In this document: one piece after another, positions 1 through 64,000 of the stretch
How positions within the stretch are numbered: position 1 is the stretch's first letter
Layout of the letters: each line of letters starts with the position of its first letter
Assembly: GCA_041662125.1 (NCBI GenBank)
Contig: JBAZTA010000002.1
Coordinates: forward strand, 140,154 to 204,153
Length of the DNA: 64,000 bases
Reading direction: 5' to 3'
Source: Candidatus Omnitrophota bacterium
GTDB lineage: Bacteria; Omnitrophota; Gorgyraeia; Gygaellales; Profunditerraquicolaceae
Made by a program: the position numbers and the translations under genes
Notes under the pieces: model-generated
Told to the model about the DNA's origin: nothing
Seen by the model: only the letters and a program-made list of their open reading frames with translations
Databases searched by the model: none

Positions 1-30
1 GAACCCGATTTTACCATAAATGGGTTTAAG

Positions 31-3000
31 ATGAGTTCAAAAGGAGAATTGTCTGCAGATGAAGTTGCACTTCAAGATTTAAAGCAGGGTATTATAAGAA
101 TAAAGAGGGAGTATCATAATTTTTTCCAATTGTTCAACACAATGTTAAGAGCTGTTTATTTCAAGAATAAACTGGGGTTTGTTTTTGATGCGCGCTTGGA
201 ATCAATTATAAATGGGCGCAATTGGCAAGAAAGGTTAATCAACCTTATTACTATTCAAATCCCTTATTTCTTTGATAGGGTATTTCATCTGAAATTTGAA
301 CCTTGGGTGACTTGGATGTTGTTTAAGAGTCATGTTAAAAAGACCGAGATAAAGCTTAAAGGTGTATTGAGTAAGGGAGAAAAGACGAGTGCCGGTTCCC
401 CTGTCAGTAATGTTCTGGGAGCTTTAGCAATTAATAGCCAAGGATATGCCCAGACATTTTCTCGATGGATACCTGGTTTAGATATTGTATCTCCTGTGGA
501 TACGGAAAATATTACGGGGTTTGTTCAGTGGTTGAACTGGCATGGTTTTAATCAGTATCATGATGGGTTTGATTTTGCGGCATATAGGAGCGCAGACGGA
601 CTTTGTGCCTTAGGTTTGCCGGCGTATACTCCGGTCAGGGCAGTTGCGAAGGGAACAATCGTCAGCGCTGGCATAGAACAGATGTTTCGTGGTGAAAAGA
701 TGGAAGAACTCATGTATTATTTCCAGATCGTCATTGAACATGGAGAAGAAGATTCCGGCCTGACCTCTACCTATTTACATGTTACGCCAAAATTAAGTAT
801 GTGCAGAGAGGTGATCAAAGGCCAGGTGATAGGATATGTTTATAATGACAACTATGAGCGAAATACTCAGGGTGTATATTTAAATCATTTACATTTCCGG
901 ATCAATAATGGTTTTCGTGATCAACGTAATCTTGTTGATCCAGCGGTAATTCTTCCGGAATTAAATCGTCTGTATTGTCAGCCGCAAGGAGCTGCTCGAT
1001 TTAAAGTAGAAGGTATTGATGGCGAGCCGGTAATCTCCTTGCCGTCTTCAAAGAAGCTCTTGGGAGTCAGGTATGAGCCTCTTACGCATAGATCTGCATC
1101 TGCAGTGTCAGCAATGCTTATGTTGTCTGAAACTTGTAATCCAGAAAGAGTGTTTATCCTTGCGGGAGCTGCCCGCGCTCCGCCGGCTGTGTCTTCATCC
1201 AGCCCCATGATCAAAGCAATGCACGGCCGTTCTAAAACAGGTATTTTTGTCAGCGCTTTTAATCCTCTTACCACCGCAATGGAGGTAATGATGGAAGAAG
1301 CTAGGAAGCAATACGGCCTGGATAAAATAATCCTTATGCTGACGGCCAATCCTCTGTACACAAAAGCCTATGGGACAACACTTGAGCAAAGAAAAGAAAT
1401 GCTTCAGCTGTTTGTCGAAAGCAATCCGCAGTATTCCTATCAGGTAATCAATAAAAGTTTATATGTTGATATCCTCGAAGCTCTTAAAAAGCAACTCCAC
1501 CATGATGATCTGTATGTGATCCTGGGAATGCGTTCGTTTGAGCGTATCCTTTCCTGGGACTATGGCAGTAACCAGGAAGCTTTACCTGCATTGTTTGAGG
1601 GGCATCATTTTCTTATTGCGAATGAGAAGGATTTGCGTTTTGAGGATTTTAAGAATAATTCCTTGTTTTGTCGTACCTATGCCGGCAACCTTCATCCATT
1701 GCATATTGATGAAGAGTATCAAAAACACAGTTCCGCTGAAGTGCGGGTATTTGTCAAAGAAAAAGCTTCTCTTGCAGGGCTTGTTCCGGATGAGATCTTC
1801 CAATATATCCAGCAGAAGGGGATCTATCAAGGTTTTGCCGAATACGCGCAAGGCAGGGTCGCTTTAAGCGGGCAGACGTTTAAGGAATACCTTTTAACTA
1901 TGATGGCATCCTGTAAAAGGATCGATGGCAAAGGTAAGGTTATGGAGCGGGTCAAAGAATTCATCAGAGAGCGTTTAAGCCAGGGTGGTAAGGTTTCTAT
2001 ATTATCCATTGGCTGCGGCCAGGCAATTGACCTGGTTGTTTTAAAAGAGGCATTCCCGGATAATCCGTATATTGAATATTTGGGTATTGATATCAATCCT
2101 GATATTGTTGATGAAGCTCGGCTGGTCGCTTCAGATATGCATTTTATCGTGCGCGATATCATTGAACAGGATATCAGCGATTTAAAGCGGCGTTTTGATG
2201 TGGTCATGGTCACCAATACGCTCCATGAAGTCTATTCATATTATGGCAGGCCTACTCGCCGTGTCGAGGAAAGGATCAATCATGAACTTGGCCTTAGCTA
2301 TGTAAGTCAAGCGTTAGGTAATATTACCCAGATGCTTAAAGCCGCCGGGCATTTGTATGTTTATGACGGCGCGGATACCGCGCGGGATGAGCAATCTGAT
2401 CAGATAGTGATCAGGTTTAAGAAGAGGAATATCAAAGATGCATTCTATACTTTTGCCCATGAATTCCTGCCGAAAGAAGTGCCGTATGAGCAAGTCAATG
2501 GCGATGAGTATATGGTCAGGATATCCAAGAAAGATTTTATGCATTTTGTCTGCGAATATCAATATGTTGGAGACCAGCGGTGGGATATAGAAAAAGAAGA
2601 GAGTTGGCAGTATTTTTCAGTCGAAGAATATGTGACGGTGCTTTCCGGCCTCGGCTTCACGGTGAGTGTGGATAATTTTAGTCCAGAGAGGCAGCTAAAG
2701 TTATGGTCAGAAGACATCGAGATTATTTCGGAAAATGTCGATTTTCCGAGAATAGTATTATTTATTGAGGCAAGCTTAGACAAAAAGCGCAAAATTCAGG
2801 CCATTGATGAACAGGACGCGGCATTTTTGGTGCCGGAAGTAAAATCCAATGACCATAAAGGCAGCCGGGGAAGAGTATTGATTGCCGGAGGTTCGATAGG
2901 GAAATATTTAGGCGCGCTGCAGTTGGCGTCAAAAGCAGCGTTGCAGAGCGGCTCTGGTATGGTATATGCGGGTGTCTTGAAATATCTCTGGAGCATGTTT

Positions 3001-6000
3001 TACGCTAAGTCAGCGGATGAGGTCATGGCCTGCGCGTTGCCGCACCGGAAAGATCATTCGTTTGACCTGCTTTCGGCAGAAGGGCTCTTGCGGGAAGCTT
3101 CTCAAAATAAAATAGACGCGCTCGCTATTGGCCCCGGGCTTATCGTGAAAGAAGAACAGTCCCATGAAATTATGTACCGGTTATTAAGAAATATCCAGGT
3201 TCCTCTGGTTTTGGATGCCGGCGCTCTTAATGCTTTGGCGGGCAAGGCTTCAATTTTACGCAATGCCTGGGGCAGGACGGTCATTACGCCGCATATTGTT
3301 GAAATGGCGCGTTTGAGCGGTATACCTGTGGCAGAAATAATGTCGCGTCGTATTGATGTTGCCAGGGAGTTTGCTTGTGCGTACGGGACAGTGGTGGTGC
3401 TCAAGGGCGATGAAAACGATCGCACGCTTGTCGCATGCCCGGATGGAAGCGTCTATAGTAATTCTACCGGAAATAAATATATGGCAAAAGCCGGGATGGG
3501 GGATGTGCTTACCGGAATTATTGTCAGTTTTATCGGACAAGGTTTGTCTTCCCGTGAAGCAGCCGTATTGGGAGTCTATGTGCACGGGTTGGCAGCAGAT
3601 ATGGTTGTAAGCATCCAGAAGAGAAAAAGAGGGCTTCTCCCGACCCATGTGATAGAACAACTCTCCTTTGCCATCGATAGCCTCTGGGAGCATCGGGAAT
3701 CTTTTGTGCACCGTGATAAGGCCGTGCAGATCACGCCTCATGAGTTCAGAAGGATCGCCGCGGTTTATGGGCTGGAAATCGATAGTGATTCGCTTGATTT
3801 TCAAGGATTGAATAATAAGGTCGCCATACTCGATACGCATAATAAAGGCAAGGTCGTCATTAAGAAATCAGTCTGGGATTTAAAAGGCACGCTGTGGGAG
3901 CAAGAGCTTTTCAATAATTTAGCCAACAGGCAATTGCCTGAAATCATATATACGGAAGAAGGCAATGCCGCATATGTGGAAGCAGATGCTATCTTTACCG
4001 TGTATCGATTTGATTCTTTGGGAAGAATTTATGCATACGAAGAATTGACCGCGGAAATGTTTAAAAGTTTGGCTGAGTTTTTGGCCTGGCTGCATGTTTC
4101 TACCATGGATGGAAGAGTGTTGCATGTGCGAGGGGAAAGGATCACCGATCCTGTGGTTAAGTTCGCAGGCGTTGATGATCGTATGCTGAAATTAGACGAA
4201 GCATACCAGCGTTTTATTGCGAAAAACCCTGCCGGGTGGAACTTCGGGGAGCGTCTTTTTGTAGAGCATCAGCCTTTCTTTAAAGAGCAGATAGCTCTTG
4301 CAATACGTCATTTGGCAGGGATATATGAGCGCCTGCCGCGCGCTGTAATTCATGGGGATTTTCGCGCGGAAAACGTGACCATATCCGGTGATCATATTAG
4401 TAAGGTTCTTGACTGGGAAATTGCCAGAGAAGAAGTAAGGGTTTACGATTTGATCCGCAGCCTTTTCTATGACCTGCATAAATCCGGCGCGGAATTCAAT
4501 ATGGATGAGCTAAAAATCTGGGTGATCCTGTATCAGAAAGCAGCAGAGAAGTTCGGATACCCTTTAACGAGGGAAGAAATAATGATTATTCCTGAAATGC
4601 TGCGGCTGAAATTTATACAGCAGTTTAGTTGGCTGGTGCGATGGAATACCATTGAACGCCTTGAACAAGATCAAAATGAAAGACGGTTTTTTGAAAATTT
4701 GATAAAGGCTGCAAAAGTATTGGATGAGCAGGATTGGCAGAAGTTTTTTGCGGATGTTTTATCCGTGAGCAGGTGGGATCCCCGGAACTGCCTGGAAGAA
4801 TATGATTTCGCCCGGAAGAAAATTAATGAGGTAAACGGTAATATTGAGCATGCGGCTGTTTTGGTTGCGCAATACCGGCAAATAAAGAAACAAGATCGTC
4901 CAATTAAAATAAGCGTTTTTGTCCCTACCGCAAACTGCCTGCATAATGCTCATCAACGCCTCATTGAAGTTGCTCAAGATATACGCTTGCCGGGAGGGGA
5001 TCGTTTTGACGAAACAATAGTATTGCTGGGGACCAAACACGCTGAAAAAGAGGTAAAAGGCATGTCGCTTGAGGATAGGATCCTTACGGTCAAGGCTGTT
5101 TTTGATGAACACAAGGCAGAAGGTACGGCTGGAATCGATAAATTATTTTTAGTCAACACTGGCTGGTATTTGGAGATGGTAGTAGCCTTAAAAGCATATT
5201 ACCGGGAAAACTATTTCCAGGAAATCGAAGTTTATTTTATTATTGGAAAAGATTCGATGCAATCAACGCTTGCAAGTGAATTTGGGAAACTGTTGGAAGA
5301 AAGCTATTTTGTGGTAATGGACAGGCAGGGTTCCCGGATCGAAGATACGCTTGAATATAAAGAATTAGTTAAAGAAAAAGATAAAATCCTTACCCTGCAA
5401 TTTATCCCGAAGCCGGAAGAAGCCGATTTATCTTCGTCTAAGATTCGTCAGATGGTTAAGGATGGATTGTCTGTCGGGCGATTGGTTCCCCTGGCTGTTA
5501 ACGCTTTTATTATTGAGACGGGCGTATATCGTGATAGGGAAATGTATGAAGAGCGCCTGGTAAGGCTGGAGAAGATGCTTGAAGGTAGAAGATTGTTAGC
5601 TTCGTCTTCACCCATTACTTTTAAAGATGTAAATATCCTGGGTGTGGAAGAAGAGAAGTTGGGAATACTGCCGCTTATGTTCTTAAAGCAGAATAAAGGA
5701 AATTATCGGTTCGGTTACCAAATTTCAAATGGGCATGGAAGATATTGGGAAGTCAGGCAGCAGAAGACAGTGCGGTATATAGGTAAAGATATAAGGAGTT
5801 TATTTAAGTCTATAGCGGTTAGGCAGGATATTGAACAGTTCGACGCGGCAGGTAATCGAGAGGAGAAGATCGTGATTGTTTTGCCTACGGTTGGCGATCC
5901 TCTATACAAGCAATGGCTTCAGTCGCAGGTGCAAAGCCTGGGGAATCACTATAGGCTTACCTTTGTAGTTAACCTTAGTTTAAAGGATACTCTTGGCCTG

Positions 6001-9000
6001 AATACCACAAGAATGGGATGGCATTTAGGGAAGATATCGTATGTGCATATTTCTCATCAGGAGATCTATAAGCTGGAATTTCAAAATAGGAATTTGGTCA
6101 GGCCGACCGAATCTTTATATGAATATTTCAAATATCCCTATAGCCGTTATTTAGGAAATAAAGTTACTCAGGAAAATATAATTGACCTGGGGATAGGCGA
6201 GATTTCGATAGTGAGTGCTTTACATAAGGCAATAGAGCCTGTTGCCGATAAGAGGGAGATAGATTTGTTGCGCGATATTATTAAAACAGGCGAGTTTGAG
6301 CAAGTTTATTATATGTTTTCTTATTTATTGGATACCGGTAAGGATGATTATCAATTTCTGGCAAAGCTATACGTATTCTTTGATTATGAGGATTTCTTAG
6401 AGCGTTTTGGAGAGAGAAAAGCGAAAATCCTTCATTCACTCTATTCTGATTATCTTGAAGCTCGCTGGTCCAAGTCCAGCAGCGCGATGCTTACCCGTCG
6501 CCAGTTTATAACGGTCTTAGCAGGGAGTGTGTTATTCGCTGACGTCAGGAATGCCTTTGCCCAAAAGATTATGAAAGGTCTGGAGTTGGGAGAAATAATG
6601 CAAAAAGAGTTTAAAGACTTGGCTTTTGCGGAAGCCGAATATTTAAATTATACCTTTGGGCTTTTTAGTGTCAGTAGAACAGTCCAGGAAAGGATCAAAG
6701 TCATTGCTCCTCTCTATGCTTCCCGGGAAAGGCTCAATTTTGTTAAGGCGGACAATGTTGCCCGGCTGGCAGCTTCTTTAGGATACTATTTTGATGGAAG
6801 AGTCCCTTCTGTTACTATAGCGCTGAACAATCCGCAAACCAAACAGTATTCTTATTTGATTGTGTTCCAGAGCGATCTGTTCGGACAAAATCAGAATCAT
6901 TTCCCGGGGGTGTTGGCGCATGAATTATTTGGGCATGTTTATGACTTTGAAGCAAATCCCCATAAATACAACAATGATATCGCCAAAGCGCTTTCTTTAA
7001 AGAAATATGTTTTGATTTCCGAAGAGTTCGCATATGCTACTGCAGAGGCTATTCTCCAGGAAATCATCGTTAAGTTGAAACAAAAACATGCACAGCTGCC
7101 AAAAGAGCAGAAAATAGCATCATTGGCCGTAATAGAGATATTTGAAGCGGATCTGGCGCAGCATAAAGAAGCTCACCGCTATTGGAAACAAAAAGCATCT
7201 TCGCCGTTTAGCTGTCAACCGCTCATAGTATCTGCCGTCTCGCCTGTAGAAGCTTTCATGCAATTGATGAGTGGAATGCATAAGAAGAAGATAATGCCTT
7301 ACTATGGCAGTGATAATGCTGGTTGGGAAGAGTTTGTGAAGGCTGTAAAGGCGCTCAGAAAAGAGAAAGATATTGATGCTACGGTCATCAGCGGGCCGGA
7401 TTTAGACTGTGATTCTTTTGAGGCGTTCTACGAGTCTATAGGTTATGTTCCTTCTGCAATGTCATTTTTATTAGGAAAGAACGGTAAGATAACTAAAACC
7501 GAAAGAGAAAAAGAATTCCTGCGTTATTGCATAGGCAATATTTATCAGCATGTATCGAAAGGGATAGGATTGATTCTACGGTATGAAACGGCATTAGAAG
7601 GCGGCAGATGCGCAATAATCAGCCTTTCTGATAATGGTGACGGGTTTATTCATGGAGATAGCCAACGGCTGGTGCCTATTAGCGAAGCAATAAGATTTGG
7701 CAAGCGTTTCAGTTTTGGGGCTGGTGGTCATGCGGGCAGAGGATTGCCACTTGCATTGATCCAAGCGGATATATCTGTGATTATTACTCCTCAAGAGGCC
7801 GCAATTATACATCCCAGAAGACGAAAACCCGGTGATACCGGTATGCGAATACTACAGAGCGTTAAGGTGGCCAAAGGCGCATGGCGAGGCACATGTATAT
7901 GCGGCGTTATCTATACGGGGGAAAGTAAAGGCTCCTGCTCGCGGGAGGTGATTTGCACATGGGAAAAATTATTATCTTTTTTAAGTGTTGCCTCCTCGCC
8001 GCTTAGTAAGCCACACAACCAAACCGGTCCTGATTGTTCGCAGATTACCCTCAAGGCTTTATTGTCCGAATTAGATTCTCTACAGATGGCATTAGGATGT
8101 GAAACCTCGTTTAATATCATTCGTATTACGTCTTGGTTGACTTTGCCGCTTGAGGAATTTGTTGCCAACGCTGCACTCCTCGTGAGTAAGATTAAAGGAT
8201 GGGAAGACAAGAAAAAGATTGCTGTCCTTTGGGCCCTACGGGAAGTTGCAGGTGAATTTCCAAGAAGCGATATCGCGCAAGCAAAGAAGTATCTGCAAGG
8301 GAAAACGGAAAAATGCTTAATTGATTTAAGCGATGAGTCCTTGGAGGCGTTGAACAGTGAACTTTCAAGCTCTGGGTGGATTTTTATAAGAAACAGAAAT
8401 CTCGGCAATACTGTAACAGAATTAATGCCTCAGGCTCAATGTATGGTAGATAAGGCAATCAGACAGTTGATAGGAGATGATGAATATGAACGGCTTTTTG
8501 GATTCTTAGGCAGATACGATGATATTGTTGCGAAGTCGCGTAGAGTAATCACCTTGAGTCAAGAGATTCAACAAATTTTAAGGAGCATATCACAACCCTG
8601 TTCTTCGCCGCAGGCGCAAGGGCAAAATGTAAGTATTGATGAGGACAGATTAGAGTCTTTTATGAGCAGCTTGATTTGTTCAGGAAAATCGTTTAGCCTC
8701 GTGACTTCGCCAAAAGTAATTGAACAAATGAATATCTGGGATTTCCCCTATCTCAACACGCTCTTAGAGCAGCATATTCAGGTAGGGCAGGTACAGCAGG
8801 ATTACCTAGAGCCGCACTACCTAAAAATAAAAAAGCAGCAGCCGGAGTTGATTATAGGGATTGGTATGGGATCGGTGATCGAATGGGCCAAGTTATTAGG
8901 CCATAAATTAGATAAAAATGTGATCGTTATCCCTAGCGCCGTCTCCACAAATGCTATGTTTACCCGCTCTGTTATCATAGGGAATGGTGCAGGTGATTCT

Positions 9001-12000
9001 TTTACGAGGACGACTATCCCGGCAAAAGCGCCGTCAAAAGTTATTATAGATACGAGGTTCGCAAGTTTAAACCGTCGGGGAAATATCAGCGGTGCCGGTA
9101 ATTTATTTGGCAATAGGATTGATTTAGTTGATTGGGATCTGGCAATAAAGTACGGGCAGGAAAGCGATACTCAACAAGAACACAGGGATAGAGTTCGCCG
9201 GCAGATGAATTTAATCGAAGATATACTTTGGCATGACGATGAGGCTATCAGCGCCAATACCAGACATGGGGTTAGCCAACTGACGGAACTTAATTGTTGG
9301 CTTTCAGGTTTGACGCAGGAAGTTAATCCCCATGGCCCTGATGGCACAAGTATAAGGATCCTTTTCGATTCAATAAAGAGGCAATCGCCCAATATAAAAC
9401 TTATTCACGGGGAAGGAGTAGCAATAGCTACGATACTCATGGCTTATTTGTATAACTTAGATTATAGAATGTTTATTACTGATGCGCAGCGTTTGGGGTT
9501 ACCTGTGGCTATCAAGGATATTGGCCTTACTCGGGAATCTTTGGTTCTTAGTTTGCTAACGGCTAAGCCTGACAAGCGGGGGTTCTCGTGGTTTAACAAT
9601 AATTCTATACAGGAAGAACAAGCAAGGCGGGTCATTGATGCGGTATTCGGCGCAAATTTAACATCAGGGAAAGTAGGTAAGATACGACCGCATTATTCTT
9701 GGAGAGGCAGGGAAGAGGATATCCCTGCGTTAAGTGGAGGGCCTCATCAGCGCGCCGAAATAATTGCTGGTTACCTTAGTGAACAAGGTATTTATTCTGA
9801 CCCTAAAGCGGAGTTACCGTCAAGGCAAGAATTAATGAAAATCATCAATACTGCAAGCTTAGCAATGAATTGTAATAGCGAAAAAGGCATGTTAGGGCGG
9901 AATATAAATGAGATTACGGCTGAATGTTTATTCAGGGAGGGGCATGTTATTTTTATTCCTAAATTAGATGAGTTTGCTTGCATTATGAGCGATGTTCAAG
10001 GGGACCTCCTTTCTCTTAATAGCCTGTTAGAGCAAGCAGGGTTTGTTCATAACATGGAAAGCGGGAAAAAGAACATAAGATTGATAGCACTGGGTGATTA
10101 TATTGACGGCGGTATTAATAATCTGGGAGTCTTAGTGAGGCTGATGGAATTAAAAATAAAATATCCCGAGCATGTTATCCTGTTAAGGGGTAATCACGAA
10201 TCGCGGAATGACCGGGAAGCTGTTAAACATTTCCCTGCTTATGAAAGGGATAGATTCAGGCGCCTTAACCAGAGCAAAATGTTAAGAGAGTTAGGGTATG
10301 TTAAATCGCAATCATATCTTATTTTTGAATTAATCGCGCGATACGGAGCGCAAGACGCAGATAAAATCTACGGCTCTCTCCTCAATTTGTTTAAACAATT
10401 GCCTACGCTTGCGGTAACCGCCACAAGGTTGGTTATGGCCCATGGCAATGCCCCTAACGAAGACAACGTGAGCCTTATCGACATTGCATATAATGATAAA
10501 ATCGCCAAGCAAATACGGGTTAATTCTTTCTGGGGCGATAAAGATTCTCCTAATGAACGTTTAACCGGCAGTTCGTATAAGATTAGAAAAAAAGGCTTTG
10601 AGAATTTTTTGCGGCGCATCGGGGGAAAGATATTCATTGGCGGGCATGTGTCTAAGGAGTCAGGCAACATTCAATGCGACGGCAAAATGATTGTGATCCA
10701 TTCGCAGAATAATCTGGCCAGCCGCGACAGCGGTTACTATTTCTTCCGTCAGGGCATTGGTAAAGGTTGTTATATCTGGCTCCCGTTAAATATTTCTTAT
10801 GATTTGTTCCCGCAGGAAGCTTTAAGGATCATGCCGTCGTCTAGTAATTCTTTAGCATTAACCTGCGCCTCACCGCTGGCTTTAAGAAATAACGAAAATG
10901 AAATCACCTGTTTTTCTATCTACGAAACTATTATGCCTAGTTTTACTCTTAATTTGGATCAATTTAAACATAATCTAAAGAGGGCATCTTTAGGAAAATT
11001 TATTTTTGTAAAACAGCTTAGCCATAACACCTGGCTAATGCGTGGCATTGACAATAAAAAGCGGTTGACCATAAAGATAATTACTCCGAGTATGACAAAA
11101 AAGGCTGGCTGCTTAAGGAATATTAAAGATACTAAGAGAATTATAAATATTATAGACAAATGGGATCCTCCCCATAAAATGCTTGCTCAAGGATTTTACA
11201 TAACAGATCGCGAAGGGAGTTTAGCGGTAGTTTCTCGTTATGTCATAGGCGTTGATCTGCAAGAATTCTTGACAGAAGGTCGTAGAAAATTTAATAATCC
11301 GGAATTATATGTTAAGTGGAGTGTGCAAGTTGCAAAAAAAATATTGCCGCAGGTGCGTGATTCGGTTAGTTATTTATATAGGGAGATACCTGGCCTGAAA
11401 GTATTTGATGCTGCGCCGTCAAATCTTATTGTTTCTAGTCAAGGTGTTACTTGGCTGTTAGACGTATTTATGCTTAATACAAGGAATAACGACGAAACCA
11501 CTGCTGTAATTGAAGTTAATCATATGATTGATTTGATAGCCAGAATTATAGCAAAAGAATTTGAACCATTTAAAATTGAAAAGATGATAGAAGCATATTT
11601 GATTTATGGCTATCCGTATCTAGACGATATTTGTGATTTAATTAAAAAGCAATGTGCCTCTCCGCTTGCGCAGAATGTCTTGAATGTATGGTCGCAATTG
11701 AAGCGTTTCCTGATACCTGAGAACAAAATAAGCAGATATCAGCCACTCGAAATTAAGCTCGATGGAATAGTAGGGCAAAATATTGATAATCCTTTGGTGT
11801 ATCATCAAAGGCTGGAATTTTTGCGGGCGGAGAGGATAAATTTATTAAGAAATCTAATATGCTACGAGTTAATAGTTGAACTTGGCCATGGAGGGAATCC
11901 AAACCTTTATGAAGATATCCGCAGAGTAGGTTTCCAGGGTTCTTATTCCGCGTTAGATTACTTTCCCTTTAATCAAAGGTGTCCTCTTAAAGGATTCCCC

Positions 12001-15000
12001 CATGTAGAAATTGACGTAAGAAACGCAGGCGCCGTAAACGAAATAATTGGTAAGTTACCAGCAGCAATAGTTTCAAATAATTTCTTGAGGCATTTAGGTG
12101 CGCACTATGCGCAAGGAATATGCTCACGAGATAATGCTTATATGGTGGCAGAGCTTTTACACAGTTACAACGCAGATCTACACATGCATGTAGGAGGGAT
12201 CCCTTCGGATGAAGCGGAGAGAAATAGCCGTTTTGCTGTACAAGACCAGATGGAATATATAAATTACATGAATCAAATACCGGAAGCATTAATAAAAAAA
12301 GGGTGGAGAGTTATCTTCCTGGAACATCATGGATATCGCGACTGGGTGTTTATCCGAGACGGCAGCTATATCAGTAGTGTCATGGCTGAATGGTTTAAGA
12401 ATATAATAAGTAGTGAGGATAAAATCAAGATAAGTCCCAATGCCTGTGGCGGCACTGCAGCCTCGCCGCTGGCAGAAAGGCTGCGTCACCATGCATTTGT
12501 CAGGCAGTTAGGGGGGGAAGCCATTACTTTTCTTGTTTCTTTATTGAAAAGGCCATCCAGCGAATTCGTAGCAGACGACCTGTTATCTGCCTTTAAAACT
12601 TTTAATAGTAATAAAAAAATAAAAATAATTAAATTAAGCGGAGAACCTTCCGAGTTAGCTGGAAAGCTTGAAGAATATTTAAATGGCAGTAGCGATACAT
12701 TGGTTCTCGTCGAACTTAAATTGGAATTCTTATATCATATTGAATATGCAGTGATAATTGATGAGGCGCGTTACATAAAATCACAATTAAACAAAATTAC
12801 GAAAGGGAGTGTGAGTAATTATGATTTTGAATTTGTCTTTTCAGCGGCGGTTTTCGAAAGATATGTTAATTTTGACTATATTTCTTTAGGCCGCACCCCG
12901 GAGGTTGTTGCGCGATTACGGGAAAAACATTTGATGTCAAAGACGTTTAAGAAAATTGTGGTTTTCCTTGAAAACAGGCACTTGAATAACAAGGTCAGGT
13001 TTTCTATAGCCAAAGGAAACTCTTTAATGGAGCACTGGGCAAAGAAATACTTCAGCGCAGAATGCATAGTGCCTAGTGAAAATCTTCAATACTGGGAAGG
13101 AATTATCGGAGCCCGCGCCTTATCCTCATCGCCGCTGATTTTTAGTCGAAACTCTTCATCTTCAATAGGGTTAAATAGGGGCAGCCCCAGGATTATACAG
13201 AAAAGAATTATGCCGAATATATTATCTTATAGGGCTGTATTTACGCTTCTGACTCCTTGTATTTGGACATTGGCTGGGTTAGCTTTGCTGCCTTATTCTT
13301 TTGCCAGGCAATTAGTTCTCATTCCTGTGGCTGTAGTCATTGTTAGTTATAGCGCAACTGCTTCTTTATTCTGGCTTATCAGAATATTCCGCTATCGAAA
13401 TTTGTCCTGGAAGGCAAAAGAAAGCTTTGCCAGGGTATTTATGCATCTGCGTATTTTTAACATATTCTTAGGCGCCGCTTTATTATTGCTTATAGGTTTA
13501 AATATTGCTGATGCCAAGCTTCCCAAATGCCTGCATTTAACCGGTACTGTGCAGTGGGGTTTTTCATTGTGGGCTGTTGTTGATATAGTACAGCATTTTA
13601 TTTATAAAATGGTCGGCGGAGTAAGAGGTTTACGCGATGAGATGCTTTGGAATATTGTATTATCAGTTTTAGGTAAACCTTATGATTTCAGCCGTCCAAA
13701 GGGAGGGACTGTTGGAAGAGAGTTGTCAAAATTAATCGAACGGATAAATAAACGTGAAATTTGTGCTTCTTCGCCGCTGGACGGCCAAGCAATTTTATTA
13801 AAAACCTGGCAGCAGGTAGCCAATGTTGGTGATTTAGACCAGATAAGGGCAATGGATATATTTGGATTTGCCCGCGCGTTAGGCGCTAAGGAAATGCAAC
13901 CGAAAAGATTTGATTCACTCCGTAGCCTGTGTGGACTATCCGTGACCCCGGCTTTGGTATGCATTTCAATTGAGGCTTGGCATCGTATCAGGGGAGATAG
14001 GATTGCCGAAGGGTTGAAAGAAAAACATTATGACATCCTTATTAGAAATCTATCACGCATACCGCAGATAGATGGCCCAGGACTGTATTATCGTAAAAAG
14101 GGAGTTCAAAACTATCCCAAGAGCGCTTTTGTGCATGAACTCCTGGAATTCAACGTTATAAATTCAGGATTAATAAACAGTAACTTTTATAATTTCTTAG
14201 GAAACTCCCATCAGATAGTGTTAGAAGGAGAATTGCGATTTGCCAGGCTTATCGGCATCCATGAATTCAGCCTAAGCCTTGAAAACATGCAGAAAAGGAT
14301 AGATACGTTAAAGGACGTTATATCTCAGTATTCTATTATTGAAGCAAAAAGAGAAATACTACGCATTAGCCTGGAGATTAAAAGTTTAATAAACAGTTCA
14401 TATACAGATGATTTTTTGAAGTCTTCTTTAGAGTTATGGCATCAAGCAAGGAAGACGGCCTCTTCCCCGCTGGCGTATGGAGTAGGGTTACGCAGCCTTT
14501 TCTTAGGGAAAAAGCTCCCTCTGCGGCATGAGCGCTTTGCCTATTGCCAGATAAAAGAAATTTACCGGAATTTATATCCGGAATTATCCGCTCAAGCTGT
14601 AGAAAGATTTCTTTCTCGCATCAGTTTGGGTGAATTTTCAATGGTTCATTTCTTTGGAAGGATACCGCTGGTGGGAATTATGTTTTATGTCTTTTCGCGC
14701 GTTGTGGTATGTTTGGTAGCTGCATTGTTTGCCGCGGGGGTTTTTTCTGTGGTGCAAACGTGCGGGATCGGGCAAGCCCTGTCGCATCTGGATATCGATC
14801 TTTTGTCATTTAAGGAGAAATTCATTTTCGGGATTATTGCCTCAACCGCGCTCTTAAAACCCTTAACCAGTGATGTCCGCGAATTCGCCAAGACCCTCCG
14901 TAAGGCCAAAGGCATATGCATTATCGACCCTGTTGGAACAGCGACTATTTTATTCAGGCCTCAGCGTAAAGCCAAACTGTCATTTGATCTTTCACCAGTT

Positions 15001-17406
15001 TTGCCCCATGAATTAGCTCATGCGTTGTTGCCTGAAGATTCAGGGCCTCTGTATACCGAGGGGATCCCTGAATTATTAACAGCGATAAGCCTGCATGAAC
15101 AAGGGGCTAGCGGCCGCTATGAAACCCAGGTAACCAGAGTAACACGGCTGCTTATGCCGGATTTTTCCCTTTCTGAATTAGAGTTTAGTTTGAGCGAGAT
15201 CGCGATCCGGTATTATATCAAACATAAAAAATTCGGAGAATGGTCGTATGCTTTTGGAGAAGCGATGTTTGTCGCTCTCCAGTATTATTTTCCTGATAAT
15301 ACTTTCGCGCATTATAAGGCCGCGCGTCTTATGATCGAAGGGATGGGGATTGAAAATGCTATCCGTGTCGCTCAAGGTGGAGAAGTAGTTCCTGATGAAC
15401 AAGATGAAAATGCAAAACTTCTCCACATGTTAGCATGCAAAGACCGTGTGCAGCGTTTGCTTGAAGAGAAAAACATCCGCAGGAACATAAAAGGGGACGG
15501 TTCTATTTTTCAAAGTTCTTCATCGTTGGCGCTTCGGGTACAGGTGCCCGATTGTGTTTGCAAACGGTACAATCTTAACTCTGCACCAGGTGCGAAGTTG
15601 TATTTGCTTCAGGAGAGGATTCCTCGTTGTGCCTCGTCTTTCTTAGGTTGTTTTGTCGCGACACGGACAAGTAGTTCCCCTCTCTATAAGGTGATAAACG
15701 GCGGAAATATTGATGAGGACAGCCTTAGGGGAATCGCCCGCATTGATCAAGAAGTACAGAATTCGTCTTATTACACAGTTTTTCCAAGAGATAACGGCCT
15801 TATCTGGAGAATAGCGGCAGATCCGGCGAATACTATTTATCTTAATGTCCTGGAAAATAAAATTTCCGGGTATCTTATATCCGGGCCGTTTGCTGGTTAT
15901 CCTGCTTATCTTTATTATATGGCAGTTGTGCCTCTATATCCTAAAGGGTATCTCGAAACCGGCTTATTGCGGGAACATATCCAGGCGATGCAAGAGAGCG
16001 CTGTTAATCAGATAACGCTGCATGTTAATGAGGATAGTTATGCTGGAGAATTTTATTACAAATTATATCAGAAGGAATTACCTATGCAGGTTATCGGCGT
16101 TGGATTTAAACGGGAGCGCAATGATATAAGCCATGAAGGCGTTATATACCTGCCTGGCGAAGCCGGCCCCTATAAAAGAGTGCAGATATTCTTAAAGAAA
16201 AATTTAGCTGCTTCACCGATACATGATCATGATCTGTATAGCCAGGATACGGCATTAAAGAAGATGTATTCATCTCTATTCTTAAACAGGATAACCGGCC
16301 CGTGGTTGATGAAGAGATTCTTAAGGAAAGGTGATCCGGAGAGATTAGGCAGGTTTTTATTATCGCTTGATCTATGTGTGGGATGGCGGCAGATATCGAC
16401 TAAACAATTTGTTCGGACTAATAAAGGGATTATGAAAGCTGTTGAATTTGCCCTGCAGAAAGATTTACTCACCAAGTATAGTTTTAACAACTATGGGGAA
16501 GTCGAGGAGGTATTACAGAGAGGGCACATTATTATTCTTAACGGTTCTATCCCCGCATTGATCGATACCGTAAGTATCCTTAACCGAAAGAAATGGCTCA
16601 GGGCGTATTATTTGGCAAATGGCCATAGGATTGATTTGGATAGTTTAATGTCTTCAGCAGGGGCGATTGAGCTGCTTTTATCCGCAAACGTTTGCAGTTT
16701 AGGCCAGGCATCGGCGTCTCCGATTATCTCCCCGGTTGGATCAAAAGACGTGGAGTCTTTTTTAGAAGAAGGGCGCATTTCTTTGAATAATGTAAAAGGC
16801 GGGCCGGCGATAGTCATCGATTCTGATCTAACGATATTTTTAAAAAAACCATTTGTAAAGATTGGTGATATTAAGTGGCACCTTTCTGATACGTACGCGG
16901 AGAAAACAAAGTACCTGACGATAGATGAAATAACGATTAAGGAAACCCTTGATGGGCAGGATCTCCAGGGCGGTGGTATCGGAGAAACTGTTTTTGTTTT
17001 CCTCGCCGCCTATCTATTATATTTAGGGCAGCAATATGAAGTTGATTTTGAATTACGGGTTGATCGAGTAGGGGATATACGGCTGTTAAATATTGTAAAA
17101 AGTATTTTTGCCCAAAAGTATCTTTTTGTCGATAATCAACGTATGAGCCAATCTTCTGGAGAGATACATCTCATCCGCCCGGGCAGCACAAAATTAATAC
17201 AACCGGTTGATATCCGCGTAGTTGTTTCTGCGCAAAGCATTATTTCTCAGCATATTGCTGTGAGCAGGAGCGCTTCTTCAGCGATAGAAGAAAAAAAAGC
17301 TTTTGAAGAGTCAGAGCGTGGGAGTGCCATGAAATTTACCATTACGCATACACAAAATCAAAAAGAAAGGCAGGTGAGGTTACGATGGAAGAGCGCAGGC
17401 ACCTAA
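31..17406 (+). CDS. giant multidomain protein (at least 5791 aa; the frame is still open at nt 1, so it may start upstream of the window)
   Basis: An ORF of 17.4 kb with no stop is far too long to arise by chance at this base composition. There is no in-frame stop in nt 1-30 and no good SD before the ATG at 31. The product contains many recognisable catalytic motifs, listed below as sub-features. Confidence 0.9.
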   Translation: MSSKGELSADEVALQDLKQGIIRIKREYHNFFQLFNTMLRAVYFKNKLGFVFDARLESIINGRNWQERLINLITIQIPYFFDRVFHLKFEPWVTWMLFKSHVKKTEIKLKGVLSKGEKTSAGSPVSNVLGALAINSQGYAQTFSRWIPGLDIVSPVDTENITGFVQWLNWHGFNQYHDGFDFAAYRSADGLCALGLPAYTPVRAVAKGTIVSAGIEQMFRGEKMEELMYYFQIVIEHGEEDSGLTSTYLHVTPKLSMCREVIKGQVIGYVYNDNYERNTQGVYLNHLHFRINNGFRDQRNLVDPAVILPELNRLYCQPQGAARFKVEGIDGEPVISLPSSKKLLGVRYEPLTHRSASAVSAMLMLSETCNPERVFILAGAARAPPAVSSSSPMIKAMHGRSKTGIFVSAFNPLTTAMEVMMEEARKQYGLDKIILMLTANPLYTKAYGTTLEQRKEMLQLFVESNPQYSYQVINKSLYVDILEALKKQLHHDDLYVILGMRSFERILSWDYGSNQEALPALFEGHHFLIANEKDLRFEDFKNNSLFCRTYAGNLHPLHIDEEYQKHSSAEVRVFVKEKASLAGLVPDEIFQYIQQKGIYQGFAEYAQGRVALSGQTFKEYLLTMMASCKRIDGKGKVMERVKEFIRERLSQGGKVSILSIGCGQAIDLVVLKEAFPDNPYIEYLGIDINPDIVDEARLVASDMHFIVRDIIEQDISDLKRRFDVVMVTNTLHEVYSYYGRPTRRVEERINHELGLSYVSQALGNITQMLKAAGHLYVYDGADTARDEQSDQIVIRFKKRNIKDAFYTFAHEFLPKEVPYEQVNGDEYMVRISKKDFMHFVCEYQYVGDQRWDIEKEESWQYFSVEEYVTVLSGLGFTVSVDNFSPERQLKLWSEDIEIISENVDFPRIVLFIEASLDKKRKIQAIDEQDAAFLVPEVKSNDHKGSRGRVLIAGGSIGKYLGALQLASKAALQSGSGMVYAGVLKYLWSMFYAKSADEVMACALPHRKDHSFDLLSAEGLLREASQNKIDALAIGPGLIVKEEQSHEIMYRLLRNIQVPLVLDAGALNALAGKASILRNAWGRTVITPHIVEMARLSGIPVAEIMSRRIDVAREFACAYGTVVVLKGDENDRTLVACPDGSVYSNSTGNKYMAKAGMGDVLTGIIVSFIGQGLSSREAAVLGVYVHGLAADMVVSIQKRKRGLLPTHVIEQLSFAIDSLWEHRESFVHRDKAVQITPHEFRRIAAVYGLEIDSDSLDFQGLNNKVAILDTHNKGKVVIKKSVWDLKGTLWEQELFNNLANRQLPEIIYTEEGNAAYVEADAIFTVYRFDSLGRIYAYEELTAEMFKSLAEFLAWLHVSTMDGRVLHVRGERITDPVVKFAGVDDRMLKLDEAYQRFIAKNPAGWNFGERLFVEHQPFFKEQIALAIRHLAGIYERLPRAVIHGDFRAENVTISGDHISKVLDWEIAREEVRVYDLIRSLFYDLHKSGAEFNMDELKIWVILYQKAAEKFGYPLTREEIMIIPEMLRLKFIQQFSWLVRWNTIERLEQDQNERRFFENLIKAAKVLDEQDWQKFFADVLSVSRWDPRNCLEEYDFARKKINEVNGNIEHAAVLVAQYRQIKKQDRPIKISVFVPTANCLHNAHQRLIEVAQDIRLPGGDRFDETIVLLGTKHAEKEVKGMSLEDRILTVKAVFDEHKAEGTAGIDKLFLVNTGWYLEMVVALKAYYRENYFQEIEVYFIIGKDSMQSTLASEFGKLLEESYFVVMDRQGSRIEDTLEYKELVKEKDKILTLQFIPKPEEADLSSSKIRQMVKDGLSVGRLVPLAVNAFIIETGVYRDREMYEERLVRLEKMLEGRRLLASSSPITFKDVNILGVEEEKLGILPLMFLKQNKGNYRFGYQISNGHGRYWEVRQQKTVRYIGKDIRSLFKSIAVRQDIEQFDAAGNREEKIVIVLPTVGDPLYKQWLQSQVQSLGNHYRLTFVVNLSLKDTLGLNTTRMGWHLGKISYVHISHQEIYKLEFQNRNLVRPTESLYEYFKYPYSRYLGNKVTQENIIDLGIGEISIVSALHKAIEPVADKREIDLLRDIIKTGEFEQVYYMFSYLLDTGKDDYQFLAKLYVFFDYEDFLERFGERKAKILHSLYSDYLEARWSKSSSAMLTRRQFITVLAGSVLFADVRNAFAQKIMKGLELGEIMQKEFKDLAFAEAEYLNYTFGLFSVSRTVQERIKVIAPLYASRERLNFVKADNVARLAASLGYYFDGRVPSVTIALNNPQTKQYSYLIVFQSDLFGQNQNHFPGVLAHELFGHVYDFEANPHKYNNDIAKALSLKKYVLISEEFAYATAEAILQEIIVKLKQKHAQLPKEQKIASLAVIEIFEADLAQHKEAHRYWKQKASSPFSCQPLIVSAVSPVEAFMQLMSGMHKKKIMPYYGSDNAGWEEFVKAVKALRKEKDIDATVISGPDLDCDSFEAFYESIGYVPSAMSFLLGKNGKITKTEREKEFLRYCIGNIYQHVSKGIGLILRYETALEGGRCAIISLSDNGDGFIHGDSQRLVPISEAIRFGKRFSFGAGGHAGRGLPLALIQADISVIITPQEAAIIHPRRRKPGDTGMRILQSVKVAKGAWRGTCICGVIYTGESKGSCSREVICTWEKLLSFLSVASSPLSKPHNQTGPDCSQITLKALLSELDSLQMALGCETSFNIIRITSWLTLPLEEFVANAALLVSKIKGWEDKKKIAVLWALREVAGEFPRSDIAQAKKYLQGKTEKCLIDLSDESLEALNSELSSSGWIFIRNRNLGNTVTELMPQAQCMVDKAIRQLIGDDEYERLFGFLGRYDDIVAKSRRVITLSQEIQQILRSISQPCSSPQAQGQNVSIDEDRLESFMSSLICSGKSFSLVTSPKVIEQMNIWDFPYLNTLLEQHIQVGQVQQDYLEPHYLKIKKQQPELIIGIGMGSVIEWAKLLGHKLDKNVIVIPSAVSTNAMFTRSVIIGNGAGDSFTRTTIPAKAPSKVIIDTRFASLNRRGNISGAGNLFGNRIDLVDWDLAIKYGQESDTQQEHRDRVRRQMNLIEDILWHDDEAISANTRHGVSQLTELNCWLSGLTQEVNPHGPDGTSIRILFDSIKRQSPNIKLIHGEGVAIATILMAYLYNLDYRMFITDAQRLGLPVAIKDIGLTRESLVLSLLTAKPDKRGFSWFNNNSIQEEQARRVIDAVFGANLTSGKVGKIRPHYSWRGREEDIPALSGGPHQRAEIIAGYLSEQGIYSDPKAELPSRQELMKIINTASLAMNCNSEKGMLGRNINEITAECLFREGHVIFIPKLDEFACIMSDVQGDLLSLNSLLEQAGFVHNMESGKKNIRLIALGDYIDGGINNLGVLVRLMELKIKYPEHVILLRGNHESRNDREAVKHFPAYERDRFRRLNQSKMLRELGYVKSQSYLIFELIARYGAQDADKIYGSLLNLFKQLPTLAVTATRLVMAHGNAPNEDNVSLIDIAYNDKIAKQIRVNSFWGDKDSPNERLTGSSYKIRKKGFENFLRRIGGKIFIGGHVSKESGNIQCDGKMIVIHSQNNLASRDSGYYFFRQGIGKGCYIWLPLNISYDLFPQEALRIMPSSSNSLALTCASPLALRNNENEITCFSIYETIMPSFTLNLDQFKHNLKRASLGKFIFVKQLSHNTWLMRGIDNKKRLTIKIITPSMTKKAGCLRNIKDTKRIINIIDKWDPPHKMLAQGFYITDREGSLAVVSRYVIGVDLQEFLTEGRRKFNNPELYVKWSVQVAKKILPQVRDSVSYLYREIPGLKVFDAAPSNLIVSSQGVTWLLDVFMLNTRNNDETTAVIEVNHMIDLIARIIAKEFEPFKIEKMIEAYLIYGYPYLDDICDLIKKQCASPLAQNVLNVWSQLKRFLIPENKISRYQPLEIKLDGIVGQNIDNPLVYHQRLEFLRAERINLLRNLICYELIVELGHGGNPNLYEDIRRVGFQGSYSALDYFPFNQRCPLKGFPHVEIDVRNAGAVNEIIGKLPAAIVSNNFLRHLGAHYAQGICSRDNAYMVAELLHSYNADLHMHVGGIPSDEAERNSRFAVQDQMEYINYMNQIPEALIKKGWRVIFLEHHGYRDWVFIRDGSYISSVMAEWFKNIISSEDKIKISPNACGGTAASPLAERLRHHAFVRQLGGEAITFLVSLLKRPSSEFVADDLLSAFKTFNSNKKIKIIKLSGEPSELAGKLEEYLNGSSDTLVLVELKLEFLYHIEYAVIIDEARYIKSQLNKITKGSVSNYDFEFVFSAAVFERYVNFDYISLGRTPEVVARLREKHLMSKTFKKIVVFLENRHLNNKVRFSIAKGNSLMEHWAKKYFSAECIVPSENLQYWEGIIGARALSSSPLIFSRNSSSSIGLNRGSPRIIQKRIMPNILSYRAVFTLLTPCIWTLAGLALLPYSFARQLVLIPVAVVIVSYSATASLFWLIRIFRYRNLSWKAKESFARVFMHLRIFNIFLGAALLLLIGLNIADAKLPKCLHLTGTVQWGFSLWAVVDIVQHFIYKMVGGVRGLRDEMLWNIVLSVLGKPYDFSRPKGGTVGRELSKLIERINKREICASSPLDGQAILLKTWQQVANVGDLDQIRAMDIFGFARALGAKEMQPKRFDSLRSLCGLSVTPALVCISIEAWHRIRGDRIAEGLKEKHYDILIRNLSRIPQIDGPGLYYRKKGVQNYPKSAFVHELLEFNVINSGLINSNFYNFLGNSHQIVLEGELRFARLIGIHEFSLSLENMQKRIDTLKDVISQYSIIEAKREILRISLEIKSLINSSYTDDFLKSSLELWHQARKTASSPLAYGVGLRSLFLGKKLPLRHERFAYCQIKEIYRNLYPELSAQAVERFLSRISLGEFSMVHFFGRIPLVGIMFYVFSRVVVCLVAALFAAGVFSVVQTCGIGQALSHLDIDLLSFKEKFIFGIIASTALLKPLTSDVREFAKTLRKAKGICIIDPVGTATILFRPQRKAKLSFDLSPVLPHELAHALLPEDSGPLYTEGIPELLTAISLHEQGASGRYETQVTRVTRLLMPDFSLSELEFSLSEIAIRYYIKHKKFGEWSYAFGEAMFVALQYYFPDNTFAHYKAARLMIEGMGIENAIRVAQGGEVVPDEQDENAKLLHMLACKDRVQRLLEEKNIRRNIKGDGSIFQSSSSLALRVQVPDCVCKRYNLNSAPGAKLYLLQERIPRCASSFLGCFVATRTSSSPLYKVINGGNIDEDSLRGIARIDQEVQNSSYYTVFPRDNGLIWRIAADPANTIYLNVLENKISGYLISGPFAGYPAYLYYMAVVPLYPKGYLETGLLREHIQAMQESAVNQITLHVNEDSYAGEFYYKLYQKELPMQVIGVGFKRERNDISHEGVIYLPGEAGPYKRVQIFLKKNLAASPIHDHDLYSQDTALKKMYSSLFLNRITGPWLMKRFLRKGDPERLGRFLLSLDLCVGWRQISTKQFVRTNKGIMKAVEFALQKDLLTKYSFNNYGEVEEVLQRGHIIILNGSIPALIDTVSILNRKKWLRAYYLANGHRIDLDSLMSSAGAIELLLSANVCSLGQASASPIISPVGSKDVESFLEEGRISLNNVKGGPAIVIDSDLTIFLKKPFVKIGDIKWHLSDTYAEKTKYLTIDEITIKETLDGQDLQGGGIGETVFVFLAAYLLYLGQQYEVDFELRVDRVGDIRLLNIVKSIFAQKYLFVDNQRMSQSSGEIHLIRPGSTKLIQPVDIRVVVSAQSIISQHIAVSRSASSAIEEKKAFEESERGSAMKFTITHTQNQKERQVRLRWKSAGT
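430..960 (+). other. domain in the giant ORF: peptidase M23 (LytM-like)
   Basis: HDGFDF (HxxxD) lies at about nt 559 and HLHFRI (HxH) at about nt 886. These are the characteristic zinc ligands of M23 peptidases. Confidence 0.6.
1230..1830 (+). other. domain in the giant ORF: NadD/cytidylyltransferase-like nucleotidyltransferase fold (copy 1, degenerate)
   Basis: GIFVSAFNPLTTAM resembles the GxFxPxHxxH box, with His replaced. The C-terminal ...SSAEVRVFV... resembles the SxxxIR motif. Confidence 0.35.
1900..2600 (+). other. domain in the giant ORF: class I SAM-dependent methyltransferase
   Basis: Motif I is ILSIGCGQAIDL, motif II is YLGIDINPDIVDEAR, and a later motif is FDVVMVTNTLHEV. Confidence 0.65.
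2840..3640 (+). other. domain in the giant ORF: NAD(P)H-hydrate dehydratase (YjeF C-terminal / Nnr2-like carbohydrate-kinase fold)
   Basis: The family signatures GSRGRVLIAGGSIGKYLGALQLA, VITPHIVEMARL, VVVLKG..T and GMGDVLTGII occur in the canonical order. Confidence 0.75.
3900..4700 (+). other. domain in the giant ORF: aminoglycoside-phosphotransferase/choline-kinase-like (APH) kinase
   Basis: VIHGDFRAENV is the Brenner HGDxxxxN catalytic loop. VLDWE is the metal-binding DxE. Both lie at nt 4345-4420. Confidence 0.7.
4900..5530 (+). other. domain in the giant ORF: NadD/cytidylyltransferase-like nucleotidyltransferase fold (copy 2)
   Basis: ISVFVPTANCLHNAHQRL resembles the (H/T)xGH box. The SSSKIRQMV tail resembles the SxxxIR motif. 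Confidence 0.45.
8840..8970 (+). other. domain in the giant ORF: DHQ-synthase/Fe-alcohol-dehydrogenase-like nucleotide-binding segment
   Basis: GIGMGSVIEWAKLLG followed by VIVIPSAVSTNAMFT resembles the GGGSxxDxAK and PTTxxTGSE blocks of the DHQS/glycerol dehydrogenase superfamily. Confidence 0.35.
9950..10750 (+). other. domain in the giant ORF: PPP-family (calcineurin-like) metallophosphatase, possibly divergent
   Basis: GDLLS stands in for GDxHG, GDYIDGG for GDxVDRG, and LLRGNHE is a perfect GNHE motif. The first-motif His and the Arg of motif 2 are substituted. Confidence 0.55.
13200..13620 (+). other. domain in the giant ORF: cluster of about 4 predicted transmembrane helices, with another at about 14640-14770
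   Basis: Long hydrophobic runs occur at VFTLLTPCIWTLAGLALLPY, LVLIPVAVVIVSYSATASLFWLI, IFLGAALLLLIGLNIA and FSLWAVVDIVQHFIY. A later run is LVGIMFYVFSRVVVCLVAALFAAGVF. Confidence 0.5.
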
Positions 17407-18092
17407 CAAGGTGGCATATCAATAAAGATTGTAAAATAAAGCTGGAAGGGGCTTTAGCATATGCTGATGCTCAGGTTAAGGATGTTAATTTTAAAGGAGG
17501 AAGTATTTCTTTAAAAAAACATTTAGTGCTGGATAAATTCTTAAAAATGCATATAATAATTTCTGAGGGGTTCTCTTTTGAAGCAGAGCTTTGGATCATC
17601 TGGCAGAAGCGAATTGCTGACACTACCGTTTATGGCTTTTGTTTCAAAACCCTTAAGGACCAGGATAAGGAGCAGTTATATAAATTTATCCGCAACCAAT
17701 ATCCCGGGCAGCTCAACCGGCAATGGTGGAGAGAGGATATTAAAAAAGGAGGAGGTACTGTTATGCACGATGAGAGTTTCGATGATAAAAGGATTTTTGA
17801 GCGGTTTTCGGTTAGTTTATCGTTAAAACTGTTAGCGTTAGATTCCAATATGGAAGATGCCGCGCAGGTGCAGGATATTAGTGCTAAAGGATTGGGTTTA
17901 GTGACAAGAGGCTGGTACCCTCCTCATACGCCGCTTGAGATGTGGCTTTCTGTTCCTGACCAGGGGCAGCCGCTTTATACCCGAGGTTCTGTATCATGGT
18001 CAAATCTGGAAGGCCCTGATAATTTCAGGACAGGCGTTGAATTAGAAAAAGCTGATTTAATGGGAGTTTCTCGAGTCTTGAGGGCGGTGTAA
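17385..18092 (+). CDS. tandem PilZ-domain protein (c-di-GMP receptor-like)
   Basis: Two PilZ signatures are present: RRHLTRW...DVNFKGGSISL and RIFERFSVSL...QDISAKGLGL. An SD (aggtgagg) lies 7 nt upstream. The start overlaps the giant ORF stop by 22 nt. Confidence 0.7.
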   Translation: MEERRHLTRWHINKDCKIKLEGALAYADAQVKDVNFKGGSISLKKHLVLDKFLKMHIIISEGFSFEAELWIIWQKRIADTTVYGFCFKTLKDQDKEQLYKFIRNQYPGQLNRQWWREDIKKGGGTVMHDESFDDKRIFERFSVSLSLKLLALDSNMEDAAQVQDISAKGLGLVTRGWYPPHTPLEMWLSVPDQGQPLYTRGSVSWSNLEGPDNFRTGVELEKADLMGVSRVLRAV

Positions 18093-18234
18093 TGAGCAGC
18101 GCAATAAAGTGCAATGTTTTCGTTTATGAAGAGTAAGAAGGCATGGTAATTATTTTTTAATAAGATAGTAAAGAGTTTTATAAATAATTTTTATTTTAGT
18201 TCCTTTGGGTTTTATTAAAATTGAGTATTAAAGT

Positions 18235-19704
18235 ATGGTTTTGAAGTTTTCCATGAAAGATACGATAGCCGCGATAGCTACTGCTCCGGGGGTATCGGCA
18301 ATCGGTATTATTAAAATAAGCGGTTCGCAAGCCTTGGAGATCGCCGATAGAGTTTTTATTGCGCAAAGCGGGGTAAATCCTTCGCAATGCAAAAGTTATA
18401 CGGTTCATTATGGATGGGTTGTTGCGGGAAAGAACGCAGATAAGCTTGCGCCCTCTGCCCCGCAATCGCAGAAAAAAATCTTTTCCTGTAAACCAGCCTG
18501 CCTGAAAAAAAATATCCTTGATGAGGCCATCTTGACCGTGATGCGCGCGCCGAAAAGCTATACCAGAGAAGATGTTGTGGAGATCAGCTGCCACGGAGGC
18601 TATGTTGCCGCACGCGCAGTCTTAGGTGTTGTTTTAGAAAAGAGATGCCGTTTAGCAGAGCCCGGAGAATTTACCAAGCGGGCATTTTTAAACGGAAGGA
18701 TCGATTTATCTCAGGCAGAAGCTGTCCTGGATATTATTAAAGCAAAAACCGATTCTGCTTTAAAGTTGGGCCTCCAGCAATTAGAAGGTGTTTTTTCCCG
18801 GCAGATTAATTCTTTAAGGGATGATATTGTTAAGATCCTTGCGCTTATTGAAGTGCAGATCGATTTTCCGGAAGAATACTCTGGCGATGCGGGGAAAAAA
18901 GAACTTTGCCGCGGGTTGGAGGATATTCATTCCAGGCTGAGCTGTATGCTTGAAGAAGCAAAACACGGGCAGGTATACCGTGAAGGGATCCATGTTGTTA
19001 TTTGCGGCATGCCCAATACCGGCAAGTCGTCTCTTTTGAACGCCCTGTTAAGAAAGGAACGTTCTATTGTCACTTCCGTTGCCGGGACTACCAGGGATAT
19101 TATTGAAGAGGTCATCGATATTAAAGGTATTCCGGTACGGATCGTTGATACTGCCGGAATTATTGAGCCGCGTGATTTGATTGAAAGAAAAGCCGTCAAG
19201 CGCAGCCGCCAGTGTATTGACTCAGCTGATCTGGTCATCGCGGTTTTTGATGCCGCTCGGCGGTTACGCGCTGATGATAAGGTTTTGATGCGGGCCTTGG
19301 TTAAGAAGAAAAAGGTAGTTATAGCAGTCCTTAATAAAATTGATTTAAAGATCAATATCCAGCAGGAGGAAGTGACAAGGCGATTTCCCTCGTGTGTCGC
19401 TCTTTCTGCGAAGAAATCAAAAAATATAAATCTTTTAGAACGAACGATCGTAGAATTGGTCCAAACAGGCCGAGTGGCGCTTGGAGAATCCAGGTCGTTC
19501 ATTAATACACGCCACCAGCATGTCATTGCTCAAGCGCACCGTAATCTTAAAAGTGCGCTCTGTTCCTTAAGAGAAGATTTGTCGTTTGAGTATGTTGCTC
19601 AAGATATTAAAGATGCGGTATCTTGCCTGGATGAACTCCTCGGGAAGCGGTTCTCGGAAGATGTCCTGGATAAGATTTTTAACGAGTTTTGTATTGGTAA
19701 GTAA
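18235..19704 (+). CDS. mnmE: tRNA modification GTPase MnmE (TrmE)
   Basis: The N-terminus is [14 protein letters not shown]1 is [18 protein letters not shown] is present, and the C-terminus ends CIGK. The alternative start is at 18253. Confidence 0.9.
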
Positions 19705-19717
19705 AAGTGAGGTGGAT

Positions 19718-20275
19718 ATGGATTTAAAAAAGATTGAAAAGGCAGTCAGGGATATATTAGAGGCGATCGGCGAAAATCCGAAGAAAAAAGACCTCTTAGA
19801 TACTCCTAAGCGTGTCGCGGAAATGTACGGGGAAATATTCGCGGGGATCCATCAAGACCCTGAAGAAGAGATGGAAGTTATTTTAGACCAGAAACACAGT
19901 GAAATCGTTTTACTGAAAGATATTCCGCTCTATAGTGTTTGTGAACATCATCTCCTGCCGTTTTTCGGTAAAGCGCATGTTGCGTATATCCCTAAACACG
20001 GCAGGGTTACCGGTTTGAGTAAGCTGGCCCGTGTCGTTGATATATTCTCCCGCAGGCCTCAGGTCCAGGAACGATTAACGACACAGATCGCTGAGATTAT
20101 CATGAGAAAGTTGAAACCTTTGGGGGTCATGGTTGTGATTGAGGCGGAACACTTGTGTATGTCGATGCGGGGGGTAAGAAAACCAGGGACGCTCACCGTG
20201 ACTTCAGCGGTACGGGGAATATTCGAAGATAACCAAAAAACGCGTTCAGAAGCTTTAATGCTGATGAAGTCATAA
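19718..20275 (+). CDS. folE: GTP cyclohydrolase I
   Basis: [18 protein letters not shown] and QVQERLT motifs are present. A GAGGTG SD precedes the ATG at 19718. The longer ORF from 19586 would overlap mnmE and is not supported. Confidence 0.85.
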
Positions 20276-20300
20276 ATTAAAAAAAGTTTTGGAATGATTT

Positions 20301-21413
20301 TTAGGTTACGGCTCTTTTGCGGTAAATACGGCAGTTGGCGTTAACTTCTTCAAATATCTCTTTTGCTTCCGGCCACATGGTTTCGGTGAGCCCCATAACC
20401 AGGTAGCCGCCCGGTTTTAATGAATTGAAGAATTTCATGAGAAGCTGGTCCTGGAGGCTGCGCGTAAAATAAATAAATACATTGCGGCAGAAGACAATGT
20501 CGGTGTTTCTGATATAGTCGGAGGCAATGAGATCCAGTGGTTTAAATGATACCATGTTTTTGATCTCATCTTTTAATTTCCAGCTGTTGAGTTGCGGTGT
20601 GAAATGCGCTTTAAGGTATTCGCTCTTTAGGTTTTTTAACGCTGTTTTAGGATAATCTGCTTTAAAAGAGGCGCGCAGCGCTTTTGGGTCAAGGTCTGTA
20701 GCGGTTATTTCCAGATTGACCTTAGCGCCTGATTGTTTTAATAATTCGTTGAGCAGTATGGCTAATGAGTATGGTTCTTCCCCGTATGCGCAGGCAGCAG
20801 ACCAAATACATAATTTATTATCAGTCTTGCCGGTTTTTTGTTGAATGAGGTCTTTAATGATCGGAGTCATTGCTTCCCAGACCGGCGGGTCGCGAAAAAA
20901 CTCGGAAACATTAATGCAGAGGACTTCGAATAATTTGTCATACTCGTGCGGGTTATTGATGAGGTACATCAGGTAATCTGAAAGCGAAGTTAATTTATTC
21001 ATGTTCATGCGCATGGCGATGCGCCGTTTGATCAGGTCAGAATGATAGTGATGGAAATCCAGCCCTCTGTCTTGATAGATTTTATCCAGGACTAACTGAA
21101 AGGTTTGTTCCTTGTTTTCTTTTACCTGGTGGCGGGGGCTTTTGCTTATAATATCAATGGCGGCGATTGTCGCTCGCCCGACTTCTGCTTCTTTTTCAAG
21201 TTTGGTTTGTTCGATGATGGTGTGGAGGGCTCCTAATTCAGTGGTCACATACTTAGCTGGTACGCGGGATAAGACGTATGCGAGCATATCGTTCTTGCAT
21301 GCGCTGCATCTGCAGATATCAATCCGGGTTGATAGCGCGCTATTCAGGAAATCGACCGCGATATCTTCAATGATGTTGCGTAATTTGTCAGCCATAGAAA
21401 AAGTATAACACAA
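20301..21413 (-). CDS. CheR-type protein-glutamate O-methyltransferase with an N-terminal Cys-containing domain
   Basis: CheR SAM-binding block LCIWSAACAYGEEPYSLAILL and VFCRNVFIYF are present. The N-terminus contains CRCSAC. Confidence 0.7.
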   Translation of the reverse strand: MCYTFSMADKLRNIIEDIAVDFLNSALSTRIDICRCSACKNDMLAYVLSRVPAKYVTTELGALHTIIEQTKLEKEAEVGRATIAAIDIISKSPRHQVKENKEQTFQLVLDKIYQDRGLDFHHYHSDLIKRRIAMRMNMNKLTSLSDYLMYLINNPHEYDKLFEVLCINVSEFFRDPPVWEAMTPIIKDLIQQKTGKTDNKLCIWSAACAYGEEPYSLAILLNELLKQSGAKVNLEITATDLDPKALRASFKADYPKTALKNLKSEYLKAHFTPQLNSWKLKDEIKNMVSFKPLDLIASDYIRNTDIVFCRNVFIYFTRSLQDQLLMKFFNSLKPGGYLVMGLTETMWPEAKEIFEEVNANCRIYRKRAVT

Positions 21414-21593
21414 AAAAAAAGACTGGAAAGAACTTTATTGATACAGTAACGGCTCAGAGCTTATTGCTATGAACAAAGAAATCAAGAATACGGGGGGATG
21501 CGGGAACAGATGCTATAAGACTTAAAAAAAGTATTAAGTTTGTATAAATAATAGTATAATAAGAATACCGGAAAATTCTTTACTATACAAAAG

Positions 21594-22007
21594 GTGGCTA
21601 TGGCAAAAGAAAAACAGTCTTCAAGTATCGTTTATGCGTTAGCTGATTACAAACAGCTGGTTTTGGCATATAAAACAAAATATACTGAACTGGTTAAAAA
21701 AGTAACCTTTTGGCGGACATCAGCTTTATGGTTTATTTTAATGCTGTTATGCGCGAGTGTTATTTTAATCTTTGAGCTGGCAAATAACAAAAATAGGCTG
21801 GCAGAAAGTAAGAGCCGAGTTGTCCGCTTAGATGCAGCGCTGGAGACGATGTCTCAAAAACTTGATAAACTTAAACAGGAACTTGTTACCGTTAATCGAG
21901 AGTTGGAAAATAAAGATACCGTGATTAAGCAGTTGGAGCAAAATGTATCTAACACTTCAAAGAAATTGTTAGAAAAACTATTGACCGCACCAAAAAATAA
22001 TCAGTAA
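21594..22007 (+). CDS. hypothetical membrane-anchored coiled-coil protein
   Basis: One TM helix (LWFILMLLCASVILIF) is followed by heptad-rich sequence. An AT-rich promoter-like region lies upstream. Confidence 0.4.
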   Translation: MAMAKEKQSSSIVYALADYKQLVLAYKTKYTELVKKVTFWRTSALWFILMLLCASVILIFELANNKNRLAESKSRVVRLDAALETMSQKLDKLKQELVTVNRELENKDTVIKQLEQNVSNTSKKLLEKLLTAPKNNQ

Positions 22008-22093
22008 GTACCCATTCCTTTAATAAAACATCTTTTTGTTGCACCCGAGGAACTGCCGCGTTATAATAACATGCACTAATTCCAGGACTGGAT

Positions 22094-22459
22094 ATGAAAA
22101 GTAAGATACTTATTGTTGATGATGAACCGGATGTCATTTTTTTTGTTAAAAAACAATTAGAAGCGCATGGATATGAAGTAAGCGCTGCTTCTGATGGAGC
22201 GGCAGGATTGCAAAAAGCTTTTGAAGAAGCCCCCGATCTTATTCTTTTGGATGTTGTCATGCCCCATCGCGATGGTTTCAGCGTGCTGCATGAATTGCAA
22301 TCGGCAGAGAAAACAAAACACATCCCTGTTATTATGCTTACCGCTAAAGCTGAATCAACCGCGGTATTCCAGGGGCAAGAATTAGGCGCGGCAGATTATA
22401 TTATCAAGCCGTTTGATGTTCAGGTATTGTTGAAATTTATTAAGAAATACACGGTATAA
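22094..22459 (+). CDS. stand-alone response regulator receiver (CheY-like)
   Basis: ILIVDDEPD is present, the phospho-Asp is in LILLDVVMP, T is in MLTAKA and K is in IIKPF. Confidence 0.8.
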   Translation: MKSKILIVDDEPDVIFFVKKQLEAHGYEVSAASDGAAGLQKAFEEAPDLILLDVVMPHRDGFSVLHELQSAEKTKHIPVIMLTAKAESTAVFQGQELGAADYIIKPFDVQVLLKFIKKYTV

Positions 22460-22520
22460 AATTGGTATATCCGGCGTCTCTGTGAAAGATGTTCCGGATA
22501 TCTATGCAGGAGATACGGTT

Positions 22521-22946
22521 ATGGGGAGTGATTATTCAGGTTCGGAGCGGCGCAGGGGTAAGCGTGTCAGAGTGAGCCTTTCGGTGATTTATCGAATTAA
22601 TGAGCCTTTGGCAGTGCGGCTTTTAACCGCGAATAAGGAAATCAAGGCGACCATGATTGATTTAAGCAAGAGCGGGATGGCGATCTTTACTGACTATGAA
22701 ATCCCGGTAAATACCGTCTTAATGATACGTTTTACTTTGTTTAAGGTTGAGAAAGATGATGTTAGTTTTTACGGGCCGGTTGAAATAACCGGTGAAATAA
22801 AATATTGCGTAAAAGAAGTTGATGAATGCCGTTTAGGGGTCCAATTTATCTCTATCTCCGATAAAGACAAGCAGGAGATAGAGAATTTCGCTGCTATGGC
22901 GATCAATCTCACCAAGAAGAATCCTCAGCAAGACCCGATGTCCTGA
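22521..22946 (+). CDS. PilZ-domain protein
   Basis: ERRRGKRVRVS (RxxxR) and DLSKSGMAI (DxSxxG) are present. An AGGAG SD lies 9 nt before the ATG at 22521. A GTG at 22482 is the alternative start. Confidence 0.65.
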   Translation: MGSDYSGSERRRGKRVRVSLSVIYRINEPLAVRLLTANKEIKATMIDLSKSGMAIFTDYEIPVNTVLMIRFTLFKVEKDDVSFYGPVEITGEIKYCVKEVDECRLGVQFISISDKDKQEIENFAAMAINLTKKNPQQDPMS

Positions 22947-23196
22947 TCTTCCTGTTCCCATTTTCCTCTCTTTTGGAAATATACTTTCCTTTTTTTCTCC
23001 GTCACCCGAGGTGTCCATATATATTGATTTGTTTTTGGAAAAAAGATTGATTATATGCTATAGTTTAATTAGATAGAGTAGTTCGTTCAATATAGTTTTC
23101 AACCTACTGAAAAAGGCAAACTAGCAGTAATGCTGGGGCGCAAAGCGACAGCCCCGATTATTTAATCGGGGGGCTGCGTTGCCAAAGAGGAAAAGC

Positions 23197-23230
23197 AAGC
23201 CCTTGAAAGTGCCTTTGAGGGCTTTTTTCT
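23197..23230 (+). terminator. rho-independent terminator (hairpin gccct/agggc plus a T6 run)
   Basis: The stem-loop aagccctTGAAAGTGCCTTTGAgggctt is followed by tttttt. Confidence 0.45.
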
Positions 23231-23240
23231 TTTCTCACTA

Positions 23241-23272
23241 CCCCGGCTGATTAAGCCGGGGTTTTGTTTTTT
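23241..23272 (+). terminator. rho-independent terminator (8 bp GC-rich stem plus a T-run)
   Basis: ccccggct-gatta-agccgggg is followed by ttttgtttttt. Confidence 0.6.
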
Positions 23273-23283
23273 AAAGGGGAGAT

Positions 23284-23928
23284 ATGCTTTTATTCAAACC
23301 GTTGATGGCTCTCAAAAGTCCTGTCCAGTGCGTTTTCGCAATACAATCAAAAAGAAAGATTTTTACCGCAAGCGAATGCCTTATCCTGGTTTTATTAATA
23401 GCGTTTTATGTGAATACTCATACTGTTTTTGAATTTCCTCAGCCGTCTGTTACTATTCAAGGATTCCTCCATGAGAAGCCTTTAGCAAGCCTTCCTGCGG
23501 ATCCGCGCCTTTCAATTGAAATGAGCGCTGAACTGTGGAGCTATTTAAGGACAGGCTTGCATTACCTGGAGTCTTCCAATATAAATTACCTTCCGAGTTT
23601 TGAGCATCCCGGAAAGAAAGCGTATGGGGCGCTTGGGTTAAGCAGGATCGCGGCGGAAGATGTTCGGCTGCATTATCCATCGTTATCAGGATTTACGCAG
23701 GAAGATGTTTTTAGTAAACAGGAGGTTTATGAGATTTTCGCGCAAAAATACGCCGATCTTTTATTGCGGCAGTATTTGAAGATCGATTATGCTTCCATGG
23801 TGGCTCCTGAGGTTTTTAGTGTGCTGCAAAAAGCCTGGTTCTTAGGCCCGGGGTTATTTAAAAAAGGAGTAGGTGTTATTGCTTCCCGGGAAAAAAGGGC
23901 GCAGGAATATATGGCAAGAATGCGTTAA
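23284..23928 (+). CDS. hypothetical protein with an N-terminal TM segment
   Basis: The ORF has an N-terminal hydrophobic helix (CLILVLLIAFYV). No motif was recognised. Confidence 0.4.
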   Translation: MLLFKPLMALKSPVQCVFAIQSKRKIFTASECLILVLLIAFYVNTHTVFEFPQPSVTIQGFLHEKPLASLPADPRLSIEMSAELWSYLRTGLHYLESSNINYLPSFEHPGKKAYGALGLSRIAAEDVRLHYPSLSGFTQEDVFSKQEVYEIFAQKYADLLLRQYLKIDYASMVAPEVFSVLQKAWFLGPGLFKKGVGVIASREKRAQEYMARMR

Positions 23929-23996
23929 AGGTGTTTTTAGTAGTGTCTGTCCTAAAAATATTGAATTATTGAGCGTATTGTGGTAGAGTACTTATT

Positions 23997-24353
23997 ATGC
24001 AAGAACGTAGAAATAAAATAAGGATTAATGCGTCTTTAGTAGTCAGTTATCGTTTGCTGAATACTGTTTTTAAGACCGCTTCCCGCAGCAAAAACATTTC
24101 AGTGACAGGGATATGCCTGCCTTTTCCTCAGAGGCTGGAGCCGGGAAGATTCCTCGATTTGGAAATTCAGTTGCTTGATTTTAGCGACCCCATCAAGATC
24201 ACCGGTAAGGTCATTTGGATTAAAGCAATCAGCTCCGCGGAATTTCCTTTTCAGGTGGGGATTGAGTTTGTTACCATAAACCCCGTCGATCAGGATAAAT
24301 TATTTAAGCATATCTTTAAAGAAGGGACTCCGGGGATAGAGATGCTTCCCTAG
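23997..24353 (+). CDS. PilZ-domain protein
   Basis: ERRNKIRIN (RxxxR) and KNISVTGICL (DxSxxG-like) are present, and the size is typical of a single PilZ domain. Confidence 0.65.
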   Translation: MQERRNKIRINASLVVSYRLLNTVFKTASRSKNISVTGICLPFPQRLEPGRFLDLEIQLLDFSDPIKITGKVIWIKAISSAEFPFQVGIEFVTINPVDQDKLFKHIFKEGTPGIEMLP

Positions 24354-24452
24354 GGTTCTTTCAAGAATGCTGCTTCTGCGATACTTGAAAAGCAGCCGCC
24401 TTCCTTGTAATATAAGAATAACTTATGTAGACGCCAGGATAATAGTTATAAT

Positions 24453-25901
24453 ATGAAGCCGAAAACTTCTTTTGCGCAAAGAATTTTTTTGATCTTGTGT
24501 GGTGTTTTTTTCTTTCTCTTTTCTCTGGAAATTGGATTGCGCCTGAGTGGATTGGTTATTGTATCTGTTTGGGAAAAGCGCAACGAGGTTTCTTTGAGGA
24601 AGCACGGGGCGTACCGGATTATGTGTTTAGGAGAGTCAACCACAGCCGGAAAAGCTGAAGCTTATCCTGCTATGCTTGAAGAAACCCTTAGCCGCCTTGT
24701 GCCGGGGATATCTTTTAGTGTCATTAATTGCGGGATCCCTTCAGTAAATTCCTCCTATATCCTTTCTCATCTTAAGAGTAGCCTCGATAAATATAACCCT
24801 GATATGGTGATTGCGATGATGGGTGTTAATGATGGGGAAGATTATGTTTTCTCCGAGACTAAGCAAACTTCTGCGGTTAAGCTTTTTTTCAGGTCGTTTA
24901 AAGTTTATCGGCTCATGAAGCTGATGATGCGTCATTTGACGAGTAAGATTGGAGCTAAGGGTTTTTCAGGTTTAAACGATTCTGCTGCCCGTCCAACGGG
25001 GTGGTCGATCTTTATAAAGAATGATTTTAGTTGCGCAGGGGTTGGCAGGCGTATTGGCAAACCGGCTCCCGCGATTATTCAGCGTGAGTATCTCAGGGCA
25101 AAAAAAGATTTTGAACGAGGCCAGTATGATCAAGCTGAACAAAGATACAAGAGAATAATTGAGCTGAACCCGGACAATGATGAGGCATATCTTGAGTACG
25201 CGTTATTTTATCAGAAACAGGATAAATTTCCGCAAGTTGTCGCGCTGCTGCAAAAGGCCATTGATTTAGCCCCTCATAAAGGAATGGCCTATGTATACTT
25301 AGGTTGGTGTTATGAGCAAATGCACGCATATGATAAGGCACAAAGAATGTTCAGAAAAGCTGCTGAAGTAGAGCCGCGTAATCCCGAAGCATATATCGGG
25401 TTAGGGTATTTGTGCGAGCGTCAGGGGTTATATGCAAAGGCTGAGCCTTTATTTAAGAAGGCGGTGGGTTTAAATCCTATGTACGAGAACCGGAGTTATA
25501 AATTCTTGATAGGTTTATATAGAAGCACGGGTGATAATGCTCGTGCAGAGGGATATTCTCGTTTGATAGGAAAACGAAACTATTATAATTCGGTGACAAT
25601 GGGTAATTATCAAAAGCTGAAAAATATTGTGGTTGATGAACGGGGAAAGAAGCTTGTATGCATGTCCTATCCCTTGGAAAGCATAGATCCACTGAGAAGG
25701 TTATTTGACGGGCAGCCGGATGTTATCCTGGTGGATAATGGGCATGTTTTTAAAGACGCGGTAGAAAAAGAAGGGTGTAACTCCTATTTTATTGATATGT
25801 TTGCCGGTAGTTTCGGGCATTGCACAAAAAAGGGCAATAATTTTTTAGCGAACAATGTCGCTAAGGCCATCGTAAAGGTATTAGAGAAGGCGCAGCCGTG
25901 A
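24453..25901 (+). CDS. SGNH/GDSL-like hydrolase with inserted TPR repeats and an N-terminal TM anchor
   Basis: Block I is CLGESTT, block III is MMGVNDG, and the C-terminal block V is VILVDNGHV. TPR-like repeats (EAYLEYALFYQKQDKF, MAYVYLGWCYEQ, EAYIGLGYLCERQG) lie between them. Confidence 0.55.
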   Translation: MKPKTSFAQRIFLILCGVFFFLFSLEIGLRLSGLVIVSVWEKRNEVSLRKHGAYRIMCLGESTTAGKAEAYPAMLEETLSRLVPGISFSVINCGIPSVNSSYILSHLKSSLDKYNPDMVIAMMGVNDGEDYVFSETKQTSAVKLFFRSFKVYRLMKLMMRHLTSKIGAKGFSGLNDSAARPTGWSIFIKNDFSCAGVGRRIGKPAPAIIQREYLRAKKDFERGQYDQAEQRYKRIIELNPDNDEAYLEYALFYQKQDKFPQVVALLQKAIDLAPHKGMAYVYLGWCYEQMHAYDKAQRMFRKAAEVEPRNPEAYIGLGYLCERQGLYAKAEPLFKKAVGLNPMYENRSYKFLIGLYRSTGDNARAEGYSRLIGKRNYYNSVTMGNYQKLKNIVVDERGKKLVCMSYPLESIDPLRRLFDGQPDVILVDNGHVFKDAVEKEGCNSYFIDMFAGSFGHCTKKGNNFLANNVAKAIVKVLEKAQP

Positions 25902-26185
25902 TGCGGCAACCCCTGTCTGTTAATGACGGCAAGGGAAGGGATATGCAAGCCAAAGGCCGCTGGTTCTCCGGAAGACGTCTGGAGATAAATGAAACAATAA
26001 GAAAAAGAGTGTTTGTTGTAGTATTAAGTATATAATGAATGAGTGTCCTGCCTAACGTAAGAACTTGTTTTTTGTGAGCTAAAGGTTTTATATGAAAGCT
26101 AAAAGGCTGTCTTGGTGTGCATCGATTTTGTCTTCTTTTGGGGAAAGAAATATCTTGCATTGTAGTAATCAGGGGAACTTATGCG

Positions 26186-29100
26186 ATGAAAATAAAAAAG
26201 GTTGACCATAAAAGGAAATTAATCTCTCAAAATAAGAATAATGCTACGGTTAAGGTGGCACCTGTTTCGGGGGAAGGTTTGAATAATTCTTGCGAAAACA
26301 GTTTTCCTGTTGTCGGCATTGGGGCGTCGGCAGGCGGGCTGGCGGCATTCGAGGCTTTCTTTTCTGCCATACCCGTTGATCAGAATATGAGGATGGCTTT
26401 TGTCTTGGTGCAACATTTAGCACCGGACCATAAGAGTATCTTGAGTGATCTGATTAGGCGTTACACTCGGATGCAGGTCTTTGAAGTGGAGGATGGGATG
26501 GTGGTGAGGCAAAACTGCGTTTACATCATTCCGCCAAACCGGGATATGGCTTTATTAAATGGGCATCTACAGTTATTAGAGAAAGATGTTTCTCGAGGCC
26601 ACGGTTTGTCTATTGACTTTTTCTTTCGTTCCCTGGCCCAGGATCAGCACGAGCGGGCTATTGGCATTATTCTTTCCGGCACAGGCAGCGATGGCGTTAT
26701 GGGTGTGCGGGCGATCAAGGGCGAGGGCGGCATGGTGTTAACGCAGAAGCCCGAATCCACTGAGTACGATGGTATGCCTCGCAGCGCTATCGCTACCGGC
26801 CTCATGGATTATGTGCTGTTGCCTGCAGAGATGCCTTTACAGCTTCTGGTTTACGCAAGGCATGCGTTCGGGCAAAAAGCATTTTTTTCCTCTATTGGAA
26901 CTCTCAAGGCTGAAGATGCGCTTAAAAAGATATTCATTATCCTGCGCGACAAGTCCGGGCACGATTTTTCTCAATATAAGCCAATTACTATTAGCCGGCG
27001 TATCGAAAGGCGTATGGCTGTTCATCAGATCAATCGGCTGGAGGATTATGTGCGCTATTTGCAGAAAACTCCGGTTGAGGTTGAGGCTCTCTTTTATGAT
27101 CTCTTGATCGGCGTTACAAGCTTTTTCCGGGACCCTGAGGTTTTTAATACGCTTGAGGCCCAGGTTATCCCGCGCCTTTTTGCCGATAAGCCCGCAGGCT
27201 CAGTGATCCGTGTTTGGGTCCCGGGATGTTCTACGGGTGAAGAGGCCTATTCCCTTGCCATTTTACTGCAGGAAAAGATGGAAGAGCTTAAGCAGTCCTT
27301 TAGGTTACAGGTGTTTGCCTCTGATATTGACTCTCGTGCCATTGCGCAGGCTCGCAGGGGTGTTTATCCTTCCAGCATTGCCGCGGATGTTTCTCCCCAG
27401 CGTTTGGCGCGGTTTTTCATCAGTGATCGGGCGGGTACTACCTTTAGCGTCCACAAAAACATTCGTGATGTAATGGTTTTTTCCGAACACGATCTGATTA
27501 AAGATCCGCCGTTCTCTAAGCTCGACCTGATCAGCTGCCGCAACCTATTAATCTATATGGGAGGGGAGCTGCAGAAAAAGATTATTTTATTATTTCATTA
27601 TGCTTTAAATCCTGCGGGGATCCTTTTGTTGGGTACGTCAGAAACCGTGAGTGAGTCGTTGATGAAATTCTTTAATGTAATGGATCGTAAGGCAAAGATG
27701 TATGAGCGCTGTGAGGACAGTATAAAGGTACCCCGTTTGAGCATGTCCAAGGCTTTTTCGCCGATGAGGCCATGCGGGGCGGAGGTTGCCTTTTTAGCTC
27801 AGGAATCCGGCGAGAATAAACTTCACCTGCGCGAGCTCATGGAACGGACGATACTGCAACAATACGCTTGCGTCGGCTTGCTCGTTAATGACCGCGGCGA
27901 CATTTTGTATATTCATGGCCGTACGGGCCGGTATCTCGAGCCGTCTCCCGGTGAGTCGGTGATGAATATCCTGAGAATGGCGCGCGAAGGATTGCAGCCG
28001 GAATTGAGTGTTGCCTTGTGTAAAGCCGTTAAGCAGCACAAGGTCGTTTGCTGCAAGGGCTTGCGGGTTAAAACGAACGGCAATTTTAGCATCGTCAATG
28101 TAACCGTGCGGCCGGCAATAAAAACTTTTGACACGGCGGCTGAACCGCGGTTGTTCATGGTCATTCTGGAAGAGTCCCTTATTGAAAAGCCAGAGCTTCT
28201 TAAGAAGGGCAAAGATATCCAGGGCCGTAATCGCGGGGGAAAAAGCTCCTACCGCGCTGATGCGCGTATCAAGGCGCTCGAGCGGCAATTGCAGGTAACC
28301 AAGGAGCATCTTCAATCGACCTTGGAGGAAATGCAGGTTTCCGGCGAAGAGCTTAGGTCTTCCAATGAGGAACTGCAGTCTCTCAACGAAGAAATGCAAT
28401 CCACGAACGAGGAAATGGAAACCGCAAAGGAGGAATTGCAATCTGTTAATGAGGAATTGAGTACAGTCAATTGCGAACTGCAGACCAAGGTAGCTGAGTT
28501 GTCGCGGGTCAATAATGATATGAATAACCTGATATCGGGCATCGGCATAGGGACCATTTTTGTGGATCATCAATTGCGTATTCAGCGCTTTACTCCTGCC
28601 GTTACCCAGGTCATTAATCTGATCTCGACCGATGTGGGGCGATCCGTGGGGCATATTGTTTCGAACCTGGTGGGTTATGATTGCTTGGTCGCGGATATCC
28701 AGTCCGTGCTGGACACGCTGCTTCCTCAAGAAACTCAAGTTCAGAGCAAATCTGGTGTGTGGTATCAGCTCAACATTCGGCCCTATCGCACACTCGAGAA
28801 CATGATCGAGGGCGCGGTGATCACCTTTGTTGATATTTCTCAGATGAAGCAGGCAGACGAGGCGCTGCGCAGGGCCAATAATGATTTGTCCCGGCTGGCT
28901 ACGGTAGTACGCGACTCCTACGATGCCATAACGGTACAAGATTTAGAGGGCCGCATATTGGCCTGGAATCAGGCGGCAGTGAAGCTGTACGGTTGGGCCG
29001 AAGCCGAAGCCTTGTCCATGAATATCTCTGACCTGATTCCAAAGAGCAAGCTTCAGGATGAGGCTGCCATAGTTAAGAAATTGCGCCAGTGTGAGATCAT

Positions 29101-29230
29101 AGCGCCGTACCGTACGCAGAGGCTCGCCAAAAACGGCCGGATCATTGAAGTATTGCTTACCGTGAACACTTTGGTCAATGAGGCCGGGAAGGTATATGCC
29201 TTAGCGACTACTGAAAAAGAAGTGAAATAG
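26186..29230 (+). CDS. CheB methylesterase-CheR methyltransferase fusion protein with a coiled coil and PAS domains
   Basis: The CheB block is VVGIGASAGGL...VLVQHL. The CheR block is VWVPGCSTGEEAYSLAILL. A heptad-repeat coiled coil (EELRSSNEELQSLNEEMQS...) is followed by a PAS-like C-terminus. The start is placed at ATG 26186 after an aggggaa SD. Confidence 0.8.
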   Translation: MKIKKVDHKRKLISQNKNNATVKVAPVSGEGLNNSCENSFPVVGIGASAGGLAAFEAFFSAIPVDQNMRMAFVLVQHLAPDHKSILSDLIRRYTRMQVFEVEDGMVVRQNCVYIIPPNRDMALLNGHLQLLEKDVSRGHGLSIDFFFRSLAQDQHERAIGIILSGTGSDGVMGVRAIKGEGGMVLTQKPESTEYDGMPRSAIATGLMDYVLLPAEMPLQLLVYARHAFGQKAFFSSIGTLKAEDALKKIFIILRDKSGHDFSQYKPITISRRIERRMAVHQINRLEDYVRYLQKTPVEVEALFYDLLIGVTSFFRDPEVFNTLEAQVIPRLFADKPAGSVIRVWVPGCSTGEEAYSLAILLQEKMEELKQSFRLQVFASDIDSRAIAQARRGVYPSSIAADVSPQRLARFFISDRAGTTFSVHKNIRDVMVFSEHDLIKDPPFSKLDLISCRNLLIYMGGELQKKIILLFHYALNPAGILLLGTSETVSESLMKFFNVMDRKAKMYERCEDSIKVPRLSMSKAFSPMRPCGAEVAFLAQESGENKLHLRELMERTILQQYACVGLLVNDRGDILYIHGRTGRYLEPSPGESVMNILRMAREGLQPELSVALCKAVKQHKVVCCKGLRVKTNGNFSIVNVTVRPAIKTFDTAAEPRLFMVILEESLIEKPELLKKGKDIQGRNRGGKSSYRADARIKALERQLQVTKEHLQSTLEEMQVSGEELRSSNEELQSLNEEMQSTNEEMETAKEELQSVNEELSTVNCELQTKVAELSRVNNDMNNLISGIGIGTIFVDHQLRIQRFTPAVTQVINLISTDVGRSVGHIVSNLVGYDCLVADIQSVLDTLLPQETQVQSKSGVWYQLNIRPYRTLENMIEGAVITFVDISQMKQADEALRRANNDLSRLATVVRDSYDAITVQDLEGRILAWNQAAVKLYGWAEAEALSMNISDLIPKSKLQDEAAIVKKLRQCEIIAPYRTQRLAKNGRIIEVLLTVNTLVNEAGKVYALATTEKEVK

Positions 29231-29275
29231 TTGTTAGCTTGTATTTTTCAACTGAAGGCTTAAGACTGATAGCTC

Positions 29276-30853
29276 ATGAGGGGATCGTCCATGCGTGGGA
29301 AAAAGAAGGGTTTAGATGTAAAGGCTGCTTTACGCAACCGGGCGGAGGCAGAAGTAAAGGCGAAAAGTATTGCAATCAAGGATACTCTGTCACCCAAAGA
29401 TATGCGTAAGGTGTTTCATGAGCTGCAGGTGCATCAAGTAGAGCTGCAGATGCAGAACGAAGAGCTGCGCCGGACGCAGGGAGAGTTAGAGGCCTCGCAG
29501 GCGCGCTACTTTGACCTGTATAACCTGGCGCCGGTGGGATATTTCACCATTAGTAAACAAGGGGTGATCTTGGAAGCCAATTTAACTGCTGCTGAATTGT
29601 TGGGTGTGGAGAAGAATTTCCTGAACAAGAAAGTATTTCCCTCTTTTCTTTTGCCTGAGGATGCGAATCTTTACTATTTATTGCAAAAGAAACTTTTTGA
29701 ATTAGGCCAGCCGCAATCGGGCGAATTTCGGATGTTGCGGGCGAACGCGCTTCCTTTTTGGGCGCGGATGGATGTGAATTGTGTCGATGATCCTGATGGA
29801 GTACCCGTCTGCCATGCCGTAGTGAGCAATATCACCGAGCGCAAGCGCGCGCAGGATGCGTTGCTGGCAAGTGAAAACAAGTATCGTTCAATCGTAGAAA
29901 ATATTAATGATGCCCTTTATATCCATGATTTTAAAGGGACTATTCTTGATGTTAATGAAAATGCCTGCAGGATGACAGGATACAATCGGGAAGAACTTCT
30001 CGGGGCTTCTTTGGCTAAGATCGATAGTCCGGAAAATACGCAGTTAATGCAGAAGCATATGCAGCGGTTACTCAATGATGGCAAAGTTGAATTTGATGGG
30101 CAGCATATGAGAAGCGATGGCAGTCGTGTATGGGTGACGGTCAGCGCTAAAATTGTCTCTCGTTTGGACAATGGTATTGTGCAGGGATTTGTAAAAGATA
30201 TTACCGATCGCAAGCGCGCTGAGGAAAAAATAAAAGAAGCGCTTGTTGAAAAAGAGCTTTTACTGCGGGAGGTCAACCACCGCGTTAAGAATAACCTTCA
30301 GATCATTAATAGTTTGTTTAATTTGCAGGCTCGTAAGGTCACAGATGAAGGAGTAAAAGAAATTTTACGGGAAAGCTGTTCCCGGATCAAATCAATTGCG
30401 CTGGTGCATGAGAAATTATATGGTTCACCGGACCTTTCCCGGATCGATATGAAGGAATATTTGACCAGCCTTGTTCGTAGTATCTCTCATTCATTGAATG
30501 TTGGACGGGATGGCATTTACGTTACCGTTCTGACCGATGAAGGAATACGGTTTGATATGGACAGGGTTATTTATTGCGGGTTGATCGTTAATGAATTGGT
30601 GACTAACGCGTTTAAGTATGCATTCCCGGATAAGAGAAAGGGTGAGATTTGTATTGAGCTGAAGATAAATAAAAGTAATAATTATGAGCTTATAGTCCGG
30701 GATGACGGTGTGGGTTTACCAAAAGATTTTGATTGGGAAGATTCAGAAACATTAGGGCTTGAATTAGTAAAGACATTGGCGCATCAGCTTGGTGAGATTA
30801 AACTGCAGCGCAAAGGAGGAACGGCGTTTAAGATCACGTTGCATAAGGGGTAA
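29276..30853 (+). CDS. PAS-domain sensor histidine kinase (HisKA_2/HWE-type)
   Basis: The coiled coil LQMQNEELRRTQ is followed by two PAS-like segments. The H-box EVNHRVKNNLQII is typical of HisKA_2. A HATPase_c tail (DDGVGLP) follows. Confidence 0.8.
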   Translation: MRGSSMRGKKKGLDVKAALRNRAEAEVKAKSIAIKDTLSPKDMRKVFHELQVHQVELQMQNEELRRTQGELEASQARYFDLYNLAPVGYFTISKQGVILEANLTAAELLGVEKNFLNKKVFPSFLLPEDANLYYLLQKKLFELGQPQSGEFRMLRANALPFWARMDVNCVDDPDGVPVCHAVVSNITERKRAQDALLASENKYRSIVENINDALYIHDFKGTILDVNENACRMTGYNREELLGASLAKIDSPENTQLMQKHMQRLLNDGKVEFDGQHMRSDGSRVWVTVSAKIVSRLDNGIVQGFVKDITDRKRAEEKIKEALVEKELLLREVNHRVKNNLQIINSLFNLQARKVTDEGVKEILRESCSRIKSIALVHEKLYGSPDLSRIDMKEYLTSLVRSISHSLNVGRDGIYVTVLTDEGIRFDMDRVIYCGLIVNELVTNAFKYAFPDKRKGEICIELKINKSNNYELIVRDDGVGLPKDFDWEDSETLGLELVKTLAHQLGEIKLQRKGGTAFKITLHKG

Positions 30854-30909
30854 AAATTTGTCTCCAGGATGAACTGCGCAAGTTTATGAGTAATATATAG
30901 GAAGAAATC

Positions 30910-31200
30910 GTGATAAAATTACCTCCTCTTTTTTTTGCTCCGTTACATGTATATCTTACCAATATATTAGAATTTCTAATTACGAAGTTTAGCAAATACA
31001 TTGTTTTGTCTATAAGTATATTTTTAGTGTTTTTCCCTGAAGAGGGTTATGCCTATATTGACCCCGGGGCGGGGAGCAGTATTTTCCAGGTCGTGGTAGC
31101 GTCTTTAGTGGTTGGTTTTTTCGTGATCAAGACGGCTTTTGGAAAGATCAAAATGTGGCTGGGCCGCGTTTTTTTCAGGAAAAAGCAAAAAAAGGATTAA
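30910..31200 (+). CDS. small membrane protein whose N-terminus is paralogous to that of the 32592 gene
   Basis: FFAPLHVYLTNILEF here matches FFTPLQIYLTNRLEF at the start of the 32592 protein. The ORF has two hydrophobic helices. Confidence 0.35.
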   Translation: MIKLPPLFFAPLHVYLTNILEFLITKFSKYIVLSISIFLVFFPEEGYAYIDPGAGSSIFQVVVASLVVGFFVIKTAFGKIKMWLGRVFFRKKQKKD

Positions 31201-31203
31201 CCT

Positions 31204-32595
31204 ATGCCAATTTCTGACAGCTGTTTTTCTGTCTCAGGGTCGTTTCGTGATCCGAGTGGTTTTCTTTTTGAGAAAGATGGCCTGATTTTTAGGCAAGTGA
31301 ATAAGGGCTATCAAGAACAGTATGATTGCCTTATGAATTCCGGCCTTTATGCGTCATTGGTATCAGCGGGATTTCTTATCTCACATGTTGAAGCGGATGT
31401 TCCCGCTTTAAATGGCGAAATAGCGTATAAAGTCATTAAACCCGAAATAATCCCGTTTATTTCCTATCCCTATGAATGGTGTTTTAGCCAATTAAAGCAG
31501 GCCGCTTTAACGACGCTGCGTATTCAGAAGATGGCGCTTGAATTCGGCATGACGTTAAAAGACAGTAGCGCCTACAATATCCAATTCCTTAACGGCAAGC
31601 CGCTTTTAATTGATACCCTTTCTTTCGAGAAATATCGTTCTGGCGCGCCCTGGGGTCCTTACCGGCAGTTTTGTCAGCATTTCTTGGCGCCGCTGGCTTT
31701 GATGAGTTGTGTCGATGCGAGAATGAATCAATTGTCTCGTAATTATCTCGATGGCATACCGTTAGATTTGGCGAGTTCTCTCTTGCCGGTTTGGAGCCGT
31801 TTGAGACCGTCTTTATTTTTTCACCTGTATGGCCATGCTAAATTTCAAAATCACTACGAAGATAAGGCATCCCAGTCGCGTTCTTGCCGCCTCAGCCGCT
31901 TAGCTCTTCAAGCGCTGCTCGATAATCTGGAATCAGTGGTAGCGGGTATGAAAGGCCGTTTTCGAAAGTCGCACTGGCTCAGGTATTATTCAGATGCTCA
32001 CCATTCTCAAGAAACGATAACGGCAAAGCAGGAATTAGTGGCTGAATTCCTTCGGCGATACAGCCCGGGGTTCATGTATGACATGGGCTCTAATACGGGT
32101 ATTTTCAGCCGTATAGCCAGTCGTCAAAATATTCGGGTTGTATCATTTGATAACGATCATTCTGTGGTTGAGGAAAATTATCAGACGTGTTTTAAGGAGA
32201 GGCTGTTTTCTGTTTTGCCTTTGGTTGTCGATATTACTAATCCAAGCCCGGCCACAGGTTGGGCTCTAGAGGAGAGGGATTCATTTTTTGAGCGCGGGCC
32301 TGTAGATGCTGTTTTGGCCTTGGCGATCATTCATCATTTGGTGATCTCTTCCGGAATTCCTTTAGAGAAAATAGCGGCTTTGTTTCAGAAGATTTGTCGA
32401 TACGCGCTTGTTGAATTCATTCCTAAAAGCGACTCTCTGGTTCAGCGGCTTCTGGTGAATAGGGAGGACATTTTTTCGGGATATACACGGGGAAATTTCG
32501 AACAAGAGTTTGGGCGGTATTTTGAAATCGAGGATTCTCGGCCCTTGCCAGGTTCGTCGAGGATCGTGTATTTTTTTAAAAGAAAGCAAAGATGA
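31204..32595 (+). CDS. class I SAM-dependent methyltransferase (domain C-terminal; N-terminal region unknown)
   Basis: Motif I is MYDMGSNTGIFS, and the acidic motif II is VVSFDND. Confidence 0.5.
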   Translation: MPISDSCFSVSGSFRDPSGFLFEKDGLIFRQVNKGYQEQYDCLMNSGLYASLVSAGFLISHVEADVPALNGEIAYKVIKPEIIPFISYPYEWCFSQLKQAALTTLRIQKMALEFGMTLKDSSAYNIQFLNGKPLLIDTLSFEKYRSGAPWGPYRQFCQHFLAPLALMSCVDARMNQLSRNYLDGIPLDLASSLLPVWSRLRPSLFFHLYGHAKFQNHYEDKASQSRSCRLSRLALQALLDNLESVVAGMKGRFRKSHWLRYYSDAHHSQETITAKQELVAEFLRRYSPGFMYDMGSNTGIFSRIASRQNIRVVSFDNDHSVVEENYQTCFKERLFSVLPLVVDITNPSPATGWALEERDSFFERGPVDAVLALAIIHHLVISSGIPLEKIAALFQKICRYALVEFIPKSDSLVQRLLVNREDIFSGYTRGNFEQEFGRYFEIEDSRPLPGSSRIVYFFKRKQR

Positions 32596-34412
32596 GCCGT
32601 TTTCTTTCTATGAAGGGCTGCGCTGTCCTCAAGAAGACTGATACCTGTATTGCCGCTGTTTTGTTTTCCCTGACGCTTTTTTTCTTTACCCCGCTTCAAA
32701 TATATTTAACCAACCGGCTGGAATTCCCTTATGTTTTTTCTCAGGTTGCGTCTGTTTTCGTTATGATCTCGTTTTCTGCCGCTCTGCTCTTTACTGTGAC
32801 CCTGCTGCTTTTGCCTGCGGCGCTTCGTAAAAGATGTGTGGTTGGTATGGCTATTGTGTCCTTGTTGATATGGCTGCAGGGAAATATCTTTGTTTGGAAC
32901 TACGGTGTTTTTGACGGCAAGGAGATCGAGTGGATTAAATTCCGGGTGCAGGGCTTTTTTGATGCGTTTGTTTGGTTGGCAGGGGCCGCTTTAGTTGTTT
33001 TTAAGGCGGAACTGGTCTGTAGAGGAATACGAAAATTGGCTGCCGGCCTTTTTTTGATACAATTTATTTCAGCCTTGTGGATAATGGGCCAGGCCTCGGA
33101 ACTCCCGAGCGCCGAGAAAGTCGAAATAAACAATAAAAACCTCGCTCGTTATTCGTCGGAGAAAAACGTTATCATCCTTTTATTGGACGCCTTTGAATCT
33201 GATGTTTTTCAGGAGATCATTGATGAGGATCCTTCGGGAATAAGGCCTTTCCAGGGATTTGTCTATTTCCGTAACGCCCTGGCTCCGTTTCAATGTACCT
33301 ATCCTGCTATCACCACGATTATGACGGGCCGCTATTACGACAACACGGTTGAGATACAGAAGTTTATTAAAGATGAATTTACCCGCCATTCACTGCCGGC
33401 TCATTTACGTGATCATGGATTCGATATCGAATTATACCCTTATTTTAACCACTACTCAATTTATTGTGACCCTGCTCTGGCATCGAATCTTGAGGCGGTT
33501 AAAAAGGCGGTGGGGATTCATCATATAGCATATATGTATGATATCGCGTTATTCCGTTCATCCCCGCAATTATTAAAAAAGATACTGTACCATGATCAAC
33601 AATGGTTTTTAAGAAGGGTATTATTGCGTGAAACCGCAAAAAAGTCCGGCCGGTTCAGGCAAGATCAGCTGCCGCCGTCAAAACGGAATGAATTTCAGGA
33701 AACGGTAAAGTTTTTCCAGGAGAGTTCTTCGAGGGTTTCTTTAAGTAAGAATATTAAATTGTTTAAATACATCCATCTTCCGGGGATGCATTTTCCTTTG
33801 ATGTTTAATGAAAAGCTGGAGCCTGAATTCCTGCCGCCTGACCGGCAGGGATATAAAAAACAAGCCGGGGGGCTTTTAAAATTAGTTTCAACGTTTCTGG
33901 GTAAGTTAAAAGACACAGGCGTTTATGATAATTCTTTGATCGTCATAATGGGGGATCATGGATCTTTGCGGGATGTTTATATGCCTCCAGAGAAGCGCCG
34001 GATTGCCGGGCAGGTATATTATTCGGGAAGGGGGGGAGGGTTGCCCCTTGTTCTTATCAAGCCATTTAATGCAAACGGCCTTATGCGTGTTTCAGACAAT
34101 CCGGTTTCTCTGTCGGATATCCCCAAGACAATTATGTCAGAGCTTGGTTTAAAAGATGATTTTCCCGGCGTCTCTATGTTTGACGTTGGTATATCAGAGA
34201 GTCGCGTCAGGAAATTTTATGCCTACAGTTGGAATGAGCAAAGAATAAAAGAAGATTATTTACCGGTCATGACTGAATATAGCGTTTCGGGATTCAGCTG
34301 GTTCGCTGATTCCTGGAAAGAGACAGGGCAGTATTTGCCTGCCAAAAAGACTATTATCTACCATCCGGTGGCCATCTGGGAGCGAATTCAGGGCCTTTTG
34401 GCTGAACGCTAG
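32592..34412 (+). CDS. membrane-anchored sulfatase/alkaline-phosphatase-superfamily protein (LtaS/phosphoglycerol-transferase-like)
   Basis: About 5 N-terminal TM helices are followed by VIILLLDAFESD and IVIMGDHGS metal-site motifs. Confidence 0.6.
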   Translation: MSRFLSMKGCAVLKKTDTCIAAVLFSLTLFFFTPLQIYLTNRLEFPYVFSQVASVFVMISFSAALLFTVTLLLLPAALRKRCVVGMAIVSLLIWLQGNIFVWNYGVFDGKEIEWIKFRVQGFFDAFVWLAGAALVVFKAELVCRGIRKLAAGLFLIQFISALWIMGQASELPSAEKVEINNKNLARYSSEKNVIILLLDAFESDVFQEIIDEDPSGIRPFQGFVYFRNALAPFQCTYPAITTIMTGRYYDNTVEIQKFIKDEFTRHSLPAHLRDHGFDIELYPYFNHYSIYCDPALASNLEAVKKAVGIHHIAYMYDIALFRSSPQLLKKILYHDQQWFLRRVLLRETAKKSGRFRQDQLPPSKRNEFQETVKFFQESSSRVSLSKNIKLFKYIHLPGMHFPLMFNEKLEPEFLPPDRQGYKKQAGGLLKLVSTFLGKLKDTGVYDNSLIVIMGDHGSLRDVYMPPEKRRIAGQVYYSGRGGGLPLVLIKPFNANGLMRVSDNPVSLSDIPKTIMSELGLKDDFPGVSMFDVGISESRVRKFYAYSWNEQRIKEDYLPVMTEYSVSGFSWFADSWKETGQYLPAKKTIIYHPVAIWERIQGLLAER

Positions 34413-34440
34413 TAAAGCTTAAGAATCCGATTTAAAATAT

Positions 34441-35823
34441 ATGGACAAAAAGATAACTATTACAATACTGGCGATGGTAATACTTTGCTCAGTAGTAATT
34501 TATAGAGCAAGAAATACGCTTCCCCATAAAAATAAACCGAATATTATTATAATTAATTTAGATGCATTGAGGCCAGACCATCTTGGGTGTTATGGTTATG
34601 CCAGGAATACAAGCCCGCATATCGATGACTTTGCGCGGCATTCTAATTTGTATTTGAATTGTTTTTCGGCTGCAACCTGGACCATACCTGCTAATTATTC
34701 CTTACTCACGTCTCTCTACCCAGAACAACATACGATGTATGATTGGAATTCCATACTTGATAAGAAGATACCTACTATGTTTTCTCTTCTCCGGGATTAT
34801 GGGTATGTTCAGGGATTTTTTAGTAATTCCGGGTTCCTGGTAAAGAATTTTAAGGTAAACTTTTCTCAGATACTGAATACGTGTAGCAATGTATCTCATG
34901 CGCATTCTGTCACAAAGAGTGCTCTTTCTTGGATGCAACGGCAGCGAGCTCCTTTTTTTGCCTGGATTTATTACTTAGAGCCGCATCGGCCGTATACCCC
35001 TCCTGCGCCCCACAATAATTTATATACGTATCAAGAAGGCATACAATTGCCGATTGAAAAAGTTGACAAGGATTATTCGGGAGGATGGGATTATATCCCG
35101 GATACGGTTGCTGAAAGAAAGATTCAAGATGTCAACTATTATATTGCTCAGTACGACGGAGAAGTGCATTACGTTGATGAGGAGGTGGGAAAATTATTGG
35201 CAGAGCTCAAGAGATCAGGTTTGTTTGATCAGAGTTTAATATTATTGACGAGTGACCATGGTGAAAGCTTAGGCGAGCACCATCTTTATTTTAATCATAT
35301 TTTCACCCTTTTTAATGAAGTTATTAAGATTCCTTTGTTCATCAAGATGCCGGCTCAGCGACAGGGGGTTATCGTTAAGGAAAATGTGAGTTCACTGGAT
35401 ATCCTCCCGACAGTCTTAAACAGCATAGGGATAAAGGATTGCCAGAAGTGCGAAGGGATAAACCTTTTTGATGCATTTAACCAAAAAAGAGGGCTTTTTG
35501 CATATGTGTCTAGAAATATGTATTGTTTTATATATGATACGTGGAAATTAATAAAGTATCCTCGCGTGTCTGATGAAAAACACGGATATATGAAGATATT
35601 TTTTCCGGAATACGGCTCGCAAGAGTATCAACTTTTTAATATGGAAAAAGATCCCGGGGAGCTTGTTGATTTAAAAAGCATGTCCGTGGCTGAATTTCAA
35701 GAATTAATATCGCAACTGTCTCAAAAAGTGGAAAAAATTAAACCCATGTCTGAAACCGCTGAATTCTTCAAGATCGCTGAGCAAGAAGCAGAAAAGATGC
35801 GTTCTTTAGGATATGTTCAGTAG
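34441..35823 (+). CDS. sulfatase-family protein with an N-terminal signal anchor
   Basis: NIIIINLDALRPDHLGCYGY and LLTSDHGESLGEH are hallmark alkaline-phosphatase-superfamily motifs. Confidence 0.65.
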   Translation: MDKKITITILAMVILCSVVIYRARNTLPHKNKPNIIIINLDALRPDHLGCYGYARNTSPHIDDFARHSNLYLNCFSAATWTIPANYSLLTSLYPEQHTMYDWNSILDKKIPTMFSLLRDYGYVQGFFSNSGFLVKNFKVNFSQILNTCSNVSHAHSVTKSALSWMQRQRAPFFAWIYYLEPHRPYTPPAPHNNLYTYQEGIQLPIEKVDKDYSGGWDYIPDTVAERKIQDVNYYIAQYDGEVHYVDEEVGKLLAELKRSGLFDQSLILLTSDHGESLGEHHLYFNHIFTLFNEVIKIPLFIKMPAQRQGVIVKENVSSLDILPTVLNSIGIKDCQKCEGINLFDAFNQKRGLFAYVSRNMYCFIYDTWKLIKYPRVSDEKHGYMKIFFPEYGSQEYQLFNMEKDPGELVDLKSMSVAEFQELISQLSQKVEKIKPMSETAEFFKIAEQEAEKMRSLGYVQ

Positions 35824-37126
35824 GAAGGGGAGTTTTACCTTGTTAAATATGAGGAAAACCAAAAAATCCACATTTGAAACAGTGCTATTTTCCTTGTGTA
35901 TTATTTTATGCGTCATGGTATCGCTCCAAATCGGCAGCAAGGTATTAAACGATGAATTGCATCCCGATGAGCTGCTGTATGTTTATTACGCGGGCTTATT
36001 CAAATCATTCTTCATCACCCATAATATTAATAATCCGTACTGGTATTCAGATCTAAGATATTCAGCGGTCCCCATAGGGGTTTATGTGATCGGTTTAGAT
36101 CTTTATTATAGCCCTTGGCGGTCCATGATGAGAGAGCCGGATACGATCCTGAGTTTTGTTAGATTTTCTGACGGAGCTATAGAAAAACATCCCGTGCCCC
36201 ATGTTGCCGATTTGATCTATATCGTCAGATCGAACATGCTCGTTTTCATGGCACTTTGTGTGGTGTTGATATTTGCCCTGGGTTGGCATTTGGGATGGTA
36301 TTATTGCGGCCTCCCCGCAGTATATTTACTCTTGGCTAATAGGTACTTTGTCTCTATCACCGGTAAAGCTCTCTTGGAATCTATCTGGTTATTCCAACAC
36401 TTCTTAAACATTCTTTTAATTCTTGCGTATTTATCCCGCTGGCAAAATAAAGAAAAAAAAGAGGATTGGCTGCTCTTGCTTGCGCTACTGATAGGAATAA
36501 GTGCGGGTTTCTTGACGGGGACGAAAATTCACGGAGCGTTGAATATCGTTATTTTTCTCATCTGCTACTTAGCCGTTCTGGTAAAACAAATCTTGCTCCC
36601 GGGGCTTCGCAGAACGGCGATACTGAAAAGTTTATTTCACGTAAGTATCATTATCGGTGTTTCTTTTTTCGTATTTGTCCTTTTTAATCCTGCGTTATAT
36701 GCAAATCCGGCGGAAGGAATCAAAGAAATAATATTCAAGCGGTTTCATTATTTTTCCGCACAAATCAGCTGCTTGCCCTTTGCTTCTTTGCCTACCTTTA
36801 TGAGCCGTCTGAAGTTTGTCATTCAAATAGTGCATCCAACGTTTGTCACAGCATCGTTATTTCTTATTGGCTTTGCCGCTCTTGGGCGAAAGATAGCGAA
36901 GTCTTTCGAAAAAGACGGATCTATCGGAATTTATTATCTTCTTGGAACCGCTTTTCTGGTCGAGTTGGCGGCTATATTGAAATGCATGGAGGTAGCTTTT
37001 CCTCGCTACGTGATAGTCCTGCTTCCTTATTTTTATTTAATTGTATGCTATGGGGCGACATGGTTAGTAAAAAAACTGTTTCACCTTTTAAAAATATCCC
37101 GGTTCAATACTGTATTCAGCAGATAA
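35813..37126 (+). CDS. polytopic integral membrane protein (glycosyl/lipid-transferase-like)
   Basis: There are at least 9 hydrophobic helices. The start overlaps the stop of the upstream gene. Confidence 0.5.
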   Translation: MFSRKGSFTLLNMRKTKKSTFETVLFSLCIILCVMVSLQIGSKVLNDELHPDELLYVYYAGLFKSFFITHNINNPYWYSDLRYSAVPIGVYVIGLDLYYSPWRSMMREPDTILSFVRFSDGAIEKHPVPHVADLIYIVRSNMLVFMALCVVLIFALGWHLGWYYCGLPAVYLLLANRYFVSITGKALLESIWLFQHFLNILLILAYLSRWQNKEKKEDWLLLLALLIGISAGFLTGTKIHGALNIVIFLICYLAVLVKQILLPGLRRTAILKSLFHVSIIIGVSFFVFVLFNPALYANPAEGIKEIIFKRFHYFSAQISCLPFASLPTFMSRLKFVIQIVHPTFVTASLFLIGFAALGRKIAKSFEKDGSIGIYYLLGTAFLVELAAILKCMEVAFPRYVIVLLPYFYLIVCYGATWLVKKLFHLLKISRFNTVFSR

Positions 37127-37914
37127 TCGAGCTGTACCGGGTTAGGGACTGGTATTATTTATTAGGCCTGATAGTGCTGGGTTTTATTTTTACAAAAGGC
37201 GCCTTTTATCCGGGTCCCGATTTATGGATAAGTCTTTTTATCGGCTTAAGCTATCTTTTGTACGGCTATTCTTTTAACCGTCTTTGCGATACGACGCCTA
37301 AGGATTGGCTTCCTGGTGAGTTATTTTTCGTATTTTCCCCCATTTTTGCAGGGCTATTTTTAACGGCTCTGCGTTTTCCACCACTTATTTTGCCTCTTGG
37401 CATCGCTGTTTTTCTTAACACTCTGTATTCTTTACCGTCGATTCTATGGAAAAGAAACACCTTCGTTAGCAGTATGATAAACGCCTATCTTTTTGGGTGT
37501 CTTTTCCTGGTCGGAGCCTATGCAGGATACGGATCTTATACCCCCTCGATCATTGTCATGAGTTTTTATATGGCCTCATTCTTTATCCCCGGGCAATTAT
37601 GGCACGAGCTTGCGCACGCTCAAGAAGATAAAAGATTTTTATCGATTTCCAGAAACCGGAAAAAATATCTCGCAGGAATCCTTGTGTCTATCGGCTTCTT
37701 GTGTATTTTCTCTCTGGTACTAAAAATACGATTGTCTCTAGGGTGGGTTTTTGTATCCAGCCATCTTTTATGGGCCGTTTTTCTTTGGTGCTTTTATACA
37801 TCGGGAATATGGACTGATTTTTCTGTCGATAAAGCCCGCAGGTTAAGAAAATGTTTTAAAATAATTGGTATGATGTTCGGGATATGCTATCTTTTTGAAT
37901 TTTTGACGCGATGA
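37060..37914 (+). CDS. polytopic integral membrane protein (start uncertain; overlaps the previous gene in another frame)
   Basis: The ORF 36982-37914 has about 8 TM helices. The candidate start MVSKK is at 37060. There is a weak NxxxD...D resemblance to a prenyltransferase motif. Confidence 0.4.
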   Translation: MVSKKTVSPFKNIPVQYCIQQIIELYRVRDWYYLLGLIVLGFIFTKGAFYPGPDLWISLFIGLSYLLYGYSFNRLCDTTPKDWLPGELFFVFSPIFAGLFLTALRFPPLILPLGIAVFLNTLYSLPSILWKRNTFVSSMINAYLFGCLFLVGAYAGYGSYTPSIIVMSFYMASFFIPGQLWHELAHAQEDKRFLSISRNRKKYLAGILVSIGFLCIFSLVLKIRLSLGWVFVSSHLLWAVFLWCFYTSGIWTDFSVDKARRLRKCFKIIGMMFGICYLFEFLTR

Positions 37915-38045
37915 AACGCGGAATCTTTGCAACATTGCTTGAAGCAAAAGTGCTTGTAGGGCGTTGGAAGAAAGAATATAATAAAATTAGGCCGCATAGT
38001 CCGCTGATTTATCATCCTTTTGCTCCAGAGACTATTAAACTATAG
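37911..38045 (+). mobile_element. remnant of an IS transposase (C-terminal end of an rve integrase core), 44 codons
   Basis: The product MKRGIFATLLEAKVLVGRWKKEYNKIRPHSPLIYHPFAPETIKL matches the conserved ...LEEAxxxIxxWxxxYNxxRPHSSLGYxTPxEF tail of IS3/IS481-type transposases. Confidence 0.5.
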
Positions 38046-38091
38046 TGTTTAGAAAATTCGGTTGTTCGAGAACGACCGTGAGATTTAGGAG

Positions 38092-38544
38092 ATGTTAGTC
38101 GTGATGGCAAAAAGAATTCAAAAAAAAGCAATGCGGGCTCCGGATTCCCTTAATGAGCCTATAGAGTATAATAAATCTTTTTCGAGAGGGTTGCGCGTTG
38201 ACCTGGGGAAATTTTGCCTTTGTGTTATTTCAGGTACCGCGAGTATTGATAAGCGCGGGCGAACGGTTAATCGTAACAACTTTCAAGATCAGGTGCAGCG
38301 CACGTTCGACAATATAACCGCCCTTTTAAAATCTGAAAATCGTGATTGGCATGATATTGTTCAAACCAGGTGTTATTTAAAGAATATGAAGAAACATTAT
38401 AAAGAGTTTAATGAGTTTCGAAACCGATTCTATCAAAAACACAAGCTTTCTCCTTTTCCTGCGAGTGTCTGTGTTGAAGCGCGGCTTTGTCGGCCTGAAC
38501 TTTTGGTAGAGATAGAGGCGCTGGCTGTTTTTGAGAAAAGGTGA
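38092..38544 (+). CDS. RidA/YjgF-family (Endoribonuclease L-PSP-like) protein
   Basis: The size and the C-terminal SVCVEARLCRPELLVEIEALA (YjgF signature region) fit the family. Confidence 0.65.
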   Translation: MLVVMAKRIQKKAMRAPDSLNEPIEYNKSFSRGLRVDLGKFCLCVISGTASIDKRGRTVNRNNFQDQVQRTFDNITALLKSENRDWHDIVQTRCYLKNMKKHYKEFNEFRNRFYQKHKLSPFPASVCVEARLCRPELLVEIEALAVFEKR

Positions 38545-38557
38545 AGTTTTTCAATCG

Positions 38558-40084
38558 TCATAATTTCTGGTCCAGGCTCCTGTATTGCACGGCTTCCGCG
38601 ATATGCTCGCTGCGTATTATTTCTGCCCCTGCCAGGTCCGCGATGGTGCGGCTGACACGGATCACTTTGTTGTAAGCCCGCGCCGATAATCCCAATTCTG
38701 TCATCGCCAGCCGAAGTAATTCTTTTGCTTCATCTTCCAGGGGACAGTATTTTTTGATCAGTTTTGTGTTCATGCGGGAGTTATAAAAAATCCGGTCGCT
38801 GCAAAACCGTTCTCTTTGTATTGCCCGTGCTTTTTCAACGCGCGCTTTAATGGCCGCGGAAGGCTCTGCCTCTTTGGTGTCGGTTAATTCTTTATATTTT
38901 ACGGCAGGTATTTCAATATGGATATCGATCCTGTCTAAGAGGGGGCCGGAGATCTTGCTTAAGTAATGAGCGATTTTTACGGGGTTACATTTGCAGGGTT
39001 TGTGAGGGTCAGTGTAATATCCGCAGGGGCAGGGGTTCATCGCGCAGGCAAGCATGAAAGAAGCCGGGAAAACAAATGATCTATTGACTCGGGATATGGA
39101 GATCGTTCCGTCTTCGAGAGGCTGCCGTAATGATTCAAGGCAATTCCTGTTGAATTCCGGCAATTCATCCAGGAATAATACGCCTTGATGCGCCAGGCTT
39201 ATTTCACCTGCTTGCGGGGTTGATCCTCCGCCTACAAGCGCCGCGCCTGAGATGGTGTGATGCGGTAAACGGAAAGGGCGCTGAGTAATGATCCCGTCTC
39301 TTATCGGCAAGATACCGGCTATAGAATGTATTTGGGTTATTTCTAAAGCTTCAGGGAGCGTGAGGTCGGGAATGATCGTGGGGATCCTTTGGGCAAGCAT
39401 TGTTTTGCCGCTTCCCGGAGGGCCGATGAAGAGGATGTTATGGCCTCCGGCAACTGCAATTTCGAGAGCTCGTTTTGCGAAATATTGCCCTTTTACTTCT
39501 GAGAAATCTTCCTGATAACGCGCATGATCATGGAATATATCTTTAATATTGATTTTAAAGGGTTGGATCGTTTCAGGATTACTTAAGAATTCCACTGTTT
39601 CCCGTAATGTCCGTAAAGGATAAACATTGATATCGGAAATGACCGCTGCTTCTTTTGCATTCCAAGAGGGGACAATCACGTCTTTTATTTTGGTTTTTGC
39701 TAAGGATATACTGATAGGTAAGATGCCTTTAGTTGGCCTGATTGAACCGTCTAAGGAAAGTTCTCCTAATATGCAGAATCTCTCTAGATTTACGCTGTTA
39801 AGCTGTTCTGATGCAGCCAGGATCCCTAAGGCTATCGCCAGGTCAAATCCTGCGCCTTCTTTTTTGATATCTGAGGGCGCCAGGCTTATCGTGATCCTCT
39901 CTGCCGGCCATTTGAATCCGGAATTCTTGATAGCTGATTTAACGCGTTCTTTGCTTTCTTTTACCGCGGTATCCGCTAACCCGACAATAGCTAATGCCGG
40001 CAGGCCATTTGATATATCTATCTCGATATCAATAGGATACGCTTCTAAACCCCACAAGCTGAAGCTGAATATTTTTGCTACCAT
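38558..40084 (-). CDS. YifB/ComM-family Mg-chelatase-like AAA+ ATPase
   Basis: The N-terminal Lon-like domain is MVAKIFSFSLWGLEAYPIDIEIDIS. Walker A is GPPGSGKTM. The C-terminal ChlI-like domain contains a Cys cluster. Confidence 0.85.
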   Translation of the reverse strand: MVAKIFSFSLWGLEAYPIDIEIDISNGLPALAIVGLADTAVKESKERVKSAIKNSGFKWPAERITISLAPSDIKKEGAGFDLAIALGILAASEQLNSVNLERFCILGELSLDGSIRPTKGILPISISLAKTKIKDVIVPSWNAKEAAVISDINVYPLRTLRETVEFLSNPETIQPFKINIKDIFHDHARYQEDFSEVKGQYFAKRALEIAVAGGHNILFIGPPGSGKTMLAQRIPTIIPDLTLPEALEITQIHSIAGILPIRDGIITQRPFRLPHHTISGAALVGGGSTPQAGEISLAHQGVLFLDELPEFNRNCLESLRQPLEDGTISISRVNRSFVFPASFMLACAMNPCPCGYYTDPHKPCKCNPVKIAHYLSKISGPLLDRIDIHIEIPAVKYKELTDTKEAEPSAAIKARVEKARAIQRERFCSDRIFYNSRMNTKLIKKYCPLEDEAKELLRLAMTELGLSARAYNKVIRVSRTIADLAGAEIIRSEHIAEAVQYRSLDQKL

Positions 40085-40439
40085 GTAACCTCCATAATAA
40101 GGCGTGACTTAAGGAGTTTAAATCAATTTAAGGCGAGGTGTGCGGCAAAACACATGCCTTCACTACTAATAGACGTTTCAAAACGCCAAATCTAACGAAG
40201 ATTTATTGAATTATTTTGTGGTTGTCTCTGTGGAAATAGCAATAGCTTTTCAATCTGGATGCCGCATGAGAAGGGGGGCGTTATCCCGGGTAAAGTATGG
40301 TAATAGATTGAGCCTGAGTTTCAGGAGGGCTAAAGAATTGTTGAGGAGGCCTAAAAGTAATGCTAAACTATTGTTACGTGTAAGGTTGAGATTTTAATAG
40401 AAGATAGTCGGCAGTTGTGAGTGAGCCAAAAGTGTCCCG

Positions 40440-42095
40440 GTGAGGGGGGGAATGGTGAATGTTAAATTTGTTCCGTTATTGTTTATATTAAAGCTTGTAG
40501 CCGTTTGTGTGATTGTTTTAGGGCTGCAATTTGTGTTGCTGTATCCTTTGCATGTTTCAATGGATCTGCCAACAGCGGATGAATCTAACTATATGAGTTT
40601 TGGAAGAAGTTTTGGTTTGGGCTTGAGTAAACTTAATGATATTTCTCAAGCGCCCGCCTATTTACTGCTTTATTCTATATTCACAAGATTTTTTGGGACG
40701 ATCGAGAGCATTTTTTTTATGAAATATTTTTTGACTCTCGGGACAACGGTGATGCTTGTGATTTTTCTTATCTTTTATTTGCGTTCTCTCTTGCTTGCTT
40801 TTTTTCTGTCCTTGCTTTGGGTAGTATCTAGTTACAATATCAAAGCAACGATTATGGTTTATCATTTCGGCGCGCTTGTTTTCTTGGCAGCTTTAATCCT
40901 GAATAAGAGATGTAAGATGTCTGCGGTTATGCTCTTAGTGTTGTGTGTGTTCATCCGACTGGAATATGTCCTTGTTTTAGTCTCCTATCTGGCTTTTCTG
41001 ATCTGGCGTTATATCAAAACTAAAAAGAATAATGCTCTTTTGCCGAAAAAGAGGTTTAAAGATAGCGTTTTGTCATTGAGCATTTCAGCCTTTCTGCTGG
41101 CAGTAGTGATTTTTATGGGCGTTCATATGGCGCGTTGGAATACGAGATCTCGTGGTGCTTGGTGGGCATTTAAGGCTTACTATTCTTTTGCACAGGTGAA
41201 ATCCGGCCGGTTTGACCTAGACCCGTGGTATGATTATAATCTTATTATTGAAAAGGATTTTCCGGGAAGTCAATCGTTGAGGGATGCGGTTTTTATAAAT
41301 CCGGCAGCGTTTATTTCCCATGTTGCAAAAAACGTCACAAATTTGCCTGTAAGCTTCTTAGAGCTTATCTTGCCAGCTGTTATCGTAAAGTGTCGGTATA
41401 CCCATATTATTTTCTGGCTATTTTTTCTCGCAATTCCTATTTTGCTGTTAAGGCGGAAAAACTTTTTTTTACAAGCAAAAGCCATTTTCCTGGAATCCAA
41501 GGATACAACTGTTTTGTGTTTAATGTCTCCCTTGGCGTTAATCCCCAGTTTGATTGTATGCTCATCGGCCCGATATTCAATAATGGCACTGCCCTTGATC
41601 CTTCTTCTTATAGGTGTTGCCTGTAAGGCTTTTGTAAAGTCTCATGGATCAGCGTATGTGAGATTGCTTGTCAACGGGGCCTTGATTGTTTTAATATCGG
41701 TGATTATATCTTTTATCTTGATCATGCCTAAACCTTTTAGGCCACATAATCCATTGAGGCCTATTTACGAAAAAGTTTTAAGGGTGAGAAAGATTTGGCC
41801 GGCTAAAAAGGCAAAATTATTAGGGGCTAGCTCATATTTTTACTGTAATTATATCGGCAGGGGGGATAGATGTGTCCCGCTCCTTCTTTTGGCTACTGAA
41901 GGAGGAGGCGATATTAAGCCGGGTTTGGTCAATCTATATGATATGATATCTCTGTGTAACCCGGACGTCGTAATGATCAATAAAAGATTGCTTAATTCAA
42001 AGAATTTTGATCAGTATTCTTTAAAAGCCCTGGATCCTGCAAATTGGACAGCGTATACCGTTAGTAACGATGAGACGCTTTATTTCAAGAAATAA
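40440..42095 (+). CDS. polytopic integral membrane protein, hypothetical
   Basis: There are more than 10 hydrophobic helices and no catalytic motif was recognised. Confidence 0.5.
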   Translation: MRGGMVNVKFVPLLFILKLVAVCVIVLGLQFVLLYPLHVSMDLPTADESNYMSFGRSFGLGLSKLNDISQAPAYLLLYSIFTRFFGTIESIFFMKYFLTLGTTVMLVIFLIFYLRSLLLAFFLSLLWVVSSYNIKATIMVYHFGALVFLAALILNKRCKMSAVMLLVLCVFIRLEYVLVLVSYLAFLIWRYIKTKKNNALLPKKRFKDSVLSLSISAFLLAVVIFMGVHMARWNTRSRGAWWAFKAYYSFAQVKSGRFDLDPWYDYNLIIEKDFPGSQSLRDAVFINPAAFISHVAKNVTNLPVSFLELILPAVIVKCRYTHIIFWLFFLAIPILLLRRKNFFLQAKAIFLESKDTTVLCLMSPLALIPSLIVCSSARYSIMALPLILLLIGVACKAFVKSHGSAYVRLLVNGALIVLISVIISFILIMPKPFRPHNPLRPIYEKVLRVRKIWPAKKAKLLGASSYFYCNYIGRGDRCVPLLLLATEGGGDIKPGLVNLYDMISLCNPDVVMINKRLLNSKNFDQYSLKALDPANWTAYTVSNDETLYFKK

Positions 42096-42158
42096 AGGAG
42101 TTGTTATTGCCTGCGCTAGCCCGGAGGGCTAATATCTTCTGGTGGGTCGGGAAAGAAC

Positions 42159-42186
42159 TTGCTTTTTCCGGTGTCTGGTATATAAT
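42159..42186 (+). promoter_or_regulatory. sigma70-like promoter candidate (TTGCTT-16-TATAAT)
   Basis: cttgctttttccggtgtctggtatataat lies about 35 nt upstream of the 42220 ATG. Confidence 0.4.
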
Positions 42187-42219
42187 TATACAATGTGCTA
42201 AAGCATGTAAGGAGCTTTC

Positions 42220-42855
42220 ATGAAGCATCTAAAAATTATTTTTATAGCTTTTTTGATCGGCATAACCATATTTACTGTTTATATGTATATTGCTTCACTA
42301 CAGGAAAAATATGATATGCTCACTACACTTGAGAAAATAAAGGTTGAAGTCGTTTCTTTGAAAAATGAAAATCAGAACCTTTTAGTTTCTCTGGGGAATG
42401 AAAAAACGCTTAATAATTCTTTAACTGCTGAAAATGCCGGGCTCAAAGAAGAGCTGTTAGCCGGTGAAGAGAAACTGAATAAGCTGGGTGAGGAGTTTCA
42501 GTCAGCGCTTAAGAATATCGAAGAGCTGAATAATGAGGTTGTTGCTTTAAAAGCTGAAAATGTGTCTTTGGCAAACCAGAAAGAAATAATGACCCTCCAG
42601 GTGGCTCAGGTTGCCCAGGAAAAGAAAGATTTAGAAGAAAAAATGGATTCAGTAGTTGAACTCAAGAAGATGATCAGGAATTTAAAAAAGCACGTGCGTA
42701 AAACCACTAAAGAAGTCAAAACATTGGTTAAAATAGAAAAGGTAAAAGCAGCTCAACTGCGCGAGATGCTTGGAAACAACGGTTATATTATCAGGGACGG
42801 AAAACCGACGTTTTCTCCCCGGATTAAGATACAAGTCGAGCCGATCTCACAATAA
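42220..42855 (+). CDS. membrane-anchored coiled-coil protein, hypothetical
   Basis: An N-terminal TM helix is followed by heptad repeats rich in E, K and L. Confidence 0.45.
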   Translation: MKHLKIIFIAFLIGITIFTVYMYIASLQEKYDMLTTLEKIKVEVVSLKNENQNLLVSLGNEKTLNNSLTAENAGLKEELLAGEEKLNKLGEEFQSALKNIEELNNEVVALKAENVSLANQKEIMTLQVAQVAQEKKDLEEKMDSVVELKKMIRNLKKHVRKTTKEVKTLVKIEKVKAAQLREMLGNNGYIIRDGKPTFSPRIKIQVEPISQ

Positions 42856-42865
42856 AATCATAGCT

Positions 42866-43318
42866 ATGGACAACATTTTTACCCAGTTTTACCATAACAA
42901 GATCTTGATGGTTACGCTGGTGAGCTGGGTAGCTGCTCAGACCGTCAAAGTCATCATCGGTGTTATTAAAGAAAAGAAATTTGATTTTCGCTGGTTTATA
43001 GGAACTGGCGGGATGCCGTCCAGCCACACTGCCGGAGCCTCCTGTTTAGCAACGGCGATCGGTTTATCAGAAGGGTTTAATAGTGTTGATTTCGCGCTCG
43101 CCGCGTCATTTGCGATCGTGGTCATGTTTGACGCTCAGGGGGTCAGGCGTTCTGCCGGCAAACAGGCGTCGATTTTAAATAAGATAATGGAAGACATATA
43201 TTGGCAAGGCAAGATCCAGGAAGGGCGGCTGCGGGAATTAGTCGGCCACACTCCTATTGAAGTTATCGGCGGATTCTTGTTGGGAGTTGTCATAGCGATT
43301 ACCGCGCAACTGATTTAA
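42866..43318 (+). CDS. divergent PAP2 / DUF212 (YuiD-like) membrane protein
   Basis: The family hallmarks FIGTGGMPSSHTAGASCLATAIGL and VVMFDAQGVRRSAGKQA are present. Confidence 0.6.
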   Translation: MDNIFTQFYHNKILMVTLVSWVAAQTVKVIIGVIKEKKFDFRWFIGTGGMPSSHTAGASCLATAIGLSEGFNSVDFALAASFAIVVMFDAQGVRRSAGKQASILNKIMEDIYWQGKIQEGRLRELVGHTPIEVIGGFLLGVVIAITAQLI

Positions 43319-43319
43319 G

Positions 43320-43560
43320 TGATGTAACACCCCGCGCTAAGAGGCACCCAGCCTAATTGGTGTGGCTGGGTGTGCGGCTTTCTGCCGTAAATTGCGCGGG
43401 CACTTGCCTTAATTGGATAGGCAAGTACGCCGCTTTCTGCGGCGTGTTTCACTTACTGTGAACACCCCACGCTAATTGGAATTGCGTGGGTATGCGCCTT
43501 TCTGCTTACACCCGGCGCTTATAGGTATTGCGCCGGTGTTTCACTTACTGCGAAAGGAGT
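43320..43560. repeat. array of 4 degenerate tandem repeats of about 55-65 nt, each a hairpin with a conserved TAATTGG-like loop and a GCTTTCTGC tail
   Basis: The hairpins are cacccagcc-TAATTGGTG-tggctgggtg, gcacttgcc-TTAATTGGATA-ggcaagtac, ccccacgc-TAATTGGAATT-gcgtgggt and acccggcgc-TTATAGGTATT-gcgccggtg. Each is followed by gc(g/c)(g/c)ctttctgc. gtttcacttactg(t/c)gaa occurs twice. Confidence 0.6.
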
Positions 43561-43565
43561 CATAG

Positions 43566-44372
43566 GTGAGAAGAATTCTTGTGATCATAATCCCTCTGGT
43601 TTTAATTATAGCGGTGGTTTTCCTGGTACTTAAAATGAGTTCGCATACCATGCCTCAACAGCTTAAGGGAGGGTCTGTTCCATCGTTACTCAGTCAGGCA
43701 AAAGACCTTGAAGCTCAGGGGAAAATTCTTGAGGCTAAAAACGTATACGTAAAATTGATCGGTGATTTTTCCAGTTCACGCGATATGTCTTCTTGGCAGA
43801 AGAAAGTCGAAGAACTGAATATAAAACTGCTTTTTTCTCCTGAAATCATCCCCCGGACGACCGCGTATGAAATAAAGCCGGGAGATACGCTGAGCAAGAT
43901 CGCTAAAGAATTTAAGACGACCCCTGATCTGATCATTAAAAGTAATAATTTAGCCAATGATCTGATCATTCCCGGGAAAAAACTTAAAGTATGGACCGTC
44001 CGGTTTACGATAATGGTAGATAAATCTCAGAATGTCCTTTTGCTTAAAACTGAAGATGAGATCCTCAAGACCTATACGGTTTCCACCGGGCTTAATAATT
44101 CCACTCCTGTCGGGACGTTTAAGATCATTAATAAATTGCAGAACCCGACATGGTTTAAGGCAGGGGCGGTGGTAGCTCCGGGGAGCGCCGAGAATGTCCT
44201 GGGCACCCGCTGGCTCGGGTTCAATATCCCCGGTTATGGTATTCATGGTACTGTTGAACCGGAGAAACTGGGGCAGCAGGTGACACAAGGGTGTGTGCGG
44301 ATGTTGAATACGGATGTTGAGGAGCTTTACACGATCGTGCCTGTGGATACCGAAGTAACCATCGTTGATTAA
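43566..44372 (+). CDS. LysM-domain L,D-transpeptidase (YkuD family)
   Basis: The ORF has a GTG start with an AAAGGAG SD, a signal anchor, the LysM block GDTLSKIAKEF, and the catalytic GYGIHGT...GCVRM (His/Cys) of L,D-transpeptidases. Confidence 0.75.
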   Translation: MRRILVIIIPLVLIIAVVFLVLKMSSHTMPQQLKGGSVPSLLSQAKDLEAQGKILEAKNVYVKLIGDFSSSRDMSSWQKKVEELNIKLLFSPEIIPRTTAYEIKPGDTLSKIAKEFKTTPDLIIKSNNLANDLIIPGKKLKVWTVRFTIMVDKSQNVLLLKTEDEILKTYTVSTGLNNSTPVGTFKIINKLQNPTWFKAGAVVAPGSAENVLGTRWLGFNIPGYGIHGTVEPEKLGQQVTQGCVRMLNTDVEELYTIVPVDTEVTIVD

Positions 44373-44416
44373 CATCATGAGGGCTTGCATGTTGAGCCGT
44401 CTAACCTTTTAATGTA

Positions 44417-45364
44417 ATGAACCGACTCGAATTCGAAAAACCCATTGTAGAGCTTGAAAAAAAGATACAGGAATTAAAAAGCTTTGTTTCAGATAAAAAG
44501 ATCGATCTATCTTCTGAGGTAAAACGTTTAGAAGAAAAACTGGAATCATTGCGTAAAGAAACCTATAGCCATTTGACTCCGTGGCAGAGGGTCCAGATCG
44601 CCCGTCATCCTCACCGTCCGTATACGCTTGATTATATCGCTTTGATCATGACTGATTTTATTGAGTTGCACGGGGATAGAAGTTTCGCTGACGATAAAGC
44701 GCTGATCGGGGGTTTCGCGAAAATTAATAAGCAGAAGATCATGGTTATGGGCCACCAAAAGGGTAGGGATACCAAAGAAAATTTGAAAAGGAATTTTGGG
44801 TGCGCTCATCCGGAAGGGTATCGTAAGGCGTTGCGTTTGATGCAGATAGCAGATAAGTTCAATCTGCCTATTGTGGTTTTGGTTGATACTCCCGGCGCTT
44901 ATCCAGGAATAGGCGCTGAAGAGCGCGGCCAGGCGCAGGCTATTGCGCTTAACTTGCGGGAAATGACCGTCATATCCGTTCCTATTATTACCATTGTCAT
45001 AGGAGAAGGTGGTTCGGGAGGCGCATTAGGTGTCGGGGTAGCTGATAAGGTTTGTGTTTTTGAGAATGCTTATTATTCAGTTATTTCGCCTGAAGGCTGC
45101 GCTGCGATTTTATGGAAAAGCAGTTCAAAAGCTCCTGAAGCGGCGGCAGCGTTGAAATTGACCGGAGAAGACCTGCTAAAAATGGGTATTATTGATGAAG
45201 TAATTCCTGAGCCGCTGGGAGGGGCGCATCGTGACCCTCAAAAGATGGCAGCGGTTTTAAAAGAAAGAATAGAGAAAAACTTAAAGGAGCTATTGGGGTT
45301 AAAGAAGGAAGAATTGCTCAAGCTCCGGTATCAAAAGTTTCGGAATATCGGTAGTTTCGGATGA
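44417..45364 (+). CDS. accA: acetyl-CoA carboxylase carboxyltransferase subunit alpha
   Basis: [20 protein letters not shown], the RPYTLDYI oxyanion region and GGSGGALG are all present. Confidence 0.9.
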
Positions 45365-45876
45365 TAGCGCATGAATTGATATTATTGGGTTTACTGAAAG
45401 AAAGCCCAAAACACGGATATGAGATTAAGAAAGAGATCCGTGATATTTTCGCTCAATTTGCCGGAATCGATCCGAGCTCAATTTATTATCCGTTACGCGT
45501 TTTAGAAGAAAAAGGTTTTATTGTAAAGACTACCGTTAAAACAGGCAGGCGCCCAACGCGGTATGTCTATGAACTTACTCCGAAAGGCCAAAGCCGTTTT
45601 ACCGCGCTTCTTACCAAAAGTTTCCTTGATTTTAAAAGGCCGCAATTCAGTATAGATTTAAGTTTGTATTTTCTTAATTATTTAAAGCCTGGTATGGTCA
45701 AGCGCCGGTTGCAGGCTCGGATGTTTCTTTTACGTAAGCTTTCTGTCGGATTAGGGCAAAAGGTCAAATCTTTAGGAAAAAAGAAGCCGGGTTCGTTGGC
45801 CCGTATTTTAAATCATAACCGGCAGATGGTTGAAGCTGAAGGGCTGTTCTTGGAGAACCTTACAAAAACACTTTAA
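45361..45876 (+). CDS. PadR-family transcriptional regulator
   Basis: [21 protein letters not shown]...[16 protein letters not shown] is the canonical PadR winged helix. The start overlaps the accA stop (ATGA). Confidence 0.75.
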
Positions 45877-45902
45877 AAGAGGGCATGCGAAAGGGAGGTC
45901 TG

Positions 45903-46289
45903 ATGGATCGTAAAGCTAAAATACTGGTTATTGATGATGAAGAAGATATTTGCCATTTTTCGAAGTCGATCCTGGAAAAAACGGGAAAGTTCGAAGTGTT
46001 GACTTCGATGAGCCCGTTGCAGGGAATTAATTTAGCAAAGATGCATCAGCCTGATTTGATCCTTTTGGATGTTTTCATGCCTGAAATGGATGGTTCCAAG
46101 GTTGCTGAACAGCTGTTAAAAGAAGAAGTGACCAGGAATATCCCTATTGTATTCTTGACTGCTCTGGTCAAGGAAAATGAATTAGGTTCCGGTACCGGGA
46201 AAATCGGAGGCCGTAGATTTATCCCTAAACCGGTAGCTCCTCAAGAGTTGGTAAGCCAGGTAAAATCAATCTTGAATATAAAAGACTAA
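45903..46289 (+). CDS. stand-alone response regulator receiver
   Basis: KILVIDDEED is present, the phospho-Asp is in LILLDVFMP, and T is in FLTAL. A GGGAGG SD precedes the ATG at 45903. Confidence 0.75.
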   Translation: MDRKAKILVIDDEEDICHFSKSILEKTGKFEVLTSMSPLQGINLAKMHQPDLILLDVFMPEMDGSKVAEQLLKEEVTRNIPIVFLTALVKENELGSGTGKIGGRRFIPKPVAPQELVSQVKSILNIKD

Positions 46290-46317
46290 ACACGTTAACC
46301 CTATGGTACCGTTTTAC

Positions 46318-46346
46318 TTGACAGGGGGTTTTTTTTGTGGTATATA
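46318..46346 (+). promoter_or_regulatory. sigma70-like promoter candidate (TTGACA-17-TATATA) upstream of marR
   Basis: The sequence is ttgacagggggttttttttgtggtatata. Confidence 0.45.
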
Positions 46347-46360
46347 TATTAATATAGTTG

Positions 46361-46381
46361 ATATTTAATGTAGTTAAATAT
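46361..46381. promoter_or_regulatory. palindromic operator candidate ATATTTAA-N5-TTAAATAT between the promoter and the marR start
   Basis: A perfect 8 bp inverted repeat of this kind is typical of MarR-family autoregulatory sites. Confidence 0.4.
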
Positions 46382-46395
46382 TTACAGGGTTAAAT

Positions 46396-46848
46396 ATGAC
46401 TGAAGTTTCTTTGTTGGAATTTGCCGATAAGTTAAATGCTCTTATGCCGGTCATTATGCGGGAATTCGCTAAGCGGCAGGCTAATGAATTGTATAAAGGA
46501 AAGATCACGCTGCCGCAATTTTTGATTTTGGATATTATCCATAAAGAAGGTGAATCAAAGATGACTGATCTGGCTCATCTTATGGATGTTTCTACCGCGG
46601 CAATGACCGGGATCGTTAATCGTTTAGTGAAAGGCGGCTATGTCGTGCGTAAGTATGATGCCCAGGACCGCCGTATTATAAAAGTGATCTTGAGCTCTAA
46701 AGGCAATGAATTGGTAAAGAAAACTTCAGAGCAGCGCCGGCAAATGGCCATTAAAATATTCGGCAAGATATCAGAATCTGACCGGCGGGACCATCTGCGG
46801 ATACTCGGACAGATACGCGATATTCTCCTGCAGGAAAAAGAGGGTTAA
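46396..46848 (+). CDS. MarR-family transcriptional regulator
   Basis: ITLPQFLILDIIHKEGESKMTDLAHLMDVSTAAMTGIVNRLVKGGYV is a MarR wHTH. Confidence 0.8.
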   Translation: MTEVSLLEFADKLNALMPVIMREFAKRQANELYKGKITLPQFLILDIIHKEGESKMTDLAHLMDVSTAAMTGIVNRLVKGGYVVRKYDAQDRRIIKVILSSKGNELVKKTSEQRRQMAIKIFGKISESDRRDHLRILGQIRDILLQEKEG

Positions 46849-46849
46849 A

Positions 46850-48112
46850 ATGAAACTGCGCAGTATCATCATGATCATGGTTTTTGCTATTCTACCGCTG
46901 GGTTTTGGGTATGCAGAAGAGCTTTCTTTGACGATTGATGAAGCGCTTGCCCTTGCCCTGCGTAATAATGCGTCGGTGCTTTTAAAGCAGGAAGATGTGC
47001 AAAAAGCAAAAGCATCGATCGCCGAGGCTCGCTCCGCTCTCCTGCCGGCTTTGACGGCCAAAGCCAGCTTAAGCGATACTCGCGGCTTGTATGGGAAAGA
47101 TATCAGCCAGGCATCTTCGCAGCTTTCAGTCAAGCAATACCTGTATAAAGGCGGAGCTATCAGCAATACGATAAAACAAAATGAATTCTTCTTAGCGGCT
47201 ACTGAGGCCGGATTAGACGCGGCAAAGCAGGAAATAGCCTTGAATGTGAAAAAGGCGTTTTATACGCTTCTTTTCGCCGGAAAATTTGCCGCGCTCAATA
47301 AAAGTATCCTTGAGAATACCCGCGCGCATTACGCAATGGTTAAAGAGCGGTATGCTTTTGGCCAAGCTTCAGAATCGGAAGTCTTAACCATGGAGCAATC
47401 CTTACGCAGTGTCCAGGAAGCATACGATAGCTCGTTAAACGAACTGGATTCAGGCCGGGCGGTATTGAATAATGTTTTGTTTGTCCAGGACGATGTTGTG
47501 ATAACCCTTAGGGGTGAGCTTGGCTGTGAACCGGAAGCCATCGCCTATGATGAAGCATTCTTAAAAGCAATGCGCATGAGGCCTGAGATAAAACAATATG
47601 AGGCGCTGGAAAAAGAATCAGAGAAAGCCATTGAGGTAGCCAAAGCCGATAGCCGTCCCAGTGTGTATGCATCCTGGGATTATTACAGCGCCACGCGTGC
47701 AACCGCCAGCGCTGCCAAGAATAATAATGACTATAACATATTAGGGGTCACGGTTTCCTGGCCGGTATTTGACGGATGGGCGGCAAAAGCAAAAGTCCAG
47801 CGGGCTTTGGTAGATTTAAAACAATCCCGGCTGAGTAAAGAAAAAGTGATCAAAGATATCCGTTTAGAAGTCAAAAATGCCTATTTGGGATTAAAAAATT
47901 CCCTTTCGTTCATGCAGCTGATGCAGTCGCAGGTCGTGGTATATCAAGATACTCTTTTAACAATTCAGGATAAGTCTAAGGCAGGAATTGCCAGTACGTT
48001 AGATTTAAATGATGCTTCTTTGGGATATCAAATATCTTTGTTTAACCAGGAACAATCAATGTATGATTATATTATTGCCAAAGCGCGGTTTGATTTGGCA
48101 GTGGGAGGTTAA
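46850..48112 (+). CDS. TolC-like outer-membrane efflux protein
   Basis: A signal peptide is followed by LTIDEALALALRNN and the two-repeat OEP architecture. Confidence 0.8.
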   Translation: MKLRSIIMIMVFAILPLGFGYAEELSLTIDEALALALRNNASVLLKQEDVQKAKASIAEARSALLPALTAKASLSDTRGLYGKDISQASSQLSVKQYLYKGGAISNTIKQNEFFLAATEAGLDAAKQEIALNVKKAFYTLLFAGKFAALNKSILENTRAHYAMVKERYAFGQASESEVLTMEQSLRSVQEAYDSSLNELDSGRAVLNNVLFVQDDVVITLRGELGCEPEAIAYDEAFLKAMRMRPEIKQYEALEKESEKAIEVAKADSRPSVYASWDYYSATRATASAAKNNNDYNILGVTVSWPVFDGWAAKAKVQRALVDLKQSRLSKEKVIKDIRLEVKNAYLGLKNSLSFMQLMQSQVVVYQDTLLTIQDKSKAGIASTLDLNDASLGYQISLFNQEQSMYDYIIAKARFDLAVGG

Positions 48113-48114
48113 GA

Positions 48115-49014
48115 ATGCGGAATAAGAAAATAGCGGTTTATCTTTTGATGCTTATATTGCTTGGCGGATGCCAGAAAGAAGAAAAAAAAGCGGCCGTCCC
48201 TGATGTCATACCGGTGAAGACGCGGCTGCTTGCCCTGGAGAATATAGAAAAAACTATCGATTACGTAGGAAGTATCAAGGCCAGCGAGGAGGTTTTGGTT
48301 TACCCCAAGGTCAGCGGTAAGATCAGTGAACAAATTTTCCAGGTAGGCAGCAGTGTTGCCAAAGGCCAACCCATCTTTTATATAGACCGGGATGAAGTAG
48401 GCTTGAAGTTTGAGAAAGCTCCGGTGGTAAGTCCTTTGGACGGTGTAGTAGGTAAGGTTTTTATTGATATCGGGGATCATGTTTTACCGCAGAATCCCGT
48501 TGCATTGGTAGTTACTTTGGAAAAAGTGCAGGTTGTTTTGGATATCCCTGAAATATATTTGCCGAAAATATTCCTGGGGCAGGAGGCTGTAATACTCGTT
48601 GATGCCTACCCTGAGCAGAAATTCACGGGTAAAATAACCAAGATCAGCCCGATGGTAAATTTAGAGAATCGCGCAGCGCCGGTGGAGATCACCATCGAGA
48701 ATCCGGGGTATTTGCTTAAATCAGGGATGTTTGTGGAGGTTTCTTTGACGCTTGAAAAACATATCGCTGTGCCGGTGATCTTGAAGGAGTCGATCATCGG
48801 GAAAGAACCGGAGGCGTATGTGTATACGGTAGAAAATAACCTGGCGCGTATGCATAAGGTTGCTTTTGGGATACGCAGGGGCTCTCTGTATGAAGTTACC
48901 AGCGGGTTAAAAGAGGGGGATATGGTTGTGATCGTGGGGCAACAGCGCCTCTATGAGGGGGCTGTGGTAAGTATCGATCAGGGAAATGGCAACGGGAAAG
49001 GAGAAATAAAATGA
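48115..49014 (+). CDS. RND efflux periplasmic adaptor (HlyD/MFP family)
   Basis: A lipoprotein-like N-terminus (LLGGCQ) and biotinyl-lipoyl-like and beta-barrel MFP segments are present. The gene is adjacent to the RND pump. Confidence 0.8.
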   Translation: MRNKKIAVYLLMLILLGGCQKEEKKAAVPDVIPVKTRLLALENIEKTIDYVGSIKASEEVLVYPKVSGKISEQIFQVGSSVAKGQPIFYIDRDEVGLKFEKAPVVSPLDGVVGKVFIDIGDHVLPQNPVALVVTLEKVQVVLDIPEIYLPKIFLGQEAVILVDAYPEQKFTGKITKISPMVNLENRAAPVEITIENPGYLLKSGMFVEVSLTLEKHIAVPVILKESIIGKEPEAYVYTVENNLARMHKVAFGIRRGSLYEVTSGLKEGDMVVIVGQQRLYEGAVVSIDQGNGNGKGEIK

Positions 49015-52000
49015 GATTGCCGGAATTTGGCGTAAAAAAACCCGTTACTAATCTGATGATATTTTCTTCGATCATTATCCTTGCCATGTACAGCCTTTCC
49101 CGTATCGGTATTGACAGCATGCCTAAGATCGAACCGCCGGTGATCACGGTAATTTCTGTTTATCCGGGCGCCAGCCCCGAAGACGTCGAGGCAAAAGTCT
49201 CGGAACCCTTGGAGAACCAGTTGGCTACTACTCCGGGCCTTGAGAAAATAACCTCCAAGTCTTCAGAGGGATCTTCTTTGATCACCATGAAATTCATCTG
49301 GGGGACAAACCTTGACGCTGCCACCAATGATGTGCGCGACCGCATTGAATTAGCCAAACGCTTTTTGCCCGATATCCCTGGTGAAATGGATAATCCCTTT
49401 ATCTATAAATTCAATACTGCAAACATTCCCATTCTTTTTATGGGTATTACCGCTCAGCAGTCATATTCGCAATTAAATGATCTGATCGATAAAAAGGTAG
49501 GCGATGCTATCCGCCAATTACCCGGAGTAGGAACGGTTGAGCTTATCGGAGGCTTGGAGCGCCAGGTCAATGTCTTGCTGGATAAGACCCGCCTGGAAGG
49601 TTACGGGCTTTCTATTCTTGATATCCAGAATATCTTAAAACAGGAAAATATCTCCCAGCCATTAGGCAAGCTTAAAACAGGGTTAACCGATTATCTGATT
49701 CGCCTGCCGGGAGAGTTTCTTGATCCGGAGGAAATAAACACGGTTATCCTGGGTAAACACGACGGGAAAGTGGTGTATTTAAAGGATGTGGCAACGATAG
49801 AAGACGGGTTTAAAGAAGTGACGCTTAATGTCCGCATTAACAGCCGCCCCGGCTTAATGTTAATGATCCAAAAGCAGGCTGATACCAATACGGTTGAAGT
49901 CGCTGCCCGTATTAAAAAGAAGCTTAAAGAATTAGAGAAAACACTGCCTGCTGATGTTGCGATGTTTACTATTTTTGATACCTCGCAGGATATCAATGAC
50001 TCGTTGGATTCTTTAAAGTCTTCAGTCTATTTGGGCATTGGTTTGGTGGTTGTGGTGGTTTGGTTTTTCCTGCGCCAGTTCCTGCCCAGCCTGATCATCG
50101 CCCTTACCATACCGTTCTCTCTTTTGATCGCCTTTATTTATCTTTTTTTAAGCGGAAAGACCATCAATACGATAAGCCTTTCTTCCCTGGCAATTGCCGC
50201 GGGGATGGTCGTCGATAACGCTATTGTTGTTGTCGATAATATATATCGCAAGTTAGACAGAGGCAATAGGCCTACAGAGGCAGCGATATTCGGCACGCAG
50301 GAAATGTTCCTGGCTGTGGCGGCTTCAACTTTAACAACGGTAGTTGTTTTCATGCCTATGCTTTTTATTCCCGGGGTCATCGGTATTATCTTCTCAGAGT
50401 TAGCGGTCATTGTTACGGTGACTCTTCTGGGCTCGCTTTTTACCGCCGTCACATTCAGCCCGATGCTTTGTTCTCAATGGATGAAAACTGTTTATCATGC
50501 CAGGAAAGATAAACGGTTTTTTGACCGCTTCTATGAATTCTCTGAGAATATGTTCCGCTCATGGGAGTCTTTTTACGCGGGCATTTTAAGTTGGTGCCTG
50601 CGCCATAAAAAGACGGTTCTTATCGGGTTTACGGCGGCTTTCTTTGCCACGATGCTCTTAGTGCCTTTTGTAGGCAATGAATTTTCTCCTGAAGAAGATA
50701 CCGGGGATATTCGCCTGACCATTCATCTTCCGTTAGGGACACGCTTTGAAGAATCTAATAAAGTCGGCCAGCGGATAGAAGGGATCCTTAAAAATGATAT
50801 TCCTGAAGCGCGGTTTTATTATGCCCGTACAGGAACAGTAGAAGGCAGAGGCAGGGGAATGGGACAGGTTTCCGGTACAAATATCGTTACCGCGGGGGCC
50901 AAGCTGGTCGTTAAAACAAAACGCAAGCGCTTAGTCTGGGAAATAGCGCAGGACCTGCGTAATAAGATTAAGTCGATCCCCGGTGTCCTTAAAATCGATA
51001 TTCAAACCGGCAATCCCATCGGCAGAATGCTCACCGGTATGGGGGGCAAAGCAGTGCAAATTGAGATCGTCGGAAATTCGTTCTCGCAAACCGATGAGGT
51101 CGCGCAGAGAATAAAAAAGATCATGGAAAAGATCCCCGGTACGGTCGATGTATCGATCTCCCGGGAATTGCAGCTGCCTGAGTTAATGATAGAAGTTGAC
51201 CGGCAGAAAGCGGCAAGCCTGGGGTTGAATATGAATATTATTTCTAATACGCTTAAGACTTGCATTGAAGGTTCGACTGCCAGTAAGTACCGGGAAAAAG
51301 GCGATACCTATGATATTTATGTGCGGCTGCAGGAATCTTCGCGCCAGAATATAGAAGATATTGAGAATTTAACTATAGTTTCTCCTGTTACTCAAAGCCA
51401 GGTGAGGCTCTCGAATATAGCGGTGATCCGTGAGGGAGTCATCCCGCGTGAAATTGAGCGTCAGAACCGTGAGCGGGTGGTCAGGGTAGAATGTAATACC
51501 TATAATCGTTCTACCGGCAAGGTCGTGGAAGACCTGATGCTTGAATTGCGAAAGATCGTCTTGCCTTCGGATATGATGATCAATGTCGGAGGAGAAGCAG
51601 AAGAGCAGAAAAAAGCCTTCCGTGACCTTACCCTGCTTTTATTATTAGGTATCGCGCTGGTGTATATGGTCATGGCAGCGCAATTCGAATCGTTGCTGGA
51701 TCCGTTCATTATCATGTTTTCCATTCCGTTTACTTTTATCGGTGTTATTTTTGGTTTTATTCTTACGGGGACCACATTAAATATCGTAAGTTTCTTGGGA
51801 GCGATCATGCTTATCGGGATCGTTGTTAACAATGCGATCGTATTGATCAGTTATATTATTATTTTACGCGCGCGCGGAGAGTCGATGCATGAAGCGGTGA
51901 CCAATGCCGGAAGGGACAGGTTACGGCCGGTGCTCATGACTACCATTACTACTTTGGTTGGATTATTGCCGCTTGCGATATCAAACGGCGTGGGCTCTGA

Positions 52001-52136
52001 AACCTGGCGCCCGCTGGGTATTACCATGTTCGGGGGGCTTACGGTTTCCACGTTGATCACGATGCTTTTTGTCCCGACGCTCTATGCGGTGTTTCATAGA
52101 AAAAGCGATAGTAAGAAGAATAATAAACATGTTTGA
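49011..52136 (+). CDS. RND (AcrB/HAE1-like) efflux pump
   Basis: It is 1041 aa with 12-TM topology and two large periplasmic loops. AcrB-like blocks AIVVVDN and GSETWRPLG are present. Confidence 0.9.
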   Translation: MRLPEFGVKKPVTNLMIFSSIIILAMYSLSRIGIDSMPKIEPPVITVISVYPGASPEDVEAKVSEPLENQLATTPGLEKITSKSSEGSSLITMKFIWGTNLDAATNDVRDRIELAKRFLPDIPGEMDNPFIYKFNTANIPILFMGITAQQSYSQLNDLIDKKVGDAIRQLPGVGTVELIGGLERQVNVLLDKTRLEGYGLSILDIQNILKQENISQPLGKLKTGLTDYLIRLPGEFLDPEEINTVILGKHDGKVVYLKDVATIEDGFKEVTLNVRINSRPGLMLMIQKQADTNTVEVAARIKKKLKELEKTLPADVAMFTIFDTSQDINDSLDSLKSSVYLGIGLVVVVVWFFLRQFLPSLIIALTIPFSLLIAFIYLFLSGKTINTISLSSLAIAAGMVVDNAIVVVDNIYRKLDRGNRPTEAAIFGTQEMFLAVAASTLTTVVVFMPMLFIPGVIGIIFSELAVIVTVTLLGSLFTAVTFSPMLCSQWMKTVYHARKDKRFFDRFYEFSENMFRSWESFYAGILSWCLRHKKTVLIGFTAAFFATMLLVPFVGNEFSPEEDTGDIRLTIHLPLGTRFEESNKVGQRIEGILKNDIPEARFYYARTGTVEGRGRGMGQVSGTNIVTAGAKLVVKTKRKRLVWEIAQDLRNKIKSIPGVLKIDIQTGNPIGRMLTGMGGKAVQIEIVGNSFSQTDEVAQRIKKIMEKIPGTVDVSISRELQLPELMIEVDRQKAASLGLNMNIISNTLKTCIEGSTASKYREKGDTYDIYVRLQESSRQNIEDIENLTIVSPVTQSQVRLSNIAVIREGVIPREIERQNRERVVRVECNTYNRSTGKVVEDLMLELRKIVLPSDMMINVGGEAEEQKKAFRDLTLLLLLGIALVYMVMAAQFESLLDPFIIMFSIPFTFIGVIFGFILTGTTLNIVSFLGAIMLIGIVVNNAIVLISYIIILRARGESMHEAVTNAGRDRLRPVLMTTITTLVGLLPLAISNGVGSETWRPLGITMFGGLTVSTLITMLFVPTLYAVFHRKSDSKKNNKHV

Positions 52137-52157
52137 TACCGGTAAAGCGAGGCATTT

Positions 52158-52448
52158 ATGAAAATGGTGATGGTTGTTTATAATGAGGCTGTTGATGCTG
52201 AGGTCATGGAAGTCCTGGGGAGTTGCGCGATGAAGAATTATACCAAAGTTATGGGTGTTTTTGGTAAAGGCAGCACTTCGGGAACACATGGCGGAGATGA
52301 TATTTGGCCCGGCAGGAATAATATACTTTATGTTGCCTGTGATGATAAACAGGCAAAGCAGATGGTTTCATGCGTAAAAGAATTAAGGAAAAGCCTTGGT
52401 AAAGAAGGTGTTAAGGCATTCCTCCTGCCTCTGGAAGAAATGACCTGA
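52158..52448 (+). CDS. small PII-like (GlnB-fold-like) protein, hypothetical
   Basis: It is 96 aa with a betaalphabeta-like pattern (MVMVVYNEAVDAEVMEVL...ILYVACDD). It lies immediately downstream of the RND pump. Confidence 0.35.
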   Translation: MKMVMVVYNEAVDAEVMEVLGSCAMKNYTKVMGVFGKGSTSGTHGGDDIWPGRNNILYVACDDKQAKQMVSCVKELRKSLGKEGVKAFLLPLEEMT

Positions 52449-52571
52449 GAGGTCTGTTTTCTAAGCTGTCAGCATATTTTTTCAAATTTTTCATTGAATA
52501 AGGTGTTATTTCGCAGTAGAATATACCTAGATTGTTATTGAGATGGCGAATAAAACCTTAGTGGGGTAGCA

Positions 52572-52996
52572 ATGAAAAAGCTTGTTAAAGTCCAGCAAAA
52601 AGCCAATACGCCTTTTGCTTTAAAGATCAACGATTCCATTATTAAAACTTCAGAAAATACCTCGGTACGGGAAATCGCCAAGATCTTAAAACAAAATAAA
52701 ATAGGCGCGATAATCGTTGAAAGAAACGGTGATCTTGCGGGTATTATTTCAGAACGCGATGTCGTTTGGAGGGTAGTTGCCGAGGATAAGTCTTTGGATG
52801 AGACAAAAGCAAAAGATATTATGACCAGTGATGTAGTGTCTGTTGATCTGGATGATGGTATAGATAAAATCTATGAAATGATGAAAAAAGTCCCTTTCGG
52901 CATCTTCCGGTGCGTAAGGGCGATAAGGTTATCGGTATGGTCTCAAGCAGGGATCTTATGTATCTGCGTAATCTTAAAACTGCTAACACGCCATAG
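52572..52996 (+). pseudogene. CBS-pair domain protein interrupted by a -1 frameshift at an A6 run (52884-52889)
   Basis: Frame A reads ...IDKIYEMMKK and then drifts into nonsense. The -1 frame reads SPFRHLPVRKGDKVIGMVSSRDLMYLRNLKTANTP*, a canonical second CBS motif ending at 52996. Confidence 0.6.
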
Positions 52997-53037
52997 GAAG
53001 TTTCTTTATACTATATCAGCGTGCATCAGAAGGAGTA

Positions 53038-53322
53038 GTGATCATGGCTATTAAAACTATTGAAGTAATATGCAGGCCCTGCCCTAAATGCGAATTCATT
53101 GAAAAAAAAATACGGGAAGTCATAAAGTCACTGGAAATACAATATAAAACCAAGATATTCTTCGAGTTTAAACATACCGAAAACTTAAAAGCCATGCAGC
53201 GTTATAGTTTAAGCCCCGCGCAGGTCCCGGTTGTTCTTATTAATGGCAATGTCGAATTAGCCGGCAGGATTGAGGCCGCGTCAATCAAGACCAAGATGGA
53301 ATCGATCCTCAGGGGGTATTAA
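53038..53322 (+). CDS. small thioredoxin-fold protein (CxxC; redox-active disulfide protein-like)
   Basis: A CPKC motif is near the N-terminus. It is 94 aa with VPVVLINGNVELAGR, typical of the Thioredoxin_3 family. Confidence 0.55.
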   Translation: MIMAIKTIEVICRPCPKCEFIEKKIREVIKSLEIQYKTKIFFEFKHTENLKAMQRYSLSPAQVPVVLINGNVELAGRIEAASIKTKMESILRGY

Positions 53323-53478
53323 AGCCCTTAAGGTATCTTTTTTAGTCCCGCAGTAATTCCTTTTAAGAGAGCAGATGTGCGCGTTTACACTTGACAAAAA
53401 ACAATTTGATTATAAAATATGAGGAAATAATATAGTAAAATTTTACTATTACGTGGGGTTCTCAGGGGTGTTTGAACT

Positions 53479-53742
53479 ATGGAATGGGAAGCGCAGATAC
53501 AGGAAAAATTTATCAGTATTATTGTAAAATTGCCTGTTTTTCACCGGCATATCGCTGAGAGTGCGGTAAGAAAAAAAGCAGAAGAGAACGCGATCACTCG
53601 TCAATCTGCTGTGGTGCAGGAGCATGATGTGATCAGTGCTTTCTTTTCCGATGTTCCCACGCCTTTTTACAGTATGATGGTGCGGTTATTAGAGCAGGCA
53701 GGCCTTGATTATAAGAAATACGGTTTTCCGAAGACAAAATAA
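53479..53742 (+). CDS. small protein with a PCP_red-like (protochlorophyllide reductase subunit C-terminal-like) domain, hypothetical
   Basis: WEAQIQEKFISIIVKLPVFHRHIAESAVRKKAEENA resembles the WxxEAxxxLxxIPxFVR consensus. A TTGACA-containing promoter-like sequence lies upstream at about 53391. Confidence 0.3.
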   Translation: MEWEAQIQEKFISIIVKLPVFHRHIAESAVRKKAEENAITRQSAVVQEHDVISAFFSDVPTPFYSMMVRLLEQAGLDYKKYGFPKTK

Positions 53743-53765
53743 ATAATAATAAAAGGATTTGGCAT

Positions 53766-54776
53766 ATGAAAATAGCAATTATCGGCGGCGGGGCAATTGG
53801 AGGTTTAATAGCGGGATATTTAAAATTTAAAGGTGAAATGGCCTCTTTAATTGTCCGCCCTGAACAGGCCAATGCAATACGGGATAATGGTTTAACCGTG
53901 ACAGGTACGCGGGGCAATATTAAGGTCACTGTCGATGTTTTCGAGAGTTTGCAGGAAACTTTTGATTTGGTAATTTTGACGGTCAAAACACAGGATATAG
54001 TGAAGACAATTAAGCAGAACCTTAAATTTCTGAAAAACAGCACTATCCTGACTATCCAGAATGGTGTCCAGGCGGATATTCTTGTCGCCGAATTGGTGCC
54101 GCGGGAACATATTATCTCAAGTATTGTCATGTTTGGCGCGACCTACGTTGCCCCTGCCCATGTCGCGCAAAATTTTGAAGGCCCCTGGGTTATCGGCAGG
54201 CTTTCCGGTAAACAGGACCAAATACTTCAGGAAGTCTTTCATCTTTTAAAAAAAATGTTTCCTATGGTCATCGGCGAAGATGTCGTAGCAATGAAGTATC
54301 TCAAGATCTTTCTTAACGCGAATAACTGCCTGCCGGCGATATTAGGGATCAGTATTCAAGAAGCTTTTGCCGATATAGAAATAAGCCGGCTTGCAATTAC
54401 CATATGGCGTGAGGGATTGGAAGTTTTTACTCAGGCAGGCATAAAGATGGCTGGTTTGCCTGATTTTCCGGTTGAACGCCTAAAAAGTTTAACTTCGATG
54501 CCGTTGGTTGAATCTTCCAGGATCATGTCTGAAATAATGATTAATTTGAGCAAGGAACCGCTCTATGGTTCCATTCTGCAGAGTATCAAGAGAAACAGGC
54601 CTACAGAAATTGATTATATTAATGGAGAATATGTGCGTGTTGCCCGTAATAAAAAGCTACAGGCTCCCCTGAATGAAAGATTGGTTGAAATGGTGCATTT
54701 GGTTGAACGTACCGGAAAATTCTTTAGTAAGCATCATTTGCTCTCTGATACAAAGAAGTACATCAAGGTCCCGTAA
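53766..54776 (+). CDS. 2-dehydropantoate 2-reductase-family (PanE/ApbA-like) NAD(P)-dependent oxidoreductase
   Basis: The Rossmann motif is MKIAIIGGGAIGG, and FDLVILTVKTQD is present. Confidence 0.75.
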   Translation: MKIAIIGGGAIGGLIAGYLKFKGEMASLIVRPEQANAIRDNGLTVTGTRGNIKVTVDVFESLQETFDLVILTVKTQDIVKTIKQNLKFLKNSTILTIQNGVQADILVAELVPREHIISSIVMFGATYVAPAHVAQNFEGPWVIGRLSGKQDQILQEVFHLLKKMFPMVIGEDVVAMKYLKIFLNANNCLPAILGISIQEAFADIEISRLAITIWREGLEVFTQAGIKMAGLPDFPVERLKSLTSMPLVESSRIMSEIMINLSKEPLYGSILQSIKRNRPTEIDYINGEYVRVARNKKLQAPLNERLVEMVHLVERTGKFFSKHHLLSDTKKYIKVP

Positions 54777-54781
54777 ATTCC

Positions 54782-55387
54782 ATGATACAATCTCCGTTCC
54801 CAAAGTTAAAATTGACTGTCCAAAATGTTTATGGTGAATGTTATCACGGGTATAAAACCGGTGATGAGCTCATTTTAGAGGATTTTACGCATCCTCCGAA
54901 ACATTTTTGTCTGGGATTAGCGCACGCTCTTTTTCCGGTGATCTATGCTTTGAGTTTCGGCGCGAAGTTCCCGTTTATGGAAAATCAACGTTCGCTTTTG
55001 GTAACCTGCCCAGATGGAGGCAAGTTGGAATTCAAAGCGGAAATCCTGGATAAAGAAGGAAACGTTGAGTCGATCCCGAGAGATTTGCAGCATAAAGGGC
55101 CGAATCCGAAGAAGATGGTTATTGAAGTAGTGAAAGCTCCGGGGAAATGTACGTTCGGATATAAGGTTGGTGATACCTGGGAAACTGTTGGATTAAAATG
55201 TATCCCGGGATTTTGCGGGGCCGCGTTTCATACGGCGTTTCCGGCGCTTTTCGCGCTTAATTTCGGCGCCAAATTCTCATTTATGAAGAATCCGGATTCA
55301 ATCAATACGGTTACTTGTCCTGATGGCGGTAGTATCGTTTTTGAGGTCAGAAGAGTAGAGGAAACAAAGCCGCCAGAGTGTAAATGA
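54782..55387 (+). CDS. tandem-repeat Cys/His-rich protein (2 x about 90 aa; TIGR04076-like)
   Basis: Both repeats share CxxGYKxGD...FCxxAxHxxFPxxxALxFGAKFxFMxNxxSxxxVTCPDGG. Repeat 1 is GECYHGYKTGD...TCPDGGKLEF and repeat 2 is GKCTFGYKVGD...TCPDGGSIVF. Confidence 0.45.
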   Translation: MIQSPFPKLKLTVQNVYGECYHGYKTGDELILEDFTHPPKHFCLGLAHALFPVIYALSFGAKFPFMENQRSLLVTCPDGGKLEFKAEILDKEGNVESIPRDLQHKGPNPKKMVIEVVKAPGKCTFGYKVGDTWETVGLKCIPGFCGAAFHTAFPALFALNFGAKFSFMKNPDSINTVTCPDGGSIVFEVRRVEETKPPECK

Positions 55388-56652
55388 AAACTATGGAAAA
55401 ACGACGCGTAGTTATAACGGGCATAGGTGTTATTTCACCCAACGGCATTGGCAAAGAAAATGCCTGGAAGGCATTTATCTCGGGTAAATCAGGCATTAAG
55501 AAAGTGGAAGATTTTGATGTTTCTGTTTTTAATACCAAGATCGCCGCGCAGGTCAAAGATTTTGACCCTTTCGCGCTGGGTTTAACGCACGATGAAGCAG
55601 TGCGTATGGACCGGTATGTGCAATTCGGGGTGGTCGCGGCAAATATGGCGGTTAAGGACAGTAAACTTGATTTTTCGCGGGAAGACCCTGAACGCGTCGG
55701 GGTTTGCCTGGCAAACGCTATTTGCGGCACCAAGTATATGGAAGAAGAATTCGCCCTGGTGACGGATAATGGTAAGAAACCGATTAATCCCGCTTTGGTA
55801 CGGCCTGACCTTTATGACGCGGCAATGTTTAATACTCCCTCAATAGAAATATCCTCGAAATACGGCTTGCGCGGCATATGTGATACGTTGTCTACCGGCT
55901 GTACCGCAGGGACCGATTCCTTAGGGTTTGCTTTAGAGACGATACAGGACGGCCAGCACGATATTATGATCGCCGGGGCAGCGGAAGCGCCTCTGACGCC
56001 GATCACCTTTGGTGCTTTTGATGTCGTAAACGTTTTATCAACGCTCAATGATAATCCTGAAGCAGCAAGCCGCCCTTTTGATAACAAGCGTAACGGCTTT
56101 GTTTTATCAGAAGGCGCGGGTATTTTGATATTAGAGGAACTCAGGCATGCGTTAAAACGTAATGCGACGATTTATTGCGAGGTCCTGGGGTTTGGCACCA
56201 GTTGTAACGCTTTTCATATGACTGATCTCCCCGGGGATGGGACGGCAATGGCTCAGTGCATTAGATTAGCGCTTCTTGATTCGCACGTTAAACCTGAGCA
56301 GATAGATTATATTAACGCGCATGGTTCATCGACGCGCATGAATGATATATTTGAGACAAGTGCTTATAAAATGATTTTCGGCGATTATGCGTATAAATTA
56401 CCTATCAGCTCTCTTAAATCGATGTTCGGCCATCCCTTGGCCGCGGCAAACGCGGTTGAACTTACCATTTGCGCGATGATCTTTCAAAACCACATCCTTC
56501 CTCCGACGATAAACCAGGAGGAAAAAGACCCGTTGTGCGATCTCGATTATATTCCCAACGTCGCGCGCCAGAAAAAAGTCAAAACCATCATTAAAACAAG
56601 CAGCGGTTTTTCAGGGATACATTCTTCTTTAGTCTTGAGGCGGCTGGAATGA
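55384..56652 (+). CDS. beta-ketoacyl synthase (KS-alpha / FabF-like) with a complete Cys-His-His triad
   Basis: The active-site Cys is in TLSTGCTAGTDS. His residues are in FHMTD and INAHGSST. K and H are in KSMFGHPLAAANAVE. Confidence 0.85.
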   Translation: MKTMEKRRVVITGIGVISPNGIGKENAWKAFISGKSGIKKVEDFDVSVFNTKIAAQVKDFDPFALGLTHDEAVRMDRYVQFGVVAANMAVKDSKLDFSREDPERVGVCLANAICGTKYMEEEFALVTDNGKKPINPALVRPDLYDAAMFNTPSIEISSKYGLRGICDTLSTGCTAGTDSLGFALETIQDGQHDIMIAGAAEAPLTPITFGAFDVVNVLSTLNDNPEAASRPFDNKRNGFVLSEGAGILILEELRHALKRNATIYCEVLGFGTSCNAFHMTDLPGDGTAMAQCIRLALLDSHVKPEQIDYINAHGSSTRMNDIFETSAYKMIFGDYAYKLPISSLKSMFGHPLAAANAVELTICAMIFQNHILPPTINQEEKDPLCDLDYIPNVARQKKVKTIIKTSSGFSGIHSSLVLRRLE

Positions 56653-57878
56653 AAAGAATAGCTATTACCGGATTAGGTATTGTTGCTCCTTCTGGTATCG
56701 GAAAACGGCAGTTTTGGGCAAATATTAAATCAGGCAGGCCTTTTGTCAAAGCCATTACGCGTTTCGACGCCTCTCTCTATCCGTCGCGTGTTGCCGGCCA
56801 GATCGATGATCTGGAAAAATATTCGCATGTATCTGAACGGCTTTTAAAGAAGATCGATGTCTTTTCTCATATGGCTTTGATCGCTTCAGAAATGGCTTTG
56901 CAGGATGCCGGTATTGATCTTAAAAATGAGGATCCTAACCTTGTGGGGATATTCCTGGGGAATGCTTTGGGCGGTTGGTTATACGCGGAAACGGAATTGC
57001 GTGACCTTTATATCGAAGGCCGGGAAGGAGTTTCTCCCTATATGGCTTCAGCGTGGTTTCCGGCAGCTCCTCAGGGCCAGGTGTCCATTTATTACGGGAT
57101 CAAAGGCTTTAGTAAAACAGTTGTATCAGACAGAGCTAGTTCTTTGATGGCGTTAGGGTATGCGCGCACTACTTTAGCGAAGAAAAAACTTAATCTTATC
57201 TTGGCAGGAGGTATGGAGGCGCCGGTTACTCCCTATGCTTTATTATGTTGTAATACCTATGGCGCGCTTTCTACGCGTAATGATGATCCGAAAAGCGCCT
57301 ACCGGCCGTTTGATAAAAAACGTTCCGGCTTTGTGATCGCAGAAGGAGCGGGTATTGTTGTTATGGAAGACTTTGACCATGCTCAAGCCCGTAATGCTGC
57401 AATCGCGGCATATATTTGCGGTTTTGGTACGACCTGTGATGGCAAGGACAGGATCCATCCGGATTCAGACGGGAAACAATTAGCCCGCGCTATTACTATA
57501 GCGCTTACTGATGCCGGGGCTTTGCCTGAAGAAATAGATTATATCAGTTTAGACGGCCTTGCGGTCGATGAGTGGGATAATACGGAAATAGCGGCAATAA
57601 AGGAAGTTTTTGGCAAGCATGCCAAGGATATTCCTTTGAGTTGCCCGAAATCGATGTTTGGGAATCTGCTGGGTGCATCGGGCGCGGTTGATCTGATCAC
57701 CACGATTTTAAGTATGGAGCATGATTTAGTTCCTCCGACCATTAATTTGGATGAACCCTTTTACAGCGGATTAAATTTTGTCACGCAAAAAGCGCTCCCG
57801 CATAAGATCAAGAAAGCGTTGATCCTTTCCCGAGGGAGAGGCGGGATCAATTCGGCGTTAATAGTGGAGAAGCCGTAG
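56649..57878 (+). CDS. KS-beta / chain-length-factor-like ketosynthase homologue lacking the catalytic Cys and His
   Basis: It has the same fold and length as the KS but carries ...TVVSDRASS... at the Cys position, ISLDGLAV at the NAHG position and KSMFGNLLG (H to N). Its start is translationally coupled to the KS stop (ATGA overlap). Confidence 0.7.
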   Translation: MKRIAITGLGIVAPSGIGKRQFWANIKSGRPFVKAITRFDASLYPSRVAGQIDDLEKYSHVSERLLKKIDVFSHMALIASEMALQDAGIDLKNEDPNLVGIFLGNALGGWLYAETELRDLYIEGREGVSPYMASAWFPAAPQGQVSIYYGIKGFSKTVVSDRASSLMALGYARTTLAKKKLNLILAGGMEAPVTPYALLCCNTYGALSTRNDDPKSAYRPFDKKRSGFVIAEGAGIVVMEDFDHAQARNAAIAAYICGFGTTCDGKDRIHPDSDGKQLARAITIALTDAGALPEEIDYISLDGLAVDEWDNTEIAAIKEVFGKHAKDIPLSCPKSMFGNLLGASGAVDLITTILSMEHDLVPPTINLDEPFYSGLNFVTQKALPHKIKKALILSRGRGGINSALIVEKP

Positions 57879-57900
57879 GTATAATTCTAAAGGGGGTTTT

Positions 57901-59361
57901 ATGAAGATATTATTTGTCATGCCAAAAGTAGGTGCCTGGGCTACGCACGGGACACACCGTTCGCCAAATCAATTGTATGCGCACTGGGCAGCGTATGTGC
58001 GGGAAAGAGGATATGAGGATGTCTCGGTTATCGACGGAAAAGCAGATCAGATCCCTATGGACCAGCTGGTTGAGCAGGTTAAGGTTCGCAAGCCTGATAT
58101 TGTGGTGATGGGTGAACAGTTGCATGGCTACGGAGGCTATGGAGTGTTGCGTCATTTTAAAGAGGCAGCTATAGGGATTAAAAAGGCATTGCCTAAGACA
58201 AAAATAATTTTGGGCGGAATGTGGTACTCAGCCATGCCCGTGCCTACGTTAGAAGAGAATCCGGCAGTTGATTTTGTGGTCATGGGTGAAGAAGAATCCT
58301 TTGGGGATTTAATTGAGGCTATCGATAAAAAGAAAGACCTTAAAGATGTAGGCGGTGTTACTTCACGGATTGATGGCAAGATCGTGATGGGGCCGCATAA
58401 GCCGCTTTTAGAGGATCTCGATAAATTGCCTTTGCCGGCATATGATTTATTCCCGATGGATAAGTATGTGGGGCATACGTATTGGAAACCGTTTGTGGAT
58501 ATGGTGACTTCCCGGGGCTGTCCTTCAGCCTGCACCTTTTGTTACGAATGGGACCAGTTTGACCCGCGTTCTCCGTCTGACTTCTTGAAATGGCGCGCTA
58601 AAAGCCCTGAGCGGGTCATTGAAGAAATGGAATTGTTGCAGAATAAATACGGCGTTAAGGTAGTGGTGATTCAGGATGACAACTTCAATGTTGACCCTAA
58701 GCGTGTGGAGAAATTCTGCAATCTCAAGAAGCAGAAGAAGATCGATATCAAATGGGTTTCCCTTGGCCGGGCTATTGATTGGGTCAATTGTGAGTCGATT
58801 TTGCCGCTGATGAAGGAAACAGGCCTGTTTATGGGAGTTTTTGGTATTGAAGTAACCACGCAGTCAGAGCTTAAGAAAATCGCCAAGGGGATTACCCTCG
58901 ATCAGATCAAAAAGACCATTGAGATCCTGCGCAAAAACGATATTGCCATTGTCGCGGATATCATGATGGGTTTTGATTATGATACGGAAGCCATTATAAA
59001 ACAGCGCTTTGAGTTTACTGATCAGGTCGATCCGGATATCCTTTGGGTTGGTTACGTGACGCCCGCTCCGAATTCGCCTATGTGGAGGATCTCTTTAAAG
59101 AAGAACTGGGTTGACCCTAAGAAAGTTGATTTCAGCCAGTGGGACTTTTTACATCCGGTTATTCCGACGGATCATTTGACTATTGAGGATCTCGGCCGTT
59201 TGGGTTCATGGTGTATGCGGGAATTTTTCTCAAAACCCGGCCGCATCAATCGTATCATGGAGAGCAATTTTGATCCGTTGGCCAAACTCTGTTTCCAGGA
59301 TGTTATGGCAGGGGTGGGGAAATGGGAGGCAGGAGCGACAAAGGGAGAAGTTCATATTTAA
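57901..59361 (+). CDS. B12-binding radical SAM protein (class B rSAM, putative methyltransferase)
   Basis: The N-terminal cobalamin-binding Rossmann-like domain (DIVVMGEQLHGYGG...ILGGMW) is followed by the CxxxCxxC cluster SRGCPSACTFCYEW. Confidence 0.8.
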   Translation: MKILFVMPKVGAWATHGTHRSPNQLYAHWAAYVRERGYEDVSVIDGKADQIPMDQLVEQVKVRKPDIVVMGEQLHGYGGYGVLRHFKEAAIGIKKALPKTKIILGGMWYSAMPVPTLEENPAVDFVVMGEEESFGDLIEAIDKKKDLKDVGGVTSRIDGKIVMGPHKPLLEDLDKLPLPAYDLFPMDKYVGHTYWKPFVDMVTSRGCPSACTFCYEWDQFDPRSPSDFLKWRAKSPERVIEEMELLQNKYGVKVVVIQDDNFNVDPKRVEKFCNLKKQKKIDIKWVSLGRAIDWVNCESILPLMKETGLFMGVFGIEVTTQSELKKIAKGITLDQIKKTIEILRKNDIAIVADIMMGFDYDTEAIIKQRFEFTDQVDPDILWVGYVTPAPNSPMWRISLKKNWVDPKKVDFSQWDFLHPVIPTDHLTIEDLGRLGSWCMREFFSKPGRINRIMESNFDPLAKLCFQDVMAGVGKWEAGATKGEVHI

Positions 59362-59459
59362 GTTATTGCTCTCCTACGCTCATCGATAAGTAAAATGATG
59401 GTAGAGCTTCGGAGGAGTTTCGCTGGATAAAGTTTTAAGGTGCTCAAGGGGGGACAGGT

Positions 59460-59699
59460 ATGGATACAAAAGCTAAAATTAAAGATATTTTAGTCAAATT
59501 GTTACGCGTAAAAGTAGAAGAGCTTAAAGATAGCGTAACTTTGCAGGAAAGTATCGGGGTTGATTCTACTGAGATGGTTGAAGCAATCATTGCATTAGAG
59601 AAGGCGTTTAATACAAAAATAAGCACGAAGGAAATCTCTAAATTATCAACAATTGATGAGATTGAGCAGGTTATTCAATCGAAATTGTCAAAAGTTTAA
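59460..59699 (+). CDS. acyl carrier protein
   Basis: It is 79 aa. The phosphopantetheine-attachment region IGVDSTEMVEAIIALE is a DSx variant of DSL. Confidence 0.7.
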   Translation: MDTKAKIKDILVKLLRVKVEELKDSVTLQESIGVDSTEMVEAIIALEKAFNTKISTKEISKLSTIDEIEQVIQSKLSKV

Positions 59700-59726
59700 A
59701 GCTTTTTTACGCAAAGCTAAAACTAT

Positions 59727-60536
59727 ATGCAAATAATCGACTTAAGTTTGCCAATCGATGAAAAAGCTTTTGAAGTCCACCATGTGGATATTGAACGGGT
59801 AACTCATAAGTCCGGGGTAGAAAAGTTTAACCGCGTGATCATGGGCAAGGCTTTTTTAGGTAAGGTTAAGTATTTACTGGGCCAGCGTATAGTCAGCCCG
59901 GAAGATTTGCCTGATGGAGAATTCTTGTCTTTAGAAGTGGTCCATTCGCCGGTCCATGTCGGCACACATTTAGATTATTCCTTTCACTATGGTTCACAAT
60001 CAGAAGGGCGTCCTTCTAAAACAGCGGAAGAAATCCCTTTAGAATGGTGTTATTCTGATGGAGTGCGTTTGGATTTGACGCATAAAAAACCCGCAGATGT
60101 TATTACTGCCCACGATGTAGAGGCATGCCTTAATAAGATAAAATACACCCTCAAGCCTTTTGATATTGTCCTTTTTTATACGGGCGCGGATAAATTCTAT
60201 GGCGGGCCGAAGTATTTCTCAGACTATCCGGGAGTAGATGTTACTGCGATTGATTACTTACTTGATAGAGGTATTAAAATCTTTGGCGTTGATACTATGG
60301 GTATTGACCGGCCGTATAAATTCATGCTTAAAGAATTCCTGCAGGATAAAAAGAAGCATCCTTTGTATCCTGCGCATTTCTACGGGCGAAAGAGAGAGTT
60401 TATTCATATAGAGCGTCTCGCTAATTTAAAAGCATTGCCTGATTTCGGCTTTAAGATCAATTGTTTTCCGATAAAGATCAAATGCACCGGCGCTGCCTGG
60501 GCGCGGGTGGTAGCGGTAAGGAGCGACAATGATTAA
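59727..60536 (+). CDS. cyclase-family protein (PF04199-like; kynurenine-formamidase/polyketide-cyclase fold)
   Basis: HSPVHVGTHLDYSFHY matches the HxGTHxD metal-binding motif of the family. Confidence 0.65.
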   Translation: MQIIDLSLPIDEKAFEVHHVDIERVTHKSGVEKFNRVIMGKAFLGKVKYLLGQRIVSPEDLPDGEFLSLEVVHSPVHVGTHLDYSFHYGSQSEGRPSKTAEEIPLEWCYSDGVRLDLTHKKPADVITAHDVEACLNKIKYTLKPFDIVLFYTGADKFYGGPKYFSDYPGVDVTAIDYLLDRGIKIFGVDTMGIDRPYKFMLKEFLQDKKKHPLYPAHFYGRKREFIHIERLANLKALPDFGFKINCFPIKIKCTGAAWARVVAVRSDND

Positions 60537-60843
60537 ATCAGTGATTGGCGATTTAGATGCGATGATGGAGTTCCCCCGTGACGGGGTTTTTAGCAAGGTG
60601 CTGGTTAAGACCGATACTTCTAATTATACGCTGATGTGCCTGGCAAAGGGGAGTGATATTTCTGAGCATACTTCTACGCGTGAAGCGGCAGTTACCGTGT
60701 TAAAAGGCAAAGGCACTTTTGTTTTAAACGGTAAAAAAATTAAAATGAAGCCGGGTGTTTTTATCTTTATGCCCAAAAACGCGCCGCATTCATTAAGCGC
60801 GTCTGAAAATCTGGCGATAGTGTTGAGTTTGTTTGGAAAATAA
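60529..60843 (+). CDS. cupin-domain protein (TcmJ-like)
   Basis: The size and beta-rich composition fit a cupin, with ...HTSTREAAVTVLKGKGTFVLNGK...PKNAPHSLSA. The start overlaps the cyclase stop. Confidence 0.5.
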   Translation: MIKSVIGDLDAMMEFPRDGVFSKVLVKTDTSNYTLMCLAKGSDISEHTSTREAAVTVLKGKGTFVLNGKKIKMKPGVFIFMPKNAPHSLSASENLAIVLSLFGK

Positions 60844-60852
60844 GGAGATCAT

Positions 60853-61299
60853 ATGGGACATACGTGTAATTCAATTATTATCAATGCGCCGTACGAAAAA
60901 GTTTTTGCTATTTCAAACGATATCCCGCGCTGGACAGAGTTATTCGGCAGTGAATATCAAAAAGCTGAAGTAGTCAAGAAAGAGGGTAATAAAATTACCT
61001 TTCGCCTGACCGATGATGAAGGGAAATCCTGGCAATCCTGGAGGCTTTTATTTAAGGAAAAATGTTTTACCTATTCTGAGCGGGAAGAGCCGAAATTTCC
61101 GTTTAACTATATGAAGATTATCTGGCTTTATACTCCTCAAGAAGAAGGTATAGAATTGACCTGGATCCAGCATTTTCAGATGGATGATAAGGCGAAGTTC
61201 AATGATGAACAGGTGGAAGGGTTTATTAATAAGCATTCGAAGGAAAACCTTTTGATCTTTAAGAACGTGATAGAGCGTGAAGGTGCGCAGGGAACTTAA
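60853..61299 (+). CDS. SRPBCC (Bet v1-like) polyketide cyclase/aromatase-like protein
   Basis: It is 148 aa. The N-terminal CNSIIINAPYEKVFAISNDIPRWTELF is typical of Polyketide_cyc2/SRPBCC. Confidence 0.55.
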   Translation: MGHTCNSIIINAPYEKVFAISNDIPRWTELFGSEYQKAEVVKKEGNKITFRLTDDEGKSWQSWRLLFKEKCFTYSEREEPKFPFNYMKIIWLYTPQEEGIELTWIQHFQMDDKAKFNDEQVEGFINKHSKENLLIFKNVIEREGAQGT

Positions 61300-61312
61300 A
61301 GGGGGGTATATA

Positions 61313-62086
61313 ATGTCTAAGTTAAGGGGGAAGGCTGCAATAGTGACGGGTGCCAGCCGCGGTATCGGCAAGGCTTTGGCTTCAACCTGCGCTGATTTAG
61401 GGGTTAATCTTGTCATTGCCGCTCGTAATGAAGGGCCATTAAAGGAAACTGCGGATGAAATCCGGAAGAAATACAAGGTGGAGGTTTTACCGGTTGCCTG
61501 CGATGTTACTAAGTTTGAAGATTTGGAAAACCTGGTGAATAAGGCAAAAGAGAAATTTGGCACTATCGATATCCTGATCAATAATGCCGGGGTTTCCAGC
61601 CAGTCGCCTTTCGAGAAGCAGCCATTTGACGATTTCGAGAAATTGGTGCATACTAATTATCTAGGGTATGTGCGCTTGATTCGGCTGGTAATCAATGATA
61701 TGATTAAGAATAAGGCGGGAGCGATCATCAATATGGTTTCAGGGTCTACGCTCTGTGACCCGCTGCCCCGGAATTTTTTGGTGTATAGTTCGCTTAAAGT
61801 AGGGCTACGCGCTTTCTCTAAGGGATTGTTTTGGGAGATGCGCGACTATGGGATCAAAATCACCTCTATCCTGCCCGGTGTTACCGATACGGATTTAACC
61901 GGTAAGTTGACGGAAATAACCGCTGATACTTCCCGGCTTATGACGACAGAGGCGATTGAAAACGCGGTTCGGTTTGCTTTAACCGTGCCGGCGAATGTCT
62001 GTCCCTTGGAGATCGCGGTGATCAACCAGCAAACGCCGTGGACTAATCCCGTGATACCATTTAAACAGCAGCATCCGGGCAAGTAA
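61313..62086 (+). CDS. short-chain dehydrogenase/reductase (ketoreductase-like SDR)
   Basis: The cofactor motif is AAIVTGASRGIGKALA, NNAG is present, and the catalytic YxxxK is YSSLK. A GGGGGG SD precedes the ATG at 61313. Confidence 0.8.
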   Translation: MSKLRGKAAIVTGASRGIGKALASTCADLGVNLVIAARNEGPLKETADEIRKKYKVEVLPVACDVTKFEDLENLVNKAKEKFGTIDILINNAGVSSQSPFEKQPFDDFEKLVHTNYLGYVRLIRLVINDMIKNKAGAIINMVSGSTLCDPLPRNFLVYSSLKVGLRAFSKGLFWEMRDYGIKITSILPGVTDTDLTGKLTEITADTSRLMTTEAIENAVRFALTVPANVCPLEIAVINQQTPWTNPVIPFKQQHPGK

Positions 62087-62165
62087 GTTCAAACGCTTAT
62101 GAGAATATCAGGTTTTACGTATAGTAAGAAAACAGGATTAACAGGAAAAAACAAGGAGGAATAAT

Positions 62166-62774
62166 ATGAAGGTCCTGATTTTGAGTTTAATGTTTGCTCT
62201 TGGTGTAACTTCATTATGTTTGGCGCAGGAGAAAGCATTATTGATCGACGATTTTGAATGTGTTATTTCAGGAGGGCTTGAAGGGACGGTTGATTTCGGC
62301 ACAGGGGGTGATTCTAAATTAGAGGTTACGGCCTCAACCGATATTCAGCATGGCGGTAAGCAATCATTAAAATTGACCTACGATGCTGTCCCCGGCGGCT
62401 ATATGTGGGCGGCGCGGGGCTTTGAATTGGATTCGAAAAATACCGCCTGGCTTGTGAAAACACAAGATATCGACTGGGCTAAATATAACGCGATCTCTTT
62501 TTATATGTACGGCAGCAATTCAGGCGCATATATATGTTTTGATATAAAAGATAACGGGAAAGAAATTTGGCGCACTATGGCCAGTGATGATTTTACTGGA
62601 TGGAAGCAGATCGTATTGCCCTTTGCAGATTTCTACCCCAGGAAAGACTGGCAGCCTGACGCCGCAGATAAGAATGATACGTTGGATTTTCCGATAAAGA
62701 GTTACCAGTTTGAGCCGAAAGCTGAGGCAAAAGGTGTCTTGTGTATTGATGATGTTGAATTGGTCAAGAAATAA
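62166..62774 (+). CDS. secreted protein with a CIA30/CBM-like beta-sandwich domain, hypothetical
   Basis: A signal peptide (MKVLILSLMFALGVTSLCLAQE) is followed by aromatic-rich beta-strand sequence. Confidence 0.4.
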   Translation: MKVLILSLMFALGVTSLCLAQEKALLIDDFECVISGGLEGTVDFGTGGDSKLEVTASTDIQHGGKQSLKLTYDAVPGGYMWAARGFELDSKNTAWLVKTQDIDWAKYNAISFYMYGSNSGAYICFDIKDNGKEIWRTMASDDFTGWKQIVLPFADFYPRKDWQPDAADKNDTLDFPIKSYQFEPKAEAKGVLCIDDVELVKK

Positions 62775-62792
62775 AAGCGAGGGCAAAAACCT

Positions 62793-63209
62793 ATGGATAA
62801 GCAGGATGTGCGGAATTTGAAAAAGCGGTATTTATTGTGGTTATATAAGACGACTAAAGATGCGTTTGATACATATGAGCGCAAGTTCACCCAGCTTGAG
62901 ATCGATGAATTTATTCTTGAGTCAATGGAGAATATCCTTAAAGGATCATATCTGCCCCGTGAGAAAAAGCCCCTGGAACAGTTTGTCAATGATTTCAGGG
63001 ATTATATCGTGGAAAAAGAAAAGGCCACCCTTGAGCTTAAATATAAGGGAAAGAAAGTGAATCCGCAGTTCATCTTTTTGGATTTAAAATTAGAGGCAAT
63101 AGAGAAGGCAATTGTAAAAGAGCTGGGGAAAGAAACGCTTAATGAGATCAAATCTCTCTATGAAGTGGAGATGATAGGGCGGATCTTAAAGAGTTCCAAA
63201 CAGCCGTAA
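62793..63209 (+). CDS. hypothetical protein
   Basis: The ORF has a plausible start and is charged and alpha-helical. No motif was recognised. Confidence 0.35.
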   Translation: MDKQDVRNLKKRYLLWLYKTTKDAFDTYERKFTQLEIDEFILESMENILKGSYLPREKKPLEQFVNDFRDYIVEKEKATLELKYKGKKVNPQFIFLDLKLEAIEKAIVKELGKETLNEIKSLYEVEMIGRILKSSKQP

Positions 63210-63255
63210 AGCTTGTATTATGTTGTGCGTAGAGCCTGGCCAATAAACGCAATAT

Positions 63256-64000
63256 ATGATAATAGACAGCCATAGCCATTGGTTACCCGCTGAAATTATT
63301 AATAACGCGCATTTCTTCTCGCAAGCCTGGGGCGATATTGAGTCACAGCTTGCGATGATGGACCGTTTAGGGATCGATAAAGCTGTTTTAAGTTATCCAA
63401 CTACCGATGCGCATCTGAAATTAGGCAGTATCAGTGAGGTTACGTATGCCTTTAATAAAAATGTCGCGAAGATCCTGAAACGTTTCCCGGGTCGTTTTAT
63501 CGGCGCTGCGGTTCTTCCTATCGATAATGCTTCTGATATGCTTGATCAATTCAAGCGAGCTACCGAAGAATCGGGGTTTCAAGCGCTTTCATTTGCAAGC
63601 AGCTATAACGGCAGGTATCTTGACGATAAGCTTTTTATCCCTGTTTATGAAGAATCACAAAAGAAAAATATCCCGATTTTCGTCCATTCTCAGATAGTTA
63701 ATCCTATTGGTTATGAACGGGTTGGGGATCCGTTATTGACGCCGGTTATAGAATATGTTTTTGATACTACGATCTGTATCGGTAAACTTTTAATGTCAGA
63801 TGTATTGCGAGATTATCCGCAGGTTAAATTTATCTTTGCTTATTTTGGCGGGGTGATCTGCCACTTGTCTCATCGTTTTGACACGACCTATCAGATGTTG
63901 CGGGGTATCAATTTTGTTAAAGACCTGCAAGCAAATCCTTCAGAGTATTTAAAGAATATTTATGTTGATACAAGCGGAGATACCACTGCCGCTAATTTCC
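63256..64000 (+). CDS. amidohydrolase-2 (ACMSD-like metal-dependent hydrolase), truncated by the 3' end of the window
   Basis: The N-terminal metal ligands are MIIDSHSHWLP. HSQ and DTT blocks follow. The frame is still open at nt 64000. Confidence 0.65.
   Translation, partial: MIIDSHSHWLPAEIINNAHFFSQAWGDIESQLAMMDRLGIDKAVLSYPTTDAHLKLGSISEVTYAFNKNVAKILKRFPGRFIGAAVLPIDNASDMLDQFKRATEESGFQALSFASSYNGRYLDDKLFIPVYEESQKKNIPIFVHSQIVNPIGYERVGDPLLTPVIEYVFDTTICIGKLLMSDVLRDYPQVKFIFAYFGGVICHLSHRFDTTYQMLRGINFVKDLQANPSEYLKNIYVDTSGDTTAANF

Follow-up and report, generated by a model that had tools for sequence, protein, structure and literature searches.

A conserved Ser-Pro-Leu peptide separates the modules of a giant Omnitrophota-type open reading frame and may mark the cleavage sites of a polyprotein

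Giant open reading frames (ORFs) are common in the phylum Omnitrophota (PMC10066038). Multi-enzyme forms have been described as "Archaeovorins" by West-Roberts et al. 2023 (bioRxiv 10.1101/2023.11.21.568195) and as class 1 "multi-enzyme metabolic clusters" by Nielsen & Lui 2026 (bioRxiv 10.64898/2026.06.07.730766), with length cut-offs of >30 kaa and ≥10 kaa, respectively. N-terminal S8 and C39 peptidase domains have been reported in full-length Omnitrophota giants, and cleavage is suspected, but the sites are lacking; West-Roberts et al. state that the cleavage points are unknown. Nielsen & Lui read the class as an uncleaved, membrane-anchored multi-enzyme scaffold. Whether these proteins act as a single molecule or as many cut products is a stated open question in this literature.

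The giant ORF examined here lies at the 5′ edge of a 64-kb window (the whole stretch of 64,000 nucleotides that was analyzed) and appears, by its domain content and relatives, to belong to this already described class. As in the Archaeovorins and class 1 proteins of the same phylum, many enzyme Pfam domains tile one ORF with none dominating, among them methyltransferase, kinase/phosphotransferase, peptidase, and GNAT-like domains; several transmembrane segments are predicted, and most of the protein is unique or Pfam-dark. The visible length of at least 5801 residues, with the 5′ end beyond the window, compares with the published cut-offs of 10 and 30 kaa. No signal peptide-linked C39/S8 peptidase and no SecA_DEAD-like domain was found in the visible 5801 residues, the N terminus lying outside the window. 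The GT/GH and NUDIX domains of Archaeovorins (West-Roberts category 1) are likewise absent from the visible ORF; the related giant L047 does have a GT2 domain. Because the nearest relatives are Omnitrophota, in which multi-enzyme giants have already been described, the ORF is probably not new in kind, and the view of the first-pass annotation that its domain composition was undescribed has to be given up in the light of both publications. That annotation was sound on the gene, the folds, and the phylum, but it overlooked a conserved junction peptide and a cassette-like modularity. Punctuation by [AS][AS]SPL, junction indels, and stand-alone module homologues are mentioned in neither West-Roberts et al. 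nor Nielsen & Lui.

A six-frame scan of the window showed that frame +0 is free of stops from nucleotide 1 to a TAA at 17404-17406, giving 5801 sense codons (5791 from the first ATG, at nucleotide 31). The length is a lower bound because the ORF reaches the 5′ edge of the window. For seven segments common to the giant ORF and the related locus L047, Pfam-dark modules included, dN/dS was 0.13-0.34. The in-frame joints at aa 399, 1868, ∼2159, 4375, and 5224 are also present in L047, which derives from an independent metagenome assembly; the joints from 2399 to 4153, 4589 to 5223, and 5403 to 5570 are window-specific and known from one assembly. That single source, together with the intergenic leader read through at the 3′ end, is what could be said for treating the ORF as an artifact (a chimeric assembly, a pseudogene, or a frame left open by chance). 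Such an artifact is scarcely credible, however, given that the second-longest open stretch in all six frames is 1060 codons, that enzyme domains lie in frame along an ORF with the dN/dS values above, that independent assemblies contain these joints and ORFs of even greater length, and that the motif DNA common to the junctions is much shorter than assembler k-mers and differs between junctions. The giant ORF is a genuine coding gene, and the initial claim of a single 17.4-kb gene without internal stops is borne out by the open frame, the in-frame domains, and the dN/dS values.

At its 3′ end, the TAA lies 22 nucleotides inside the PilZ ORF, whose start at 17385 is overlapped. Relative to L047 and L002, which have ∼1750 extra residues at this point, the tail is a deletion joint; taken together, L047 and L002 give the orthologous gene a length of more than 8200 residues. 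Downstream follow PilZ, MnmE, FolE, and others in an ordinary bacterial chromosomal context. The TolC/RND set at 46.8-52.1 kb is of the drug-efflux type and lies 29 kb from the giant ORF, and the FabF genes at 55-58 kb are ordinary genes in their own right. The best relatives of the neighboring MnmE, after one mislabeled or unclassified metagenome-assembled genome (MAG), are Omnitrophota MAGs with 54-56% identity, and 5 of 5 full-length homologues of the 5-enzyme block within the ORF are annotated as Candidatus Omnitrophica. Placement in the phylum is indirect because no rRNA was found within the 64-kb window; these relationships nevertheless assign the gene to an Omnitrophota-type bacterium, in agreement with the link proposed at first reading.

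The giant ORF encodes at least 16 autonomous modules joined head to tail, which comprise cytoplasmic-type enzymes, membrane modules, and putative proteases (Table 1). Pfam identified Peptidase_M23, two CTP_transf_like domains, Methyltransf, Carb_kinase, APH, Fe-ADH, and Metallophos, and NCBIfam supplied names for the same regions. The original description of the content as diverse small-molecule and phospho-transfer enzyme folds in series holds. Its exclusion of NRPS/PKS, RTX, and cadherin-type repeat proteins is also supported, no such domains being matched in the ORF by Pfam (for NRPS/PKS, condensation, adenylation, KS, AT, and carrier domains are all absent). The 5-enzyme block consists, in order, of NadD-like, SAM-methyltransferase, NAD(P)HX dehydratase (YjeF_C), APH/ThrB-like kinase, and a second NadD-like domain. 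Module 2b starts with a twin-arginine-like sequence, MLTRRQFITVLAGS...AFAQ, that is kept in L047; it gave no match to curated Tat HMMs (TIGR, Pfam). Hydrophobicity peaks at aa 4412-4503 and 4885-4919 (Kyte-Doolittle scan only) fall in modules 9 and 11, of which the latter is a candidate membrane metalloprotease with a weak SprT-like match.

Table 1. Giant ORF, modules, and junction peptides in window coordinates
Feature	Residues (aa)	Nucleotides	Strand	Content or basis
Giant ORF	≥5801	1..17406	+	Stop-free scan, dN/dS vs L047; 5′ truncated by window edge
Module 0	1-398	1..1194	+	N-part without assigned domain, then M23 peptidase: HDGFD aa 187, HLH aa 296
Junction SSSPM	399	1195..1209	+	Kept in L047, L048, L050, L051 at N-boundary of 5-enzyme block
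Module 1, 5-enzyme block	399-1867	1195..5601	+	Pfam, NCBIfam, stand-alone homologues
Junction SSSPI	1868	5602..5616	+	Motif; L047 comparison
Module 2a	1868-2158	5602..6474	+	Pfam-dark; L047 orthologue 75% identical
Degenerate junction SSSAM	2159	6475..6489	+	L047 orthologous site is full SSSPV + 31-aa segment
Module 2b	2163-2398	6487..7194	+	Twin-arginine-like start; contains HELFGH
Junction ASSPF	2399	7195..7209	+	L047 homology stops here
Module 3	2399-2663	7195..7989	+	DNGDGF motif; distant copies in L048, P0019, L049; absent from L047
Junction ASSPL	2664	7990..8004	+	Motif
Module 4	2664-2866	7990..8598	+	Dark; weak similarity to module 8
Junction CSSPQ	2867	8599..8613	+	Motif
Module 5	2867-3621	8599..10863	+	Glycerol-1-phosphate-dehydrogenase-like (Fe-ADH fold), PPP-type metallophosphatase (GDYIDGG, GNHE)
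Junction CASPL	3622	10864..10878	+	Motif
Module 6	3622-3884	10864..11652	+	Weak protein-kinase-like match, E 0.02
Junction CASPL	3885	11653..11667	+	Motif
Module 7	3885-4152	11653..12456	+	VELGHGG motif; homologues are small stand-alone proteins, 222-311 aa
Junction AASPL	4153	12457..12471	+	L047 homology restarts here
Module 8	4153-4374	12457..13122	+	Family stand-alone and within other giants, three copies in P0011
Junction SSSPL	4375	13123..13137	+	Motif; L047 comparison
Module 9	4375-4588	13123..13764	+	Membrane module, ∼3 hydrophobic helices
Junction ASSPL	4589	13765..13779	+	L047 homology stops here
Module 10	4589-4819	13765..14457	+	Widespread uncharacterized domain, GPGIYY ... F-x-H-E-x-x-E ... 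LEGELRFA; H, E, E invariant
Junction ASSPL	4820	14458..14472	+	Motif
Module 11	4820-5223	14458..15669	+	Two hydrophobic helices, HExxH (HELAH aa 5003)
Junction SSSPL	5224	15670..15684	+	Motif; L047 comparison
Module 12	5224-5402	15670..16206	+	Weak GNAT-like match; L047 orthologue 75% identical
Junction AASPI	5403	16207..16221	+	Motif; L047 comparison
Module 13	5403-5570	16207..16710	+	Dark; absent from L047, its neighbors directly adjoining there
Junction SASPI	5571	16711..16725	+	Motif
Module 14	5571-5775	16711..17325	+	Dark; L047 orthologue 62% identical
Tail, 25 codons		17326..17406	+	Conserved PilZ leader of relatives read through

Some searches with parts of the chain gave no homologues. 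Module 0, which has a weak junction-like AGSPV at aa 131, shows no homology to the sequence upstream in L047, and aa 1-398 had no match in genome_contigs or metagenome_contigs. A word-index search returned no homologues for aa 3622-4819 and aa 2158-2398, and none was found for module 6 with an exhaustive search included. Three dark stretches had no matches among PDB sequences (phmmer). The AF2 model of module 10 is confident, without a PDB neighbor, and a pLDDT of 91 was obtained for one motif-delimited unit. By AF2, the junction falls in low-pLDDT segments adjoining a confident domain, although shallow alignments may partly explain the low pLDDT. An origin by internal paralogy or tandem duplication was rejected, the modules being mutually unrelated except for the two NadD-like domains and a single weakly similar pair.

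The modules are separated by a pentapeptide, [A/S/C][A/S]-S-P-[L/I], with a Ser-Pro-Leu core. It occurs 14-15 times in the giant protein compared with 0.08-0.3 expected; the strict motif matched 14 times, where shuffled sequences averaged 0.08, and was absent from the 12,153 residues of the other ORFs of the window. In a position-specific scoring matrix, true junctions scored ≥17 and all other positions ≤11. Ordinary ORFs from related genomes had a background of 3 per 48,268 residues, or 0.06 per kaa. A literature search for the motif strings returned unrelated acronyms only.

Comparison with relatives shows that the modules exist elsewhere as separate genes or, reordered, in other giants. The 5-enzyme block is a separate protein of 1336-1599 residues in other Omnitrophota MAGs, and aa 399-1867, from junction to junction, aligns end to end with these stand-alone proteins (97-99% coverage, 45-49% identity), which have their own leader and tail outside the aligned span. 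For four further modules, exhaustive phmmer matches start and stop at junctions. The matched proteins are either small and stand-alone or 1.5-6.7 kaa long, the module taking various positions in the latter; for module 9 they are small stand-alone membrane proteins of 186-253 residues. Module order in L048 differs from that of the giant ORF, and in L050 module 9 is 77% identical, yet the 5-enzyme block only 49%. The same comparisons show that differences between relatives involve whole modules and that the breakpoints coincide with the motif. L047 is 79% identical in the common parts and every homology breakpoint falls at a junction; in place of the five modules at aa 2399-4152, it has only a 23-residue gap between two junction motifs.

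The junction motif also punctuates four other giants of ≥8100 residues and one protein of 6713 residues, and an unbiased 4-mer enrichment ranked it first among all words in five giants (47-82-fold). By the same analysis L049 has a punctuation word of its own, VSDT. Punctuation does not extend to giant genes in general, since P0033, P0015, P0030, P0011, and P0013 have no enriched 4-mer.

The level at which the motif is conserved was apparent from seven orthologous junctions, where 35 motif codons carried 13 synonymous and 2 non-synonymous changes, as against 20 synonymous and 33 non-synonymous changes in 96 flanking codons (Fisher p = 7e-4). In L051, S-P-L is kept with the serine codon AGC in place of TCG. 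Selection thus acts on the junction peptide rather than on the junction DNA. Junction codons are nonetheless G/C-biased (CCG 47/64, p = 4e-6; TCG 28/64, p = 8e-9), the DNA tending to GCC TCG CCG CTG GC in genomes of 40-47% GC, which hints at an additional DNA- or RNA-level effect.

These observations can be accommodated if translation yields a giant polyprotein precursor from which individual proteins are released by cuts at the junctions, a reading to which we give a probability of about 0.5. The junction peptide would be the recognition site of a putative site-specific protease, cutting most simply after the Leu, and the precursor would yield the individual module proteins, modules being gained and lost as in-frame cassettes at the junctions. 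As in polyproteins, autonomous units lie in one ORF and a conserved motif stands at each junction. One folded polypeptide is hard to reconcile with the sequence because enzymes of cytoplasmic type share the chain with membrane modules and a conserved Tat-like signal. The [A/S]-S-P-L sequence resembles the classical subtilisin-type substrate A-A-P-L/F. In the readable parts of the giants, which for the giant ORF begin at the window edge, no S8, S1, or C80 signature turned up. Candidate proteases are the M23 domain, the HELAH module, the HExxE module, and an Rce1-like domain.

The most substantial competitor to the polyprotein, though on balance an unlikely one, is a single uncleaved, membrane-anchored multi-enzyme scaffold in which the pentapeptide serves as a hinge, a modification site (Ser phosphorylation, O-glycosylation), or a docking site. 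Such a chain could be held in the membrane by its hydrophobic helix clusters, the literature on TM-only giants favors anchored cytoplasmic assembly, and the search above disclosed no protease of matching specificity. S-P is moreover a common phospho-acceptor context, and kinase-like and PPP phosphatase modules are present within the chain. Flexible linkers normally drift, however, whereas this particular 5-mer persists in relatives with only 41-49% identity. The modules also function elsewhere as separate small proteins, a conserved Tat-like signal inside a chain would be useless without a new N terminus, and lineage-specific words such as VSDT look like co-evolution of an enzyme with its site.

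Improbable, by comparison, is that the motif has no peptide role and is merely the trace left by a process at the DNA level (microhomology-mediated or site-specific in-frame recombination) by which cassettes are joined and shuffled, the giant ORF being an accumulated by-product. The location of all indel and rearrangement breakpoints on the motif, the codon bias of the junction DNA, and the short "empty slots" between two motifs would fit, but synonymous sites drift freely at orthologous junctions, L051 encodes the same peptide with the other serine codon family, the conserved stretch of 9-15 nucleotides is short for homologous recombination, and neither a recombinase nor a repeat structure was found flanking the junctions, which have the motif alone in common. 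A still more remote proposal is that the modules are translated separately from internal starts, as an operon without stop codons, with the motif marking re-initiation or ribosomal skipping. Met directly follows some junctions (SSSP-M, aa 403; SSSA-M, aa 2163), and near-cognate starts (CTG, ATT, ATA, ATG) often occupy the fifth codon, but CTT, CTC, TTT, and CAG are also found there, and we know of no bacterial 2A-like skipping. Internal translation starts were rejected on inspection of the upstream sequences, no Shine-Dalgarno-like sequence preceding any junction while the downstream PilZ has a clear one.

A broader and more tentative extension of the polyprotein reading is that, in one Omnitrophota clade, giant ORFs are true polyproteins with dozens of ordinary proteins per chain, a putative dedicated protease, a clade-specific junction word ([AS][AS]-S-P-L, with VSDT elsewhere), and in-frame cassette turnover. 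The cargo would include NadD-like and CoaBC-like housekeeping domains as well as membrane proteins and one exported protein, the bearer of the Tat-like signal. Housekeeping-type enzymes are present in related giants. If true, this would be a mode of gene organization and expression not established for cellular prokaryotes, and confirmation of processing would make polyprotein expression with in-frame cassette evolution a bacterial gene-organization strategy. If processing were refuted, the motif would still be a conserved inter-module element and a practical domain parser for giant proteins. The cleavage question is now testable because the motif marks explicit candidate sites, which published work lacks: termini at S-P-L can be sought in existing metaproteomes, giants can be split in silico into foldable units, and the type of motif can be compared with the protease repertoire.

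In MARTX toxins, cleavage after Leu within the linkers between domains sets the modules free; the near-invariant Leu or Ile of the giant ORF junction may be compared with this Leu, although the junction motif is much more uniform than MARTX linkers. MARTX toxins also resemble the giant ORF as multi-thousand-residue bacterial proteins made of a string of unrelated catalytic modules, the repertoire of which varies by cassette exchange between strains (PMC3153235, PMC6315884). By contrast, the modules of the giant ORF are largely housekeeping-type enzymes, not known cytotoxic effectors; RTX repeats had no Pfam match in the visible ORF (the N terminus lying outside the window), nor had the C80 cysteine protease (CPD) in the giant ORF, L047, or L048, and no type I secretion genes are adjacent. 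Polymorphic toxins (CdiA, Rhs) share the use of a short peptide (VENN, PxxxxDPxGL) to mark the place at which variable modules are exchanged by recombination, but they have one variable C-terminal toxin and an adjacent immunity gene (PMC3482391), as opposed to more than 14 tandem junctions in the giant ORF, for which no immunity genes and no Rhs or filamentous-hemagglutinin repeats were found. Viral polyproteins (picornavirus, flavivirus) differ in that the giant ORF is a cellular chromosomal gene whose cleavage is predicted and whose protease is putative. They nevertheless offer a parallel in joining unrelated units in one chain with a short, lineage-specific consensus between them, and the VSDT word of L049 parallels the co-evolution of viral proteases and their sites.

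Frame +0 is free of stops from nt 1 to a TAA codon at nt 17404-17406, giving 5801 sense codons (5791 if counting starts at the first ATG, nt 31). Across all six frames of the 64-kb window, the runner-up spans 1060 stop-free codons. The uninterrupted frame reported in the first-pass annotation was thus borne out, and its size is a lower bound because the ORF reaches the 5' edge of the window. Over the seven segments common to this giant and L047, a giant at a related metagenome locus, dN/dS was 0.13-0.34, modules without a Pfam match included; the giant is a real gene. Outside the giant, the window has the make-up of an ordinary Gram-negative chromosome, with every gene on the + strand and positive GC skew throughout, encoding PilZ, MnmE, GTP cyclohydrolase I, a CheB-CheR-PAS fusion (CheB-CheR-PAS-PAS, 1037 aa), a histidine kinase, sulfatases, AccA, a TolC/RND efflux set, PanE, two FabF genes and a B12-radical-SAM protein. 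A c-di-GMP-I riboswitch (63.9 bits; gathering score 59) is separated from the PilZ gene by a few kb, and the radical-SAM protein, which follows the tandem FabF paralogues, has BchE/HpnJ-like and ladder-lipid-like matches. MnmE beside the giant has its best match, at 79% identity, in a 'Planctomycetales'-labelled MAG and its next ones, at 54-56%, in Omnitrophota MAGs, and all full-length homologues of the five-enzyme block are annotated as Candidatus Omnitrophica; judged by such affinities, the source organism is Omnitrophota-like.

Pfam and NCBIfam searches revealed a string of diverse enzyme folds in the giant, as the first-pass annotation, which named Omnitrophota as one lineage known for giant genes, had proposed; its suggestion of an undescribed domain composition did not hold, because the giant falls in a known class, and it overlooked the punctuation described here. 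Approximately half of the giant, including all of aa 3622-5801, was without a Pfam hit at a threshold as lax as E <= 1, and these dark stretches had no relative among PDB sequences either. In the first NadD-like domain, F-N-P-L-T-T-A-M replaces the canonical NadD H-x-G-H nucleotidyl-transferase motif; homologues P0001-P0005 keep T-[IV]-S-[MI] at this position, and H-N-A-H is still present in the second NadD-like domain. The first copy may be non-canonical or non-catalytic. The HExxE module is one member of a domain family that is widespread and uncharacterised. Its >20 distant relatives usually sit towards the C-terminal end of large proteins of Omnitrophota type; H-E-x-x-E is invariant and G-P-G-I-Y-Y near-invariant in the family. 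The module's confident AF2 model (pLDDT 90.7) had no structural neighbour in the PDB, and the module may represent a new hydrolase or metal-binding fold.

Features of the giant and its surroundings, with counterparts in L047
Feature	Giant (aa)	Window (nt, + strand)	L047 (aa)	Remark
Giant ORF	1-5801	1-17406
M23 peptidase				Pfam/NCBIfam; HxxxD and HxH motifs
Five-enzyme block: NadD-like, SAM-methyltransferase, NAD(P)HX dehydratase (YjeF_C), APH/ThrB-like kinase, second NadD-like	399-1867			Pfam/NCBIfam
Replaced H-x-G-H motif, first NadD-like domain	~414-430	1240-1290
Glycerol-1-phosphate-dehydrogenase-like domain				Pfam/NCBIfam
PPP-type metallophosphatase				Pfam/NCBIfam; GDYIDGG and GNHE
Junctions	399, 1868, 2399, 2664, 2867, 3622, 3885, 4153, 4375, 4589, 4820, 5224, 5403, 5571			pentapeptide match
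Degenerate junction copy	2159			SSSAM
Twin-arginine-like sequence	2163-2190	6487-6570	~5126-5155
HExxE module	4589-4819	13765-14457
HExxH membrane module	5003
Homology block	391-2403		3326-5369
Homology block	4145-4596		5380-5832
Homology block	5215-5414		6063-6262
Homology block	5577-5779		6253-6456
Five modules missing from L047	2399-4152
Conserved PilZ leader (last 25 codons of giant)		17326-17406
PilZ-domain gene		17385-18092
c-di-GMP-I riboswitch		23106-23187		GGC variant
ORF downstream of riboswitch		23284-23928
CheB-CheR-PAS-PAS fusion		26117-29230
FabF paralogues and radical-SAM protein		55384-59361

The pentapeptide [A/S/C][A/S]-S-P-[L/I] marks the module edges, hereafter junctions. 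Allowing L/I/F/M/Q at its last position, it occurs 14 times in the giant translation, compared with a mean of 0.08 and a maximum of 2 in 2000 shuffles, and it was not found in the other window ORFs (12,153 aa). Junction sites scored >=17 with a PSSM built from them, and all else in the giant scored <=11. Ordinary ORFs of related genomes contained a looser form at 3 per 48,268 aa (0.06 per kaa) versus 2.6 per kaa in the giant. The degenerate copy corresponds to a full SSSPV at the orthologous position of L047. A twin-arginine-like sequence (M-L-T-R-R-Q-F-I-T-V-L-A-G-S-V-L-F-A-D-V-R-N-A-F-A-Q) lies directly after a junction and is kept, also right behind a junction, in L047 (consensus M-[LF]-T-R-R-Q-F-I-T-x-L-A-G-S...F-A-Q); curated Tat HMMs did not detect the signal.

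Stand-alone Omnitrophota proteins of 1336-1599 aa match the five-enzyme block, which runs exactly from junction to junction, over 97-99% of its length and at 45-49% identity. Homology begins ~12 aa past the first junction and stops at the second, and the hydrophobic N-terminal leader and conserved C-terminal ...EQAI tail of the stand-alone proteins both lie beyond the shared span. Of the five modules in aa 3622-4819, four had relatives (27-40% identity) among the 1.84 billion representatives covered by an exhaustive phmmer search. These matches start and stop at junctions (e.g. query 965/967/969-1196 for the module spanning query 968-1198) and sit in small stand-alone proteins (186-311 aa) or variously placed within proteins of 1.5-6.7 kaa. 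The giant's own modules are not paralogous to each other, save for the NadD-like pair and a second, weak pair.

Stand-alone module relatives in Omnitrophota (loci L044 1656-18447 and L043 9677-14338; proteins P0001, P0003-5, P0012, P0014-16, P0018, P0025 and P0041) have two conserved ends: a hydrophobic N-terminal leader, such as MK..R.KQTNTFFRITALALIWA or KIIALLLIQSF, with T/C-L-S/A-P-Q-[IV]-x-[IL]...F-Q..Y at aa ~35-50 after it, and in many a C-terminal [IV]-E-Q-A-I-COOH (also KQAA and KTAA). Neither end had a Pfam or NCBIfam model, and together they resemble a sorting or processing signal pair, apparently not yet described; the L-S-P core may be related to the junction. Five consecutive L044 genes each carry both ends, and the spacers between them (4944-5112, 6958-6993, 9862-10000 and 14720-14781) contain heptamer arrays (TTACAAG, TTGCAAA, TTATAAA) and a repeated hairpin element, CCCCTCGAAGATTTAC...GTAAATGTTCGAG.

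A metagenome scan with the five-enzyme block alignment yielded five loci, in four of which (L047, L048, L050 and L051) the entire fetched 24.4 kb is one frame, open at both ends, of at least 8100 aa. The giant and L047 are 79% identical in their common parts, and all homology block edges fall on junctions. Where five modules are missing from L047, two junction motifs stand 23 aa apart, and where the downstream module differs, similarity continues through ...WKQK-ASSP and ...ERINKREI-ASSPL and then ends. L048 carries distant copies of two giant modules in reversed order, and L050 has a membrane module copy 77% identical versus only 49% for its five-enzyme block. Motif pairs 17-41 aa apart, or 'empty slots' (L047 aa 5365-5388; L048 aa 7953-7988; L051 aa 221-241, 457-474 and 6647-6688), could be what is left after a module was lost, or could represent very short peptides that are released. 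L047 (2-12001; aa 156-344, 771-867) also has a CoaBC/DFP domain with a very strong match (E 3e-77) and an Rce1-like CPBP intramembrane protease domain, the former indicating that essential housekeeping enzymes can occur within giant ORFs.

The long ORF upstream of PilZ-MnmE in locus L002 seemed unrelated; its aa 15-1697 match L047 aa 6453-8135 at 71% identity, so that it continues the L047 giant and the giant-PilZ-MnmE locus is orthologous in the window, L047 and L002. Relative to these, ~1750 residues are missing from the C-terminus of the window giant. The conserved PilZ leader, Shine-Dalgarno GGTGAGG included, makes up its final 25 codons, and its stop codon is found 22 nt into the PilZ-domain gene; the relatives' giant ends ~75 nt earlier at an out-of-frame TGA. 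Read-through of the leader and the stop inside the PilZ start point to a joint that looks like a recent deletion of ~1750 codons.

When unbiased 4-mer enrichment was run per giant, the top word was part of the junction motif in each of five: SSPL in the window giant (47x; 15 loose motifs), SSSP in L047 (64x; 9), ASPL in L048 (49x; 14), SASP in L050 (76x; 9) and SPLG/SSPL in L051 (about 80x; 17), with shuffle means of 0.3-0.5 for the loose motif. The motif is present at the N-boundary of the five-enzyme block in 4/4 motif-bearing related giants and occurs nine times in P0019 (6713 aa). The fifth locus, L049 (Ga0164318_10000668, ORF 2-13240), lacks SASPL and has its own recurrent word, K-K-V-V-S-D-T-x-F, in six copies (153-fold enriched; aa 393, 406, 732, 2701, 2978 and 2992), one ~35 aa upstream of the five-enzyme block, which may be a lineage-specific alternative junction. 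Other large proteins had no comparable enriched word in the 4-mer test. The punctuation is therefore clade-specific, not general to giant genes. A punctuated modular architecture of the giant is very likely.

Junction DNA leans to GCC TCG CCG CTG GC in host genomes of 40-47% GC, with CCG at 47/64 junctions (p = 4e-6 versus highest background) and TCG at 28/64 (p = 8e-9). At seven orthologous window/L047 junctions, the 35 motif codons comprised 20 identical, 13 synonymous and 2 non-synonymous, compared with 43, 20 and 33 among 96 flanking codons (Fisher p = 7e-4 for the non-synonymous share), and L051 encodes the S-P-L serine by AGC in place of TCG. Both observations place the dominant constraint on the peptide. 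That an exact pentapeptide persists at module edges across relatives only 41-49% identical argues for its recognition by some factor.

Such recognition could serve site-specific proteolysis of the giant product at the junctions. Internal initiation there would likewise yield separate modules but is disfavoured, no Shine-Dalgarno signals being found ahead of junctions. Proteolysis is favoured because the modules are autonomous proteins elsewhere, because one chain mixes cytoplasmic-type enzymes, membrane modules and a Tat-like signal needing a free N-terminus, and because the words differ by lineage, as co-evolution of protease and site predicts. Putative proteases also occur in cis (M23 and the HExxH and HExxE modules), and related giants carry the Rce1-like CPBP domain. 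In AF2 models the junction falls in low-confidence segments beside a confident domain: the motif lay outside the fold of a single module (pLDDT 90.7), and in a two-module model pLDDT was <50 at residues 208-215 and >=92 from residue 221. No protease with a specificity matching the junction was found in the parts of the giants that were read. N-terminal S8 and C39 peptidases are reported from complete giants (West-Roberts et al., bioRxiv 10.1101/2023.11.21.568195). This report also favours proteolysis, as does the similarity of [A/S]-S-P-L to A-A-P-L/F, the classical substrate of subtilisin. Cleavage at the junctions, architecture included, is given a probability of about 0.5.

The giant, whose visible part lacks the 5' end, is a member of the Omnitrophota multi-enzyme giant proteins (Archaeovorins, or class 1 'multi-enzyme metabolic clusters'), a class in which giant ORFs are common and sequences mostly unique (bioRxiv 10.1101/2023.11.21.568195; bioRxiv 10.64898/2026.06.07.730766; PMC10066038). 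The two bioRxiv reports mention no linker, polyprotein or junction motif, the former stating the cleavage points as unknown, and a literature search on the motif strings returned nothing relevant within its limited coverage. The clade-specific, statistically robust punctuation is apparently undescribed; it defines cassette-like modules and gives explicit candidate processing sites. Assignment as a MARTX toxin, NRPS/PKS or polymorphic toxin was ruled out by the absence of the defining domains, in agreement with the first-pass view that this is not an NRPS/PKS. In its logic, the giant is nevertheless similar to MARTX toxins and to viral polyproteins.

Follow-up and report, generated by a model that had tools for sequence, protein, structure and literature searches.

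The window analysed here (64,000 nt) opens with a giant open reading frame (ORF) on the forward strand, nt 1..17406, whose 5' end is open at the window edge (ORF list and sequence reading). It was listed as nt 31-17406, or at least 5,791 aa counted in codons, nt 31 being merely the first ATG; nt 1-30 contain neither an in-frame stop nor a ribosome-binding site, and the giant protein is therefore longer than 5,791 aa. Neighbour-gene annotation identified the host as a Candidatus Omnitrophota metagenome-assembled genome (MAG), and all relatives of the ORF came from Omnitrophota-type MAGs; the relatives compared are MAG fragments throughout, and the giant ORF is itself cut by the window. A first-pass annotation had placed a giant protein at nt 1230-10750, which is an internal slice of this ORF and leaves out the M23 peptidase that it listed first. 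The ORF is not one integrated enzyme but strings about 16 unrelated cassettes in a row, among them enzymes, membrane segments and units without Pfam recognition.

Domains of the giant ORF

All features below lie on the forward strand, and amino-acid positions of domains are counted from nt 31. Domain-by-domain HMM searches supported the M23, two NadD-like, SAM methyltransferase, YjeF-C, APH kinase and PPP folds proposed in the first-pass annotation, and a G1PDH/Fe-ADH-like domain where it had a DHQS-like segment; none of them lies in low-complexity sequence. Its coordinates, its PPP motif I and its HExxH site needed correction. Cassette M0 carries a Peptidase_M23 domain (nt 613..909, aa 195-293; HMM E 1e-7) with HxxxD and HxH motifs, read directly from the sequence as YHDGFDF and NHLHF. 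This domain had no match among PDB sequences. It is the sole recognisable protease within the visible ORF, in which HMM searches found no C39 or S8 domain.

Cassette M1 (nt 1210..5601; aa 389-1857 with its upstream junction) contains five domains and no internal junction: NadD-like domain #1 (nt 1222-1830, aa 398-600; TIGR00482, 1e-31), a class I SAM methyltransferase (nt 1972-2367, aa 648-779; HMM), a YjeF_C or NAD(P)HX dehydratase domain (nt 2806-3669, aa 926-1213), an APH kinase (nt 3874-4497, aa 1282-1489; HMM, with HGDFRAEN and DWE) and NadD-like domain #2 of the CTP_transf_like type (nt 4927-5451, aa 1633-1807; HNAH kept). The YjeF_C domain scored 163 bits against TIGR00196, above the curated cut-off of 129.85 bits, and 123 bits against TM0922. 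The unit of 1,469 aa was recovered at 41-87% identity across 17 sequences. Active-site residues of the methyltransferase, YjeF_C and APH domains were invariant in 6/6 aligned M1 sequences, and the HxxH of NadD-like #2 was retained in all five that cover it; in NadD-like #1, FNPLTTAM stands opposite FNPVHLAH, and the lost HxGH is also missing in 5/5 family members covering the region. M1 is a true conserved five-domain fusion. It resembles NnrD in its YjeF_C domain (GxGDVLxG kept) and the nicotinate-mononucleotide adenylyltransferase NadD in its second NadD-like domain (HxxH and ISSxxIR kept), but differs from both in that these domains are joined to a methyltransferase, an APH kinase and a NadD paralogue lacking HxGH, and in the hydrophobic signal-type leader of its intact free-standing homologues. 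Most likely, M1 acts on a pyridine-nucleotide-type metabolite, and its chemistry would comprise adenylylation, ATP/ADP-dependent dehydration or repair, phosphorylation and methylation. The nucleotide factory proposed earlier, taken as a nucleotide or NAD factory, is a fair reading of M1; for the whole chain as a single working unit it is not supported.

Downstream of M1 lie M2a (nt 5617..6474), an alpha/beta fold without Pfam recognition, and M2b (nt 6490..7194). The HExxH site noted before is HELFGH at aa 2296 of M2b; it is kept in the close relative L007 but reads HELFGN and HELCGN in two distant relatives and is thus unconserved. M3 (nt 7282..7953) is a divergent GHKL/HATPase_c-like cassette. 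M5 carries a G1PDH/Fe-ADH-like domain (nt 8668..9639, aa 2880-3203; HMM 1e-22, PDB 5fb3 1e-13), whose family belongs to the DHQS-like superfamily, so that the earlier designation as a DHQS-like Rossmann segment was broadly right. The second domain of M5 is a Metallophos/PPP phosphatase (nt 9982..10650, aa 3318-3540; HMM 2e-12) that matched PP1 and calcineurin at ~2e-8. Its motif II is GDYIDGG (Arg to Gly) and its GNHE is intact, as had been read; the GDLLS taken for motif I was mis-registered, the alignment placing SDVQG opposite GDVHG with the Asp kept and the His replaced by Gln. Further downstream, the cassette after the junction at nt 10864..10878 gave a faint protein-kinase-like match, M9 has 3-4 hydrophobic helices, and M10 (nt 13780..14457) has homologues in the L003 gene cluster, as the C-terminal domains of two free-standing proteins.

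The junction pentapeptide and cassette exchange

Neighbouring cassettes are separated by a short peptide with the consensus [SAGT]-[SA]-S-P-[LVIM], in which Pro is occasionally replaced by Ala or Ser. The pattern [AS]SP[LIMF] occurred 13 times in the giant ORF against 0.63 expected, a count reached in 0/20,000 shuffles, and was absent from the other 42 proteins of the window (13,931 aa). In an unbiased k-mer ranking, SSP, SSPL or SSPV came top in the giant ORF and five relatives. Across 13 related giant-ORF fragments (59,985 aa), 140 junction cores were found against 21.8 expected, with a median spacing of 247 aa and with information restricted to five positions. In an AF2 model, 3/3 junctions were placed in coil of low confidence; immediately after the first of them, a confidently predicted fold began.

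M1 is bounded by SSSPM (nt 1195..1209, aa 389-393) and SSSPI (nt 5602..5616, aa 1858-1862), and homology to P0008 and P0009 starts exactly at the latter. Between M2a and M2b lies the degenerate SSSAM (nt 6475..6489, aa 2149-2153), a hybrid of two L007 junctions that flank a 26-aa spacer. Directly downstream of SSSAM is a Tat-like string, LTRRQFITVLAG...AFA; a Tat-like element (RRQF followed by hydrophobic residues) is also found internally in the free-standing relative P0014, so its position after SSSAM is no proof of a new N-terminus. Next come ASSPF (nt 7195..7209, aa 2389), ASSPL (nt 7990..8004, aa 2654), CSSPQ (nt 8599..8613, aa 2857), CASPL twice (nt 10864..10878, aa 3612; nt 11653..11667, aa 3875), AASPL (nt 12457..12471, aa 4143), SSSPL preceding M9 (nt 13123..13137, aa 4365), ASSPL twice (nt 13765..13779, aa 4579; nt 14458..14472, aa 4810) and SSSPL (nt 15670..15684, aa 5214). 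M13 lies between AASPI (nt 16207..16221, aa 5393) and SASPI (nt 16711..16725, aa 5561). The last, variant junction ASSAI (nt 17272..17286, aa 5748) is conserved in L007; it is followed by 39 aa to the stop in the window ORF and by ~1,700 aa more in L007.

Compared to L007 (~79% identity, at least 8,135 aa visible), the window ORF showed gains and losses of whole cassettes with breakpoints at junctions. At two block ends (ASSPF at aa 2389 and ASSPL at aa 4579), similarity passed through the pentapeptide and stopped immediately afterwards; at the other block edges it restarted within ~10 residues of a junction, collinearity resuming at AASPL (aa 4143) and ~10 aa before SSSPL (aa 5214). M3-M7, the phosphatase included, are absent from visible L007, and M13 is cleanly missing from it. 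In the homology blocks, the motif brackets both ends in both partners. At nine orthologous junctions, amino-acid changes affected 3/45 codons against 98/270 in the flanks (Fisher p = 2e-5); synonymous differences were similarly frequent in junction codons (16/42) and flanks (53/172). Selection on the junction acts at the peptide level.

Elsewhere, the same cassettes are found in other orders and also as genes of their own. M1 stands alone as a gene of 1,336-1,600 aa in five other Omnitrophota loci (L008, L010, L011, L013 and L014); all five copies end in "...QAI", none has the junction motif, and a hydrophobic signal-type leader is present in 4/4 intact copies. Its upstream edge is a junction in 8/8 giant contexts (window, L006, L007, L009, L012, L016/L021, L018 and L020); in seven of these the downstream edge can be seen as well, with the motif in six and the variant ASSL in L020. 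Conversely, units that are normally separate are embedded in such ORFs, namely an MFS transporter (P0009, L009) and CoaB/DFP (260 bits, L007). The GHKL-like cassette has junctions on both sides in P0022, P0024 and P0042, while in P0015 the downstream junction alone is visible, and it is flanked by other recurrent strings in P0029 (D.AM[IL]A[DE]) and P0012 ([DN]GG); in L015, the string VSDT is recurrent. The cassettes behave as independent evolutionary units that are gained, lost and reordered exactly at junctions. Such swapping, with the signal-type leaders of free-standing homologues, fits the earlier intuition of a polymorphic, effector-like protein. The occurrence of the cassettes as genes of their own and in other orders does not support a chain that works as one integrated whole.

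A proposed polyprotein reading and its alternatives

We propose, with a probability of roughly 0.5 and on the basis of sequence comparison, that the giant ORF is translated as a polyprotein and cut at its junctions. A site-specific endopeptidase would cut at or beside the junction peptide, and the cassettes would be freed as individual proteins, by the same principle as in viral polyproteins or MARTX effector arrays. The intact M23 metallopeptidase of M0 is a candidate for this role solely because M23 enzymes cleave between small residues; we know of no protease whose specificity fits the junction motif. The lineage-specific junction strings resemble what co-evolution of a protease and its cleavage site might produce. 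Two further points count against this reading: signal-peptide-like or transmembrane segments were not significantly enriched just after junctions (9/133 against a background of 4.3%, p = 0.12), and a Pro directly after a small-x-small site would prevent cleavage by classical signal peptidase I.

Alternatively, the product may remain uncleaved as a tethered, membrane-anchored mega-enzyme, with the junction serving not as a cut site but as a hinge or a short linear motif conserved, for example, for a chaperone, an isomerase or Ser-Pro phosphorylation, or to make translocation pause. We consider this possible but somewhat doubtful. The visible parts of SSP-type giants share no protease, M23 being present only here and an Rce1-like domain in L007; transmembrane cassettes could serve as anchors, flexible-coil junctions in the AF2 model suit a hinge equally, and kinase-like and phosphatase cassettes are present in the same ORF. 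The published view of most such giants is likewise that of single membrane-anchored chains. However, passive linkers are normally unconserved, whereas here five residues are under strong purifying selection while their flanks diverge, and a generic hinge would not easily account for the quite different strings around the same cassette in other lineages. Embedded polytopic transporters and oligomeric housekeeping enzymes, and units working as separate proteins elsewhere, also argue against tethering and for the polyprotein.

An integrated single-chain NAD/nucleotide and signalling machine, with a kinase opposing a (pseudo)phosphatase, is improbable. All the folds are real, and the five M1 domains are truly fused and jointly conserved. 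However, the kinase and the phosphatase belong to separate junction-bounded cassettes, M1 and M5, the latter within the block missing from visible L007, and M1 has different neighbours in every giant examined; the opposition proposed in the first-pass annotation is therefore not supported.

Still less probable is an explanation at the DNA level, in which the junction mainly signals recombination or is a scar left when cassettes were shuffled, the peptide being incidental. Breakpoints between the window ORF and L007 do fall on junctions or within ~10 residues of them, and in one deletion the crossover lies within the motif itself. Codon analysis largely refutes this explanation: the ORF shows free variation in the codons of its junctions, synonymous differences between orthologues are as common at junction codons with an unchanged amino acid as in the flanks, amino-acid changes are five times rarer than in the flanks, and the motif survives at 41-49% protein identity, where nucleotide identity is not expected.

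Finally, a false giant ORF created by a chimeric contig, missed stops or frameshifts is hardly credible, for although the sequence is MAG-derived and the exact 5,791-aa protein was absent from the protein collection searched (as expected if the real gene begins upstream of the window), one frame stays stop-free over 17.4 kb, the invariant catalytic residues of the M1 family indicate purifying selection, and independent assemblies share the architecture (L007 = L017 from NCBI and JGI, L016 = L021, L009, L018 and L020, each at least 8,100 aa with both ends open).

Comparison with known systems

The polymorphic toxins CdiA and Rhs likewise have a short conserved peptide (VENN and DPxG, respectively) as the point of module swapping by recombination, and such junctions can double as processing sites. 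In those proteins a lone junction precedes the one variable toxin at the C-terminus, whereas the visible ORF has ~16 junctions, between all units, and no CdiA or Rhs domain was detected in it. MARTX (multifunctional autoprocessing repeats-in-toxin) toxins of Vibrio and related bacteria are also giant proteins with arrays of unrelated enzyme modules, reshuffled between strains. Their modules are freed when short sites in the unstructured linkers between them are cut, whereas cleavage of the window ORF is predicted from sequence; its junction motif is different, and RTX or glycine-rich repeats, a cysteine protease domain and a type I secretion signal were not detected with Pfam and NCBIfam. Viral polyproteins of the picorna-, poty- and nidovirus type share with it many units per ORF, short conserved boundary peptides with unconserved flanks and site sequences that differ by lineage. 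Unlike them, the window ORF lies on a cellular chromosome, encodes metabolic enzymes and transporters instead of replication proteins, and has only a candidate protease (M23).

Although the first-pass annotation recognised no described protein of this kind, the ORF belongs to a class already described, the giant "multi-enzyme" ORFs of Omnitrophota. The "multi-enzyme metabolic cluster" class (bioRxiv 10.64898/2026.06.07.730766) and the giant genes of West-Roberts et al. 2023 (bioRxiv 10.1101/2023.11.21.568195) come from the same phylum and share with the window ORF many enzyme Pfams in one very long ORF (methyltransferase, HATPase_c-like, kinase, phosphatase, peptidase), scattered transmembrane helices, poor conservation and large Pfam-blank stretches; 5.8 kaa or more is visible in the window ORF. 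The "Archaeovorins" are defined by C39, S8, SecA, glycosyltransferase, glycosyl hydrolase and NUDIX domains, none of which was found in the visible ORF. In both preprints, searches for cleavage, linker or motif wording (and, in the 2026 preprint only, protease, peptidase or fusion wording) found no report of this junction peptide or of cassette-precise indels. According to West-Roberts et al., cleavage of Omnitrophota giants is an open question and the cleavage points are unknown. The junction peptide may mark the cutting points of such giant proteins.

Extent and domain content of the giant ORF

The giant ORF lies on the + strand at nt 31-17406 and is listed as 5,791 aa. Because nt 1-30 (GAA CCC GAT TTT ACC ATA AAT GGG TTT AAG) contain neither an in-frame stop codon nor a ribosome-binding site, the ORF continues beyond the 5' edge of the window and is therefore at least 5,791 aa long. 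Consistent with a 5'-open ORF, the exact 5,791-aa sequence was absent from the protein collection in which the neighbouring proteins (NCBI MFA62166xx, from a 'Candidatus Omnitrophota bacterium' MAG with a 543-kb contig) were present. The first-pass annotation had described a giant protein at nt 1230-10750; this span does fall within one ORF but is only an internal slice of it.

Searches with Pfam and NCBIfam confirmed the folds that had been read from the sequence, in the order proposed: an M23 peptidase (aa 195-293, E = 1e-7), NadD-like domain #1 (aa 398-600, nt 1222-1830, 1e-31 to NadD models), a class I SAM methyltransferase (aa 648-779, several Pfam methyltransferase models), a YjeF_C dehydratase (aa 926-1213, 163.4 bits with TIGR00196, over the curated cut-off of 129.85), an APH kinase (aa 1282-1489, 4e-10), the CTP_transf_like or NadD-like domain #2 (aa 1633-1807; PF01467 at 1e-13 over both NadD-like domains), a G1PDH/Fe-ADH-like domain (aa 2880-3203, 1e-22) and a Metallophos/PPP domain (aa 3318-3540, 2e-12). 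Nine different domain types tile the ORF in these two databases, none of them dominating, and aa 3600-5791 are almost wholly unmatched by Pfam. Word-indexed homologue searches with aa 1-5000 and aa 3612-4578 returned no relatives, nor did a first reference-genome scan with aa 1858-5791 return close ones; relatives of the C-terminal cassettes are not detectable by word-indexed search. Self-BLAST gave no off-diagonal match or internal repeats, and internal duplication was rejected.

The M23 domain of the first visible cassette, M0, has intact motifs and no PDB sequence match at E <= 0.01. The Metallophos fold of cassette M5 scored 48 bits in Pfam (cut-off 21.5), and its motifs, SDVQG (His->Gln), GDYIDGG (Arg->Gly) and an intact GNHE, depart from the canonical GDxHG/GDxVDRG/GNHE set. 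GDYIDGG and GNHE had been read correctly at first pass, but the alignment places motif I at SDVQG, not at GDLLS. A proposed HExxH site, HELFGH, is retained in L007, a close relative with ~79% identity, and reads HELFGN and HELCGN in two distant relatives (P0014 and P0023); HELFGH is therefore no conserved zincin site, and Pfam returned no peptidase match there. Cassette M2a (nt 5617-6474, aa 1863-2148) gave an AF2 alpha/beta model of moderate confidence (pLDDT 70-87) and M2b a poor model; Foldseek against the PDB found nothing significant for the two (best E = 0.03). Similarities of M2a to an EEP/Nocturnin-type phosphatase or a GNAT fold were weak, non-significant and not trustworthy.

The genes around the ORF include those for MnmE, FolE, CheR, three PilZ proteins, AccA, an RND pump and KAS enzymes. 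The PilZ-domain genes lie 3' of the ORF (17385-18092, 22482-22946 and 23997-24353), the first overlapping its last 22 nt; a ComFB-CheR gene (20301-21413, - strand) is near them, and a large ORF at 26117-29230 has, by eye alone, the look of a CheB/CheR-PAS fusion. The stretch looks like a c-di-GMP/chemotaxis-type signalling neighbourhood. At 31204-37914 and 40440-42095 there are a sulfatase-family protein (Pfam) and several polytopic membrane proteins without a Pfam match, which by eye look like a cell-envelope modification cluster.

All relatives of the ORF came from Omnitrophota-type MAGs. Giant ORFs are known from Omnitrophota (Seymour et al. 2023, PMC10066038; West-Roberts et al. 2023); they range from 10,000 to nearly 150,000 codons and are characteristic of the group. 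The window ORF belongs to this class of giant multi-enzyme ORFs. Its visible, 5'-open part has 5,791 aa, where the multi-enzyme ORF survey set a threshold of 10 kaa; its relatives have at least 8,100 aa and are open at both ends. The earlier remark that no such protein had been described was wrong at class level.

A conserved five-domain unit, M1

Cassette M1 (aa 389-1857), which runs from NadD-like domain #1 to NadD-like domain #2, lies between two junctions and has none inside. A search with M1 found proteins of 1,336-1,599 aa in other Omnitrophota that share all five domains (identity 45-49%, coverage 82-99%). A six-sequence alignment showed invariant active-site residues in three domains: the methyltransferase (SIGCxQ), YjeF_C (G-x-GDVL-x-G) and APH (HGD...EN, D). 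GMGDVLTG of the YjeF_C domain aligns to GSGDVLTG of TM0922, and G769, D770, V771, L772 and G774 are invariant in the family. Among solved structures, homoserine kinase 2ppq is the nearest relative of the kinase (E = 2e-4). With 25% identity, the two NadD-like domains are distant paralogues (BLAST against L006, another locus with M1). NadD-like #2, a weak NadD match, retains SSSKIR and HNAH, and the HxxH is kept in all five aligned sequences that reach it. NadD-like #1 scored 110.1 bits against the NadD cut-off of 112.45 and has FNPLTTAM in place of FNPxHxxH; HxGH is absent from all five family members covering the region (FNP[LI]T..[MI]). Both His residues of the motif are lost, yet the domain still matches NadD models at 1e-31; it could be a pseudo-enzyme or serve in binding. 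M1 is a real, conserved five-domain enzyme unit, NAD-related, and its predicted content suggests that it acts on a pyridine nucleotide or some related phospho-metabolite.

Reference-genome and metagenome scans returned 16 locus records with M1, about 13 of them distinct. M1 is embedded in locus-spanning ORFs at L006, L007, L009, L012, L016/L021, L018 and L020, several of these reaching at least 8,100 aa with both ends open, and a junction stands at every visible edge of the embedded copies (downstream in L020, the variant ASSL; in L006 the downstream edge lies beyond the locus). It is a separate gene at L008, L010, L011, L013 and L014. All five free-standing copies end in '...[EG]QAI' and lack the junction motif; the four intact ones have an N-terminal leader of hydrophobic signal type and then [ST/C]-L-S-P. 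At locus L003, a free-standing M1 gene is one of five large genes in a row. All five have similar leaders and '...EQ[AS]I' ends, and two carry a domain homologous to window cassette M10. Because M1 and M10 homologues sit in separate, clustered genes elsewhere, the giant looks like the fused form of a gene cluster of other lineages. One embedded copy, L006 (CAZPNW010000031.1), is labelled 'uncultured Planctomycetales'; its M1 is 87% identical to that of the window, with a different upstream cassette, and the contig is probably a mis-binned or mislabelled Omnitrophota contig.

Free-standing cassette homologues (L003 1605-18447; proteins P0016-P0041 and P0051-P0055) share a stereotyped N-terminus: a signal-peptide-like leader, an AxA-type site (AWA, VWA), then [ST]L[SA]P... 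or LR[VI]P.... An '...[EG]Q[AS]I' end is common among them. MAFFT aligned SSSP of the giant's junction with CLSP of the free-standing leader. Curated sorting-signal models matched neither the leaders nor the '...EQAI' tails. Hydrophobic leaders are unexpected on ATP-dependent enzymes such as the free-standing M1 homologues. These leaders, together with the predatory or parasitic lifestyle proposed for Omnitrophota (West-Roberts et al. 2023; PMC10066038), leave room, as speculation, for an exported, effector-like role.

A junction peptide at cassette boundaries

In the window ORF, all 14 occurrences of [AS]SP lie within [ASTC]-[AS]-S-P-[LIMFQ]. The string [AS]SP[LIMF] was observed 13 times (0.63 expected; 0 of 20,000 shuffles reached 13) and was absent from the 42 other window proteins (13,931 aa). 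Unbiased k-mer ranking put SSP, SSPV or SSPL at the top for the window ORF and five of its relatives. When 13 giant-ORF fragments were pooled (59,985 aa), 140 junction cores were found against 21.8 expected, with the consensus [SAGT]-[SA]-S-P-[LVIM] and a median spacing of 247 aa (interquartile range 137-530). Only five positions at the junction are informative, the flanks being unrelated to one another. An AF2 model places three junctions at helix ends, in coil of low confidence, and a confident fold begins directly past the first. The junction codons vary freely (TCA, TCC, AGC, TCT, TCG, AGT and others), so the motif is no DNA repeat, and a recombination site at the DNA level was rejected as improbable. 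At nine junctions orthologous between the window ORF and L007, amino-acid change affected 3 of 45 codons; in the flanks it affected 98 of 270 (p = 2e-5). Synonymous change was equally common in both (16/42 and 53/172). Selection therefore acts on the peptide, not on the DNA. Clearly, the window ORF is a cassette array with a junction peptide under selection.

The window ORF and L007 are collinear in four blocks, in which aa 381-2393, 4135-4586, 5205-5404 and 5567-5769 of the former correspond to aa 3326-5369, 5380-5832, 6063-6262 and 6253-6456 of the latter. Cassettes M3-M7 (1,754 aa, with the G1PDH-like/PPP cassette) and M13 are absent from visible L007, where the M13 site is a single junction, AASAL. 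Other sequence occupies the position of M10-M11, M0 with its M23 domain gives way upstream to over 3,300 aa of different sequence, and L007 runs ~1,700 aa past the stop of the window ORF. At one block end, similarity continues through the pentapeptide and stops directly after it ('...YWKQK-ASSPF' in the window, '...SWKQK-ASSPL' in L007), and at a second it likewise stops past the pentapeptide ('...RINKREIC-ASSPL' and '...RINKREIR-ASSPL'); at the remaining block edges, similarity is back within ~10 residues of a junction. SSSAM of the window corresponds to 'SSSPV-26 aa-ASSAM' of L007, a deletion with the crossover within the motif. As judged from these comparisons, giants evolve by whole-cassette gain and loss at junctions, which would explain how the ORFs grow and vary.

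Exhaustive HMMER search with aa 1820-2900 found 37 relatives, among which motif density was bimodal. Seven were strongly enriched (15-140x expectation), with about one motif per 180-470 aa; of the others, P0009 had two copies, P0016 one and the rest none. The nine motif-bearing relatives were all fragments of large ORFs, seven of them annotated as Omnitrophota MAG and two (P0013 and P0015) without a phylum name. Homology blocks start and stop at the motif in both partners. A GHKL-like cassette found in many contexts is motif-bounded at 2390..2655 of the window ORF, 404..680 of P0024, 1170..1449 of P0022 and 2200..2434 of P0042, and M2a starts at a motif in the window ORF (1858), P0008 (residue 3) and P0009 (2764). 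The GHKL-like sequences proved too diverse for their alignments to seed a scan of DNA. Three large ORFs of other Omnitrophota have no SSP and carry recurrent strings of their own at cassette-like spacing: D.AM[IL]A[DE] six times in P0029 of Ca. Zapsychrus exili (aa 370, 829, 1120, 1618, 2016 and 2250), [DN]GG seven times in P0012 (aa 13-1684) and VSDT six times in the L015 ORF (aa 393-2992). The first two strings bracket the GHKL-like cassette. The different strings suggest lineage-specific junctions.

Tat-like strings stand directly past two junctions, SSSAM-LTRRQFITVLAGSVLFADVRNAFA in the window (nt 6475-6570, aa 2149-2180) and ASSPL-DITRRLFFKTLFIVASILVFDRLGFAQA in P0024 (aa 5-45). The former was rejected as proof of a new N-terminus: its RRQFL element is internal in the free-standing P0014 (~residue 68). 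In the L007 ORF, aa 156-344, 771-867, 1434-1567 and 1911-2001 hold CoaB/DFP (260 bits), an Rce1-like intramembrane protease, PIG-L and GT2; the L009 ORF holds an MFS transporter and a B12-binding radical SAM enzyme (aa 88-273 and downstream). With CoaB/DFP, MFS and other such domains, housekeeping-type functions are embedded in giants.

Possible cleavage at the junctions and known systems

We consider it about an even chance (roughly 0.5) that the window ORF is a polyprotein that would be cut at its junctions. This reading draws on the hallmark of polyprotein cleavage sites: wherever one independently viable unit meets the next, a short peptide is conserved and its flanks are not. The junction is such a site, and M1 and M10 occur elsewhere as free-standing genes or domains. 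That giants embed normally separate proteins, namely an MFS transporter (P0009, L009) and CoaB/DFP (L007), is a further argument for cleavage. So are the placing of junctions in coil in the AF2 model and the different recurrent strings of other Omnitrophota, as would follow from co-evolution of site and protease. The junction peptide also shows that the 'opposing kinase and phosphatase' of the first-pass annotation belong to independent units, brought together by an accident of cassette neighbourhood with no designed machine behind them; its observation was largely right, its interpretation in part only.

The alternative, a tethered mega-enzyme that is never cleaved, we regard as less likely. 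Several points count against cleavage. No protease is common to the visible parts of L007 and L009, and we know of no protease specificity that fits the junction site. The M23 family cuts between small residues, and the M23 domain of M0 is a candidate junction protease, but only a lead: searches of related giants, as far as these are visible, did not turn it up. Signal-like or transmembrane segments were not significantly enriched past junctions (p = 0.12) and are not counted in favour of cleavage.

The polyprotein reading may be extended to other giants, tentatively and at somewhat less than even odds. The pentapeptide, D.AM[IL]A[DE], [DN]GG and VSDT would be sites of dedicated endopeptidases, and the giant ORFs of Omnitrophota would be cellular polyproteins: whole gene clusters fused in one frame, translated once and then cut into dozens of normal proteins, with evolution proceeding by the exchange of cassettes at the cleavage sites. 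GG is what C39 peptidases classically recognise. C39 domains are common in Omnitrophota giants, according to West-Roberts et al. (2023).

The same paper states as an open question whether Omnitrophota giants are single proteins or are cut up, analysis being blocked by missing cleavage points. Neither term searches of the two main papers on these giant ORFs nor related literature searches gave a description of the junction peptide or of cassette-precise evolution, which together supply concrete candidate cleavage sites. A short, statistically overwhelming peptide at every cassette boundary makes the question testable, since it predicts exact termini in existing proteomic data. It also tells where giants should be split before structures are predicted or units annotated.

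Among known giant proteins, the Archaeovorins (West-Roberts et al. 2023) have only a methyltransferase and an M23 peptidase in common with the visible window ORF; Pfam and NCBIfam found none of their glycosyltransferase, glycosyl hydrolase, NUDIX, C39, S8 or SecA-related domains in its 5,791 aa. MARTX toxins differ in their RTX/glycine-rich repeats, internal cysteine protease domain and C-terminal T1SS signal, none of which was matched by Pfam or NCBIfam in the window ORF. If Omnitrophota giants are cellular polyproteins, a gene organisation otherwise known from viruses would underlie much of a bacterial proteome.

What the first reader, a model, noticed from the sequence alone, without database searches (positions are those of the whole stretch)
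7190..16730. Recurrent [C/A][A/S]-S-S-P-L motif punctuating the giant protein every about 200-270 residues
Seen directly in translation: KASSPF (nt about 7195), VASSPLSK (7990), PCSSPQ (8603), TCASPLAL (10864), QCASPLAQ (11656) and TAASPLAER (12457). The run continues with ALSSSPLI (13118), CASSPLDG (13762), TASSPLAYG (14458), TSSSPLYK (15670), LAASPIHD (16210) and QASASPIISP (16700). Degenerate copies are SSSSLAL (about 15512) and CASSFLG (about 15625), and earlier copies are SSSSPM (1192) and ASSSPI (5600). From 10.8 kb on the spacing is strikingly regular at about 650-800 nt, yet the sequence between motifs is not obviously repetitive. A conserved short linear motif at module boundaries suggests a processing site (the protein carries M23 and HExxH protease motifs), a proline-directed Ser phosphorylation or glycosylation site (the protein carries its own kinase and phosphatase domains), or a conserved inter-domain hinge.
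Basis: seen in the sequence. Interest (0 to 1): 0.7.

Follow-up and report, generated by a model that had tools for sequence, protein, structure and literature searches.

The report
Junction motif in giant multi-enzyme protein
A five-residue tag (small-small-Ser-Pro-Leu) marks nearly every boundary between enzyme modules in a bacterial protein of at least 5,791 residues, recurs at matching boundaries in other giant proteins, and gives the first concrete candidate for where such proteins might be cut, paused or recombined.

Summary
The giant ORF (nt 31-17406; frame open from nt 1) holds 14 copies of [A/S/C][A/S]-S-P-[L/I/F/M/Q]. Shuffles predict 0.1-0.3, and no other ORF in the window has one.

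Every copy lies outside recognised domains. The stretches between copies are evolutionary modules. Four of them have free-standing or differently embedded homologues that span the whole inter-motif segment. An AlphaFold model of one module has its confident fold bounded by the two flanking copies, with the first helix starting at the Pro.

The motif sits at homologous junctions in other giant proteins from metagenomes (a locus encoding ≥6,888 aa, a 6,713-aa protein, and two shorter ones), although the neighbouring modules differ.

Unexpectedly, codons are conserved too. Ser-Pro is TCG-CCG in 17 of 33 motif copies against 4 of 60 other Ser-Pro pairs.

The host is an Omnitrophota-like bacterium, and the protein fits the recently described "multi-enzyme" giant class.

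Function is not shown. My best guess (about 0.35) is a proteolytic processing site of a bacterial polyprotein. Rivals are a standard connector kept through module shuffling, a ribosome pause, and a Ser modification site. I found no report of this motif in the papers searched.

The parts
1..17406 (+). Giant ORF. First ATG is at nt 31, giving 5,791 aa, but the frame is open from nt 1, so the true start may lie upstream of the window.
391..405 (+). Loose motif copy AGSPV (aa 121), N-terminal to the M23 domain
1195..1209 (+). Motif copy SSSPM (aa 389), 9 aa before the NMNAT domain and after M23
5602..5616 (+). Motif copy SSSPI (aa 1858), after the second cytidylyltransferase-like domain
7195..7209 (+). 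Motif copy ASSPF (aa 2389), codons GCA TCT TCG CCG TTT
7990..8004 (+). Motif copy ASSPL (aa 2654). It follows module 4; the P0013 homologue of that module is likewise followed by SSSPL.
8599..8613 (+). Motif copy CSSPQ (aa 2857), 23 aa before the glycerol-1-phosphate-dehydrogenase-like domain
10864..10878 (+). Motif copy CASPL (aa 3612), after the PPP-type metallophosphatase
11653..11667 (+). Motif copy CASPL (aa 3875), between the kinase-like module 7 and the methyltransferase-like module 8
12457..12471 (+). Motif copy AASPL (aa 4143). This is the end of module 8; homologue P0001 has CGGSSPV at the same place.
13123..13137 (+). Motif copy SSSPL (aa 4365). This is the end of module 9; homologue P0016 has HGSSPL at the same place.
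13765..13779 (+). Motif copy ASSPL (aa 4579), N-terminal edge of module 11. The first helix of the AlphaFold model starts at the Pro.
13777..14457 (+). Module 11 (aa 4583-4809). A conserved helical domain with HExxE...H...VLEGELRF, found in 23 other (mostly long) proteins. No fold match in the PDB.
14458..14472 (+). Motif copy ASSPL (aa 4810), C-terminal edge of module 11. L045 has VASPV and P0013 has NSPII at the same position. The complete genes P0019 and P0014 end at the position of the second Ser.
15514..15528 (+). Degenerate copy SSSSL (AGT TCT TCA TCG TTG). It reads like the consensus with the Pro codon missing.
15628..15645 (+). Degenerate copy CASSFL, 14 aa upstream of the next full copy
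15670..15684 (+). Motif copy SSSPL (aa 5214), 26 aa before the GNAT-like region
16207..16221 (+). Motif copy AASPI (aa 5393)
16711..16725 (+). Motif copy SASPI (aa 5561), followed at once by ISPV
613..909 (+). Peptidase M23 domain (aa 195-293), a candidate cis protease
15007..15021 (+). HELAH (aa 4993-4997), the only true HExxH. It lies downstream of a TM helix and has a weak sub-threshold SprT-like hit.
1222..5451 (+). Motif-free block of five domains (NMNAT, SAM methyltransferase, NAD(P)HX dehydratase, APH kinase, cytidylyltransferase-like; aa 398-1807)
8668..10650 (+). Motif-free block of two domains (glycerol-1-phosphate-dehydrogenase-like aa 2880-3203; PPP-type metallophosphatase aa 3318-3540)
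13234..13509 (+). Transmembrane helices of module 10 (aa 4402-4493)

Best explanation
Shown: the motif x-[S/A/C/G]-[A/S]-S-P-[L/I/V]-(A) is a standard junction between independently folding, evolutionarily mobile enzyme modules. It occurs in a family of giant multi-enzyme proteins of an Omnitrophota-like lineage. The upstream module ends at ...Ser-Ser and the next one starts with a helix at Pro-Leu. The motif stays at the junction even when the neighbouring modules differ.

Inferred (about 0.35): the motif is the recognition site of an endopeptidase that cuts the giant precursor into single enzymes or small blocks of enzymes, making it a bacterial polyprotein. The endopeptidase could be one of the protein's own peptidase-like modules (M23 at the N-terminus, or the HExxH module near aa 4993) or an enzyme encoded elsewhere. 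On this reading the two motif-free blocks (aa 393-1857 and 2861-3611) would be released as multi-domain enzymes. Which bond is cut, and by what, is unknown. The position of natural C-termini in homologues points to the Ser|Pro bond or close to it.
For: There are 14 copies against 0.1-0.3 expected, and none elsewhere in the window. None lies inside a recognised domain (P=0.005). The same holds for 13 loose copies in the independent giant ORF L045.

The inter-motif segments 8, 9, 10 and 11 each have homologues covering almost the whole segment, some as stand-alone proteins of 186-311 aa.

The AlphaFold model of aa 4553-4854 (pLDDT 80.7) has its confident fold running from Pro4582 to Ser4812. Confidence falls on the outer side of both motif copies.

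The motif is conserved at homologous junctions with unrelated neighbours. GIANT ARKT-ASSPL matches L045 ARKA-VASPV and P0013 AAQT-NSPII. Module 8 is followed by AASPL in GIANT and SSPV/ASSPL in P0001. Module 9 is followed by SSSPL in GIANT and GSSPL in P0016. A P-loop module is preceded by AASPV in L045 and GSSPL in P0016.

The complete genes P0019 and P0014 stop exactly where GIANT has Ser|Pro.

Peptidase-like modules are present in cis. Double sites 8-14 aa apart occur, as in processed polyproteins.

The literature on Omnitrophota giant proteins proposes cleavage but states that cleavage points are unknown.
Against: There is no direct evidence of cleavage. M23 peptidases are known for Gly-X bonds in peptidoglycan, not Ser-Pro (own knowledge). 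The HExxH module could not be classified, and module 11 matches no protease fold.

In the model the linker is very short, helix-SS-P-helix, which is less accessible than typical polyprotein sites.

A protease site does not explain why the codons TCG-CCG(-CTG) are conserved.

Other giant proteins that carry homologous modules lack the motif, so any protease must be lineage-specific.
Confidence: 0.35

Rival explanations
1. Standard connector kept through module shuffling. The motif is an uncleaved helix-stop and helix-start adaptor: Ser as N-cap, Pro as first helix residue. It insulates the folding of neighbouring modules. Its coding sequence (about 12-15 nt, GCY TCG CCG CTG) is also the place where cassettes are joined in frame, so it is inherited or regenerated at every junction.
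For: In the AlphaFold model the helix starts at the Pro right after the last helix of the previous module, in both copies. Modules are clearly shuffled between proteins while the junction motif stays. The nucleotide identity of copies exceeds what the peptides require (P=5e-5). TCGCCG occurs in 17/33 motif copies against 4/60 other Ser-Pro pairs, pooled over four diverged sequences. Other giant proteins carry their own repeated linkers, for example three copies of about 55 aa at 68-90% nt identity in P0008. The syntenic locus in the nearest genome holds an unrelated large ORF.
Against: Fifteen bases is too short for ordinary homologous recombination, and the flanks show no nucleotide conservation. 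Only about half of the copies carry the exact TCGCCG. Many sequences can cap or break a helix, so an intrinsic structural role does not explain why Ser-Pro is kept across proteins whose modules are only 25-50% identical.
Confidence: 0.25
2. Programmed ribosome pause. The Ser-Pro-Leu peptide, read through particular codons (TCG CCG CTG, all G-ending), slows elongation at each module boundary. This would give time for co-translational folding or membrane insertion of a very long chain.
For: This is the only reading in which the ribosome is the common factor and codon identity matters. Supporting data are the codon bias within the motif and its reproduction in L043, L042 and L045. Pro in the A site is a slow acceptor and is central to known bacterial arrest peptides (own knowledge).
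Against: A pause exactly at the boundary leaves the last 30-40 residues of the finished module in the exit tunnel. Known folding pauses lie further downstream (own knowledge). CCG is the commonest Pro codon in the other window genes sampled and second to CCT in the giant gene (34-40%), so it is not a rare codon. There is no excess mRNA structure around the sites. A single Ser-Pro is not a known strong stall.
Confidence: 0.18
3. Post-translational modification site. The invariant Ser before Pro is phosphorylated by a kinase module and reset by the PPP-type phosphatase module of the same protein, or is O-glycosylated. This would regulate or protect the inter-module hinges.
For: Kinase-type modules are present (APH E=2e-10; protein-kinase-like E=0.02) along with a PPP-family phosphatase. 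The motif is rich in small residues plus Ser-Pro, like bacterial O-glycosylation regions (own knowledge). It lies at exposed domain edges.
Against: APH-family kinases mostly act on small molecules, and the protein-kinase hit is below threshold. No glycosyltransferase module was detected in the protein. No copy occurs in any other protein of the window, including envelope proteins. The codon bias is not explained.
Confidence: 0.1

Closest known systems
MARTX toxins: autoprocessing by the cysteine protease domain at small-Leu-small sites in unstructured segments between effector domains (PMC2900308)
   Same: A giant modular protein (up to about 5,200 aa) with unrelated enzymatic modules. A short recurring site sits between modules, with an aliphatic residue flanked by small ones. 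The module repertoire is shuffled between relatives.
   Different: The Pfam and NCBIfam scans reported no RTX-repeat or C80 cysteine-protease (CPD) family. Here Ser-Pro is the fixed core. The modules look like housekeeping-type small-molecule enzymes rather than known toxins. Cleavage is not shown.
Viral polyproteins with short conserved cleavage sites at every protein junction (established knowledge)
   Same: A short motif at each junction, peptidase-like domains in cis, and modules equivalent to single proteins.
   Different: This is a cellular chromosome gene next to mnmE and folE. No protease of matching specificity was identified, and processing is untested.
Omnitrophota giant proteins, 'multi-enzyme metabolic cluster' class (bioRxiv 10.64898/2026.06.07.730766; West-Roberts et al. 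2023 bioRxiv 10.1101/2023.11.21.568195)
   Same: Many distinct enzyme families tile one polypeptide (methyltransferase, HATPase-like, GNAT, kinases), with TM helices. The sequence is unique even though some domains are shared. The closest housekeeping genes are in Omnitrophota MAGs.
   Different: Those catalogues start at 10,000 aa, and this ORF is at least 5,791 aa. Neither paper describes a junction motif. West-Roberts et al. state that cleavage points are unknown.
Demarcation motifs of polymorphic toxins (VENN in CdiA, PxxxxDPxGL in Rhs), where a conserved peptide and its coding DNA mark the point of module exchange (own knowledge)
   Same: A short conserved peptide at the border of exchangeable modules, with conservation that extends to the DNA.
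   Different: Those systems have one border per protein, with a toxin and immunity pair downstream. Here there are 14 or more borders and no toxin or immunity logic.
Ser/Thr N-cap with Pro at the first helix position (Richardson and Richardson helix-capping statistics; own knowledge)
   Same: In the model the helix begins at the Pro and the preceding Ser caps it.
   Different: A capping preference is generic and weak. It does not predict a five-residue motif repeated 14 times, nor conserved codons.

Membership tests
MARTX-type autoprocessing toxin | Glycine-rich RTX repeats at both ends | tested here: not met
   No RTX-repeat family appears among the Pfam or NCBIfam hits over the whole protein
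MARTX-type autoprocessing toxin | Inositol-hexakisphosphate-activated cysteine protease domain (Peptidase C80) | tested here: not met
   No C80 family appears in the Pfam results. Sequence search against the PDB gave only dehydrogenase and phosphatase matches.
MARTX-type autoprocessing toxin | Leu at P1 in unstructured inter-effector linkers | tested here: inconclusive
   Leu or Ile follows Ser-Pro in 11 of 14 copies, often followed by Ala. The scissile bond is unknown.
Polyprotein processed at a recurring site | The same short motif at the junctions of protein-sized units | tested here: met
Polyprotein processed at a recurring site | Protease encoded in cis or nearby with matching specificity | tested here: inconclusive
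   An M23 domain and one HExxH module are present. Their specificity is unknown, and M23 is not known to cut at Ser-Pro.
Polyprotein processed at a recurring site | Mature products observed | not testable with these tools
   This needs proteomics or expression experiments
Omnitrophota multi-enzyme giant proteins | Many different enzyme families on one polypeptide with no dominant repeat | tested here: met
   Nine distinct families were recognised, with no internal repeats
Omnitrophota multi-enzyme giant proteins | [quoted passage not shown] | tested here: met
   Hydrophobic helices at aa 4402-4493 and 4891-4909. This is a crude hydropathy scan only.
Omnitrophota multi-enzyme giant proteins | Host in phylum Omnitrophota | tested here: inconclusive
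   The best MnmE match (79%) is a MAG labelled Planctomycetales. The next matches (54-56%) are Omnitrophota MAGs. No rRNA or marker phylogeny was done.
Omnitrophota multi-enzyme giant proteins | Length of at least 10,000 aa (catalogue threshold) | tested here: inconclusive
   5,791 aa are visible, but the frame is open at the window's first base
Polymorphic-toxin demarcation motif (VENN / Rhs) | A single border before a C-terminal toxin, with an immunity gene downstream | tested here: not met
   There are 14 or more borders. The downstream gene encodes a PilZ protein, followed by mnmE.
Polyvalent proteins of phages and conjugative elements | Encoded on a mobile element | tested here: not met
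   The neighbours are chromosomal housekeeping genes (mnmE, folE, accA, fabF-like, AcrB). No phage or conjugation genes appear among the 20 neighbouring ORFs scanned with Pfam.

The most novel reading that the evidence does not exclude
The giant multi-enzyme proteins of this lineage are true bacterial polyproteins, assembled from interchangeable enzyme cassettes. The cassettes are joined by one universal adaptor whose coding sequence (about GCY-TCG-CCG-CTG) is itself under selection. The same 15 bases would then serve as the in-frame joining point for cassette exchange and, once translated, as the site where the chain is paused and/or cut into individual enzymes. That would be a gene-organisation strategy replacing operons in ultra-small bacteria.
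Probability: 0.2. Interest if true: 0.9.

Novelty: new variant of a known kind. Interest (0 to 1): 0.62.

Why it matters
Whether the giant proteins of Omnitrophota and related bacteria work as one chain or are cut into many products is an explicitly open question. Published work says cleavage points are unknown, which also blocks structure-based annotation.

A short motif that can be found by pattern search, coincides with true module borders, and recurs in independent giant proteins has two uses. It gives a practical rule for splitting these proteins for annotation. It also gives a precise target for proteomics (termini or modifications at ...SS|PL...) and for simple expression tests.

The added codon-level conservation is unusual for an inter-domain linker. 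It hints that translation or recombination acts at the same spot, which bears on how such genes are built and expressed.

Tried and rejected
1. Chance or composition is rejected. Composition and dipeptide-preserving shuffles give 0.1-0.3 expected copies against 14 observed.

2. A general property of this organism's proteins or linkers is rejected. There is no copy in any other ORF of the window, including the four-domain CheB-CheR-PAS fusion.

3. Tandem duplication of a linker-plus-domain unit is rejected. The protein has no internal similarity, and the modules have different folds and families.

4. A longer conserved DNA element is rejected. There is no nucleotide conservation within 30 nt on either side. 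TCNCCGCT is found outside the gene only at chance level.

5. An mRNA hairpin at junctions is rejected. Folding energies around the sites are no different from random sites.

6. A lipobox or signal-peptidase site was considered because Cys often precedes the motif. There is no hydrophobic h-region upstream, and Pro at +1 blocks signal peptidase I (own knowledge).

7. Close homologues were not found. Word-indexed searches with three parts of the protein found nothing. One 5,000-aa query timed out. Genome and metagenome scans with the protein itself found nothing. Exact-protein look-ups of two neighbouring genes were not on record.

8. A single-sequence AlphaFold run of aa 3560-4400 was unusable (pLDDT 33).

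10. The two HExxH-type modules could not be classified by PDB sequence search.

11. The syntenic large ORF in the nearest genome (L001) is unrelated. It has one motif copy and no Pfam hit.
Full report
**Context**

The window is a bacterial chromosome segment in which nearly all long ORFs lie on the + strand, with positive GC skew throughout. Nucleotides 31-17406 form one ORF of 5,791 aa. The frame is already open at nt 1 and no clear ribosome-binding site precedes the ATG, so the protein may be longer.

Downstream come a PilZ protein whose gene overlaps the end of the ORF by 22 nt, then mnmE, folE, chemotaxis and histidine-kinase genes, sulfatases, accA, an RND efflux pump and fatty-acid genes.

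The best MnmE match (79%) is a MAG labelled Planctomycetales. The next matches (54-56%) are Omnitrophota MAGs. I treat the host as Omnitrophota-like, but this is not settled.

**The observation**

The pattern [ASC][AS]SP[LIFMVQ] occurs 14 times in the giant protein.
- A composition shuffle expects 0.10 copies (maximum 2 in 2000).
- A shuffle that preserves all dipeptide counts expects 0.30 copies (maximum 2 in 1000).
- In an unbiased k-mer scan SSP, SSPL, ASSP, ASPLA and ASSPL rank among the most enriched words.
- No other six-frame ORF of at least 150 aa in the window has a copy.

A looser fifteenth copy, AGSPV, lies at aa 121. SSSSL is AGT TCT TCA TCG TTG, which is the consensus without its Pro codon. 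Spacing after 10.8 kb is 504-1212 nt, with five of eight gaps between 642 and 804 nt.

**Position relative to domains**

Pfam and NCBIfam recognise nine domains:

| Domain | Residues (aa) |
|---|---|
| Peptidase M23 | 195-293 |
| NMNAT | 398-600 |
| SAM methyltransferase | 645-779 |
| NAD(P)HX dehydratase | 919-1214 |
| APH kinase | 1282-1538 |
| Cytidylyltransferase-like | 1628-1807 |
| Glycerol-1-phosphate-dehydrogenase-like | 2880-3203 |
| Metallophosphatase | 3318-3540 |
| Weak GNAT | 5240-5344 |

By PDB sequence matches the metallophosphatase is of the PPP Ser/Thr-phosphatase type. No motif copy lies inside any domain. The chance of that for 14 random sites is 0.005. Several copies lie within 9-55 aa of a domain edge. 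Two multi-domain blocks (aa 393-1857 and 2861-3611) contain no copy, so the motif marks most domain borders but not all of them.

**Homologues**

Word-indexed searches found nothing, so the protein is sequence-unique. An exhaustive HMMER search with aa 3612-4811 found 37 proteins, ten of them between 2,545 and 6,713 aa.

Re-alignment showed that the hits fall on single inter-motif segments:
- Module 11 (aa 4583-4809) is covered from residue 2-9 to residue 224-227 of its 227 residues in the full-length matches among the 23 proteins hit.
- Modules 8, 9 and 10 each have homologues, including short proteins of 186-311 aa.

So a motif-to-motif stretch is one evolutionary unit that also exists as a separate gene. 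P0009, P0014 and P0019 were checked and are complete genes with stop codons. P0019 and P0014 both end nine residues after the conserved Trp of module 11. That is exactly where the giant protein has the second Ser of ASS|PL.

**Structure**

A single-sequence AlphaFold run was useless (pLDDT 33). With a 20-sequence alignment of module 11 plus flanks (A1) the model reached pLDDT 80.7 and pTM 0.76.
- Confidence is below 50 at residues 23-26 of the model and rises to 93 from residue 31.
- The first helix begins at Pro4582 (model residue 30).
- The last helix ends at residue 257, directly before Ala-Ser-Ser-Pro-Leu (residues 258-262).
- Confidence drops below 50 from residue 263.

Both copies therefore sit exactly on the edges of the folded unit. 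The fold itself matches nothing in the PDB. It carries conserved HExxE, His and VLEGELRF elements.

**The motif in other proteins**

- P0013 (6,713 aa) has 8 strict copies against 0.2-0.5 expected, and about 20 loose ones (SASPL, SSSPL, CASPL, CSSPQ, SASS[LA]) spaced 90-970 aa apart.
- A metagenome locus (L045, contig Ga0172371_10000459) is a single open frame over all 20,666 bases (at least 6,888 aa). It has a module 11 that is 50% identical to the window's. It holds 7 strict copies against 0.16 expected, or 13 loose copies.
- None of the L045 copies lies in its Pfam domains. One is 7 aa after a xylose-isomerase-like barrel and one is 30 aa before a glycogen-debranching domain.

Homologous junctions keep the motif although the neighbours differ:
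- After module 11: ARKT-ASSPL (window), ARKA-VASPV (L045), AAQT-NSPII (P0013).
- Before module 11: CASSPL (window) against CASAL (L045).
- After module 8: GGTAASPL (window) against CGGSSPV and then DGASSPL (P0001).
- After module 9: ALSSSPL (window) against NHGSSPL (P0016).
- After module 4: VASSPL (window) against ESSSPL (P0013).
- Before a P-loop module shared at 49% identity: AASPV (L045) against GSSPL (P0016).

Pooled over 42 copies the consensus is small, small/Ala/Ser, Ser, Pro, Leu/Ile/Val, then often Ala.

Most other long proteins that share modules lack the motif. Some have their own repeated linkers. P0008, for example, has three copies of about 55 aa at 68-90% nucleotide identity.

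**Nucleotide level**

This is a new observation. Within the 14 window copies:
- Pro is CCG in 11. CCG is 34% of Pro codons in the rest of the gene.
- Leu is CTN in 8 of 8. In the rest of the gene 52% of Leu codons are TTR.
- Ser is TCN in 25 of 28.

Keeping the peptides and drawing codons from the gene's usage gives a mean pairwise identity of 0.497 ± 0.017, against 0.60 observed (P=5e-5).

Ser-Pro is TCG-CCG in 6 of 14 motif copies, against 2 of 42 other Ser-Pro pairs in the window (P=2.5e-5). The same codons recur in the distant relatives:
- L043: 4 of 4.
- L042: 2 of 3.
- L045: 5 of 12.

Pooled, this is 17 of 33 against 4 of 60 (Fisher P=1.6e-6).

Because the surrounding modules are only 25-50% identical, shared ancestry cannot explain this. 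Flanks are not conserved and there is no excess RNA structure. I cannot explain this bias. It argues that translation or DNA-level events also act on the site.

**Interpretation**

What is shown is a conserved, lineage-specific junction motif between mobile enzyme modules of giant multi-enzyme proteins. Its function is inferred.

I rank endoproteolytic processing first (about 0.35). A short identical site at every protein-sized junction, preserved regardless of neighbours, is the signature of polyprotein sites. Peptidase-like modules are present. Natural termini of homologues coincide with the Ser|Pro bond. Published work already suspects cleavage of such proteins without knowing where.

Three things count against it. 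The linker is tight. No protease with fitting specificity was found. The codon bias is left unexplained.

The rivals are:
- An uncleaved standard connector retained or regenerated by cassette shuffling (0.25).
- A codon-dependent ribosome pause (0.18).
- Ser phosphorylation or glycosylation (0.10).

These readings are not mutually exclusive.

**Comparison with known systems**

The nearest functional analogy is MARTX autoprocessing at small-Leu-small sites between effector domains. The defining RTX repeats and C80 protease are absent from the family hits, so this protein is not a member. It fits the 'multi-enzyme' class of Omnitrophota giant proteins. Neither that study nor West-Roberts et al. 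mention a junction motif, and a further search found no such report.

I therefore class it as a new variant of a known kind (polyprotein or modular-protein junction signal), of moderate to high interest.

Noticed in passing
window 13777-14457 (aa 4583-4809): Module 11 is a conserved helical domain of about 230 aa (IGxLxxIRxMD...GPGIYY...HExxE...H...VLEGELRFA...SLxxW). It is present in 23 of the 37 retrieved proteins, usually in long multi-enzyme proteins. Its AlphaFold model is confident (pLDDT 80.7) but it has no convincing PDB fold or sequence match. It may be an uncharacterised metal-binding enzyme.
   Followed up: partly
L001:2-5299 (contig CAZPNW010000228.1): In the nearest genome (MnmE 79% identical) the same position, upstream of the PilZ gene and mnmE, holds a different large ORF of at least 1,765 aa. 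It has no blastp similarity to the window's protein, no Pfam hit, and only one motif copy. The locus seems hypervariable.
   Followed up: partly
L044:100-10743 (P0008, GCA_018896715.1): Another long multi-enzyme protein (3,547 aa) uses its own linker. A segment of about 55 aa (NPGxGSHGTFEKxEEAPVVTLARQTGAPIMR...RRLSPxYGTAD) is repeated three times between unrelated modules, at 68-90% nucleotide identity. Shorter repeated segments of their own also occur in P0007, P0020, P0012 and P0034.
   Followed up: partly
window 1-30: The giant reading frame has no stop between the first base of the window and the ATG at 31, and no obvious Shine-Dalgarno sequence precedes that ATG. The gene may start upstream, which would make the protein longer than 5,791 aa.
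   Followed up: no
window 17385-17406: The PilZ-domain gene (17385-18092) overlaps the last 22 nt of the giant ORF in another frame, which suggests translational coupling. L001 has the same gene order, with a homologous 235-aa ORF.
   Followed up: no
The module around it (aa 1862-2388) has no family or PDB match.
   Followed up: partly
window 15628-15684; window 16711-16737; P0013 aa 2019-2033; L045 protein aa 1508-1523; P0001 aa 260-284: Motif copies often come in pairs 4-24 aa apart (CASSFL...SSSPL; SASPI-ISPV; GSSPLDRENRSSPIV; VASPLRQGPGSCASPI; GSSPV...ASSPL). These are either double sites or remnants of lost modules.
   Followed up: no
window 26117-29230: One ORF of 1,037 aa fuses CheB methylesterase, CheR methyltransferase and two PAS domains. 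It is followed by a PAS-HisKA_2 histidine kinase. This multi-domain protein has no junction motif.
   Followed up: no
window 1-64000: Almost all ORFs over 150 aa are on the + strand and GC skew is positive in every 2-kb bin. With mnmE present, the window may lie just downstream of the replication origin on the leading strand.
   Followed up: no
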